A model generated the notes under the pieces. That model saw nothing but the letters and a program-made list of their open reading frames with translations. It was not told the origin of the DNA and searched no databases. From assembly GCA_002189035.1 (NCBI GenBank), contig NEEC01000009.1:248001-312000 (forward strand): a stretch of DNA of 64,000 bases, written 5' to 3'. This DNA comes from Utricularia gibba (Eukaryota > Plantae > Magnoliophyta). The translations under genes and the position numbers were made by a program. Shown here one piece after another: positions 1 through 64,000 of the stretch (positions are counted from its first letter, which is position 1; each line of letters begins with the position of its first letter).

Positions 1-78
1 GCCCCTGTAACCTATAGAAAGCAGAACAGCAGAACTCGTCCATTTCTAGGCACCGCAAATAAAGGTTGTAGTGTCTAT

Positions 79-330
79 CATGCATCCTATCTTTTCAGGC
101 ACCACAAATATGCTCTTGCGGTGCTTGGCATCGATGCGCTAGTAAACTGCATGTGTGTGGCACTCAGCCCGACCTCTCGCGTGTTAGGTGTGAAGTATTG
201 ACTGCACTGGATTGCCCTTCGAAGACATGCATCCTATCTTTTCAGGCACCGCAAATATGCTCTTGTGGTGCCTGGCATCGATGCGCCAACTGAGTGCATG
301 TGTGTCGCGTTCGATCTTTAGGTGTGATTC
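79..330. repeat. Degenerate ~147-bp tandem duplication in the element's subterminal region
   Basis: A 61-bp block catgcatcctatcttttcaggcacc(a/g)caaatatgctcttg... occurs at 79-139 and 226-286 with 3 mismatches; weaker similarity continues downstream. Confidence 0.85.
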
Positions 331-757
331 AAGTCGAGTGGATATTTATTTGGATCGTGTATATCTAACAAGGGCATACGGGCGTAGTTTATGCATAAAC
401 CACGCCCGTATTCCCTTGTTTGGTATACCCGATCCAATTGCTCCTAAGGGTCGAACGTTAATTAAGATTTAAAATAAATAAATATCCACTCGATCCAAAG
501 TATACCTAAGGATCAAATGATAATATCAATATTAAAATAAAAAAAGGTTCGATCCGAATCATACCTAAGGATCGAATGGTAATAAAAATATTAAATTAAG
601 GTATTATTTTAAATGAATATGCATATAAGAATATTTGAGAATTTATGTTTAGTTTTTTGTAATTTATGAAGTGTATATTGAAAAACCCATGATTAAAGTA
701 GAGTGAGTAACATCATAATGTTCCGAAATTCAAACCACTGTTACATGCCATGAATGT

Positions 758-2537
758 TCAAGCAAAAACTTTGTAATAATCCCACATGGGGTGATTAGCA
801 TCTAATGGAGGCTGTCCAATTCGTGCATGCTTCACGAAACTCGGTATATCATTTGCTTCTAGTAGACCTTGAAGGAAGATGCGTATTTCTCCACACTCAG
901 CTAACGCAGCATCTCTTACATCTATGTACTGGTATGGCGTTGGGAAGACAGCGTTGTCATGTTGTGGCACAATAAGCAGGATGGTCTAAATGTCAGTAGG
1001 AAACATGCATACCAGACTATATGATCGCAGATAGACTTAACTGGGTTTCTGATGGACTTGAACAGGGAGTTGTCAATAAGTAAGGTGTTGGTTGCATCAT
1101 ACCGACCCAAGAAGCCTTCATCTTCCCCTGGCAACTCCTTCAACACAGCAGCTTTTGACCTATTATCATGCACACGTACATGCGTTTTAGTTGTCTTCGA
1201 TGCATCCCATATGAAAGCCAGCGAGGTGTCTGCATCTGGCCCAAACACCCACTTGGTGATCTCATGTAGTTGTGCACTATAGAACATAGACAGATGTTAG
1301 AGCATTAGATAGCAGCACATGCTCTGCAGATTTCATGGAGTGGGACATATACCGACATCAAAGTTTGCAAGACACCATTCGATGAACTCACGAGCAAAGG
1401 GCCTGAGGAAGACTGCCAAACCAAGAAAAAATGGATTGGTTGAACATGACACAACCATGAGACAATGTTGCGGTGTCTTACTATTTCTCCCATATATCAC
1501 AGCATCTGGTTTCCGATGCAACCTTTGGTACTTGGCTTTGAAGACAATGTCTACTAGCACTCCGTTGACGTCCAACACAAGGAGCTTGCACACTTGTTGC
1601 CTGGGTGATGAACTGGGGCCAGTGTATGCCCACCTACTTTCATACCAATTTAGCCTTGCACGTAGTTGGACATTCTCTTCTAGGATTCTGTCCACATCCA
1701 CAGTAGCAGTTGGTTGCGGGTTGTCTTCCTCCACATTGCTCCCTACATCCTGTTGTCGATCAGATGCAAATGCTAGTGACATCTCTTCCTCAATGATCAC
1801 GTCGTCAGGCTTTGATCGCTCGCGTATCACTCTTCCTTGGCCACACCAGAAGTGGCGAGTACCGGCAACGTCCACCACAAGGGGTACTATGTCACTCAAT
1901 GCCTTACTCTTTTCACTAAACATAGTCAACAAGGCATCCACCCTCTGCTTCGATAGTTTATCAAATCCTACAACATGGATAATCGAATATCATAAATCAC
2001 AGTACACTAGTCATGCAACCATACTACATCACATATTACCCTTTGACTTTCCAATTTTCTTGGAGGAGCCGAGAGTAGTTGGAATTCGGAGGTCTTCCGG
2101 TGGACACACCCAAATGAAGCTTGTCCACCATGCATCATATCCACTCCGAATAGAATTCACAAGTGCAATACCTGGCTTACCCTTCAGCGAGAAATGATTA
2201 GTTTTCCAATTTCGAATGCACATAGTTATTGCAAAAAAACTGGTAGGGCCGGAGTAATTTGTTCCTCCATGCACACACTCAAAAACGCCAACACATGAGC
2301 GATTGAGCGGGGTGTCAGGTGGGACAATGGGACCTCCAAACATGCCAACAACTCGCATATGAATGGTGGTGGTGGCAAGCGAAGTCCACACCGAAAGTGT
2401 TCGGTGGACACCGAAAACCCGGTTACTCCCACCCTGGGTGGAACCACACCGTCAATTGTCTCATCGCTTGCCTTGTCCCATAGATTGTACGTCTCTGGGA
2501 TGGCGAACCGAAGTTGGAGTTTCATGGAAGTAAGCAT
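758..2537 (-). pseudogene. Transposase_28/TRP28-like + coiled-coil + FCP1/NIF-like HAD phosphatase-fold fusion gene, copy 1 (near-intact, at least one frameshift)
   Basis: N-terminal motif FRCGLRLPPPPFICELLACLEVPLSHLTPRS. C-terminal motifs KLLVLDVNGVL, FLRPFAREFIEWCLANFDVG, VLKEL, TLLIDNS, AVFPTPY and GQPPL..HPMWDYY. GT-AG introns at ~1969-2039 and ~1414-1481 join exons in frame. There is a 1-bp deficit in the A7 run at 2233-2239, and the junction near 1278-1350 is unresolved. Confidence 0.8.
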
Positions 2538-3047
2538 TTCTTGAGATAGACAGGTCAGATGAAAGCAAATGGGGGAGGGACCATGCGGTTAAGGTGGGGA
2601 CGGTGTGCCGTGCTTTGCAGTGTGTGGCGATTAGGTGCGTGGTGAAGGAGGGTGAGGACTGGGCCAGAGGGTTTGTTATAAGGCCCAAATATGCAAGGCC
2701 TAATATTCATTCCAGCCCGTGATTGCTCCAGGCACCTATTTCAAAGGTTGCGGTGTCTACAGCGTGTCTTCCAGACACCAAGAGCGGCATTCTGCATTGC
2801 CTGGAACGCATGTCTCCCAAACACTGAGAGCAGTCTTTTACTTGAATTTAAATAAATATGATATATATCAATTAATTAGGTATTAAAATAGTTAATAAAA
2901 TTAAAATCAAACTTAATTAACGTAAAAAAAATAGATGATTTTAAATAAATTCATATGTATAAGATTAAAAAAATCTTATGTAATCTCGAACTAATTTAAA
3001 CCCATAAAGGAAACATTCTGTAATTTATAATCTTAAATTTTGGTCTC

Positions 3048-3464
3048 GGTGTACCAGGCATCGCAAAAGTTTTGTCTCGGTGTCTACAAGACACCCCTTG
3101 TAGGCACTGCAAAACACTGCTCTCAGAGTCTGAGAGACATGCGTCCCAGGCACTGTAGAATGCCGCTCTCGGTGTGTGGAAGACACGATATTTTAATATT
3201 TTTATTAGCGTTCGATCCTTAGGTATCATTCGAATCGAGTGGATATTTGGTTATTTTAAATTTATATTAACGCTCGATCCGAATGATACCTAAGGATCGA
3301 ACGCTAATAAAAATATTAAAATATCGTGTCTTCCACACACCGAGAGCGGCATTCTACAGTGCCTGGGACGCATGTCTCTCAGACTCTGAGAGCAGTGTTT
3401 TGCAGTGCCTAAAAGGGGTGTCTTGTAGACACCGGGACAAAACTTTAGCGGTGCCTAGTACACT
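3048..3464. repeat. Long inverted repeat (~192-bp arms, ~33-bp AT-rich loop)
   Basis: Arms 3048-3239 and 3273-3464 are reverse complements with few mismatches. This explains the mirrored ORFs 2996..3229(-) and 3283..3582(+). A third partial copy lies at ~2764-2840. Confidence 0.95.
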
Positions 3465-3903
3465 GGACTTCCATGCACCAATAGCGGCGTATTGCAGTGC
3501 TAGGAACACATTTTCATCCAGGCACCGAGAGCAGATATTCACAATGCCTAGAATGCAATTCTTCCAATGTACATGTAGATAGTGTAGAGCATGCAATAGT
3601 TGCACTCAGATGTATGAGTCAACAGTGTGTGGAAACATGAAGCATCCTTCAACCCTATCATATCTTTCCACTGCAAATTCTAGTTTCCGGTGACTGTATC
3701 ACATTTGCTATGACAACTGTCCAGCATAAATAAGGCAGTTCACTGTGGGAAATAACCCAATGTAAGAAGCAAATCATGTCTAGAATAACTGATGTGTTTG
3801 CACAATATGAATACAACACAACGCAATGTTTATCAACTATTGGAAAATGAAATAAAATGTCTTTAAGCCAAATCAATAAAATATCAGGATTCATTAGTAC
3901 ACC

Positions 3904-5249
3904 TTATACCCTTCTTCGTGTGGTCTCTCTCCATTGCACAAACATTATCTCAGCCATTGAATCCCGCCACTGTGTCCACTCCTCTGGGTTTCTTATGGAG
4001 GAAATATGTTCATCATCTTCATATTCTTGTGAATCCGGATTGCGGTACTCTTCCGGAATGACCTCTTCCCATGGATCAGTTGGCATTTCTCGCCGAATAA
4101 AATTGTGAAGCAGGGCACATGTGAGTATGATACGAGTTTGTGTTTTAATAGGATAAAAACTATAACTTCGTAAAATACCCCACCTCATCTTCATTAGACC
4201 CCATGCCCTCTCAATAACATTCCTTGCAGAAGCATACCGCATGTTGAAATATTCCTTCGCATTCTGTGGAGCAATGGACCTGGCACCCCACTCTTTCATA
4301 TGGTACTGAAGACCCCTATAGGTTGCTAGAAATCCCTCTGCGTTTGTGTAGCCATTATTACACAAGTAATAATGCCCTACAAAAAAATGGAATACATGAA
4401 AGGTAATCATAACTATGGACTTCTACACATTGTAAGCACCTACCTTTGCGTACAGTGAATGCTCTTTGTCGACAAACTGCATCTCGTAGCACCCTGCTAT
4501 CAGCAGCGGATCCCTCCCAACCGGACAACAAATAGATGAACATGAGCTTATCATCACACACTTCTAGCACATTAGTGGGCACGATTCCTCCACTTTGGTT
4601 TATCCTGATCTTTGACTTTCACCTGAAAATATGAACCATCCAATGCACCCAAGCAATTCTGAAAAATAGAGCAGAAAGTTACAGCATGCAAAATACACGT
4701 TATACATCCACAACTACGAAGAAAAATCTTCTTGCATACCTCGAAAAATCTGAAGCTAGAATTGGGATCAGAAACATCAATTGGCATAGGTGTCTTAAGT
4801 AAATTTTGGTGCAATGACAGCACCGCCGACAATACCACATTGAAATATTTGGACACTGTCTAGCTGCTTCGCATGAATTCAAATTTTTGTTGCCTTGTTT
4901 TCATGTGATGACCCAAAATACCCAAAAACAATGCAACTTGCTATGGAACATCGACATACCTTGAAGTGGTTAGTCTACCATTACTTCGAAGAACATAACA
5001 TAACTTGTTGAAGACATCTGCACTTAATCGTAAGTTTTCAAGACAAGCACTCCTTGAATCAGATAACAAGGCAATCAAATGCTCTATTTGTCACGGTATC
5101 TTTTCTCGGTATGAGAACCGAATTCTCGTATCGGTTGGTGTACAACATAAGTGCAACATTATAACAATCATAACTTGCATAATACATAGATGCTGACCAA
5201 CGCAATGTGCCGCAGCAAGGGCAGCCAAAATAATCTTCTTTGAAACCAT
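3904..5249 (-). pseudogene. PIF/Harbinger DDE transposase pseudogene, copy 1
   Basis: Motifs ENLRLS..F..LC, CLGALDGSY, YLLSGWEGSAADSRVL, YYLCNNGY and RNVIERAWGLMKMRW. In-frame stops at 5091, 4941 and 4860, a frameshift near 4580, and the second catalytic Asp is replaced by Asn. Confidence 0.93.
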
Positions 5250-6650
5250 TGCAACAGCCTCAATAAGCAACGCACAACCTACTGCAATTTTCGGAAAAAA
5301 AAACCGACTCCATCATATGTGAAACAAAAAATAAGTACTCTTGGCTTAAATTGAAGTATGGGTTTTCGTCGAAATATCAGAATTCGAATTCACTCACCAT
5401 GTACTTGCAAAAACCCAACAGATTTATGTTGAAGAGAATGAACAAATACACAGATTTAATGTTACGAATTTGCTTATGGAGTAGAAGGGTATTATCGACC
5501 AAGTTGTATTTGTGTGAGGTGGGTTTTGATTGTAGGTTTTGTGAAACTAGTAACTGCAGGTTTAATTTGGGATAATACAAACTTTTGTGTTTTACTAAAC
5601 CATCTCAACAAGCACATACAACACTTTTTACCCAAGGGTTTAGAGGGCTAAACCCACCTAAAAAACGAGGCCCAGTGTTTTGGGAATCCCACTGGACCGC
5701 CGGTTTACGCGCCTGAGCCGCTAACCGCTGAAAAACACGTCCGGTCGCCCTCAAAACCGATATTGATTTTGAATTTTCACATCGGGGGTGTTTTGGGAAA
5801 AAGGGGCCTAAAATATGTCACGCCCCACGTCACTCGCGGTTCATCTGTCATCACCACGGTCGTCATCTTGGCCGCGTCTTTATTTCGCAAATTCTCATCA
5901 TTTTCCAAGCTTAATTCCTTTTAAATCAAACCATATTTGCTAGGTTTTTTTATTGCTCAAACATACACCTAGTGATAATTAAATTTTTTGTTTATATGCG
6001 TAATTTACAACTATATTTATTCAAATTCTAATCTGGAATCAATTTTTTAACCAATCCAGTTTTATTTATATAACATCATTTTAATTAATTGAAATGTCGT
6101 ATTAAATGCCATATTTGATTTATAATATAATCGAATAAATATCTTGTGTTCCTCCATAAACAGACAAGACATACGATCCAAAAGAAGAGCACTGCGCTGC
6201 GTAGGAACTAGGAAGACGCTGTGGGACCCGCGTCGCGAACTCCAGCGCGCCTCCCTTAGACGAATGCAATGACGTTGCCCGGGCGGCGCCCACCCGGACT
6301 GTAATTTCTGGACTTCAAAATTAGACCCGATCAATAAGTATAGTGGGGTATCCGTAGTGACGCTTGCTAGGGTTCGGTCCCCTCCCGTGAAGAAAACACA
6401 CCAAATATACTTGTCCTTAAAAGTAAAAAGATCATACACTTTTATTACCTAAGCATATCATTACAGACATAGAGTTTGAAGGAAGATGGGGATGCCTCAT
6501 TATTATGGGAGAAATCGAATTTGTGGGTTGGGAGGCTGTTTTTTTGGTTTTAAGGAAGGTTTAGGAGGACTTTTCCAGACATGGACCTACTTCATGATGG
6601 TTTGCGGTAATTTACTCGCACGGGGAGAGGGGTGGAACCGTCAAGGCTCT

Positions 6651-6661
6651 ATATATATATC
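6651..6661 (+). promoter_or_regulatory. TATA-box candidate of the NAC gene
   Basis: ctatatatatat followed by a pyrimidine-rich stretch, ~110 bp upstream of the ATG at 6765. Confidence 0.55.
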
Positions 6662-6764
6662 TCTCCTGGGGTCTCCGTTTTCCAGAGCCAGAAAAATCAG
6701 CACACCGGAAAAATTCAAGATAGAGGCGGCGCAGCATTGCCAAACTCCAAGTTGGTTGTCGTGG

Positions 6765-7726
6765 ATGAGTAAGGTTCAGGGTCAACTTCAAGGGCTGAAT
6801 TTGCCGTCGGGTTTTCGGTTTCACCCCACCGACGAGGAGCTAGTGCTGGATTATCTCTGCAGGAAATGCTCCGGTGACCGGATTCCGGCATCCGTCGTAG
6901 CTGAAGTCGATATCTACAAAGTTGATCCCTGGGAACTTCCTGGTACTTCCCTCCCCTTGCTCACTGCCCGAATTGGTTAGGCTCAATGTCTGATGAATGA
7001 CTCAAATTTTGTGTGGTCGTTGATGAGTGTAGGGCTGTCCTTGTACGGGGAGAAGGAGTGGTACTTCTTTTCACCCAGGGACCGGAAGTATCCCAACGGT
7101 TCGCGGCCGAATCGGGTGGCGGGATCCGGTTACTGGAAGGCCACCGGTGCGGATAAGCCGGTGGGTAAACCGAGGACTCTGGCCATCAAGAAAGCTCTGG
7201 TTTTCTACGCCGGAAAACCCCCGAGAGGAGTTAAAACCAACTGGATTATGCACGAGTATCGGCTGGCTAACGTCGATAGATCTGCAGGCAAGAGAATCAA
7301 TTCCAAGGTAAGAGCATATTCATCGAACACTTGGTGAACAAAGCTCTACATTCTTCCATCGATTCACGATTGTGTGTCCTTCAGCTCGACGATTGGGTAT
7401 TGTGTCGCATATACAACAAGAAAGGAACCATGGAGAAGCACTATCTCACCGATCAAAAGGGTGCTCACTTCTCCGATAGCGAAGAAGACGAAAGGTCGTC
7501 GGCGGCGACATTTTTGGGTGACGCATTACCCGATATGACTTCCGGCAGCAACGAGTATGCATCGCCGGAATCGAATCCCGGAGAGTCCATTCGCTCGTCG
7601 CCGGATATCCAAGACTTGGACTTTCTGATGGACTACGGCCAATCCTTGGAAGACGACGTCATGCCTGAAATGTTGTACAATGACCAGCTTGCGCTTTTTC
7701 AGGAAATGTTGGAATGCTTTCAATAG
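6765..7726 (+). CDS. NAC (ATAF-like): NAC transcription factor, ATAF1/ATAF2-like subgroup (3 exons: 6765-6942, 7033-7307, 7385-7726)
   Basis: [51 protein letters not shown] and [14 protein letters not shown]; canonical GT-AG introns. Confidence 0.95.
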
Positions 7727-9322
7727 GAGTCATTTCCCGTCCGTAGCACGAAGATCGTCGGTAGCAATAATTTTTTTTTTGTATTCGGATTTGTTTAAAA
7801 TTCTTCAAATTAAACTTTTTAATTGTTTTAATGTAAATTAATTTAATTCATATTACGTAATATATAAATTAAAGTATTCTATCAAATAAGATCTTACTAT
7901 TTAAAGATTTATTTATATTTAAAAATTTAGGATTTTTATATAAAAAGTAAAGAATAAATTGGATGATAAATTAATATTATTTCAAAAAACATATTTAAAA
8001 TTGTTTATTTTTATTGACATTTTTTAATTTTAAAAAAATAATAGCTCTTTCGTAATTTTCTTGTAGTGATATATTTATGATTCAAGAAATGCCAGGGGTA
8101 GATTTCGAAATAACCACAAAATTGTAGGCCATTTTTTCTATTAGCTTAAAAAAGTGGATCAATTCTTTTTAAGCACATTTTGAACGCCTAATTATGTGCC
8201 TTAATTTTGATTGAATTGTAAAAATAAATCTAGTAATTAATCGATTTTTATGGGATTTTTTTTTATGTATAATAAATTCTTGATTTCAATATCTGATCCA
8301 TTAATTTTCAAAATTGTGCTCAATTTCATATGTGGCAATCCACCTCTTCTTTGGGAAAGAATGTTTACGAATCAGATTTTTTTATAGATTATCTCCTAGA
8401 TAGTTTGTGTCTTAATATAAATCAACAAACATTCTAATCTAATAATCATTTTCAATTAAATTCATTATAAATGAAATTAAACTATAAAATAATTTATGAT
8501 AATGGAGATTCACACAGGGTTAAAAGCACCAAAATCTAAATATAAAATTTGAATTGTAAATTTGATGGGATCTACATCAGATTGAGTTAATTAACCACTG
8601 AAAAGAAACCAAAAGGTGTACTGACAAATTGATGTCGTTCGACAGATCGATAAGTATTAGAATTTGTCAACAACAATTGTTTTTGACAATTTGAAAAATA
8701 ATCGAATTACAACAATGTCAGAACATTTGACGGTTATCCTATTACAGAACCTCAGTACTATTGGTAGGCATAGAAATTAACCGATAGCTACAGTATTTAG
8801 AATTCGGTCCGATTAGTCTTTCTATAAATATCAGAAAACTTCGAGACTTTTAACTTATATATTTTCTCCACTCACGTATATTGAAACCATTTTCTGGCGA
8901 GTTTTGACAGTTCCGTGGTTTTTCCGTTCTCTGACGGTTTACACGTTAAAATATATGCCTTTCTTCATTTCTGCCAACCGCATTGTATCACCCAAAACGT
9001 TAATATCTTAATCGGATACGAAGCGTTCAACTATAATCGTAACCCGAAAATCGATGTCCGTTTTAGTACTGATTTTCGATCACACCAAAATCCAAATCAT
9101 GTATTATTATTAAATGAAATAATGTGTTTTGAGTTTCAGATTAGGCTACTAGCTAAATGATTTATTGAATTAATCAAATTATTGAAATTATAAATGTAAA
9201 TAAAATGAACTTAGGGTGTTGGTTTGCTCACAAAGGTTTTGTGCCAAGTGTGTCGTGGCGTCGTAGGGGCCACGGTGAGGTTTCCCGATTTGCCGATTCG
9301 TAGCGGCCACCGGAGACTGGGA

Positions 9323-12300
9323 ATGGCCTGTGCTCTCTCGTCGGTCATGTCGGCGGCAATGTTTAGCTGTATGCGCCACTTCTTTTTGTGTGTGCAGTTG
9401 GTTGCTCTGCTCTCGTTTTTTTTTTTTTGTTTTAATTTCATGTTTCACTTTCCGAATATGTATTCGGAGTACAGGCCAACATTCCTTATGGCGGAGGGTT
9501 TGCGGTTTTCATCCGCGTAAGGATTTGACTAATTTGTTAGTATCCTGCTCAGCTGGGAAGCGTGGTCTCCATATTGTTGGTTCCAGCTCAGCCAGTAGTA
9601 AATTCAATGGTTCAGATGTTTCGGATGGTGAATTTGCGTCTTCTCCGTACATTTGGCCGGATGGCGTTAAGGTTGGATTTTGGTTGTTTCCATTATTTTA
9701 TGTTATGGGCAACAAGCATCTTGAAAGTGTTGGCTAGTCATAGGGAGGATTGGTAATATTGAAGACGTTGTTAGTTCTAATTGGATTGGTGGATGATCAA
9801 ACATTGTTTATGAAAATGCTGTCTCTCTGTGATTAACGCACAATTTTGGCAGCAGAGACCGAGGGTCTGCATACTTGGTGGTGGTTTTGGAGGCCTCTAT
9901 ACTGCTCTAAGACTAGAGTCACTTGAATGGCCTGAAGGAAAGAAACCTCAGGTAACCTGTGATCTGAGCTTCATCTAGATGATCTTTGCTCATAATTCAG
10001 AGACCGGATGCTGACTGTTCATTTTTTTTTTCTAAAATTTGAATGTATTTTATGAGCGTGAAAGGAATGATGCCTAATAATATATTTAAGGCGATTTCAA
10101 GAGGTATCTAGTTGCTTCAAAATGTGTTAAGGTGACTGGACCTATCGATGTTTTTTTTTTCCGTGCTCATTGTTCGGCTACCATGCAATAGGTCGTTCTG
10201 GTGGATCAGTCAGAGCGCTTTGTATTCAAGCCTTTATTATATGAACTACTCTCTGGAGGTATATTTTATTTCTTCATTTGTTTGTGTTTATGTACATGAT
10301 TTGGAGTGGGTTATTTTTGGAGTGCTCTGAGGATTTATTAGCTTGCTTGTTTATTGCTTGCAGAAGTAGATGAATGGGAAATAGCTCCTCGTTTCTCAGA
10401 TTTGCTGTTGAACACTTCTGTACATTTCTTTAAGGATAAAGTGCGATCTTTACATCCCTATGATCATTTGGTAATAGATGGACCAGCATCATCTGGCTCT
10501 GCTGGAACCGTCCATCTTCACAGCGGTCTATTAATTGAATATGACTGGTAAAGTTAGTGTGCATACCTGTAATCTCATAGTCAGCATGGGGTAACTCATG
10601 AGGGTGCTTTAGAACTTCTCTGGTTCATAATGTTAAACTGATACCTACTTCTTTACCTGGGCAGCCAGGCTGGTACTTGCGCTAGGAGCTGAAACAAAAC
10701 TTAATTTGGTGCCTGGTGCAGATGAAAATGCATTACCATTTTCAACGCTTGAGGATGCACATGTAAGCCTGTTATTATTCTTCTGAGATCCTTTGCAGTG
10801 TGATGCCTCAGTCTCTCACGATTTTTGCTATTTTCAAATTCAGAAGGTGAATCAAAAGCTGAGACAACTTGAGAGGAAGTACTTTGGTAGTGACTCACCT
10901 ATATGTGTTGCTGTCGTTGGATGTGGTTACTCTGGTGTTGAATTGGCTGCCACAATAGCTGAAAGATTGAAATCTGGCGGCATTGTACATGCCATCAATG
11001 CTGAAAATCTGATCTTGCCAAATGCACCATCTGGGAGTAGGGAGTCTGCAATGAAAGTAAGATGCCTTTTATTAGTCGGTATAGTTTTTTTTACCTCCTT
11101 GATCATTATATTCATCTGTTGACACTTGTACCCCATGCGTGGTTCATTTTACATTGTTTGTCTCAATTTTGCATTTAAAGTTTCAGTTGACTCAACCACA
11201 AGCTCTGCTCCTGGCAGGTTCTTTCATCAAGGAATGTTCAGCTGTTATTGGGTTACTATGTCACCTGTATAAGAAGAGGTTCCGAGTCAGGGTCTTCCTC
11301 GGAAGTTATTGATGTTAAATTGTCGCACAATACGCCCAAGAGTCATAGTAAAGAGAAAAATATAATAGAGCTGCAGCCCATAGAGAAGCGATTACCCAGC
11401 CAAATCATTGAAGCCGACTTAATACTGTGGACAGTTGGAAACAAACCCCTTCTATCAGAGCTAGAAAGCAATGGTAAGCCCAGTCCTCTGCCCTTAAATG
11501 GCAGAGGACAGGCAGAAACAGATGAAAATCTCCGTGTTAAGGGTCACCCACGCATATTTGCTGTTGGTGACTCTTCCGGTGTCAGGGATGGAAATGGAAG
11601 ATTGCTTCCAACGACTGCACAGGTAAAGCTTCTTTCTTAATTGTTCTACCTAAGCATCATAACAAAGGAATAAAATCCATCTGGCCGTAACATGTTTTTT
11701 TATGTGCTTAGGTGGCAATTCAGGAGGCAGATTTTGCTGGTTGGAATATATGGGCTGCAATTAATGGTCGGCCACTCCTTCCATTTAGGTACTAATTCTT
11801 GAAGTCTTTTGCCTACCAGCTTATTACCTTGTTCACGAGCAAGACGCGTGATAAGTTTTACCTGTTTATGTAGATACAGCCCTTATATTTTTATCGTTCT
11901 TACAATATGAGACACGTGACGATTCTTTTTACCGACTATAAAACTGCCATATGCTTTGTCTTTTTGAAGTTTAAAGCGGTTCTTTTGAATAATAATCTTG
12001 ACTATGACTGCCCTTTTGTGGTAAATTGATGTTTTTCCGCTGTAGGTTCCAGAATTTGGGTGAGATGATGACTCTTGGAAGGTATGATGCAGCCATATCA
12101 CCCAGCTTTCTTGAGGGCGTAACACTGGATGGGCCAATTGGACACACCGGTATTAGCCAAATGCTGTTCATCAACACCCTCTCGCTTAAGTCACCATCTC
12201 CCTTGACATACCCATCTGTCTGGTTTCAGCAAGGAAATTAGCATACTTGATTCGACTTCCAACCGACAAGCATCGAGTACAAGTTGGAATCAGCTGGCTT

Positions 12301-12369
12301 ACAAAGACTGCCATAGACTCGACTTCTCTGCTGCAGACTGCAATTACGAAATTGCTTTCTGGACAGTAG
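9323..12369 (+). CDS. NDC1: Type II NAD(P)H dehydrogenase C1 (plastid/mitochondrial), multi-exon
   Basis: RPRVCILGGGFGGLYTALRL, EVDEWEIAPRFSDLL, VAVVGCGYSGVELAAT, GHPRIFAVGD and FQNLGEMMTLGRYDAA; stop at 12367-12369. Confidence 0.95.
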
Positions 12370-12544
12370 AAGAGAGAAGGTAAAGGTTACAATATCATTA
12401 GTGGTCCTCAAGCATTAGCCACGCATGTTGTAATCTGTTACTGAACTACATTATTTACCATCTATGTGTTTGTAGCAAAGTTTCGTCATCATTGTTTTGA
12501 ATTGCAACAGATGTACAATATTCACAACACAGCACTAGAACAGC

Positions 12545-15500
12545 CTAAATCATGTCGAAATCCTTGAGTTTCAATAGCAACGTCTCTGTTTCATGTGAAA
12601 TGTTATTCTCCATGCTGTTGATTCTATTAGACTGAAGAATCGTCTTCCTTTCTCTGGATTGTCTGTTTGGGTGCCTCACCTTTAGGGCCAGCAGCCTGGA
12701 CACTTCAAGTAGTCCTCCCCATTTCTCCAATGCCCTTGCAATATCGTAGCGACCTTCACCAACACAATGTCGCAACAGGCCGACAGGTGATGCTTGTGAA
12801 AAGGTAACTCATTATTGTGCAAATAGCGTGATGTGGTTACCTGCTCTTTCAAAGGTCTTTCTGCTTGGCATGAAAGCAGGATCCATGCCCCAACTCTTTT
12901 GGAATCTGCTGATCTGCAGAAGAAAGCAACTTGCCTCACGGGGAAACAAAAGGGAAACCAGAGTTTCACCTACTAACCTCTTCCTGCAGATTTTCAAGAT
13001 CATCCCAGTATCCTTTTGGTTTGCGTTGCTTGTATGCCAGAGAAAGGTTCATCAGCGATGCGATCCTCCGAAATCCACCCATGCGAGTAATCGCCTTCTC
13101 AATATCCACCCTCCCATGTTTCCTTAATTGCTTCCGCATTGGCATGAACCCTTCTCGCCCATGTTCAGAAATGAACTTTGAGAGCTCAGATTTAAGAACC
13201 TCGATGCTCCTCTGTAACCCTGGAACTTTGGGTTGTCTTCTGTAATAATTAGAAGTTCCGTGGGAGTTGTCATCCGCCTCCTCGCCCTCATCACTGGAAT
13301 AATTGAATCCTTCACTTCTTGACACAGCTCTCTGCAACTCTTCACCAGCCTCTGCAGTTGTCTGATGACTTTCAGTCTCCCTTTTCTCCACATAATCCCT
13401 TATTGCACATAAGTTTGAAGGCAGGTCCTCATATATAACCTGAAAGGGTACCATGAAGCAGCATTGAAACAAACCAGTTAGCACAGGATCATCTGCCAAA
13501 GATCTTCCACATGTAGCTGAAAGGTTGAATTTCTGAAACAAGATCATGATATGCACTTGATTTTCAGCCCGGTTATACTTCAGCTTTGTTTCAAAATGGA
13601 ATGCACATCTTTGAATGGGCAAGCGAGGTGTGGCTTCAATGGTCACTAACCTCCTCCATGATGGCTTCAGAAAGAAGGGAATTTTTATGCATTTTTGACT
13701 CCACAGAATACTTCAGCAGTGTGTGGTGGCTACCAAGCTTCTCCAGAATCCATTTCCCTTGAAATGATTGGAAGTCGCCTTCAACCTGCTCGAATGTAAT
13801 CTCTTGCTCAAAGTGCTCGCACAAATCAAGAATTACACGAGCATGGAGAACCATGTACAGCAGCCCCTTGCATCCTTCCTGCATCAAAACAGGTTTAAAA
13901 CAACATGCCTCCAACCTCATGAGGGGATCCAAAACGGAAAGAACTGTTACCTGGAGTATTCTAACTTTATTGTTTTCTCGAGATAAAACCTTACTTATTG
14001 CTAAATTTGGAACTATCCTGCGTCATTTTGAAACATTTCCTTTGGGATGAGCTGATGGTTTCAAGTACTAGAATACAGGAACAAAATCAGTATGCAACTC
14101 ACTCAGGAAGCTTCTCATAAGCTGTGAGAATGTTCCACAGCTCAGAAACAGTAGCCTTGACAGTAATGCTGGCAACTACACAACGATGAACCCCTCCATC
14201 TTCCTTTAGAAAGATCATGCTTTTAATCAGGCCCAATACACTTACAACTGGATGAAAGGCTTGAATTTATAGACAAGTCCTGAATAGTTACCAGTAAGCC
14301 ATCAAATCTACGGAGGTGGATTTCATCGACCAGGCAGGGCTTGTCGAGTGGACATGATTTCCCATAGATTCCCCAGTTGCTGTTTAGCTCTCCAACGCAA
14401 GGTGACAATGGACCAAAAGCAGCTTTGACATACTTCTCCATTAGGCTTCCATTATTAGAACTGTTCTTCAATGACACAGAATCTCCAATATCCATGTTTC
14501 CATTATGAGACAGTATAGTGGATGATTCAAAGGATTCTGCACAAGCATCAGCATGGTTCCCTTCAAAATTGCTTTCAGACCTGCAAGCTAGTGCTTGCAG
14601 GTTTTTAGGAAGGTCCGATCGGATAATCCTTTCTATGAATATTGCAGGGAAGTTGAACCGCGGTATCACATTCAATTCATATGTCAACGTTGTAACCTGA
14701 GACCTAATGCAGGAGCATGCAGAAAAATTTTCAAATCAAAGAGCAGAAATCTGGAAGAGTATCGCAGATAACAAATCTTAGTGGCCGGTTCAGACTTACA
14801 AGGCAAATATATATACCTTTCCTCAGACTTCACTGACCATTTGCCTTCAAATTTATTGAAGTCACCATCAACCATCGAAAAGCAAAGTTCACGATCATTC
14901 TTCTGAAGAGTGATGGCAGCAGATGAATAACATGGAGAAAAAAATGCAAATAATAGGTAAAAAAAGTTGCCAAAGTTGTAAATGGAACTGAATTTTGCTT
15001 CAAACCAGCTTCATTTTCAAATATTCAATGCAAAGCAATACACCAGAGCAATGCTAGAATTCAACTACCCACAGATATGAGATGCTCTTGAAGATCCAAA
15101 ACAACACGAGCCTCTATATGCCAGTATAGTGCTCTTTGCAAGCCTCTTTGCTCCAACCATATCCTTCCCGGATGTGGGCATGGAATTGTTCGACTGATCC
15201 ATTATCAACAGAAAGATTGATGAAATCTGATTGATCATTAACATCATGATACAGTATAAAAGCATAACAAGAAACATAAACCCAAATTCCTTTTACGCCT
15301 ATAGCAGATCAATAAAGTGTACCTGCTAACAAGATTAGGGATGAAATCAGCAAGCCTTTCATAGTCAGTGAGAGCATTCCACACGCATTCAACGTCTGCA
15401 TTTACTGATATCTCAGCCTTGATTCTACGTTCCCTCCAAGATATCACTTCCACTACACATTTTACCTTTCTCCCCCTACAAACTCCACGTCATCTTCCTC

Positions 15501-15770
15501 ATCAAACTTCATTTCCCCTTCCTCTTCCTCATGATGCATACAGGAGATACCCTTTCCGTTTAGATCCTTGCCCCCGTTAAATAAGTGAACTTCACTGGGA
15601 TTCCAGATAAAATTCTCATCTCTGAAGCAAAAGGAGAACAATATGCATCTTTTATGAAGAGAGAAATGCTGTTGCAGGCGGGAAACTGCAGGATTACGGT
15701 CGTGGGTACTCTTGAAGATTGATCTGAAACACTGTAATGAAGAGCTGAATGGAGGCTTAACGGTAAACAT
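12545..15770 (-). CDS. Double polyketide cyclase/START-like (SRPBCC) protein with C-terminal repeat domain (At5g08720/PPP1-like), multi-exon
   Basis: VWNALTDYERLADFIPNL, VDGDFNKFEGKW, EQVEGDFQSFQGKW, GFMPMRKQLRKHGRVDIEKAI and ALEKWGGLLEVSRLL; N-terminal transit-peptide-like exon. Confidence 0.85.
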
Positions 15771-16129
15771 GGAGTCTCAGCGTGAGCATTCAGTACTGTG
15801 CGTGAGCTACAACCATCAGATAGTAAGCTTTCAATTTGCTTTTACCGTTCACGTCCTGAGCAAATTGTGTGGCCAATAGAGGGTGCAATGCCTGTCCACA
15901 TGAAAGTTGCTTACTTTTTGGCCCCTCATCTTGTTTTATCTACGGCTTCGCACCCCAAAACAATTCCAGAATCTCCCCAAAATTTATCCTTATCACAAAA
16001 AAAACCCTGACTATTTTATAGCACAAGATTTCCGAAGAGTCGTGCAGTGACCTGAGTTGGGTTGTAGCATACGCATCTGCTGCGCTGCGGCTGGGCTGAT
16101 TTTTTCCCTGATATCAACAGGATTAAAAA

Positions 16130-18034
16130 ATGGGCACCTCCGGTTATACTGCACCAAGGGAGTCTGCAGGGTTCCGATGTGTGCGGTGTGGTTCTCCGAT
16201 ACAGACACTGTATATTCAATATTCTCCTGGAAATATTCGTCTCACGAAATGTGTAAACTATCGCGTCATTGCAATTTGCACTTACTTTTTTCCATCTGTT
16301 TATCCGCCCTCATTTCTTGAACTCATCTCAGGAAAAATGCAAAGCTGTTGCTGATGAGTACATTGAGTGCGAGGTTATGGTAATCAAAAAAATTAGAGTT
16401 TTTTTTTTCATCAGATGAGATCTTCTTCTCTTTCTCCTTGCTCTCAAAATTGCAACTTGAATTTTTTTTAGAGCTGGCATCTTCTTCTCTTTCTAATTAT
16501 TTTTCTTCATTGTAATTGGGTAGATCCTCATAATTGATCTGATCCTTCACAAGCCCAAAGCGTATAGACATGTATTCTATAACATTCCAACAATAAGAAA
16601 TGATGGGTTTCAGGTAAATCTTTGTCTCCATTTGCTTTTTTTTTGGTAATTTGTCTGTGTAGCTCTCGTGACATTGTATTATTGCAGAACTTCCTTTGGA
16701 AATCAGTTACAGCATACCTTTTTCTGGATATCTGTATCCTCGGTTATTTTATTTTATTTTTTCTGTGAACTGCTATCCCAAATTCCATTATTTGTTCAAG
16801 TTACTGCCTTAGCCAATACAGGCCATACCTGGGCTTTGAGTGCAAAAGACATGGAATGGCCGTCTTCCACGAGTCTCACATCTTTGCTAGTGAAATTTGG
16901 AGAGGTTTTTAATTACTTATTAGTGTTAAGTACCTTCAATAGTCACTCGATTTCCTTGTAGGGGTATCAAATTAGAATCGTTTTTTTGCATGTCAGATGG
17001 TTACTTGTGTCATTTCTACGAATCTCTTTGTTTTCTTCATTCTGCTTCATGCTGTTAAGAGCTTTCTGAGTGCATTAGATGGAATACACGGGTGATCCTT
17101 GCTCAAACTCTCTGTTTGTTACCAAAAATTGGTTCTTGAAACTGAATAACACGATGCTAATTTTAACAGATGGAAACATATGATGCTGGCCTTGTGCCTT
17201 TCTAGTTATTTCAAGATCTTTCTGATGGCTATGATGGTATGTTACTGTTGCTTATAAGGCTGTTGTTCCTCCAACATATTTGCTCGGTCATGTTCATCAA
17301 ATGCATGTTGCAGGTCTGGGAATTTCCTTCCTCCATGGTCTTCATCATTGAGATTTTTGTCCTATCCTCCAACATTGTAGCTTTGAAAGGTGAGCAATAT
17401 CAAATGCAAGTGGAGTCCCTAGTTAAAAATATGGTTTCCTAATTCACTCTCAGCAACACTTCTGTTGCAAGCTTGCACTGGCTAGCTGATGTAGGAACTT
17501 TATGCGAGGAATTTGGTTCTAATTTCAAGAAATCGAACCGGGATCCACTGCAGACCATTTTAGCTAATAAAAGATTAGCTAGCCTTAGAATACCCTAGAG
17601 TGAAACTCTCATAGTCAAAGATGGGTGAACTGTTTTCAAGTTTCCATTTCAGCATTAAAGTTTGTAGATGCGAGTTTCGAAAAAAAAGTAGAGGGCTTTG
17701 TATGATGCATACCTGAAACTGATGATGATAACTAAAAAAATGCTTTTTAAATAGTGATCACCAACTCCGGGATGATGCAATGCATGGCTGTCTGTATCTT
17801 GGCCCATGGTCTAAAGCTCCTTATCACCCAAGGGCAAAGCAAGATCTTCCGATGACCTCCCAAATACCCTGCTCTATCTCACAGTATAGTCCACCATCAC
17901 CCTTTCGAGAAAGGCTATGTTTTTACCCATTTATTGCCTCAACCACTGTTGTTTTTGCAGTGGTTAGTGAGTGCTTCGGAGTGGTGAATTATGTGCTGAT
18001 GATCCATTGTCGATTGTCCTCTCCCCAGAAATGA
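16130..18034 (+). CDS. ARV1: ARV1-family ER lipid/sterol homeostasis protein, multi-exon (last exon 17961-18034 tentative)
   Basis: CVRCGSPIQTLYIQYSPGNIRLTKC..CKAVADEYIECE zinc-binding AHD motif; SSYFKIFLMAMMVWEFPSS and SNIVALK. Confidence 0.9.
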
Positions 18035-18391
18035 CTTCTGCAATGGACGCCTTCAACTCTCCAAAAGTGCCGGTTTTTATTTGGTCTTGCCATTTTTGAG
18101 AATGATTTTGTAGCATTTACTTGTAAATTAGTGGGAATGAATGGCATGATTTCTTAAACCTTGACATCTTCATCTGATGGCTGCACTCGAAAATCCATGG
18201 GTTTTGGAGGCAGGGTTTCTTCTAAGCACAGAGGAGCTGAGGATGAGTGGAAAAAGATAACCGTTATGTTAGGGTTCAAACTTTAAACCGGTGCAGAGAA
18301 TGGATAACAGAATTTTGAAAAAGCCGGTTTTAAAAAAAGAAATCTGACACACCTTCCTCCGCATTTCCATTGAAATATCGGCTCCCACCTA

Positions 18392-18400
18392 AAACCCTAA
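18392..18400 (+). promoter_or_regulatory. Telo-box (AAACCCTAA) upstream of NUP1
   Basis: Exact motif ~60 bp upstream of the ATG at 18462. Confidence 0.5.
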
Positions 18401-18461
18401 TTGACGCCATTGGAAGTGGCACTTTCTCTCTCTCTTCGGCGCGGACTTTCAAATCGATTGT

Positions 18462-21400
18462 ATGGCGACGGCGGAAGAAGGCGGGGTCACGGCCATCACA
18501 ACTCCATCTTCGTACGGCGGTGGCGGAGTGGGAGGGAAGTTTCGGAGGAAAGCTTTTCGCAGACAGGCCACTCCTTACGATCGTCCTCCCGCTGCTCTTC
18601 GAGGAATCAGCCACAATTCTGGAGGCTGGCTTGCGAAGATTTTCGTGGACCCTGCCCGTAAGCTTCTTTCGCATGGGGTGGACAGGCTGTTTGCCTCGGT
18701 TTTCCGCAAGCGTCTTCCTGCGCCTGTGCCTCAACGGCAACCAGGTTACATGGCGTTTCATTTCATCTTTGCGTTTTGTTTTGGGGAGGGAATTAGTTTT
18801 CAGCAATTTTTTTAGGCCAATTGAGATTTAAAATGGTGGATTTAACCCCTGAGTTTCAATTCTGTTGAAGCTTTTCCTGGGGGAGCACGCAAGTTGTGGG
18901 TTAGCGTATGAGTAAATAGGAGTCCACATTCCAACATCTAAGCGCCTTCAGCATTTTTCTGCATTATTTAGGACCACCGGAGCTTCATGCGTCAGTTTAA
19001 TTTTTTTTTTTAATGATTCTGTCATGTATATGGGGAAATTTAGGGTCGTCGTTTGGTTGGCTTTGCCATGTGGTTTGATGTTGAATGCATGTTATTCTTC
19101 AGAGGTGAACAGCAGCTCCGATGATGCGACTCAGCCGCAACTTTGTAATGTAAGTACAATCAATGGCTTTACGTTTTGGGGTCTCTTAGGCTGTTGATTC
19201 CTGTATATGTTTCTTTCTAGCTGTTAATTTTCGCCTTCCATACTGCATGGACAGATCTCTTCGATCCTTGTACCTTGATTGTTTATTGCAATCTTTCTTC
19301 CTGTGTGTTTTTGTATTCTAAAGTGTCTAGAAGGTTTATTTCTGAGAATAAGCCATATCAAAAAAATCTTATTTCCGGTAGTTAAGTTACCAGAAAAGTT
19401 ACCTGCATTTAAAGCTCTTATGTGCTGGGCTGAACTATTGCACTGTCACATTCAATGACTACTAACCCAAATACGCATGCTATGACATTTTTGAAAAGAT
19501 TGTCCTCTCCACCCTTCCTTGCCTCCTGGATGTCAGGCGCAAAACGCACTAGCTCACTGTAAACTTTCCGTGTAGTGTCTTACTTGAAGTTTCATGGACT
19601 TTGTACCTTGTTTTTCTTGGGCCATTTTTTTGAATTTCTAAAAATGGCTTGAGTACTTGTTTTGCCTTCCGATAATAAAGGGTGAAGAAACTCGAGAGCA
19701 GCTTGTAGAAGGTGAATGCAGTCATCTAACTGGTGGTTCCATGGGCAAAAAAATCTCTGATGTTGAACAATTTTTGAAGCAGAATACATTTACCAGGTAA
19801 TGGTATTAGATGCGTAGATTCTCATGAAACATGAGGGCCAGGGGAGTGGACTGCCTCGTGCCATTTCATTTTAATCTGGGATCCAATTGTGTGTGGCCTG
19901 CATACTTTCATGATTCTTTTTTCCCGCATGCTTGCCTCGTGCTGTTTAGTATCTTTTTTTTTACTACACCAATCTTTTTGAAACTTTGAGGATTCCACCC
20001 ATGTAATTACCTCCCTACATCAAGTTTTGCGCTGTGCTCCTCTTCATGTCTCATGTTAAATCATTCAATGAGCCTGACTATGCAGGCCTGAAATAGTTCG
20101 TCTGACTGAACTATTGCAATACAAGGCAGCAGAGGTTTCTTCAAATGATTCTTGTAAGGAGAGAGATGATTCAGCAGTAGCTTTTGGTCAGCATGGACAG
20201 TTTTCCAGTCCTGCAGTGGAAAACAGAAAGGATATGTGGTTTTCTTCTTCCATTTCTACTCCAGTACATCAGTCCAAAGTACGATAAAACCTATTTCAAT
20301 CATAAGAGTTTAGCAGTGTTACGTTTGTTGTGGTTTTTCTTACTGCTTACCGAGATTTTTTTTTTTTTTTTTTTGCATTGTTCTCATATCATCATACATT
20401 TTTTTCATTTGATCAGGAGGTTAACATTGTTCTTTAAATTTCCATCAGGTGCCGGGGATGATATTGGTTCTCCTGCGGACATTGCAAAAGCATACATGGG
20501 GACAAGAGCTTCAAAAGCCTCCTCATCTGTGCATGGATTTCTCCACCACCGTGCTACAGAAAATATGGAACGTCCCGTTAATGGTTCATTTCCTGCCACA
20601 ACATCAGTTAAAAATAATTTTCTCGGGACTTCCATGGCTGAAAATGGTTCCACAGTACTTAATTTTGGAAGTAGAGCAGCTATTTACAACATTGCCCGCA
20701 CTCCATACTCCAGGGGCAATTCCATTTTCAAGGTTTCTTATACTTTCAAGTCCATTTTTCCTTTCTCTATACTATCTTTATCATTATGTGTCATGGAATT
20801 TCAGGTGGGTGCAAAGCTTCATAGTCAACTCCCATCTTCCTCTCCAACTTCCAGTTTAGTAGAAAATAGTGGAAGTTATGGCCCACGAGCAATGGTAAAT
20901 GATATCGCTGATTTTTTTTCACAGAAACCTATGGCGCCACATGTTCTGTGTTTGACTTCAGTAATTTCGTATGCAGAGCTTAAAGCGTAGGATTTCCGTC
21001 TTAGATGATGAACTTGGTTCCATTGGTCCAATACGGAGGATCAGGCAGAAGTCCCATCTGTTAGCATCCCGAGTTTCACATGGCATTTCTGGAGATGTCA
21101 GATCACACACGGGGCATACTCCTGAATTAATGGGTGAACGAAGTAATAAGGATTCCAGAAATGCAGTGGAAAATGGAAACTGTAATGATCCAGCCACCAG
21201 CCATGCACATGTTCCTTCCCAGTCAAGCGAGGTGGCAACCAAGATACTGCAGCAACTTGAAAAGTTGTCCCCAAAAGAAAAATTTTCGCAGTCCAAGTCA
21301 CATTTTGGGTTGGAGAAATCACGAATGCAGTTGACAGATAATATGCTTTCAAGAAGGGCACTCAGAAGCATGGAGAGACTTGACTCACCAATATTGTCGT

Positions 21401-24081
21401 TGGAAATGCATGCTAATAAAATGCCGGAGGAAGTGCCAAGCAAATTATTACCTGATTCTGATGATTCTTCAAAGAAACCAGAAACTAACGAGGGAATTGG
21501 CCCCAAGGGACACTACTCAGAAACCAAAGACTTTGAGGAAAACGGCAATTTGTCCTTGAACTCGGGAAATTCTTTGCATGGAACAAAAACATCAGACTCA
21601 AGTGCAGGAAATGGGATTGTTGAGCCATCTCAAAAGAACAGAGCCTTTAGGATTAGTGCACAAGAGGTAAAGGCTATCTCTTTACATCCCTCCATGTGTA
21701 TATTTTGTATTATGCCATTACATGTGCTCTATTTCTGTCTAAACTCCAAATGTATATTTCGGTTGCATTTGAATAGGACTTTCTGGAGCTGGATGATGAA
21801 ACACCGGATCCTTCATCTATATCATTAACTGAAAAGCCTGAAAGGGAAGAATCATTTGCAACAGTAAATAAGGTTATGCAGTCCAAAGAGGCCAATCATA
21901 TGAAAACTGAATCTCATACAGATTTGGCTCTCTCTAAAGGCATTGATGCAAGCAAGGCGCATGAATCCATTACTCCCAGCGTCTCAGGAACTGGAGAAAG
22001 TGGTTTAGTTGGTTTTCTGGATGTGGGGACTCCAACAGACACTTCACAGTCAGAGGCTACTCCCGTCTCTATTGAGAGGTCAAAGGAAGCAAATGGTCCA
22101 AGTCAAGCATTCAGCTTTAGCTCGAAAGTGGATGAAGCTTTCCCTCCTTTGCCTTATTCAACCAAAGAATCAGAACCAACCCTGGAATGCCCAAGCAGGT
22201 TGTCAATGCTAGGTCTTTTTATCTCTCTTCTCATCAGTCAATTTTGATTTTATTGTTCAGGCATACCTTTTTTTGTCTTTTCTATTAGCATTTTTAATTT
22301 TTGCCTTTATTTGAAAATCCTTGCATGGTTGCCTTGGGAATCTATTCTCAATTCTTTAATATGCAGCACTCAGAGTTCGATATGAGAAATTTTCAGAGTT
22401 CCGACCAGTTGGACTTCCTTGGAAACAATTTAACTTGTCAGCCTAGTGGAATCAGAATCGTGCTTTTATGTTTAAATTCTCCTGTATTCTTCTAGAATGT
22501 GACATCTCATTATTTTAATTATTAAGTTTACTGCAATTTTTTTTTTGTTCAATTTGTGGCTAAAAGACCGATATTTTTTTATGCAGTTTGATAACCACTC
22601 TTCCTTTGCCTGGTTTGCTGGAGAAAAACCCGGAGGTGGAACATGTGAGCCATGCAAGGGTGGGAGATGCAAATGGGATTTTTGGCACTAAAACTGCTCC
22701 CAATCCATCACCATTTTTTCTTCCACCATCGGTTGGTGCAGCTTTTTCCAGTGACGCGGCTGAAAAATCAGTAGGAACTGGTGTCCTGAATTCCTCAATA
22801 ACAAGTGGGGCCAATGTTGTATCGTCTGGTGCGCCAACTTCCTTTGGTGACATTATATCTGTTCCAACCGCAAATTCTTCAAGGTTGTCTGAAAATCTTC
22901 TGGAAGTTTCAGAACAACCAACCACATCAGTTTCTGTAACAGCAGATTATAGCCCCAAGGCTGAGACACACGAAAGTTTTGATGGCCGAAGTGAGCCACC
23001 TCCTGCAACTGCGCCTGAACCTGCTTCTGGACTTTTTTCTAATTTCAGCCAGTCATCTCATCTGAAGGGTTCTATCTTTGGTGATCCCTATAAGAATCCT
23101 TTATCAGGCGATGGGACTTTTGCCAACAAGGGCAGTATGTTTGCCTCAAGTGCATCTACTCATGACACATCTGCACATGTCCCTGGTAGTTCACAAGCAT
23201 CTGCTACTCCCCAGGAAGATGGGAATATTGCTACTAAAAATGGAACAGAAGCCAGTTTTGGTCTGAGCTCTTCTTCAACAGCCAGTATTGGCCTACAAAC
23301 TGGCGGAACTACACCAGTTTTTACCTTTGGTTCTTCTTCTAGCATAACAGCATTGGGCGTTGATAAGATTACACAAAGTTCAAGCTTTTCTTCGGGCTCT
23401 TCGGATTTTGCATCACTCAATGCTTCTGGTTCTTTCAGTAGTGGCAGCCCAAGTATTTTTGGTGTATATGGTTGGTCCTCTGCATCCTCGTCGGCTGCAA
23501 TCAACTCTGTTACCTCCAGCAGCACCTCTTCAAATATCTTTGCTTCCAGTTGGAAAAATCAAAGTCCTGTATTTGCTTTTGGTGCATCTTCCACGCCGTC
23601 TGGCCCTGTGAATTTTTCTACCTCTGTTTTTAGTTCATCTACCACTGCCTCATCAAGCTCACACTTTTCATTTACCCCAACCTCTACTTCAATTCCTTCT
23701 TCATCATCTTTGCCCTTTTCGCAGCCTGTATTTGGCAAATCCATACCCACTGGTCTTAACAGTTCATCTGGGAATACCGATCAAATGAATGCAGAAGATA
23801 GCATGGCTGAGGATCCAATGCAGTCATCTGCACCTGCCTTCCCTGTATTTGGTCAATCATCTGCCCCCCTATCAGCCTCTCCTTCTCTCTTTGGATCAAA
23901 TGCTCCATCACAGCCTAACCCGTTCTTCTCTTTTGGACAACAAAGTCAAGCTACTCCACAGGCCTCGGGGAGTCTTGAGTTCAATGCATCTGGTAGTGCC
24001 TTCTCAATGGGCAGTGGTGGCCCTGACAAGTCCAGGAGAACCGTGAGGGTTAGTAAAATAAGAAACAGAAAGAAGCCATGA
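18462..24081 (+). CDS. NUP1: Nuclear pore basket nucleoporin NUP1/NUP136-like, multi-exon
   Basis: N-terminal GGKFRRK..RR..TPYDRPP and GWL.K..DPA; internal SPADIAKAYMG and LKRRISVLDDELGSIGPIRRIRQK; Ser-rich FG-like last exon ending in a basic NLS-like tail. Confidence 0.9.
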
Positions 24082-26154
24082 AGTGTTGTTCTCCTACACT
24101 GTTGACATCGGACGAGACGGATCGGCATTGTTGTACAATTGAAACATGTCATTCATTCTATTTGTGATCTGCTGAGATAACGGAGGATGCATGAGCTTGG
24201 GCGCCTTCCAGGAAAAAGGTGCCGTCCTGTTTGCTTCTGTGAACCCAAATTTTGATACCCGGACAGCTGTTAGACTGTGTAACGAATCATCTTCCTCGTC
24301 CCCTCTTACCCCCAAGAATTGTTGCAGTGTGCTGAGCAGTTCTGTTCATGTTGTGGCTTGTCATTTGTATGAAAGAATACAGAGACCGCTTCACGATATA
24401 GCATCCGTTAATCTATTTGTTTTTGTCCATCCTATAGAGCCTTGAGGGGTGTCTCTTGTAACCTGCAAGCACCGTCACGAGGCTGCCCCTTGAAGTGTAT
24501 ACTCCTTCAGCAGGCCAACTTCACACGGATATTTCCCCAAGGTACTCGAACTTTAGATGCAAAAAGTTGTGTTTTTTCCCTGGGGGCCTTTTTTGGAACT
24601 TAACAGATAGATAAGGTGTTCCCAAGTAGGGGTATGAAATCTGGTGTATCTACTGGCAAATAGTTTCTGGGTGTCTGTTGTTCAGCTTCATTTTTTACAA
24701 GTTGGCCGTTAAACCGACTGCTTCTGTGATGCGGTATAGAAATGGGAACGAGTAACCGTTTAGAATATGTCAAGTGTTGGCCTTTCGGGATCATTAATAT
24801 TTGTGTGGTGTTGTGTTTGTTTTTGCCAACTGGTGCATTGGTATTTAAAAACCGAGGAAATTGGGTTGGGTGCTCCAGAAGGTCAATATTTTCGATTTGG
24901 CGGAACGTGGGGGGGTGGTGCGTAGGTCTTCCGGAAAATCATGAACAATTAATGGACATTTTTCGTGTTGAATATTCAAAGTCATGAAATTCTTCTTGTG
25001 ATCTTCCTTTCTGGTCAAAAAACCATCAATAGAAACCCGAAAGGATTTGGATTTGGATTTGATGAGGCGCCCGCCCGCCCGCCAGAATGTTGGAACTTTA
25101 CATGGACCACCCCCTTTCCCTTCCCCTTCCCCTTCTCCTTTTCCCTTTGCTGGTGAGGTGGTGATCAAGCAGAACACTTCAGAACGCAAGTTGCTTGTGA
25201 AAGAGAGATGTCATTCATTCTCATCACATCACATGTGCTTGATGTATATGAATTTTGCATAATCCCCTCTTTACTCAGCTCATATTAAATAGAAAATATT
25301 AACTAATATATCAAATGGAATAAGATTCATGAAAAAAAAAAGTTTACATTAGAAAAATAGTAAGAGCCCAATTGTTTTTTTTTATCTAAAATATAAATTT
25401 CATATTAATTAAAAAATATATTTCATCCAGTTTCATCAAGTAATATGTAAATAAAATAAGAAAACACATGAAAAAAAAAAAGCGAGAATGAAATTGAATG
25501 ATGGTGAATAATGAGGAGGGAGCCAAAAATAACAACGTTTTCCCTCTCCAAAAACTTTCAACTTTAATGCTCTTTCTGGGTCAGCAAGCATTGTGTGCAC
25601 GTGCATCAGCCCACCTTTTCAGAGATGGTCTTCTCTACAATTCCTCCATCCCAAGCTATGAAAATGAAGCAACAAGAACGCACAAGATTCGCCATCTTGC
25701 TTACCATGCAGGACTTCAATCCGTGTTTAGATTGTGCACTTAGAATAATCATAAAATAAAGAACTGAGTGAGTAAAAAAATATCATTATATAAAAAATGG
25801 ATCCGGATGCTCAGGCTACCACGTCAGCATCCAGTCAGGAAACTTGCCTTTGGGCGTCAGCTTCATCATACGCAACTTGCAACCTGCGCATGAAGGAAAC
25901 CATTGACTTCCAGGAGGGGAATTGAATTATAAATTTGCAACTTGTTTCCACTGCAATTGAATGTGAAGCGCAGACCAGGGCCCCTAAGATCCTTCGTAAG
26001 AATGGATCTTCCATCCTCTTTATGACTTTGTTGCCCTCCATCCCTTTCATACACATATATTCGGCTCTCCCCCCTGCAAGAGTTGTTGAAAAAGCTCAAC
26101 CTTTTCAACCCCTTTTGTCCGTTGGGTTGGGTTGGGTTCATATTCAGGAGGAGA

Positions 26155-28498
26155 ATGGTTGTCAGCTTGATGAAATGGATGCCTTGGCAGCCCCTGCCCT
26201 CGAAGAAGTATGAGGTGAGGATCACGGTTCATCGGCTGATCGGCCTCCAGGAACTGTTGCAACAGCTGCAGGAGGATTCCAGTTTCTCGGTTGAGATTAA
26301 GTGGAAGGGATCGAAGGGTAAAGCTTTGCGCTCTTTGAGGAGGGCCAGCCAGAGGAGGAATTTGACAAGGCAAGAATTGATGAAGCAGGATGGAATTGTC
26401 TCCTGGGATGAAGATTTTCGCTGTCTTTGCAAGTTTTCGCCTTGGAAAGACAATCTGTTTCATCCATGGGAGGTCTCCTTCACAGTATTCCCAGTGAGTG
26501 TTCATTATAGATGATCTTCATCCCTTTTTTTTTTGTTTTGCATGGTGATGATTCAAGTTCATGATCCATGTGTCTTCTTGAACCAGGGGCTGAGCGAAGA
26601 AAATGACACCAGCTTCCCTATTTTCCCATCTGTATCATTGAATCTTGCAGATTTCACCGTCTCATCGAACCAATACAATAAGGAGATCAGCCTTCCTCTG
26701 GTAACAACTGGCACCAGCAGTACAATTTCACTCCATGTAAGCAGTCAAGTTTTGAAGTGGTATTTTTTTTCTTTTTCTGTTTTCATCATCTGTAGCATGC
26801 CCTTATCTCAGGTATCGGTAGCTCTTCTTGAACTCAGAAGCTCTGCATACCCGACACCCCAGCGAGTTTTGTCTCAACAAAGATATCCCTCTCATAATAA
26901 AAGAGAGACTGCAACCACAAAAGATCCCTCAAACCATCGACTGAGTCCTATTAGAATGGATATCTTTAGAGGATTGTCGGCCTTGAGACCTAAAAAGAGT
27001 CTTGATGAAGACAGCAGCGACAGTCGAAGCTCCGATACCCAGTTAGATGGGTCACTGGATTCTGGATCATTTAATGATGCTGATGAAAGTGAATCTGATT
27101 CTAGCTTCAGAAAAACATTTAACTATGGCACCATAGCCTACACTAACCAAGCGGGGGCCTCGAGCAGCAGTGAGGATGAGGACTGGATCTACTATACGGA
27201 TCGGCCAACTAACCAAAGAAGTGTATATCATGGTGATGCAAGAGCAGCAGTACCAGTTTCACATCCAGCTCAGAAAAAATCGAAGCTCCGGTACCTTCCA
27301 TGGGGTAAAAGGAAAGCATCCTCACCTGAATATAAAGGAGAGCCTCTGTTGAAGAAGTACTATGGAGAGGATGGTGGAGACGACATCGATTTTGACCGGA
27401 GGCAAGTGAAACAGAGCATGTCCATGGTATGATTTTCTAACTCATCCTCATCATATGATATGCGTGTGCCATGGCTGTTGTAATAAACATGTAGTAATGC
27501 TGCAGGATCGAAAGAATACAGAGAACCTGGTAGCTGAGCAGCTCTCTGAATTTGGAAAAGATAACTTCGCAGTTGGTACCTGGGAACATAAGGAGATCAC
27601 CAGCAGAGACGGACTTTTAAAGTTGAAAACACAGGTGTTCTTTGCTTCCATTGATCAGAGAAGCGAACGTGTAGCTGGTGAAAGTGCCTGTACAACACTG
27701 GTTGCCGTTATAGCTGACTGGTTTCACACAAACCCGAAAGGAGAAACGCCTATCAAGTCGCAGCTAGATACCTTGATACGTGAAGGTTCACAGGAATGGA
27801 GAAAACTGTGTGAACAGGAAACATATGCAGAAAGATTTCCAGACAGACATTTTGATCTCGAGACAGTTATTGATGCGAAAATCCGTCCAATTTCTGTCAT
27901 CCCTGATAAATCTTTTGTGGGGTTTTTCCACCCTGAAGGGATAGAACATCAGCAACTTCATCTGCTACATGGCGCCATGAGCTTTGACAGCATCTGGGAT
28001 GAAATTCGTGAATCTGCAACTAGAATCCCACCTTCTGGTGGAGATTTGGTGTATATAATCAGCTGGAATGACCACTTCTTCCTCTTGAAAGTTGAACCAA
28101 CTGCGTATTACATCATCGACACTCTTGGTGAAAGGCTGTACGAAGGCTGTGATCAAGCCTTCATCTTGAAGTTTGATGAAAACACCGTGATAAACAGGAT
28201 TGTCAGTGAGACTCAAGATGCGGATACTGATGATCAAATGGTAGAGGAATCCAGTACAAAACACGAGAGTGAGACTTCATCATCGTCTGATGATGATGAC
28301 CAAAAGGAGATTGAAGAAGAACCCCAAGTTTGCACCGGGAAAGAATGCTGCAGAGAGTACATCAAGAGCTTCTTGGCTGCAATTCCGATCAGAGAGCTGA
28401 AGGAGGACCTGAAAAAAGGGCTGATGACATCCACACCAATTCATTACCGGCTACAGATCGAATGCCACTACACAAGTCATTGCTGGAATAATGAGTAG
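26155..28498 (+). CDS. N-terminal C2 (NT-C2, EEIG1/EHBP1-type) domain plant protein, multi-exon
   Basis: WMPWQPLPSKKYEVRI, VEIKWKG, FHPWEVSFTV, FFASIDQRSERVAGESACT, SWNDHFF and DTLGERLYEGC. Confidence 0.85.
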
Positions 28499-29020
28499 AA
28501 TGCCACTTCACAAGCCCATGATGCGCAGCTACGACTAGATACAAGATGCAACGATGCAGGGGACTAATTGAAGGATATCGAATGTTCATGGTGGGGATAC
28601 AAGAATACAACTACGAATTCTAAGATAAGTGCCCATGCATCATACATAGAACCTGAGAAATAACAAACAAAGTGTCAACTATGACTTCCAAATATTTTTG
28701 TATTGCTAAAGCAGTGTTTCTGCAGAGGTGGAACATTTCTGGTTACACATACAAAAAAAGAGATTGAAAACTCAGTTGCCTTCTAAAAGATGTTTCCTTC
28801 AGTCACATCATTATTAAAAAAAAAAAGAACAGTCCATTCTTCACCACTATAACAGTAATTTTGCACCAGAAGGAGCCCAACCTTGCCTCGGCAGGTGCAA
28901 ATGATCAGATCATCATTGTATTGACATTCAGGCGCAGTTACTGAAAATTGAAATCTATATCATCGACAATTAATATGTAATACCGATCAAACACCAAACC
29001 CTTGGAAGTTTTACAAACAA

Positions 29021-31375
29021 TCATTCCAATCCGCTAGCTGTCTGAGTTGATGAACCATATGTTCCATATTCTGTATTATCTCCACAGCAACGGTTAGTAA
29101 GATCTACGTCAGGTACAACTTCAATATCGCTATCAGCCTTTCAGGATTTGTCCATGCATTTGACACAAATACGCATATAAGTAAAGGACAGAGCTTGTTC
29201 TCGGTTTTCGTTTTTTCTAATATTTTTTGAAGTTCGCGCAAACTCTACTATTTAATAAAAGAACTCCTGAATTCACAATTCAAATCAGAATTACAAATAA
29301 ACAACCTCATGGAGTTGTTTGACAGAGCATACCTGCCATAAATGTAAGAGGCGACACAGCAAAAAATTAATTATCATCACCAAGCAAAATAGCTTGCCTG
29401 CCCATGTACCGCAAGAAAGATACCTAGAACATGTAAAAAATGCGATTTGAGCCAGAAAGGAAGATAGCCATCAATGCCCTGAAGCTAGTTCATCAATTTC
29501 GGAAAGTGAATTATGGGTGACTGTTGCAACAAGAAACCGTTATTAGAACATGACACAGAATCTTTCATGCAGATGAATTGAGTCAGACCTAGGCAGGCGC
29601 GACAGAAGATTTTGATTGGAGCAGCTCAGAGCATGGTTATAAACAATCTCCGTCCTTTTTGCAACATCATGCCAGCTGTATAATTTTTTCATCTGTCAAG
29701 GATAGATTTCACAGTTTAAAAACATATGTTTTGACTGATGTAAAAATAACTTGTCAACCTTTTAAATAAGTCAGGAATGTTTCAAAAAAAAAAAATCATG
29801 TCTCTGGTTAATTAAGCATCACAAAGCTCACACGGTTATGCATGGTATGTGGGTCAATCTGAGGAAGCAGCTCTATTGCTTTAATGATTGCTTGTACCAT
29901 GTCCCTAGGATCTGGTTCTGCAAGGACGATCATATCATCTGGAAGAACCTACATGACTCTTCTGAAATGAGATACAAGATACTGAAACTGTATGGTGGAG
30001 CTCGCAGCACTGTGGAACTTGCTGTCAAGCTCACAAGATACAACAGCTAAGAGTGAAATAGACAGTGATACCTCTGGAACACCTCCCACGCGTGTACTGA
30101 CTGTTAGTAAGCCACAACTTGCTGCCTCTAAGATGGCTATACAAAATGCTTCTGTTAAAGAACTATAAAAAAAAACAACAGAGAGGATCAAATTATGCAT
30201 ACAGCTTTCCCCTGAAAAAAAAAGTGGCTCCGGAGAAATAGAGAATGATGAGCTGAGACCAAAACGTATCCAACATGAAATAAGTAAAAATAAAAAAAAT
30301 CACCTATTTAAAAATATATGTCCAGTAACCAGCACAGACCGTACTTTAGAATGAGGAACAGCACCCAACATTTCAACTCGATCTTGAAGAGAGTTCTTTT
30401 CCCGCATCTCTTCCAGTTTCACTCTTTTTGTCCCATCTCCACCAATAACAAAACGTACCTAAGACAAAAACAAGGGAGAAACCATATCTAACCTGAAACA
30501 AGAGGTTGTGGGACGTAATTTCAATACTTTTAAAAAGATATACTAACATTGGGTTGCAACCTGCAAACTTCAGGGATAACTTCAACAAGTAGATCTACCC
30601 CTTTTCTATAAACCAACCTACTTATCACGACAATAACTATCTCTTGGAGACTAACTCGCTGAACAGCAGGTTTGAACATAGCCGTATCCACAGCATTTGG
30701 AATAACAAAAACCTTTTCAGGAGGCAGCCCGGATCTCAGAACTGTGTTTTCTTTACTTGTATGAGAAACACAAATAGCTTGGCTCACATCAGCCAGTGTG
30801 AACTGCAAGACCTTATTCATATGAATACTTCCCACATCAGCAAAACCATAAAGGGAATGATCAGTAAACACAACTTTGTAACCCATGGTCCGTGCATGCA
30901 TCAGCGCTTCATGACAGAGGGTTGAGAAGGCTTGGTGTCCATGGACTATCGATATCCTTTCTCGAATAAGTATTGTTCTTACAATTGACAATGTCCCATA
31001 AAAAGTAGGCAACGTGTTTTGCATAAGAAAGGGCTTCCATGGAACATAGTACACTTTCAATCCACCGGTCATATACCTCACTCCCGAACGGTTTCCGTAA
31101 GCATGCGTCATAACAACTACCTAATAAGCCAAGAAAGGCGAAATTCATGTTAAAACGCACAACCAATCATCCGTCAGAAATGTCTGGTATTCACTTCTCT
31201 TATATGCAAAGCATCATCAACACAATTAACCAAAACTTGTGAATATTTCACTAACCTTGTGTCCAAGCTCTATCAAGCATTGAGACAAGTAGTATATATG
31301 ATTTTCTACGCCACCAAAATTTGGATAGAAAAAATCAGATGCCATTAAAATTCTGTGCTTTCCTTGTTTGCTCAT
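29021..31375 (-). CDS. PIGA: GPI-anchor GlcNAc transferase catalytic subunit PIG-A (SETH2-like), multi-exon
   Basis: [54 protein letters not shown] and [16 protein letters not shown]. Confidence 0.95.
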
Positions 31376-31818
31376 TGGATCTCAGCCTAAAAACCCCTGT
31401 ACGATCAAGAAATGCAGAAATATTGCATTCCCAATTTGCGGCAGTTCCGCATCAGCCATTGCCGCCGAACTTCACAGGGAAGTCTTTTTTTATTATTTTA
31501 AGAAATTAAAAAAAGAAAAGCTGGAAATAGATTCTGGATGGCCCATAATTAGGTCCATTATAAAGCCCAATAAAGACCCAACAGAATCTCTGCCCAGTTT
31601 ACGTGAACGAGGATATGGTCGGCCAATGAGTAGTCAGCGGGAAGACCTGGACAAGGAGCTTTTCTGTGGTTGAAGGTTATCGTGTAGAATTTGCATACTT
31701 TTTCTGCTGAAAGTGATGCATTCGTGTCAAGAAAATGATGTAAAAGTGTTCTTCATATCTTCCGTTTGTTAGATTTCGGTCTACTGAATGTTCATTGAAG
31801 AAGTGTGATCACTGGAAG

Positions 31819-34018
31819 ATGGCAATGGATGATATGCAGCTGGAATTTAGGCATGGCAAATCTAGGGTTCGTGTTGGTCGAGTGTGGAGAGAGCCTGGAG
31901 GAAGACAGTTTTTTGTGGAATGGAATGTGAGCGTCAGCCTTCTCTCTGATTCTGCTTCCTCCTACACCCATGATGACAATTCCAATGTCGTTGCAACCGA
32001 TACGATAAAAAACACTGTAAGAACGATTGCTGTGAAACTCGAGTTTCATGGGATAAATTTTCTTGATTGTTGCCTTCAGCGAATTTATCTTTTATTCAGG
32101 TGTATGTGAAAGCTAAGGAAGCCGTGGTTCCACTTTCTGTGGAGGACTTTGCTATATTACTTGGAAAGCATTTCATATCCTTTTATTCTCAGGTGACTTG
32201 AGATTTTCATGCTGGTTTTGTCTTCTTGCACGGTAGCTTAGCAGTTTCGTGCAGATTTTTCCAATTGTACTTATTATATATGCCCCTCCTAATCGATCCT
32301 ATATTTTTCACTCTTTTGAAATAGTTCTCATGTGGAAATTTGATCGATAAAGTTCATATATGGGCTGTTTTTGACTTCTTAGTGTCCTTATTTCTGTTGG
32401 AAGTAGCCTTGCTTCTTGCTAAGCAATTTTAGAATGCACACTAGTTCTGAAACCAAGCACATCTTGTGTTGCTTTAGTCTTATCTTCTTTATTTTATTGA
32501 AATGATGAAGTTTCTTTTGCTCTCATATGTATAATAATATTGTATCTCAAACATTTGATCTGATCATTCAACCGTTAAGAAAAAATAGAAATACACCAGA
32601 AATTTTAATTGCGCATAAACTTTCTTTCCTTTCTCTACCTTTTCTAGTTCTTTCTATGCCTACATTCCAGAACTACCAAGCAAGTCTAGTCGTCGAGGTG
32701 TGGAAAACTCTCTCTATGTGTAACTTCATTTTGTTTTCTTATCTTTTTGTAGGTCACTGGAGCAGTTGTCCATATTGTTGAGAAGCCATGGGAGCGCATT
32801 AGCATAGATGGTCAACCACATCAACATGGTAACCTGATAAGACGTGTTTCAGTTTTCCACCTGGAATAACTATTTAAAAGAAATCAGATTTGCTACACTT
32901 TTAAAGTGTTCCGTGTACCCCTTTGTCCAGGTTTTAAACTTGGATCAGAGAGGCACACAACTCAAGTCACCATTAAGAAGTCCGGTGATCTGCAAATTGT
33001 ATCTGGCATTCAAGGATTGGCAGTGCTGAAGACAACCCAAGTGAGTTTCTGTTCAAGAATGCCTCCTATTATGAAGTTGAGCCATTCTCTTTTATCCTAG
33101 TTACGTATTCTTGGCGGGCATTATGCAGTTTTTAAGTTATTGATGCCTTAGATTTGCACAAAATGCTACTTCAAGTTACTCTCCTATACCATAATGGTTT
33201 GGGAATGCTACCATGTGGATGATTAAGGATGTTCCTGAAGGGTGGGTTTGCTATGCCAGGCTGCTCTAGTTACTAAAGTTTCTTTTTGAACAGTAATGGA
33301 TAGATTACAGGTCCTTTTATGTCCTCGATGCTCTTCTAAATGATATCCATTATGGCAGTCCGGGTTTGAAGACTTCTTTCGGGACAAGTACACGTTACTG
33401 CCTGAAACACGAGAGCGTATCCTGGCAACAGAAGTCACTGCATCATGGGGGTTTGTTTATCATTTATGCTGCAAAGAATTCTGTAGATGGCCTGGCGAAA
33501 TTTCAGTTTTCATGTTATACAGGTACATCTACAAGACACTTTGGAGTCTGCCTGCAGGCTCCTATTTTAGAGACAACTACGCTAACGTGAAGAAGACTCT
33601 GGTTGACACCTTCTATGGTCCTCCTGAAGGCGGAGTATACAGTCCATCTGTTCAAAGCACACTCTATCAAATGGCAAGGACCGTGCTTTCCAGGTAATGT
33701 ATTTGCACATCCCATTTGATGCTTTGTAGACATCATAGCTATCAACTCATTCCTTGTCCCAGGGTTCCTGAAGTATCATTCGTTTCGTTGAAAATGCCGA
33801 ATCTTCACTTTTTACCGGTCAACTTATCGAGCAAAGAGAATCCGAACATCGTTAAGGTTTGTGTCCCTACTAATCCCAGTATCAACACCTGCTATTTGTT
33901 TAATTTTGTTGTTGCTGTTGGAAAACCCCTTCAGTTTGGAGATGATGTGTACTTGCCAACAGACGAACCGCATGGTTCGATCGAAGCTACTCTGAGTCGC
34001 ACCCAGTCGAGGCTGTGA
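31819..34018 (+). CDS. UOX: Uricase (urate oxidase), peroxisomal, multi-exon
   Basis: HGKSRVRVGRVW, VATDTIKNTV, VLKTTQ, GVYSPSVQSTLY, MPNLHFLPVN and PHGSIEA; C-terminal PTS1 -SRL. Confidence 0.95.
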
Positions 34019-34586
34019 ACCTCTGCCGTGTGCCTAAGGAAATCAGCTACGTTCAGTGCCTGGTTGGTTTACGTTAGTGGGAGGAATAAACACAAGTTTC
34101 AATTATTAAGTTGTGGATTACTCGAATTTGAGACGAAACTTGTTTGATTGTTAATTGTAATATTGTGTTATTCATGTTTAATTTAAATGTATTGATATTC
34201 GTTATTTATAATTTATGATACAATTCAATAAAATCATTCTTATTCATTAAAATATTAAAATTATTTTATTTAAAATAATTTGATCTCATAAGGGTAATTT
34301 TCTATGTGATTGTAATTGTGTCATAATATCCACCCTTACATGGGTTTTCCATTATCATCACAGATAGCTGCTTTTCCCAACTTAGGAAAACTAGAGAGAA
34401 TTAGGTCATGTTTGATAATTGGAATTAAATTTTTCTGGAATATTTTTTTAATCTCTATAAAATATAAAATTATCTTCACCAACACTACTCCTTATTTTTA
34501 TACCTTCAATCAGTATAAATTTATATCGGAATAATCTATATTGGTATAGCTATCAAACACCGCCTTATTTAGATAGTAATGGAAAG

Positions 34587-34770
34587 TGGGGCTGTAAATG
34601 AATCGAGTTTTAAATGAACACTAATATACGTGGTTTGGCTAGAGTTAGAATTAAATGAGCTTCTCCCGAGTTTGAACAATATAATAAGTTTAAAATTGTT
34701 AAATGAGCCGAACTTAAACAACTATTGTCTCGACTCAATAATGAATGAGTCAGTTCGATTAGTATAAGTT
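34587..34770 (+). mobile_element. Probable truncated hAT-type MITE remnant
   Basis: Begins TGGGGCTGTAAATGA and carries ~5 degenerate TAAATGA(GC) repeats, a pattern I recall from eudicot MITE ends. The other terminus was not found. Confidence 0.35.
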
Positions 34771-35103
34771 TTTGAATAAAAAATATTCTTTTATTTAATT
34801 TTTTGTTATTATTAATTTTGAAATTAATTGAGTGGGATTTACAAACAATATTAGAGAAATCCTACAAAAATTCAAAAAAAAAAGATGAATTATTGGAATT
34901 CAATTTATTTGTCTTGGAGAATTAATTTGTTTGTGTTTTTTTTCGTTTTATTTCTTTAATTACTATTTACTAGATAATAAAAATAATATTTTAAATTATT
35001 TGATCTTACTTTTTTTTATTTTTTACTGAATTTATCTCTTGATTTTGATTACTTTTATTGAACATTATTCATTAAGTTCATCTACTAAAGAAAACAAAGG
35101 AGG

Positions 35104-35640
35104 TGTTGGGATCTTTGACAATTATCCACTGATTAAACGAACCCAAAATTAATAATCATTCAAACCTGCGTGTTTGGAAATGAAAGATGATGGTAGAACG
35201 CATCAGATTTTAACGAGGAAACCCTTCTCAGGGAAAAACCTCGGGTGCTCCACATCAGGTAAGAAAATCCACTAACAGCGGTAAAGAGGTGGAACAATCT
35301 CAATTCCAAAGAACACAATTAGGAATCGCAATCACAGCAAGATTCCAAGAATATTCCCACACGTAATAGAGAGAGTCTGCTGCAACCGAGTTACAACCCT
35401 GCAGCACAAGTTCTTGCTCTTTCAATCAATCACCAGATCGTTGTTGGAAGGGACCAGAGTCATTCCTTCATCTCCTCCTGTTTTCTGGGTGCTTCTAAGC
35501 TGTGATCCCTCTCTTTTTCAGCTACTGTCACTTCATAACCGTCAACCGGTTATTTCTGGTGGGCCTTCAGTGGATGAGCCAGCTGGACGTGGGCCAAGTA
35601 ATTTATCCAGCCTGTCATGAGGGAGACATGGCCCACCACA
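35104..35640 (-). repeat. 3' LTR of the copia element (537 bp)
   Basis: Direct repeat of 39715-40252; ~35 substitutions and 1 indel by manual count. Confidence 0.95.
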
Positions 35641-35675
35641 AATCACCCCTCTAGCTGGAGTCATCCCTCACCGGA

Positions 35676-38600
35676 TTAACTCTTACTGATGCCCATGCCC
35701 TGCACGTAGGACATGAATTTTGGGGACGGTAACAGCTTAGTCAGGGCATCAGTGACGTTTCTTTCTGTTTCTATCTTCACCAACTCAACTTCATTTCCTT
35801 CCAATGCCTCTCTGATCCAATGCCACCGCTGTTCTATGTGCTTAGTTCGAGCATGGAAGGTGGCATTTATGTTGAGCTGGATTGCACTTTGGCTGTCATA
35901 GAGTACAATCGGTTTTCTTTCCAAGAGACCTTTCTCGGTTAAGAACCTTCCTGTCCAGAGTGCATCTTTTAGAGCTTCAGCGAGTGCCATGTATTCTGAT
36001 TCTGTGGTTGACAATGCCACTGTTTTCTAAAGTTTTGAACTCCAAGTCACAGCACCTCCTCCCATAATGGTGATCGAACCTGTGGTCGATTTTCTGGTGT
36101 CCAGATCTCCTCCAAGGTCTGCATCTACGTATATCCTAGGAGATGTGTTGTCTGAACTATAGCATAGGCAGTATCCTTTGGTGCCCTTAAGATACCTCAT
36201 CAACCATTTGACACCCTCCCAATGCATTTTACCAGGATCAACTAAGAATTTGTTGAGGGTTCTTACAGCAAAGCTGATGTTTGGCCTTGTGCACACCATT
36301 AAGTACATGATTGATCCCACAACAGAGGCATAAGGTACCTTGGGCATCAGTTGTCTTTCCAAGTCGTCTCGAGTAGCCATTTCCTTTGAGAGCTTCAAAT
36401 GGCTTGGCAGGGGACAATTTACCGATTTTGATTCATCCAGACACAATCTTGTCAATATCTGATCTATGTAACTGCTCTGGGACAGTGCTATGATCCCTTT
36501 AGATCTGTTCCTACAGATGTTTATCCCCAGGATTTTCTTAGCCAGTCCTAGATCCTTCATACAGAACTCCCTTTCCATTGACTTCTTCAGCTCGATGATT
36601 TTGTATTTGCAGGGGCTTGCTACCAGCATATCATCGACATACAAGAGAAGGAACACATGATTACCTTTCCCATAGGTCTTCTAGTAAGCACATTGATCCC
36701 CTATGGTCTTGTGGAATCCATTGTTTATCATAAAGCTATCAAATTTCAAGTATCATTGCCTAGGGGCTTGTTTGAGCCCATAAAGACTTCTCTTCAATCT
36801 GCAAACAAGCTTTTCCTTTCCTGGTTCTACAAATCCTTCAACTTGATTCATGCAAATTTCTTCTACCAGGTCACCATGCAGGAAGGCAGTTTTTATATCT
36901 AGTTGTTCCAATTCCCAGTTGAAGCAAGTAGTGAGGGATAAGATGATCCTTACAGTGTTTAGTTTAACCACTGGAGAGAATATCTCCTCAAAGTCCAGTT
37001 CGCGTTGCTGTTTGAAGCCTTTTACTACTGCTCTTGCCTTGTACCTAATTGAATCATCTGAGTTTCGTTTGAGTTTGAAGATCCATCTGTTGTCCAATGC
37101 CTTTCTCCCAGCTGGAAGAACCACCAAGTCATATGTATCATTGGCCCAGATGGAATTCATTTCCTCATTCATAGCTTCCATTCATTTTTCTCTGTCTAAT
37201 GAACACATTGCCTCTATCACAGTTTCAGGTTCTCCTTCCTCTATCAATAGTTCATATTCATCAGTGGGGTATCTCGTAGAGGGGATTGGTCTTCTTTCTG
37301 ATCTTCTGAGGTCAATCTGTTCTCCTACAGAGTTCAGATTATTTTGTTGTATAGCTTGATCACAGTCCTAGGGAGCTCGGTTTGCAGATCATATGAGTAT
37401 CTTGCTTTAGACCTTAAGGGCAATGCAACTGATTGAGTCTCTTGTTCCACACAAATGTTCAGGATAGTATGATCTTAAAAAACTTGGCATCCCTTGATCT
37501 TAAAATCTTGTGTTCAATCGGATCCCAAAGTCTATATCCCATTTTATCCTCACCATATCCAAGCAGTATGCAAGGTTTGGATCGGTCATCAAGTTTTAGC
37601 CTATGTTCCTTTTGTATGTGTACATATGCTTTGCACCCAAATACCCTAAGGTAACTCCAATTCGGTTTCTTCCCTATCCATACTTCTTGAGGAGTCAGGA
37701 AGTTCAATGATGTTTTGGGGGACCGGTTGGAAAAAAAGCCGTCTTCAGGGCTTCTACCCATAATTGTTTTGGTAACTTGGCTATGTGTAGCATGCTTCTT
37801 ACTTTGTCCATGATAGTTTGGTTGAATCTCTCTACTATACCATTGTGTTCAGGGGTTTCAAGAGTGATTTTGATTTTCCTAATTCCCTTATTTTTGCAGT
37901 AATTTTCGAATTCATATGAGCAATGCTCACCACCATTATCTAATTTTAATTTCTTTAGCCGCTTGTCTGTTAATATTTCCAACAGCACGTGCAGTTCCTG
38001 AAAGCAAGCATATACATCACTCTTTCTGTGAATTGAGAAAACCCAGGCTTTCCTAGAGGCATCATCAATAAAACTGACGAAAAATTTTGCCCCTCCTGCT
38101 GATTCACACTCGAATGGCCCTCGAACGTCTGAAAACAGTGTGTTCAACAACTCATTGCTCTTACTGAACACTTTCTTAAATTCAGCCTTGTGATGTTTAC
38201 CAATCAAGTATTCCTCACATCTTGACTGATCAGATGGACATCTGTCGATGAGGTTCTGTTTCACCAGAAGATCCAAGCCTTTATTTGACAGGTGTCCCAT
38301 TCTTCTGTGCCACAAGTTGTACAAATTTTCTGAGAAACTAGCCACATGTATTTCATGAATTATAGGGGTCACCTATGTCTTGTACAGTGTCCTATCCACT
38401 TCTCCAGTTGCATAAACCATTGATCCTTTTATGAGTTTCCATTTTTTGTTTCCTAAAGAGCTCACATAGCCAGACTGATCCAGGTGGTTCACTGACATCA
38501 GATTCAACCGAATGTCAGGGATATATCTCACATCATTCAGGGTGAGTTTGAACCCATGGTTTGTTGTGATATGAATATCCCCAATGCCTGTAATGTTCGA

Positions 38601-39668
38601 AATGGCTGAGTTTCCCATCTTCACTTTTCCATAGTCACTCGGTTTGAAGTTAGACATGATCTCTTTACATGGTGTGGCGTGATAGCTTGCTGCAGAATCA
38701 ACCACCCATTTTGAATTAGTGATTCTCACATATTCTCTTGCTGTCTGAGAAACCATGATTCCATTATCTTCTGAGTGTGGAAGTAAGACCAGCAGCTCCT
38801 CTTCCAAGAGAGCAAGCGCTATGCCTGAGTTTTCACCCTTCTTCTGCCCTTGAGGATCACTTCTGGAGTATCCTTTTGGTTGAGTCCTTAGCCAGAATTT
38901 ACATTGTCTTTTCAAGTGTCCCACCTTCTTGCAATAGTGGCAGGTCCTTGATTCTTCAAAGGCTTTATTTCTATCAGGTTCTTGCACCCTTTTTTTTTTT
39001 TCCAGTCCTTTTTCTTGTTCTGGGATTTCTTGCCTTTCCATTTTCCCTTCTGTTCGGTGACAGCTAGAGTCCCTTTAATATCTAGGTTGGTGTCTTTCTT
39101 CCTCAGTTCTTCGTGTAGTAGTGAGTTCACCACAGAGTCATAGGTCAGTCCACCAGAAGTGTGTGTTAAGATGACCATCCTAACCTCCCATCTTGGTGGC
39201 AATGAGCGAAGCAATGTAATTGCCTGAGTCTTCATCCAAGTCCATACCTATGGATGTCATTTCATCCACCATGTCTTCAAACTTGCTAATGTGATCTGCC
39301 ATAGGTTCATCATCCTTGTACTTGAGACTTGAGAGTTTTTGATCCAGCAACATCTTGTTTTGAGCTGTGTAGGGACGAAAACTTTCTTCAATTTTCTTCC
39401 ACAACTCCTTTACATCTTCATGATCCCTAAATCTTTTCTAATATGCATTTTCGATGCAGAGTTGCATATACGCACAGGCTTTTAAGTGCAAAGTTTTCCA
39501 GTCTGCCTCACTAGTCTTTTCTGGTTTTTTCTTTCCTAGAATGACCGTATTCCAGAGGTCTTTGCAGATGAGTACAGCCTTCATCTTCATCCGCCACAGA
39601 GAGTAGTTCTGGGAATTCAGTTTAATCATCCCAAGGAAATCCTCCATTGACACAACCCAAGGAGGCAC
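35676..39668 (-). pseudogene. Copia gag-pol polyprotein, disrupted
   Basis: KLNSQNYSLWRMKM, zinc knuckle CHYCKKVGHLKRQC, WVVDSAAS, LWHRRMGH, FIDDASRK, QLDIKTAFLHG, LYVDDML, YVDADLGGD and RTKHI. Confidence 0.95.
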
Positions 39669-39714
39669 AATGATTGATTTTGTTTATCCAAAGAACACCG
39701 CTCTGATACCACCT

Positions 39715-40252
39715 TGTTGGGATCTTTGATAATTATCCACTGATTACATGAACCCAGAATTAATAATCATTCAAACCTGCATGTTTGGAAATGAAAGATG
39801 ATGGTAGAATGCATCAGATTTTAATGAGGAAACCCTTCTCAGGGAAAAACCTCGGGTGCTCCACACCAGGTAAGAAAATCCACTAACAACGGTAAAAAGG
39901 TGGAACAATCTCAGTTCCAAAGAACACAATCAGGAATCTGCAATCACAGCAAGATTCCAAGAATACTCCCCCAGGTAATAGAGAGAGTCTGTTGCAACCG
40001 AGTTACAACCCCACAGCACAAGTTCTTGCTCCTTCGATCAATCACCAGATCATCGTTGGAAGGGACGAGAGTCACTCCTTCATCTCCTCCTATTTTCCGG
40101 GTGCTTCTCAGCTTTGATCCCTCTGTTTTTCAGCTATTGTCACTTCATAACCGTCAACCGGTTATTTCTGGTGGGCCTTCAGTGGATGAGCCAGCTGGAC
40201 GTGGGCCAAGTAATTTATCTAGCCCATCATGAGGGAGACATGGCTCCCCACA
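39715..40252 (-). repeat. 5' LTR of the copia element (538 bp)
   Basis: Adjacent to the PBS; direct repeat of 35104-35640. Confidence 0.95.
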
Positions 40253-40605
40253 GTAGGAGAAGGGAAAAGAAAAGAACAATATCTGTACAAGGAAGATCAA
40301 GATTCCAGTTGACAATATTCAATGGAATTGGCAAAGGTGTCAATGGCTATCTTGTTTGCTTTCCTCAATCCTCTAGCATAAATAAGAGCGACAATGCAGA
40401 CAAAACCATTCATAATCTTGAATGATCAAATCCTTCTTCTTTGCTGCTGCAATGAATTAGTTTGCTCATTCCCTTCTTCATATCACAATCTGCGCACAAT
40501 TTTCATCTTCAAATATCGTGGCGACGTTGGTGTTCCAGAAGATGATATGCGTATCCAACAGAGGATCGTCTCAAGGACCACCAACAAAATTTTGGCTGTG
40601 TTTGG

Positions 40606-42783
40606 CTATGCTGATAGGATCCGCTCTCCTGATGCATGGATGCTTTGTTCATCGTCAGGATTCAGGTGTCCGTTTGCCTCAGCATCAGAAGTTGAGTGCA
40701 CGCTGTAAAGAACATACACCAACACTGATGCAGCAGAGAAAAACATGAATCGCAGGTAGGAAGGCTTATCCAATGAACCCAGTAGAAACATGTTAAGGAA
40801 AATGGATGTGAAAGGAATCCACGGCATCAAGGGGACTCCCCAATGTTCAGGCTTTCGAGCCTGTGGAACTGTTGAACGGAAGAGCTGCACAATGGCTACG
40901 GCAACGACTGAGGATATTGTGAGGATGTATGCTTTGGCTGATCCTGATGGAGCAAAATTCCAAAACAGGATAAATGTGAGGGAGATGAATGAGAAGGTGA
41001 TCAAGAACCAGAGTGTAGGCCATGGATTTGTAATTCCTATCACCACATAGCGCCTGAAAATCACCGCATTCGCCACCATGTAAAAGACAAACAGCGTTCC
41101 AATTGTCACAAGGTTGAGCAGGATGCTTAGTTCCGTAAACAGTGCAATTGCTGCTGTGCATATCCCTGCATGAAAAACTAGGAGGTATCAGTGAAGAACA
41201 AATGATTAATCAATTCATCAGCAATACTCCTATAGACCACTACTACATCAATCATTTAGTAAAATGCATCCACATTGCAGTGGCAGATCCTGCCAGAAAA
41301 AGGCAGATGGATAAAAGTGCAGTTTCCATACAGGTAAAGGAAGCTGATGGGACCAATAAACGCTCCCCATAAAAAGCCAAATGAATAAAACAACTAAAAA
41401 AGATGCATCAAAAAACAATTGACATACCCAGAAAAATAGAAGCATTTATGGGTGTTGAAGTGGACCGGTGGACCTTGGCGAACCACGGCGGGACCAAGCA
41501 CGATCTTCCAATTACACACATGTACCGAGATTGGCCCACCATTGACACCAACAAGGAGGTGAAAATACCGAAACTTGCTCCGATCCCAATAACATTTGAA
41601 ACCCATTTCCACGCCGGCGAACCTTGATCAAATGCGCCTGAGAAGGGAGCTTCTGGGTCAATCTGCCATTGACGATTTCATCTAAGTGGACAAATGCGCT
41701 GTTATAAAAAGCATCGTAAAGTTTACGTGCCTTGTCATATGGAAGAAGTGCAGAAATCGATGCGGCCAAGAGACAATAAAGAACGGTGACCACGAGGACT
41801 GAACCGGAGACACCGATTGGAATATCCTTCACCGGGTTTTTGACTTCCTCCGCCATCGTCGATACGGCATCGTATCCGATAAAGCTCATATACACCATGG
41901 CCGCTCCATTCAAAACTCCGGCAACTCCGAAGGGAAAGAATCCTCCGGCTCCATTTGGATCTCCCGGTCTTACAAAATTGTTCACATCACCCCTCCAAAA
42001 TCCCATCAATATAATGAACGCTATCAAAAGAATGTGAACCGCTGTCAATGACATATTCAGCCATGAACTCTCCCTCACACTGCACCACAGCAGAAAGCGA
42101 GCCATAAGGCAAGTTGTTTTTTATAATGTAGAGTTCCTAAAACGGTGTGCATTTTATTAAAGAAATCGAAACCTGTAGCAAATGACGAGGGTAAGGAGGA
42201 GAACGACGCCGACTGCGATTGGGTCTAACTCGTTGAACCCACTTGGAAAACACGGCACGGCGAATCTGAGATGTACGTCGCTGGGCAACCCTAACGCAGT
42301 TCCCAAATAGGCTGTGAACCCACGCGCCACCGCGGCATTCGAGAGAACATAATCTACAATCAGATTCGAAGCTGTTACGAACGCAAGGAACTCTCCAAAA
42401 GTAACGCGGATATAACTGAAGGCGCCGCCGGAGACAGGCATATCAACGGCAAACTCGGTGTAGCAAAAGGCGGAGAAAAGAGCGCAGATCCCAGCAATGG
42501 CATAGGACAGAACAACTGCGGGTCCTGCAAATAGACGACTGGCTCTGCCAGTGGCCACGAAGACTCCAGCGCCGACCATACCTCCGATCCCCAACCCGAG
42601 GAGATCGTACCAACGCAGAGTCCGGTTCATCTCCTGGCCGGATCGCGCACGGAGGCGGCCGGTTTCTTCGAAAGAAGTCGAGACCGCGCAAGCGCGGCGG
42701 CGGATCCGCGTAGGCGTTTCGGAGAGTGCCCGGAGATACGAAGTGAAGGAGGAGAAAGTAGCCGCAGCAGGAAGATGCCCCAT
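40606..42783 (-). CDS. CAT6: Cationic amino acid transporter, CAT6/CAT7-like, multi-exon
   Basis: GLGIGGMVGAGVFVATG, CYTEFAVDMPVSGGAFSY, YMSFIGYDAVSTMAEEV and WGVPLMPWIP. Confidence 0.92.
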
Positions 42784-43438
42784 TTCGCGTGCTTTCTGTG
42801 TGTCCCCAAAATGCGGTTGTCGTGAACACAATACTTGGTGCTGGAGCACTCCTCTTCTTCTACTCGCCCTCGCCCGCTCAACTACACACTTATGAAAATG
42901 TGTTTTAGGCACGTGGTGTTATCTGAAAAATTAAGAATTCTCAAGCATTATGTGTTTTTTAATGATTAAAAATAATAAAAAAATGAAAGTTGCATATTTC
43001 ACATGTTTGCTGCATTTCTTTTTTGGAGTTCATGGTTCCACGCTACCACCTTTTCTTTTTCTATTCTTCATAGACGTGCTAATTTTTGGAATTGCATATT
43101 TCACATGTTTGATTAATTTTTTGTCAAATTTTTACAAGTGGAATTTGTGTTGACTTGATTTGATTTAATAAATAACCATTAAGATTCTTATGTATTATTA
43201 TATTTAAAGCTCACAAATTTACACCCCATGATTCATGTATCTATTCTTATGAATGTACAGTACTCACACCACATATGTGTTTAACATTGAGTGTGTTTAA
43301 CATGACCAAAAATGATATTTAGACAACCTTTGGAAAACCATTTAAATATTCTGAATCATCTACCTAATTCATTTCTATTAACCATGATTTTTTAAATCAT
43401 TTCAATTCTATAATAAGCTTTTGGAAAAACCAATTTTA

Positions 43439-43788
43439 GGGAGTGTTTGGTTGATAAAAATAATTAAATTTAAACAAATATAATCTAAACGGATTACAGT
43501 TGAGATTAATTTAGTGTTCGATTGATAGGATTATATAAGTTTACAGGTAGGATTATAAATTATAGGGCTTGAGTTTACATAAACTCGGAATTATGTGAAT
43601 TTTTTAATTACATATACATGAATTTATTTAAAACTACATTCTTTTTATTTTGTTTAATATACCATGTAATCCTAATTCTAATATCAATAACTAAATACAA
43701 TCTAAAAAAATAATCTATCTACATTATATTTATTTAAATCAAATAAAATTAAACTCTTTTTATTCTATCGTATCAACCAAATATTCAT
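43439..43788. mobile_element. Tourist-like (PIF/Harbinger-derived) MITE, ~350 bp
   Basis: TTA at 43436-43438 and 43789-43791. Left TIR GGGAGTGTTTGGTTGATA; right TIR TATCAACCAAATATTCAT (4 mismatches, 3 of them C>T). AT-rich non-coding interior. Confidence 0.75.
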
Positions 43789-45690
43789 TTAATTTCAGAT
43801 TTATTTAAAATAAATATCTTATAATTTATAATTTAACATTTAAACTCAGCTACTGATTTGAGAATCAACTATGAGGTATAAATTTATAATTATAATTTTA
43901 TTGTTTTTATAAAGAATTCTAGATGTGATCGTATCAGATTGGCCATCTTTGAAGCCATTTACCACCTAAGAGGTTGGGAATATACCATCGCCAGCCAAGC
44001 AAAATGTTTATTTAAATGATGATGATTTATATGCAGTATTAATAAAGGATAGGGACAACATCACCATGAGAGTTATTAAAAGCTACCAATTATAGTATTG
44101 CAAGTTCAATTTATAGGCAAAGTCATATGATTACTCATGTAACTTAATAAATAATAATGATGAGAGGAGTTTGGAAAACTTTGTAAGATGCAGAGTGGCA
44201 GAGGAGGGGTGAATGGTACAGCATCAAAGTAAGGAATTTTGTTGGTTTTAACTGTAAAGAAAGAGTAACGTTAGTGGTGTTAATGTTGTTGTCTGTTATA
44301 AAAAATATATTTCTTATGTTTCTATAAAATAAATATGATTATATGCTTATGTTATTTTCTTGTTAATTAGAATGGATTGTTCCTTATGTATTTGAGTTTT
44401 CTTCTTTTATTTTAATCATTTATGAGAAGAGTTGTGGATATAGATCATGACATATCGTTTCTCAAATAGAAATACGAATAAATATATTATTTATTATAAA
44501 AAGTTGTTTTCCATTTTTATATTTTAAAACATGAATCATTTTAATAAAGCTTATAGACCAAAATTTTTCATTTTTTTTTAAATTGAAGTGTGTGCATTTT
44601 CTTTTTCTTACAAGTGTTGTCCAGTTACCCACAATACTCATCGCATACAGTCCAATCCAGCAACTTGGCTGTAGACTTTGGAGGCACTTGGCCTACTCTC
44701 ATGCGCTGTGAAGGAAGGACCCGGAGTCCAAGGCAGTCTCGAATAAGACACCATCCATCCAAATGGATAAGAGCGAATCTTACGGGCGGTAATTGCAGTG
44801 ATGGAATAGACAACCGACAAGACATTCATTGGGTGGGGTGAGCTATGCACAAGTCGGTCAATTAATGGTGACACATGAACAATCCCTTGCCTGGAGATGC
44901 CACATAGAATGGGGTGATTTTCAGATGAAGGTATTTGTGGTTTTCAACAGAACAGTAGAAGAGCAATTCTAGTACTTCATCAGAAAAGCAGAAAATAAGA
45001 AAGGGCATTCATTTCATAGCTACCAAGTACAGAAATTCTTACTCAAAACCTGTGTACCAGGGATGCATTATGATGGTCTTACCTCTGGTCTGCACTTGTT
45101 TCAGTCTTTGGGAGTAAGGTGATGCAAATCTGAATCTGAACTGGCACAAGAGTCTTCATTTGGGCTATTCGCTAATGATAATCTATAACGCAATCTAAAA
45201 CATCTAGTACTATAAGCTGATCCTGCTGGTATCAATCCAGCCGCATAGAAACAGGTAAAAAAGATGAATCTTATTGAAGGAACATGATTTCACGAAGATA
45301 GGACCGAGCATGAAAACCTTGTAAGTCAAAACCCCGTCGACAAAGCATATGAAAATTTATATTTTGTTTCTCCTTTAGAAGTGTATCCATAACTCTCTCT
45401 CTCAAGTAAAGCGTGAGGGCAACCACTAGCATCTTTTACCCAGAACATTTTTGCACACAAGATAAAGTCTAGGGGATCAACAAGAAACCACAGAAATCAA
45501 CTTGACGCATAGATTAGATACCCTTTAAAGGGAATTCAGATCAGCCTCGAGTACAAAGGCAAACACAAACGCAGCTGATAGCATGTACAAGCAGACAGAA
45601 GCAAGACTATCCATGATGATAATGTAGTAGTTTTCACATTTATTTCCTAGATAGCCTTCAAGTGCGGATTCACCCCCCAAAGTGTTGCTC

Positions 45691-46186
45691 TCAACTCTTA
45701 CTTTCTCCAGAAGCCTGAATTTCACAGTGTGTAGAATTCTTCAAAATAAAAGCCTTAATGCAGTAAGAAAAAAAAAAATCCCCCTTCCATCACATTAACA
45801 TCACCTAGAACTTGAAGCACGACTTTTGGCAGTGCAGATTCATAGAAATATATGTATAAGAAAAATTCCATATGGAAGAATAACCTTGGCAGCTTTCTCT
45901 TTCTCAGCTTTCTCCATCTCTTGTTTCTTCTTTTGCTTCTCCAACCTCTCACGCTCCATTTTCTTAGCAACACATATTGAGAATCAATACACAAAAAGAG
46001 AACAATTCAAAACAAAAGACAAGCGAACTTTACCTGTATGTAGACGGTTTCCTTAGCGCGCTCTTCCTCACTAAGGACCCGACCTTTGCCGTCGCTGAAA
46101 TAGCGGAGATACGAAGCAGATGACCGCAAGTCCCGTTCCATCAAACTGCACAATCGACGGGTCGAGACAACAGATCTAATCGCCAT
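45691..46186 (-). CDS. IF1: Mitochondrial F1F0-ATPase inhibitor protein (IF1-like), 3 exons
   Basis: RYFSDGKGRVLSEEERAKETVYIQKMERERLEK; the last exon was inferred from the splice signal. Confidence 0.85.
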
Positions 46187-46321
46187 TGTTGTCTTCCAGA
46201 GAATTAAAAGCTGTAAAGTACTGAGTCAACGATCTTTTCTTCCTTCGCAAGATGATGGTGATCCTCTGGAGCGGCTTTTGGATAGAGTTTCCCTAGATGG
46301 ATCTTCCAGATGTCTCGCAGC

Positions 46322-46362
46322 ATTGGGCCCCTACACTTTAGGCCCATGTTACTAAAGCCCAT
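46322..46362. promoter_or_regulatory. Site II element cluster in the IF1/MMTAG2 bidirectional promoter
   Basis: TGGGCC, GGCCCA and AGCCCA within ~40 bp between divergent ATGs 325 bp apart. Confidence 0.65.
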
Positions 46363-46511
46363 TATAGCGACGGTACTGGTGGCGTCGGATCTCCCCTCCT
46401 TTGGAAACTAACACAACCCAAATATCTCCGTTACAATTTCTCTGCTACGTGAAGGACGATTGGGGTCGGAAATCGGACTCTCTTTGGGTAATTCAATCTT
46501 TGGGGAGAATC

Positions 46512-47980
46512 ATGTATCATCCTTCACGAGGGGGAGTCCGCGGTGGCCGTGATCGTGAGTGCTTTCGTTTTGTCTCATTTTTTTTTTTTTCCTAGCAAGC
46601 ATGATTAAAGATTAAGATTTCGCCGCGTAGTTGAAGTCGGTGTAAATTTGCTGTCTGGGGTTCCTTAGTCCTCTGTTCTTGTTTGTCAAATGTTTTCTTC
46701 CGCAAAGACGTTAAAAATTTGAAACCGTTGGTCATTTAGGTCTCCTGGTCACGTTTTTTTGCTTTACTGAATATTCATTAACATTTTTGGATCGTGTCTA
46801 AATTTCTGTGCAGAGTTTAGCTGGGACGATGTTAAAGTTGATAAACATAGAGAAAATTATTTAGGACATAGCATCAAGGCGCCTGTTGGAAGATGGCAAA
46901 AAGGTACATTTTCCTAGCCTTCCGCTCTTTGCTTTTTTAACTAGTTCCCTTTTCATACTTTACATCTGCAGTGTGTAGATGACATGCAGCGATAGCCATC
47001 TTGCTGTTGATTCTCTTTTATTTGTGTCAACTCCGATTCTATTAGCAGATCGTCTACACCTTTTGAGTGTCTATCATTCTCCACTATCAGAATATTTTTA
47101 AAGTTGGATGAATCTGTGATAGCATGCCCAGTAGGCTTGCATAGGACTAGCTGGAATTCTGCCATTAGGCTCCACCAGCAAATATTGGGATTGTAGTTTT
47201 GTAGATCATTTGAGATTTTAGATTATTTATTTTAGCTGACTTGTACTAAAAGTGGAAGGGCATGGATGAATATTGAACAGTAAAACCATGTTCGGAAATA
47301 TATCGAAATCGGGAAAAAACCTAGCTCATTGTTTCAACTCCTGTTCTGCCAGGGAAGGACCTCCATTGGTACACCCGAGATAAGAATGATAGCTCGCAGT
47401 CAGAGGCTCTTAAAGAGGAGATACGAAGAATCAAGGAAGAAGAGGAGCAAGCCATGAGAGAGGCTCTAGGGCTAGCTCCAAAGCGCTCCAAAAAATCTCA
47501 AGGGAGTCGTTTAGATAAGCATGAGTATGCTGAACTTGTGAAGCGGGGTTCTACGGCTGAAGACTTGGGAGCTGGCCATGCTGAAGCGGCTCATGTTGAA
47601 GGTCTCGGTTTCTCAGGGTATGGATATTGGACATATATATGCATTCTCTCGATAACATGGCACCTACCTCTTTCTGCCACGTTTTCTCATTGATTCACTG
47701 GTTCGTATTCTTCAGGAGCAATCGTTATTCTGCAGAATTGGGTCTTCCGTCTGGTCCGAAGGTCGAATCAGTCTTGAAAGGCAATGCCTCTATGCCAACG
47801 GCGAGTGCAAGGGATGATAAAAGGGTATCAGAAACCATCGAGAATGATAATAAGAAAAGAAGGCATGAGGAGAGGAGGCATGAGAAGGATTCCAACCGGG
47901 AGAAGAGACATCCCCAAGAGGGTGATGAGAAAAGGAAGCATAAGAGGCACAAGGAAAAAAGAAGGCACGATTCAGATTGA
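46512..47980 (+). CDS. MMTAG2: MMTAG2-like (kinase phosphorylation domain) protein, multi-exon
   Basis: [47 protein letters not shown] and REALGLAPK; K/R/H-rich C-terminus. Confidence 0.9.
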
Positions 47981-48229
47981 AATGCTCCCCGCTGCTCTTG
48001 TTTTATTAAGGGAAAACACATCGCAATTCCCCTCATGGTACCAGTCTTCATATTGTATGAATCAACTTCTTTTGTGGCTTACTGTATTTGCAGTAGTGAA
48101 ACCTTTTGATTATAAGTTTGAAAATATGAACTCCAAATCTAGGTAGCAGAAAATCAACCAAACTGCATCAAGGTGTTGCTTACAACTGCAGCATTCTATT
48201 AAATCATGCAATGGGAAACTTGTGGTTCA

Positions 48230-49717
48230 TCAAAATCTGACAGCAGTCGTCCATGTTCCCTGAACACTTGGATTTTTTGTAACATGCCTTGTTCGAAGCT
48301 TGACAACTTTCCTTCCTTGGGAGTTCCTTAACCTCGTGGCGCATCCGAGTATGTCCTCAGGGGTCATGTTCCTCACGCATACTACACGCTCATTCTTGTT
48401 TTCTGAATGGTCAAAGATAGCAAGTGTACTGATGAATCAGGAGGACAAGGTGTGACTGCCCAAGAACATGCTAGCATCATGCAACAATTATACACTGCAG
48501 CATGCCAGCATCGTCATACGAATGTACAAAATGGAGCAAGGACCGAGAAACCACGAAGGTGTGGTTGGGCTTTCCCAGAAGCCTATCTGTTTTTCAGCAA
48601 GTCGGATTTCGAAAATAATGATTCACCTTTACCAACAAGAGATACTTTTGAGGGGGTGGGGGGGTAGGGGGAGAGAGAACATTAGCAGGCTACCATGTTC
48701 ACAGTAACCAAAGATAATATGGAAGTTAATTTTCAAAGGGATTGCCAGCAGAAACGAGAGCATGAAACTTAAGTTCAGATAAAAGAGAGGGAAATGGGAT
48801 CTCACGATATAATCCTTTCAAGAAAGGGTGGTAACCACGGTTTAGCTCAGTAACCACTTCGAGCTGGGGGTTCTTCTTTATGAATTCTGGCATCTGAGAC
48901 TCCATGAATCCTCTAAACAAAGTAGATCAGTTATTGGTTCAACAGATAAACGTAATAGCATCATGTTTTACATGCGGTCTCAAGTATGAAGCTGCACATA
49001 GTAAGATTCAATAAAACTAGCTTAAGCATAACTTGAAAGTTAATATGCAAGACATTTCCTAGTCACTATCCATTCACCATCCACTTTTTAAAACTTAAGT
49101 TTCATCATGAAAAAGTGGCCTTTTCATTGACTCTTAATTCGACATTGAAGGACCAAACATAGTTCAGTCGCAGGAAGAAAGCACAATAGATGAAAAACTC
49201 TTGTACCACAGAACCTAATGGAAAAATCAATCAATGGAGTATCAAAACCTAATGGAAAAATCAAATGACCTTGTTTAAGGGATTTTCAATTGGATATTCA
49301 GATTTCTATTGAACATGCACTCTCCACCGCTCGAAAAAGAAAAGGATTTGGCTACCGGATACAAGCATGCTTGGCTATTTGTGAACATTTTTTCAACGAA
49401 ATGCACAGATCCGTTGCAAAGTATATGAGGAAAAATCCCAGATTTTGGTGTCAAATATCTGGATTGCTCATAAATTCATCACAATCCCATTCTTTGATTA
49501 CCAGACGAGAACCTAAATTCGATTCTTATATTCCTCTAACAAAGCCCGGAGGGTTTGAACCACAAAGAATAAAGCGAGAGGTACAAGGAACAGTATCCTT
49601 CTATAGAAACGAATAAATATCACAAAAACATCCTCACCTTATTCCCTTGCTACTCCCTCCCCAATCACAGAAGCTAACGATAAGCTTCTTCAATTGCCAA
49701 ACGCCTTTCAGCGACAT
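48230..49717 (-). CDS. MRPL43: Mitochondrial ribosomal protein L43 (L51/S25/CI-B8 family), 3 exons
   Basis: MSLKGVWQLKKLIVSFCDWGGSSKGIR, NPQLEV, HPFLKG, NKNERVVCVRNM and SVQGTWTT. Confidence 0.92.
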
Positions 49718-52700
49718 GTTCCGCACGATGCCGGAGAGAAAAAACGGATGCCAGAGGGCGGAATCACAAAGATAGGGCTGGCTCTGAACTGCAGTCATAA
49801 AATGGTGTTGAGATGTGCGGATTTGAACTAATTTAGCGTGATTATAAAACGATTTAGAAATTATTACTACTATATTAGTTTACATATATTAATAAAATAA
49901 ATTGAATATATTAAAATAAAAACTCATTGATTATATTAAATAAATATTCATAAATATAAATACATGTATTAAAATTCATTAGAATACAACGTATTGATAA
50001 ACAAACATACATTCTTTTCAAAACTAAAACTGCGATAGAATACATAAAAATGCCCAATGAAACAAATCCACATTAAATTCCTAATAATCAAGCTTGCTAT
50101 TAACGTCGTGCAACTCTAGAATAAATAATGATTTCATGTATTTGATCTCTAATAGCATTCATATGTCAATCATGGATTAGTTCATATGATCTAACTTTGA
50201 TACATCTCGTCACACAATCAAGCCAATCTTGATACATTTGATCTTAAATTTTAAAAACATACAACTATTTATTTTTTTATAAAAAAATTTCAATACCTGA
50301 AAATGAAATGTATTTTCAAACTTGGCACTACTAGTCCCATTTAATACATCAATGCATTGATCTGTTTGATTTACTTCAACATCAGAAGTGATAAATTTGT
50401 CCAATTTTTATGCTAAATTTTACAAGCATTCAAACTCAACCTCATTTCTTTTCATCTTACCTCTAGGTATTTGTTTTTTTAGATATCTATTTTGTAAATA
50501 CATTTTAGGAGAGTCAATCATTGCATCATTTTGTTGACACCTGATACACAAAAATTTCAAATCATTGAAATATGAATTTACAAATCAAAAGAAAATATTT
50601 GGTGCTTTAGGGTCAAATTCAAAAAGCTTAGTGTTTACTATGTAAAAGTTTGTACATTCTGATTTTACAATTGATTCTAAATCTTAACTAAAACTAATAG
50701 AACCTAAACAACAATGATAAAGATAAGATAAAACGATAGAATTACTCAAATACCAATTTAAACAATACAAATGCAATGCTTCAGTTTTCTAGCGGTGAGA
50801 TGCTCATTCAATTCAGTAGTCTTAATTTGAATTTTCTAAAGCACCTTATATTTAAGTTTATCATTTCATAAATTTATTAAGATTCCAATTTTATTGATCT
50901 CTGCTCCAAAAAAATCATCCATGTAACTATATCCATAATCCATTAATCTACTTCTAAATTGAGTTTCCTAAACAATTTATATTTTTTATTTCCTTCCTGA
51001 ATCTATCATGTGTTGTTTAAGATTTACATTATTACATTATCATTTTCAAACCTAAACTAAAATGAGCATTCCTCCCCTTTTCTCAAGCTATCACTTGTAA
51101 TTTAGGTATTTATACTCAATATAGATAAACTAACTGCATAAAATGATAGTAAAAGCATTTCCGTTTTCACACTGATAAATAGAAAATAATCAGGAATAAC
51201 GCAAAGGTAGGATTAGTAGATTTTTGAATGTGTTTTTAAGAATGCATGTTTTTTTTAAAATATTTATAATTAAAGATTAATGATGGTCATTAATAAAGGA
51301 AAAATATGATGAATTTAATGCAATATACTTTAGACAATAGATGCAAACATCAATAGAGTGCATTCGATGTATGAACCATAAATTGATTCATTTAGTGGAC
51401 AACTTTGATTCTACATTGACTCTATTTTACATAACTTTTAAATTATCTTACTTAATTTATAAGTTATTTAAATTTTGTAGATGTGTTTTATGTTCTAATT
51501 ATAAATTATTTTAAGTCATTTATAAGAAAATTTTAAAAATAATAATCTACATATTTGCATATTTAAATTAAATACATTGGAGAAATAATCAAAATACTTA
51601 TATTTATTATATAATACATTTTTCAATTCAAATAAATTATTTTATATTTGGCAACGGTTCACTCCTCCACCAACCCCCTTTTTGTAGATTTTAAACGTTT
51701 TCTTCACTATAATTTTTGTTAGGATTCCATTGAAGTTCATCCATTTTAAATAGCAACAATTTTTTTAAAAAAATCAGATGATTCTGACAATGAATTCTCT
51801 GTTGTAAATCGAAAAGTTACTATTCGGATTATTAGTAGCAATTGTAAATTTATTGAACGTCTTGTTTCTTCGTAATGTCTATTGAGATGGAGAAGTTAGG
51901 TATAGAATGATTAAGAAACATTTTGGGTAGTAATTGGATATGCTCTTATTAATTACTTAGAATGACTCACAATATTTTCTTTTATTTTTGTGTCATACTT
52001 AACAACAAAAATGGCGTGATCTTGTGTCAACCTATCACTGTTAAAGAACAAGTTGCAATATTTTTAGTGACAATGAGACTTAAAATGAAAATCAATAACT
52101 AAAATAATGGCTTTAGAGAGCTGGCACACTACAAGCAAGAATTTTTATAATATCCCTTATGCATGTGCTTTATGCATGGATATCCTCTGTTTTTTGTACA
52201 ACTTTATTCATTTGTGCTTTGTTCCAATTTTTTGTTGTATTATTGAAAAAATTTTCTATTTTCGAGTGTTATAGGATATGAAGATGATCATTCAAGGGGT
52301 TGACAACTTCTAACCACCGTTGATCTTGAGCCACATAAGATGTTGATCACGTGGTTGTCTATTGATATCAGAGTTTGACTTGCTTCTAAATGAGAGCTTT
52401 AGACAATAGTTTGTGAATCAACTTCTGTTTCATTTGAGCAAGTTTGTGAGAGATATGTTACTTCCTGTCCAACTTATATTTTCATTTGATGTATTTATAT
52501 TAGATGATATAAATCGTACTATTGGAGGTGTCGGAAATAAGTTACACAAATCTGTTGCATATATGATTACTCTATTTCAATTTTCTGCTTTTTCTTTCAA
52601 TAAACACTATGTTTCAACTGATGATGACTTTCTTATCTTCAAGTATCCATATTTTGTAGACTTTAGAGTTTGATGCATGATAACACATATTTTTGAGTGT

Positions 52701-53499
52701 TTAAAAATAGAAAAATAATTAATATTTTGTTATAAAACTTAAATTTTATTGTATATTTCTGTATTTTTTTAACTAGCATCTATGATTTACTCTCAATTTT
52801 AGTTTTAATTATTCTCTTGAGTAATACAATACGTTTTAATAAAAATACTACTTCTAGTTTGGAGTAGTTTTAGCTTTACGTGCAAACTATTTACGATTTC
52901 TTTTTTTTGTTATTGTTTATTTTAGATTGTTCAACTCTAAAACATGGATAATGTTTATGTTATGTTATGTGTGTGTTTTTTTTTCCTTTGTCATAAATAG
53001 TTAAACACCTAGTGGTGCCATAGGACAAAAAGGGAGAGATATGTTTGTTGTTTATTAAATCACACTAACCACACAATCACACTCTTTTCTTAACAAATCA
53101 GGATAGATACAACAAGGGAAAATAGTGACAAGTTCATCATAGGCCAACCTTAATTAGAGGTACATTAAAAATTAGGAGAAAACAAAGGTTTAGGTAGATG
53201 CGATTTTAGGATGAGGTGGGATGATGAAAATGATGATAATGTTACTCCTTGAAGTCCCGAAGCATCACTTTCTTCTATTTTAGATAAATATATGATTTTT
53301 CTATTTATTACTTTTCTGCATATAATTGTGAGACTACTAGTCCTAACTTAGACTAAATATTTCAAATATAAAAAAAACAATATGTATCAAACTTTACATG
53401 ATAAGCACTTAACTCCTTAAGTTTGTCTCTGATCCATTATATTCATATTTTTTGTATGATTGGTTGTGAATTAGATTTATAAATTTTATTTGATAGTAG

Positions 53500-55800
53500 A
53501 ATTTACAATTTACAATGACTTGCATAATTTTCGTTTATCATTGCATATTCTATAGATACTCCCATTTTGCTTTTGTTATCAAACTTAATGGAAAGTGTGT
53601 ATGGAACCTGTACAAAACATATGCATCCAAATAACTTCAAATGGTTAACTATTGGAACTTGATTCATCCATAATTCATATCGTATCTTGTATTCTTTAGT
53701 TCCTTATGTAGATAATTTATTTAACTAATATACAACAGTATGGACGGCTTCCCAACAAAAGAATTTTGGTAAGTTTCCTTATGATAATAAACATGACATA
53801 TCCATAATTTTTTGGTGGTTTCTTTTATAGATTCTATTTGTTGAGAAGTATAAGAGTCAATAAATTTATATTCAATTCCAGGCTCATGATATAAAATTTA
53901 TAGTTAATGTGGTATATATTCTCTACCATTGTTTGATATCAAATCCTTTATTTTATTTCTATTTTGATTTTCAATTAATACCTTAAAATCTATGAAACAT
54001 TTACTAACTTCTACTCATGATTTGAGGAAGTAAACTCAAACATATTTTGAGAATTCATCGATAAACAACATAAAATATCAATTCCCAGCTTGTGGCACTA
54101 GTATAATTTGGTCATATACATATAAACAAATCACTTCTAATGCCTATTGTGTTGCCCAAATACTCTTTGCAAATGGAGGCCTAGATATTTTTTTGAGTTA
54201 AACAAATCTCACAACAACCCCCATCTTGTTATAGTTTTTGAACTTCATTAATCAATTTCTTTTTTAGTAATGACATTTGGTTGTGATGTCTAAATCTTCC
54301 AAGGTAGATTATCATATTTTTCTTTGCTTGTGTAGATAGAGATATAGTTGTAATATTTTATATTTTGTTGAGAAAGTTAATAAAAAATACATTATTTACC
54401 ATGAGGATATTCAGAATTTATTTTTCTATAGGACTACTGATATGACATGTATTATCATAAAAGTGAATATCACAGTTTTTTCTTGAGGAGCTTACCTAAA
54501 CTTAATAAATTGTGTGAAGCGGCTGATATATGAAACACATTCTTGACGAGGATATATTTTGTTGTAGTTTTTAGTCTTACACTGTCTCTTTCAATGACTG
54601 TGATGTAAGTTCCACTTGCTATTTCTATTTATGTGAAGGTCGTTATATAACTAATGAAGACTTGTTTGTCATTAACAATGAGATTTGTGTTTCCACTATC
54701 CAATTGTCATACCCAATTACTTATGTACTTTAGTGCAAAGAATAGTGTGGTTCAGCAAAATGAATAAATATTCATGATGTCTTTTTCATTTAAAACATGT
54801 TGTGATATATCATTTTGGGTATTGTCAAGGAGTATGAAGTGAATGTGATATTGATTCCTCCTTTTACTTCTATTTGTCTATGTTTCATCATTTATTGCAT
54901 GACTTTTCATTTCAATGGATAGATTCTTTCATGGTATCTTTTTTACTTCACAAGTGAAATAATTTATCTAGATACCAAAATCAATCATCTGATACATATT
55001 TCTATAGCTTGTGATAAGGGTATGGAGTATGTAACCTAGATATATACGTTCCTAGTTTGCTCATGACTCCATGAGATTTTCTCATTTGAGAGTTTGATTC
55101 TCTTTAATTTGGTGGTTTGTAAAAATTTTTTTATGAAGATGCATTTTCTTCAAATGTTTGAGCATATGTTTTTGATCTCCATTCACTTTAATTTTTGAAG
55201 ATTTAGCATGGATCAATTTTCTAGGTGATGAATATGAAGGAAATTTAATTCTAATTCATAGCAAAGAGATAGCATATGGATGATAATGTCTTTAAGTCAA
55301 TCTTCTTAGAACTTAAATTCTAATAGTCACATTTTGCAAACACCTACAATGATAAGCTTAGTCAATTAATCAGAAGAGCTTACCATTTGATCATTAAGTG
55401 TGCACCAAATATCAACAATTTGAACGGCTTTTCTTTCAAGAGTCCCTATGTAAGTGTCTTCCAATACTTTCCATGATTCTTTGAAAGTTTTGCATTCTAG
55501 AATATGTTCAAATACTTTGTGGGTTACAGCTTGATTTAAAATATCATGAACTTTTTTTTTTCATTCTTTTTGGAGGCAATGAGAACCTCTACATTTGTTT
55601 GTTCTGGAGATTTTATGGTGAAACAACAAGGCAAATCAAGTTCATTGAAGTAATCTATCATTTTTTTTGACCATGTAAGAAACATGATGGACTCCCTTCG
55701 ATCAAAGATTGGAGTCACAGAATTTTGGACTACCATGTGAGTCGAAAATATAGAGAAAACAATGTACAAGATGGAGGATTTGAAGTAGCAGAAATTCAAA
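53500..55800 (-). mobile_element. Possible highly degenerate LINE (L1-like) remnant
   Basis: Only scattered, frameshifted hints on the minus strand: YLFA(DD)-like, YLG, IYLWK-like, CEIC and AKSIW (zf-RVT-like). No continuous ORF. Confidence 0.25.
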
Positions 55801-55902
55801 AATAGAGCATGTACATGAGTCGTTTATGTTGAGTTCACTATGAAGAATTCAATCAAATACTTCAAGTATTGAGTCCTTAGACTCCGTTGCTTGGTAAGCG
55901 AA

Positions 55903-55920
55903 ATATATATATATATATAT
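55903..55920. repeat. (AT)9 microsatellite
   Basis: Direct reading of the sequence. Confidence 0.85.
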
Positions 55921-58489
55921 TTATTTATTTAAATATGTATATATGAAATAGACAAAAAGCTATGTGAATCAATTAGATCTTTTTTTTTTTTGAAAAAAAG
56001 AGTTGTGTATTGGATATCAAGAATGCTTAATATTTATAGAAGAGCACTTTATCTTTTAACTATTGTAAGCTTATGTAGATAATTGTTGTATCAAATCTAT
56101 TACTAGCCATTGCATAATTATAAATTTTCTTATCAGTTATCTTTTTCTTCAATATAGTTTATAACCAATTCTTAAAACTTGATTAGTCGATGTAGATGGC
56201 TTGTAATTTTCCTATCAATGAAATATATCAATATATTATATAGGCGTTAACAATTAGTTACAAGGTGCTATTTAGTTATTTGTTAATCTAATGAGCATTG
56301 ATTGTACATATAGATGAGTTATTATTTATATACTTCATGGAATTTTTTTGTAGATATATATTTATTTTTTTGATACAAGAAAATCTTTCTTTTTTATTCT
56401 TTTGAGTTCAAGACATGAAATATAAAGGATTGTCATTACATCATGATCTATCTAGCCAAACATGTGGTGGTTTCTTGCCTCGTTTACTATGAGATATGTA
56501 AAATAGAGCAAAATGTGACCTTGAACTTTAATTTCTTTTTCAAAATTCTTAGAAGTGTAAGAGGTGTATGTTTCAAGAGAGAGATTCCAGAATTGTTTTA
56601 GACAATTGAGATTATATGTTAGTGATTTTGAGAATGTGGAGAAGGGTATAAAGATCTAAAAGTTGCATATTCATGTAGTTTTCTATAATAATTTTTTTGA
56701 AGCTGTTGGCTTGGCAACATCTTCTGCTGGTTTGGCTTATCTAAGTAATCTTTATTTATGAGAAAAACAATAGTTGTCTTTAGATTCTCTAAAAAAATTT
56801 ATCATACAATATATTCTCATCAAGCTGATGACAAGATGCTGGTAAGCTGACCTCAGGTATGTGTTTGAATTTATATTGATCATGGCTTGTTTCTACAGTT
56901 TTCGCTCTTGCTAAGCTAATAAACATGAAAGAGGATCATAGCACGTTCTATACTATTGTAAGGTAATTTTACAAGGAAAAAAAAATTCTTTTGTCCGTAT
57001 GGCTCTTTAGTGTGCTCGTCATGTTGAATTAAGCTAAAAATGTAGCCATAATGTAAACCATATCACTGTTTAGGAAATGCTACTTGTTAAGTATCTTTTT
57101 CTACATGTATTATTATATGTTAATTTAGGATTAAGTCACTTAAATAGGAGTTATATTGATAAATATTTTATTTTATTAAAAAAAATTCTATTTTCATTAT
57201 TTGTCCTTATTTTTCTTGTCTTATTTGTGTATTTTCACTCAAAGTTGCAAGAGGTAGTCTTGAAGTGTAGTAGGAGATTTACAAGGGACCATACACTAAT
57301 ATTTTGTAACTTGTATGTGAAATAAATCAATCATGGGTGGAAGACTGACATTAGTCAGGGTTCTTGATTTATGACATGTCAGAATCTACAATAATAATTG
57401 GACGCTTGCACGAATGGTAAAGATGGGTGCGCAAGCAAGACATAAAGAATGATGGAAGGAGAGCATAGTAAATTAATGCATGTGGAAGTAACTTAAAAGA
57501 AACTTGAAATAATTTGGATGAAGACCTTTTTTCACTTTGTTTTCACACTTGTACTTGTTCTTCCTCTCCAAAGAACAATTTAGTTTTCTGCTTTTCATGG
57601 TCATTCGTGGTTAAACCTTTTTAGTTTTTGAGAATAGATGAAATTTACTTCTACATCTTGAGCATCAATCTTGGTTCTTTACTGAATTTCTTCTGGATTT
57701 TGAATATTTTCACACATCATGTTATAGTATTTCTGTAACATTTCCTACTAACGGTCCATGAGTAGCAAGCTACTCCTTGCAAATTTTGATGAAGAGCAAG
57801 ATGAAGAACATCATTTTCAATCATATTGGTTGGAGGGAAATAGCGAAATGTTTGTGATTAGGATTCTGTGATAATGGATGGGTAGTAGCCTTGTACTCAT
57901 CATTGGTCATTGGAAACAACTGGACACACACTTAGAATTCGGTTTTGAGGGCAATCGACGACAATCCTCTTGTCATCTCAATTGTCCAATGTGGAATAAC
58001 ATGAAGCTATTTCCATGTCTGCTTATCAATCAGAGTATAAGGAAGAGTGGATTATTCCTTGCTCCTATAAATAATTATTTGGAAGGAATTAGTGAAAGTC
58101 GACATGAGGATAGACAAAAGGAGAAAACAAAATCAATTTCCCAATAAGTGCTTCCCTTAGCCAAAGTCTATTACTTACGTTATATCTTTTGTTTTCGTAT
58201 TTCAAAAACTTCTTTATATAAGCCCATGAAAATTTGTAAAAGTTTAGTACAAAACATTTTTCACAAAACTCAATTCCCTGATATCGTTACTCGTACTACA
58301 TTTTATTTTAATTCTATATTTTGTGTATTAAAATTTATTGAGGAAATGTTATGCAATACCACTCTAGACCAAATGAGCCAAAAGATGCTAGCTTGTAAGG
58401 TACTCTTGGGCATGGTCTCCTCCCTTGCCCATGACATAAATTTTGATATTCTATATAATACTTTGGATGCGTTATTATAACATGGCATT

Positions 58490-59749
58490 TATGTTTCTAT
58501 TGTGGGAAGAAGGGTCACCTACACAAAGATTGTCATGGCTATCAACAAGCTTCACAAGAGAAAGGAAAACAGTGGAAGACCAAACAGCAGGTAGAGAACA
58601 ATACCTATGCATATTTGAGTAATGTTGATGATGATCTTCTTGTGTTGCTAGCTATAGAAGCAGTAGAAACAGGTCTCTTTAATTCCTGATTTGTGGATTC
58701 TGCGGCATCCTTTCATGCGACTTCTCACAAGACTGGTATGTTGAACTATGAAGTGTGTCATGCTAGCACTGTAAAGATAGGAAACCAATCAATTTCAGAA
58801 ATTGTTGGTATTGATGATCTTATAGTTACTACAAATATGGGAATCCAGCTAAAGTTGCAGGGGGTGCATCAAATCCCTCCTTTGCAGGTCAACTTACTCT
58901 CTGCAGGAGAATTAGATGTAGCAGGATATCATCATAGTTTGGGATCACAAGTATGGAAGCTTATAAGGGGTTCTATGATTGTTGCCAAAGGAACAATGGA
59001 AGTGAGGTTGTACAAGACCGAGTTGAAACAAGGCTTCATGGAGATACATACCATTACTGGTAAAGGTGAGTCTTACACTCTTTGACATAAACGATTGGGT
59101 CATCTATTAGAAGCTAGAGTTATTTAGTTGTCCAAAGATGACTTGATATATTTATCTGGTGCACCCTCTGCATGTGAGCACTGTATATATGGGAAGCAAC
59201 ACAAGATTGCATTCAAGTCATATATGCATAGGAGTAAAGAGAAGTTGGACATTGTATTCTCAAATGTTGGAGGTCCTGTAAATATTCCCACAGCTGGTGG
59301 GATGAGACACTACTTGACCTTTGTAGATGATGCAATGCGAAAGACTTGGGTTTATCTGGTGAAGAGGAAATCAGAAGTCTTTGAATGCTTCAAAGTGTTT
59401 CATACGATGGTGGAAAGAGAGACCAGTTTGAAGCTGAAATGCTTCTGGATGAACAATGTAGGAGAGTATTATAGTGAAGAGATCAAGAGATATTGTCAAG
59501 AGCTTGGTATTAAGAAGGTTGCTACAGAACTTGGAATGCCTCAAAATAATCCAATTGCTGAAAGGCTAAACTGAAACTTGTTTGATAAGGTAAGGTGTAT
59601 GTTGAAGGGAGCAGTCTTACCTAGAAAGTTTTGGGGTGAGGCATTAAAGACTGTATTTTACTTATCTAATAGGAGTCCTAAGAAAGCTTTGAAGCATGGT
59701 GTGCCAGAAGAAAAATGGAAAGGCATACCACTTAGCTTGAAGCATCTAC
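58490..59749 (+). mobile_element. Truncated Ty1/copia remnant (zinc knuckle, protease, integrase)
   Basis: CFYCGKKGHLHKDC at 58492, FVDSAASFH, FVDDAMRKTWVY, NPIAERLN and FWGEALKT; sequence breaks at LKHL(R), where the Harbinger TIR begins. Confidence 0.9.
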
Positions 59750-60195
59750 GGGCGCGTTTGGTTGCTGGGTTTAGGTGGGTTGCGGCGTGGATTTAGACAT
59801 AAACCCACGTTTGGTTCGTGGGTTTCAGGTTTGACCATAAACTGGGCGGGAACTCGTGGAGCTAGGTTTAGCTTAAACCTGGGGGGGGGTCGGTTTAGCT
59901 AAACCCAGCTTGGTGCTTCCACTTTTGCCCTTGCGTGAACCACATTTGAACGCAAATCTACAACCCAAACTTTGTGATTTGCCGGTGGTGTCGCGTCTTC
60001 TTTGGGCGCAAATAAACTAGGTCTTTCGATAAGTGTGCTTTCTGTTTTTGGTGGATTGGTCCACGATAGCACCACGCTTGTCCAACCACAGCAGCACCGC
60101 ATAGTGGGTTTTTATCTGTGACTTTCCAATTTCAGAATCCGTGTTGCCGTGTGTGTGGAATTATTTGTATTGATTTTTGCGACTGTTGAGGGGAC

Positions 60196-61517
60196 ATGGA
60201 TTCTTTCATGGAGGGTCATGTCATCTTGAGTGTAGTAGCGGCAGTTTTGGTCGAATACTTGGTGCAGATGAATGTGTTAGTATACTTACATTGGAAAAAA
60301 TATCATAGGGGACATAGGGTGAGACGCAGGTATTCACTTACGCACAACTCAAGTTGAGTATATTAGTAGGTTGGTGAGTGATGTCAACAGCGCATCCATT
60401 GAGAACTTGAGAATCAGCCGAGATGCCTTGGGTATTTTATGTAGCCTATTAGAAAATTGTTCTAGTTTAAAGGCTGGAAAATATGTAATGATTCCAGAGA
60501 TGGTTTGTATGTTTTTAGGAATATTAGGTCATAATAAAAAAATGCGGGTGCAGAAGCACGTCTACGGGAGGAGCACCGAGACTGTATCCCGGTGCTTCCA
60601 AAAGAAGTTGCATGCGGTGCTTTGCCTCCATAAGGTGCTCTTAGAGACCCCAGTAGTTGCTTGAGAACGTGCATCCAAAGGAAAGTTCAAACACTTCCAG
60701 TTTGACACATCTTTCATGCTTCTTTTTAAGAATGTATCTAACATTGATTATGCATTTGTAGGGTTGTGTTGGGCCATAGATGGTACATACATCGGTATAC
60801 GAGTTAACAAATGTGATGCTGCAAGGTACAGAAATCGAAAGGGTGTGATATCCACCAACGTGTTGGGTGTATGTGATGAACACATGAAATTTATATATAT
60901 GCTTGCTGGGTGGGAGGGGTCTGCTGCAGATAGTCGGGTGCTAAACGATGCACTCTCACGATCTAACGGCTTCCGTGTATGCCCATGTATTTCACTTGTT
61001 TAGCCCTTGCGTATGTGATTCCAATGATTTCATGCACCATGTATACGTGATGACACAGCTATGTGATAATGGATACGCCAATAGGGAGGGCTTTTTGGCA
61101 CCATACCATGGAGTCCGTAATCACTTGAAGGAGTGGGGCTAGGGAAATGGAGTACCCTAGAATGCGAAGGAGCTATTCAACATGCGGCATGCATCAGCCA
61201 AAAATGTGATTGAACGAGCTTGGGGCTTGATGAAGATACGGTGGGGTATACTATGGATGGCTAGCTACTATTCGGTAGACACACAGAATCGCATTGTATT
61301 GGTATGTGCTTTGCTCCATAACCTCATTCGAAAGGAGATGGTGGTCAATCCCCTGGAGGATGAGATCCCATTGGACTTCTAGGATGAAGCTGGGGACATG
61401 AGTGATGCAGAAGACGTCACGACATCTTCCGGTGGAAATTAGGCATGGAATAGGTGGCGTGACGAGCAAGCTGAGGGGATGTACACCGAGTGGATGGCAT
61501 CCCGCAGATGCCGCTAA
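60196..61517 (+). pseudogene. PIF/Harbinger DDE transposase pseudogene, copy 2
   Basis: ENLRISRD, AIDGTYI, RYRNRKG, YMLAGWEGSAADSRVL, CDNGY and KNVIERAWGLMKIRW; several stops and frameshifts. Confidence 0.93.
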
Positions 61518-62287
61518 TGTAGCACTGCTTTAGACATTGTGATGCTAGTGGTTTTCCTAGATTCCCTTTTGGAACCTATCGTGTCGTTTGTATTGGATTT
61601 GTTAAGTACAATTGTTTGCATTGCAACGTGAACACCTGTTTGCATCGTATTTGGTTGTTGCTGCAAATGGTGTGGAGATTGTACCGTAGTGTCATGTGTT
61701 ACCATGGGGTAACATGGTACCACATGGTGGAGCATTGGTGCCAGCACCACAATCTTTAGATGAGGTGCTGCAGAGGCTAGTACGATACCAAAGTTGTTAG
61801 CACCACCGCGTGTTTCATCCTATCCGATGCTGTCAACATTTAAGATGTAGATCAGTGTCAAGCTGATGCATATTAGCGAGGGTATTGGTAGTACAACAAT
61901 CTTGAAATTCACCAAACATCGTGATCTGTAATATGCGGTGCTTCTAAATGCTTGGGCTACGCTACGCACACTGCAGCACTGCGTGCCGCCTAATCCGGTG
62001 CTCTGCATTTTGAAAACAAATTGGCAAAAAAATACTGCAGTTATCCAGCATTAAATGCGCTGGGCAGTTGACAACCGCCCAGCGCTATTTATGCCCCCCT
62101 GCGCACACTAAAGGCGCCTGACATTGAACACTTTTCAAAACACCTTCATTAATTGCGCAGCAGCACCGCGAAAACAGATGGGTTGACAACCTCTCCACAA
62201 CAACGTCGCGATGGTAGGAACCTTTGCCTTTAGCGTTAAAAATACTTCGTTTCGGCCGTCGAGTAAGACGTCTGTTGTTTTCCGTAG

Positions 62288-63720
62288 ATGTTGACGTGTG
62301 AGAAACTGCGTGCCCGCTTCTCAATTCCCGACGGTTACGCGATGCGGTATAAACAACCAGGTGAAACGTCCGACACCAAACCGCCATCCAGAGTCGGAGG
62401 ATCGGGTTTCGCCATCAGCATCGAGCACTTTCGGTGTGGATTGTGACTGCCCCCGCCCCCTTTCTTGGTGCAGATACTTGATGCACTCCACATCCCACTC
62501 TCCCACCTCACACCACGTTCTGTGGCGCACATACTCGCATTTGTGCAAATCTGTGAAGAGGAGGATATACCCCCGGAAATACGTGTCTTCTTTGCGGTTT
62601 TGTTTGTATGCAACGTAAGGGGAGTCCGCACTACTCGCTTCATGGAAAACTTGGTGTGGTTCTGGTTACAGACGTGAGAAGCACATATGATGATTGGTGG
62701 ACTAGTTTTGTATGGGTATGCCCACCCACCACTCTAGATTGGCCAACAACGTTGACAGTGTCAGAGAATGTTGGACACCCATCAGGTAATCACAAACAAT
62801 TACTTCGAATATTCTAACGTCGTCTGCAATAGTACTCATGCTTTTTGTTGTTATGGTCGTTGTAGACATCGAGGTATTGCCAAAACGTGCAGCAAGGAAG
62901 TTTGTAAATTTTTTGTCTTACAGAACAAAGTCACTAAAGGACGTGTTGCCCCCCTTTGTCAATGCCCCTAGGACACAGCATCTGTGGTGTGGAACCCCTC
63001 GACACCGTAGACAACGTGAGATTAGGAATTAAGATCCTGAGAAGGTGACCCATGAAGAGGATGCAGATGTGCAGCCAGAAGTCAGGGGCAACACGGATGA
63101 GTGCCAACACCGATCTCGACACATGACGATGGGTGTGGTGCTACCACTGCAAAGTATATTGAAGTGGAGAGACTGTATGTAGAGAATCTTGAACTTTTGG
63201 CTTGCATGGTATGAACAAACATGGTCATATAGTGGAGTGTCAAGTAATAACGCAGCCCCACCATGTAAGTTGTTAATATTTGACGTGAATGGCGTAACTG
63301 CGGACATTGTGTATCCTCGCGAAGTTAGGTGGGGAGCGCCGAAGCCAGATGCCGTCATATACGGGCGAAATGGTAATATGGTGTATTTCATATGCATTTA
63401 ATATCCGGTGCATGTGTCAGAACTATTTGTTGTGGTTGTAGTGTATCTTCGACCAGGTGCACGTGAGTTGATACAGTTTTGCATGGAACACTTTGACGTC
63501 GCCATTTGGTCTTCCAGAGGACAGTAAGATTGACCAGTTAGTAGGTAATGGTATCTGCACGGTGCTGACCTTTCCTTTTTCTGACAAGATGCAAGGGATG
63601 TGTGGCTATAAAAGGCCATCTCCAATACCCTTCACGTGTAGTGGTGTGTTGTGAACGTGGAGAAGAGTTGATGAAATTTTGTGTGAGAGCATGAAGGAGA
63701 GGATCTGCTGCTACATAGAA
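62288..63720 (+). pseudogene. Transposase_28/TRP28-like + FCP1/NIF-like fusion gene, copy 2 (decayed, 3' end missing)
   Basis: MLTCEKLRARFSIP, EHFRCGL*LPPPPF, LSHLTPRSVAHILAF, YDDWWTSFVWVCPP, CKLLIFDVNGV, KPDAVIYGRN and FDVAIWSS; colinear with copy 1; TGA at 62444 plus frameshifts. Confidence 0.85.
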
Positions 63721-63817
63721 GTTCTAACTTCTACTGATAGTTTCATATTGTAAATCATTAATCTGTTTAACACTTGGAGTATTGTACTCTTGGTGAAAAC
63801 TCATATTAAATTTCATT

Positions 63818-63952
63818 GCCATTCGCCAGGGCGATTCTGAAATCGCGGAAGTTTTGTTTGATCAAGCCGCTCAGTATTGGAAACAGGCTATCACACTTAC
63901 TCCTGGTAATTATATTGAAGCACACAATTGGTTGAAGATCACGAGACGTTTC
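63818..63952 (+). other. ycf3: Nuclear plastid DNA insertion (NUPT): ycf3 3' exon fragment
   Basis: Translates [45 protein letters not shown], the C-terminus of plastid Ycf3. Confidence 0.92.
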
Positions 63953-64000
63953 TTGGAGTTTTTAAGTTCAAGAGGTTTCCCAGTTTTTTAGGTTTTACTT

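Follow-up and report, generated by a model that had tools for sequence, protein, structure and literature searches.

Two dead PIF/Harbinger copies from Utricularia gibba point to an ancestral, selected TRP28-NIF fusion gene beside the transposase

PIF/Harbinger elements are textbook two-gene DNA transposons that encode a DDE_Tnp_4 transposase and a Myb/SANT-like ORF1. The 64-kb stretch of Utricularia gibba DNA analyzed here (the window) raises the question of whether a lineage of this superfamily also carried a gene in which a Transposase_28 (TRP28) domain is joined to a NIF/FCP1-like phosphatase fold. A first-pass annotation had reported a Harbinger transposase followed twice by the same fusion gene, and this arrangement was confirmed by Pfam, tblastx collinearity, and tblastn with a host NIF unit. 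Searching the 64-kb window revealed two copies only of such an element: copy A, running from 5673 to 1 on the minus strand, and copy B, running from 59750 to about 63524 on the plus strand. Each displays the same order: behind a Harbinger-type end comes a DDE_Tnp_4 transposase of three exons, and downstream of it, on the same strand, the Transposase_28 plus NIF/FCP1-like gene. The peptides quoted in the annotation were all present, MLTSMKLQLRFAIPETY starting at 2537 (minus strand) and MLTCEKLRARFSIPDGY at 62288 (plus strand), with YDAWWTSFIWVCPP in the ORF at 2029-2391 (minus strand) and YDDWWTSFVWVCPP in the ORF at 62608-62817 (plus strand).

The transposase-side ends of both copies (5673 and 59750) begin with GGGC..CGTTT, as in Tourist/PIF ends; the partner ends lie beyond the window. 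The Harbinger/Tourist-type terminal sequence of copy A, GGGCCTCGTTTTTTAGGTGGG (5653-5673, minus strand), is unique in the window, marks the outer limit of the family of repeats, has GGGTTTAG-type subterminal motifs inward of it, and lies about 1.1 kb upstream of a NAC gene. Copy B, with the Harbinger-type terminal sequence GGGCGCGTTTGGTTGCTGGGTTTAGGTGGG (59750-59781, plus strand; unique in the window), sits within the integrase of a Ty1/copia element (58693-59749), and the copia Pol_BBD and rve domains are found just upstream. Allowing up to three mismatches, no inverted copy of either terminal sequence was found elsewhere in the window, and no closing terminal repeat was detected between the transposase and the fusion gene in copy A or B, in agreement with the earlier observation. 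The flanks of other family copies past 5672 start with TAA; the flank of copy A itself reads CAG/AGT at the terminus, not TWA, and CTAC precedes copy B, these being single ends only. The region is rich in retrotransposon debris, with copia sequences at 58693-59749 and 36027-39041.

The copy A transposase is a three-exon pseudogene at 3904-5249 on the minus strand (exons at about 5249-4739, 4657-4443, and 4377-3904), identified by Pfam and collinear with copy B, in which the corresponding three-exon pseudogene occupies 60197-61517 on the plus strand and was recognized by Pfam and by tblastx against copy A. All DDE_Tnp_4 (PF13359) matches were above the gathering score (4.6e-11 for copy A; 5.3e-07 and 4.4e-06 for copy B). 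Copy A is interrupted by in-frame stops at 5093, 4943, and 4862 and by a frameshift in exon 2, and copy B by a frameshift near 60340, a stop at 60662, and four stops in exon 3. Copy B retains the catalytic residues D (AIDGTY), D (LCDNGY), and E (VIERAWG), whereas the second catalytic Asp has been replaced in copy A (LCNNGY versus LCDNGY). Both copies are dead and consist of pseudogenes, and their catalytic residues and broken frames fit decayed copies of a presumably once active enzyme.

Whether the downstream gene belongs to the element was addressed with contigs of at least 80% similarity that came from two DNA runs of the same organism at low coverage. Hundreds of these contigs tile 1-5672 without a gap and stop matching at 5672, which is the terminal repeat; seven continue into dissimilar flanks, and no family contig covers 5801-6000. 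Positions 1-5672 are thus a single continuously repeated unit ending exactly at the Harbinger-type terminus, and the extra gene belongs to this high-copy unit. The sequence downstream of the copy A fusion gene (1-757, minus strand) is still within the unit according to the repeat analysis and the contigs of runs X2 and X6, which reach down to position 1, and the element extends past the window start. Direct repeats of 147 nt occupy 79-308 in this region, and palindromes follow at 310-540; these are related to the spacer at 3189-3323. A candidate closing end at 380-407 (GGGCGTAGTTT / GGGCGTGGTTT) was rejected, as it is a palindrome center, its pattern turns up at a chance rate (5 against 2.5 expected), and the family contigs carry on past it to position 1.

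The distance from the transposase stop to the fusion ATG is 1.37 kb in copy A and about 0.77 kb in copy B, matching the 1.4 and 0.8 kb given previously. Approximately 590 nt of the copy A spacer (2735-3325) are missing from other family copies, in whose contigs about 31 different letters separate 2734 from 3326; the spacer is bridged by one contig, with 2563-2734 joined to 3326-3602. The ancestral spacing was therefore about 0.8 kb in both copies, and 2735-3325 represents a private insertion or inverted duplication of copy A, recognized by the repeat analysis and the contigs of other copies. It consists of an AT-rich stretch and one arm of a palindrome (191-nt arms at 3049-3239 and 3273-3463, 97% complementary) and lies outside the usual structure of the family.

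In copy A, the TRP28-linker-NIF gene comprises five exons and about 505 codons (758-2537, minus strand; ORFs, Pfam, and tblastn): E1 (2537-2040) encodes TRP28, E2 (1967-1482) the linker and NIF motif I with DVNGV, E3 spans 1412 to about 1346, E4 (1276-1042) carries motif IV with LLIDNS, and E5 covers 985-758. The donor of the E3/E4 intron has decayed, and in exon 1 one nucleotide is missing from a T-run near 2232. Other contigs, including an otherwise identical one from run X1, have one extra base after 2232 that restores the frame; because these copies read through, the frameshift is either private to copy A or an assembly error. Copy B preserves the first three exons (62288-63523, plus strand; ORFs, Pfam, tblastx, and tblastn), namely E1 (62288-62785; TRP28, with one stop and one frameshift near 62610), E2 (62866-63372; linker and FDVNGV, with two stops), and E3 (63442-63523), which ends in an intact CA|GTAAGA donor. 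The remainder of the gene is missing after E3, and plastid-like DNA comes next. No transcript contig was obtained from RNA run X11, which is not evidence of silence; splicing is accordingly predicted from conserved GT/AG sites only.

Transposase_28 (PF04195) was detected above its Pfam cut-off of 26.2 in copy A (4.5e-10, 40.1 bits) and copy B (3.8e-07, 30.7 bits). Language-model features scored 0.97 for TRP28 and 0.89 for NIF, and the best three hits of the TRP28 query were TRP28 clusters (68/100 hits). An AlphaFold2 model of the 103-aa TRP28 ORF alone was unusable (pLDDT 36.7). A linker of roughly 110 residues connects TRP28 to the NIF unit. Pfam NIF (PF03031) matched weakly, in one exon of copy A (2.2e-03, 18.2 bits, under the 21.8 cut-off); tblastn with the host NIF unit P0001, itself matching Pfam NIF at 1.1e-40, spanned the whole C-terminal half of the copy A gene (E 2.5e-23). 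A joint profile of host and element NIF units matched UBLCP1 (3shq, 2.9e-06) and SCP1 (1ta0, 3.9e-04). Querying the PDB by sequence, with individual exons or with one host NIF unit, gave nothing real, and BRCA1 matches were rejected since they fall in an intron translation.

NIF and FCP1/SCP1-type HAD phosphatases share the catalytic motif I DxDx(T/V) (PMC4436666, PMC8546626). Copies A and B read LDVNGV and FDVNGV at this position, with the first Asp intact and Asn in place of the second; the DVNG of the element aligns with DIDY(T) of UBLCP1 and DLDE(T) of SCP1. Besides the nucleophile Asp, the module retains motif IV, DN(S), and DVNGV is also found in the closest host NIF relatives. With DVNGV in place of DxDxT, the fusion protein is probably not a normal phosphatase, and although it has the NIF fold, it should not be classed as a working CTD-type phosphatase. 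The first-pass annotation had envisaged an old class II family carrying TRP28 and a captured host enzyme fold: the shared order, introns, and repeat unit uphold the family and the capture, but the description as an enzyme probably does not hold up.

The intron positions point to the source of the NIF part, in which three introns are placed as in the host-type NIF gene on L001, with matching phase where readable. Intron 1 is in phase 1 in copy A, copy B, and L001; intron 2 is in phase 2 in copy B and L001; and the intron after ..RNP/LNP is in phase 0 in copy A and L001. Neither TRP28 nor a transposase was found on L001, which can thus be taken to represent the host type, and the retention of three host intron positions suggests that the NIF unit was captured as genomic DNA. 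The E1/E2 intron has an equal position, phase 1, and a TTGTAG acceptor in copies A and B. When the 202-aa exon-2 ORF was compared by phmmer with 1.84 billion representative proteins, three hits were obtained, all host-type NIF and none a fusion, and a word-index search with the TRP28 ORF gave no close homologue. No fusion relative was found in JGI metagenome contigs either: when they were scanned using the A/B alignment, the one locus obtained, L002, proved to be a chance match (HRKPDAVIY) that lacks NIF, TRP28, and transposase sequences.

The copies were collinear by tblastx over the transposase and fusion gene with 31-63% amino-acid identity; blastn aligned 91 nt at 78% and nothing else, indicating deep divergence. 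In the tblastx segments, themselves chosen for amino-acid similarity, synonymous sites were saturated (pS 0.82), and pN reached 0.31 in the transposase and 0.39 in the fusion gene; in shifted-frame controls, pN was not well below pS (0.40-0.53 versus 0.29-0.50). Saturated pS with low pN indicates that both genes were long under purifying selection. The earlier view that the copies are clearly diverged, with no recent duplication, was borne out, and at the sequence level the comparison placed copies A and B in separate, deeply diverged branches of a single PIF/Harbinger lineage.

We consider it likely that the window holds two dead members of one PIF/Harbinger lineage carrying an ancestral, selected TRP28-NIF gene with a putative accessory role. 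On this reading, the lineage ancestor had a further gene, spliced and about 505 codons long, between the transposase and the distal end, its N-terminal third a Transposase_28 domain and its C-terminal two thirds one complete plant NIF unit of the UBLCP1/SCP1-like kind. The Transposase_28 domain is common to the Harbinger gene and Retand extra ORFs, whether transferred from retrotransposon to Harbinger or in reverse, and the NIF unit was taken up as genomic DNA with its host introns. The gene then passed down vertically with the transposase, under purifying selection that lasted as long as that on the transposase.

That the fusion gene is instead a functionless passenger, a Pack-type transduplicated host fragment hitch-hiking in the family, appears quite unlikely. 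A host gene is clearly the source of the NIF part, introns included, both window copies are broken, and run X11 yielded no transcript; however, amino-acid similarity persists over about 245 aligned codons despite saturated synonymous sites and vanished DNA similarity, the pN of the fusion gene is close to that of the transposase, and splice sites and phases are conserved across branches, whereas a neutral passenger would be unrecognizable by now at such divergence. Chance nesting seems highly improbable, the gene then deriving from another element, such as a Retand-type extra ORF remnant, and lying beside Harbinger twice by accident. TRP28 is best known from Ty3/gypsy extra ORFs and retrotransposon debris is plentiful in the region, yet no LTR, gag, or pol adjoins either fusion gene, family contigs cover the spacer continuously, and the two branches, although without DNA similarity to each other, have identical order, strand, spacing, and introns. 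We likewise see little likelihood that the family is a two-gene one in which the fusion gene replaced the Myb/SANT partner and TRP28 binds the element ends: no Myb-like ORF was seen in either copy within the window, but the copy A unit runs at least 757 nt past the fusion stop and beyond the window, leaving room for another gene.

For the selected accessory gene that we favor, the replacement of the general acid/base Asp by Asn leads us to read the NIF module as phosphoprotein-binding or very slow, rather than a normal phosphatase. The TRP28-tethered module is predicted most likely to act on a host phospho-target involved in transcription or chromatin silencing, or to compete for such a target, in an accessory or anti-silencing role and not in DNA cleavage. 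A bolder version, which we regard as doubtful, is that a deep Harbinger branch encodes its own regulatory pseudophosphatase, in which TRP28-tethered NIF binds a host transcription or silencing phosphoprotein without turnover and so protects or boosts the element. Functionally, such a pseudophosphatase would be akin to VANC of VANDAL elements, and it would form a counterpart to the PMD-PP7 module of the host.

As in canonical plant PIF/Harbinger elements (PIF, Pong/mPing), there is an intron-bearing DDE_Tnp_4 transposase, a GG(G)C..GTTT end with subterminal repeats, TAA at the start of the flanks of other copies, and insertion near genes (copy A, NAC gene). Unlike them, the lineage has a further conserved five-exon TRP28 plus NIF gene downstream of the transposase, with no Myb partner within the window. 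The literature searched contained no published Harbinger element that has a third ORF or a gene of the NIF, HAD, FCP1, or TRP28 kind, in line with the annotation, which knew of no such family. Accessory genes of plant DNA transposons include the ULP1-like protease of KI-MULEs and VANC of VANDAL MULEs; a host-derived or novel extra gene is similarly kept beside the transposase here, but the superfamily and domains differ, and anti-silencing is in our case a proposal only.

Transposase_28 is reported from 23% of Retand (Tat clade) Ty3/gypsy elements, where it lies in extra ORFs (Neumann et al., 2019, PMC6317226), in line with the mention of Ty3/gypsy extra ORFs in the first-pass annotation. Both copies resemble these ORFs in their PF04195 matches above the gathering score but differ in that TRP28 lies in a class II element, in the first exon of a spliced gene, fused to NIF. 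With plant DxN/GxL-motif NIF proteins (P0001, P0003, and L001), the element shares an entire NIF unit that extends to the ..FGQxP..W.FY tail, at about 33% identity, three intron positions, and loss of the second catalytic Asp. P0001 and P0003 contain tandem NIF units, one with DUF724, and the nearest solved structures are UBLCP1 (3shq) and SCP1 (1ta0). Unlike host NIF, the element version is a single unit without two of the L001 introns, fused to TRP28, and present in high copy number.

The PMD-PP7 module (MAIN/MAIL1 with PP7L; MAIL3 fusion) acts on gene expression and transposon silencing (PMC7156037). There too, a domain typical of Ty3/gypsy extra ORFs is paired with one of phosphatase type, whether in cis or in trans, and kept under purifying selection; it is an analogy only, since the domains are unrelated (PMD versus TRP28; PPP versus the HAD/NIF fold) and the PMD-PP7 genes are host genes, not transposon-borne. 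The lineage would provide a second independent pairing of a retrotransposon-type accessory domain with a phosphatase-like one, pointing to a recurrent functional module. It suggests that the PIF/Harbinger superfamily also recruits accessory functions, here a spliced host gene fused to a retrotransposon-shared domain and kept under selection, and makes the fusion protein a concrete candidate for interference with host transcription or silencing. For annotation, NIF/HAD "genes" in the Utricularia gibba genome may be transposon cargo.

Both PIF/Harbinger copies, which lie at the two edges of the window and are oriented outward, consist of a Harbinger transposase followed by a Transposase_28 (TRP28)-containing fusion gene. 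DDE_Tnp_4 and Transposase_28 exceeded the Pfam threshold in copy A and copy B, confirming the pairing described in the first-pass annotation, and all peptides quoted there were found in the window. As it had also stated, the copies are diverged and keep the same gene order: they are collinear across both genes with 31-63% identity (tblastx), and DNA-level similarity (blastn) covers 91 nt only. Neither terminus recurs in inverted orientation anywhere in the window, in line with the reported absence of a closing TIR between the two genes. The interpretation of the pairing as an old class II family is supported by these results. A tblastn scan detected no third copy within the window; both copies leave it before their distal ends, and neither a distal end nor a target duplication nor a Myb gene was found inside it.

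Copy A begins at position 5673 (-) with the terminal sequence GGGCCTCGTTTTTTAGGTGGG. Its three-exon DDE_Tnp_4 transposase (5249-3904, -; Pfam) contains stop codons at 5093, 4943, and 4862, a frameshifted exon 2, and an Asn in place of the second catalytic Asp; beyond a spacer, the fusion gene extends from an ATG at 2537 to a stop at 758 (-). The spacer holds a near-perfect palindrome (3049-3463) with 191-nt arms that are 97% complementary and a 33-nt loop, and the region downstream of the fusion gene (79-600) contains related repeats of 55 and 147 nt along with smaller palindromes, with copy number differing among family members (contig joints 61->226 and 292->146). They may represent either subterminal repeats bound by proteins or a foldback insertion. 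A NAC-domain gene with several exons was recognized by eye from ORF translations at 6486-7726 (+); since it starts approximately 1.1 kb from the copy A terminus, copy A sits in its upstream region.

Copy B begins at 59750 (+) with the terminal sequence GGGCGCGTTTGGTTGCTGGGTTTAGGTGGG, and a copia integrase frame is interrupted exactly where this sequence begins. The Ty1/copia remnant just before it (58693-59749, +) comprises Pol beta-barrel and integrase core domains, and the remainder of the integrase would be expected to mark the distal end of copy B. The copy B transposase (60197-61517, +) keeps the D, D, and E residues and carries one frameshift and five stops, and its fusion gene starts at 62288 (+). 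Just past the truncated copy B, a plastid-derived fragment (63830-63952, +) matches, in translation, the C-terminal part of Ycf3, a photosystem I assembly protein (profile positions 128-166 of 173 in NCBIfam NF002725, 2.9e-14). Given its place just after the truncation, copy B may have been shortened by the insertion of plastid DNA.

Other family copies were examined by aligning contigs from two low-coverage DNA sequencing runs of the same organism to positions 1-6000 at a similarity of at least 80% (X2, n=691; X6, n=1127). Contigs covered all bins from 1 to 5800, the interval 5801-6000 was empty, and past 5672 seven X6 contigs continued into unlike flanks starting with TAA; the repeat unit thus ends exactly at the Harbinger-type terminus. 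This unit spans the transposase, the spacer, the fusion gene, and a further 757 nt. Contig joints at 2734->3326 revealed that about 590 nt of the copy A spacer, including one 191-nt palindrome arm, are a private insertion, and one contig bridged the spacer without it. Once this insertion is discounted, the spacer measures approximately 0.8 kb in both copies. A GGGCG-type palindrome at 380-407, considered as a possible closing end, was rejected: such a pattern is expected by chance, and it lies within the repeat unit.

Exon models built on conserved GT/AG sites predicted five fusion-gene exons in copy A (2537-2040, 1967-1482, 1412-~1346, 1276-1042, and 985-758, -), of which the first three are kept in copy B (62288-62785, 62866-63372, and 63442-63523, +). 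The intron between exons 1 and 2 is identical in both copies in position, phase (1), and TTGTAG acceptor. Exon 1 corresponds to the TRP28 domain, and exon 2 to a linker that is weakly conserved apart from one short stretch (..HFWCG..), followed by the start of the NIF unit. An apparent frameshift in a T-run near 2232 of copy A is missing from the other copies and from a contig of run X1 otherwise identical to copy A, which makes it either private or an assembly error. The E3/E4 donor of copy A is decayed, and the copy B fusion gene has stops and one frameshift.

On ungapped tblastx segments, pS was 0.82 (saturated) for transposase and fusion gene alike and pN was 0.31 and 0.39, respectively, the pN/pS ratio being biased because such segments are selected by amino-acid similarity. 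In two shifted-frame controls, pN (0.40-0.53) was not well under pS (0.29-0.50). Despite this bias in the ratio, protein similarity could not have lasted over the A/B divergence had there been no constraint. The fusion gene therefore stayed functional through most of the period since the two branches split, and its divergence is similar in extent to that of the transposase.

Among 1.84 billion representative proteins, the sole relatives of the NIF part were host-type plant NIF proteins (P0001, P0002, and P0003), with tandem NIF units in P0001 and P0003 and an additional DUF724 in P0001. No fusion-gene relatives from other species were found in this library, the word index, or the JGI metagenome contigs. 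A host NIF unit matched the entire C-terminal half of gene A, through the ..FGQxP..W.FY tail (E 2.5e-23). The JGI metagenome contig encoding P0002 (L001) carries a host-type plant NIF gene without TRP28 or transposase (2375-4193, +), which contains five or more introns as well as an LDING motif and served as the host-structure reference. The intron before ..F(L/R)RPF is in phase 1 in copy A, copy B, and L001; that after ..WSSRxQ is in phase 2 in copy B and L001, its donor being decayed in copy A; and that after ..(R/L)NP is in phase 0 in copy A and L001, the exon being missing from copy B. Two more L001 introns are missing in the element. The shared positions and phases point to capture of the NIF unit in the form of genomic DNA rather than a retrocopy.

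NIF/FCP1-SCP1 phosphatases bear the catalytic signature DxDxT (PMC4436666, PMC8546626). A joint host and element NIF profile matched UBLCP1 (3shq, 2.9e-06) and SCP1 (1ta0, 3.9e-04), with DVNGV of the element aligned with DIDYT and DLDET. The element retains the nucleophile Asp as well as a motif IV (LIDNS) like that of SCP1; where the general acid/base Asp would stand, both copies have Asn, and the host relatives have either Asn or Gly. Given this replacement, we infer that the NIF module is a binding or very slow variant; the role of the fusion gene in the element is hypothetical.

The TRP28-NIF-bearing Harbinger element is real, and literature searches found no published description of one. 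Transposase_28 has been reported from the extra ORFs that 23% of Retand elements carry with this domain (PMC6317226), matching the gypsy association noted in the first-pass annotation; the domain is common to these ORFs and the Harbinger fusion gene, and transfer could have gone either way. The host PMD-PP7 module offers a parallel: it likewise combines an accessory domain of gypsy type with one of phosphatase type, acts on transposon silencing, and exists as a selected fusion, MAIL3 (PMC7156037).

The window is plant nuclear DNA, with a genic core (a NAC gene, an FG-repeat protein, an amino-acid permease, and others) flanked on either side by transposon-rich edges. Two regions of long ORFs without Pfam matches were read from sequence only: one at 20184-24081 (+) is Ser/FG-rich and NUP1/NUP136-type nucleoporin-like, and one at 26533-28498 (+) resembles an EEIG1/EHBP1-type plant protein. 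The 8 kb at 50001-58000 have a very low G+C content (25-30%), with neither tandem repeats (score of at least 80) nor ORFs of at least 110 aa. A second Ty1/copia element (36027-39041, -) encodes RVT_2, gag-pre-integrase, rve, Pol_BBD, and zinc knuckle domains.
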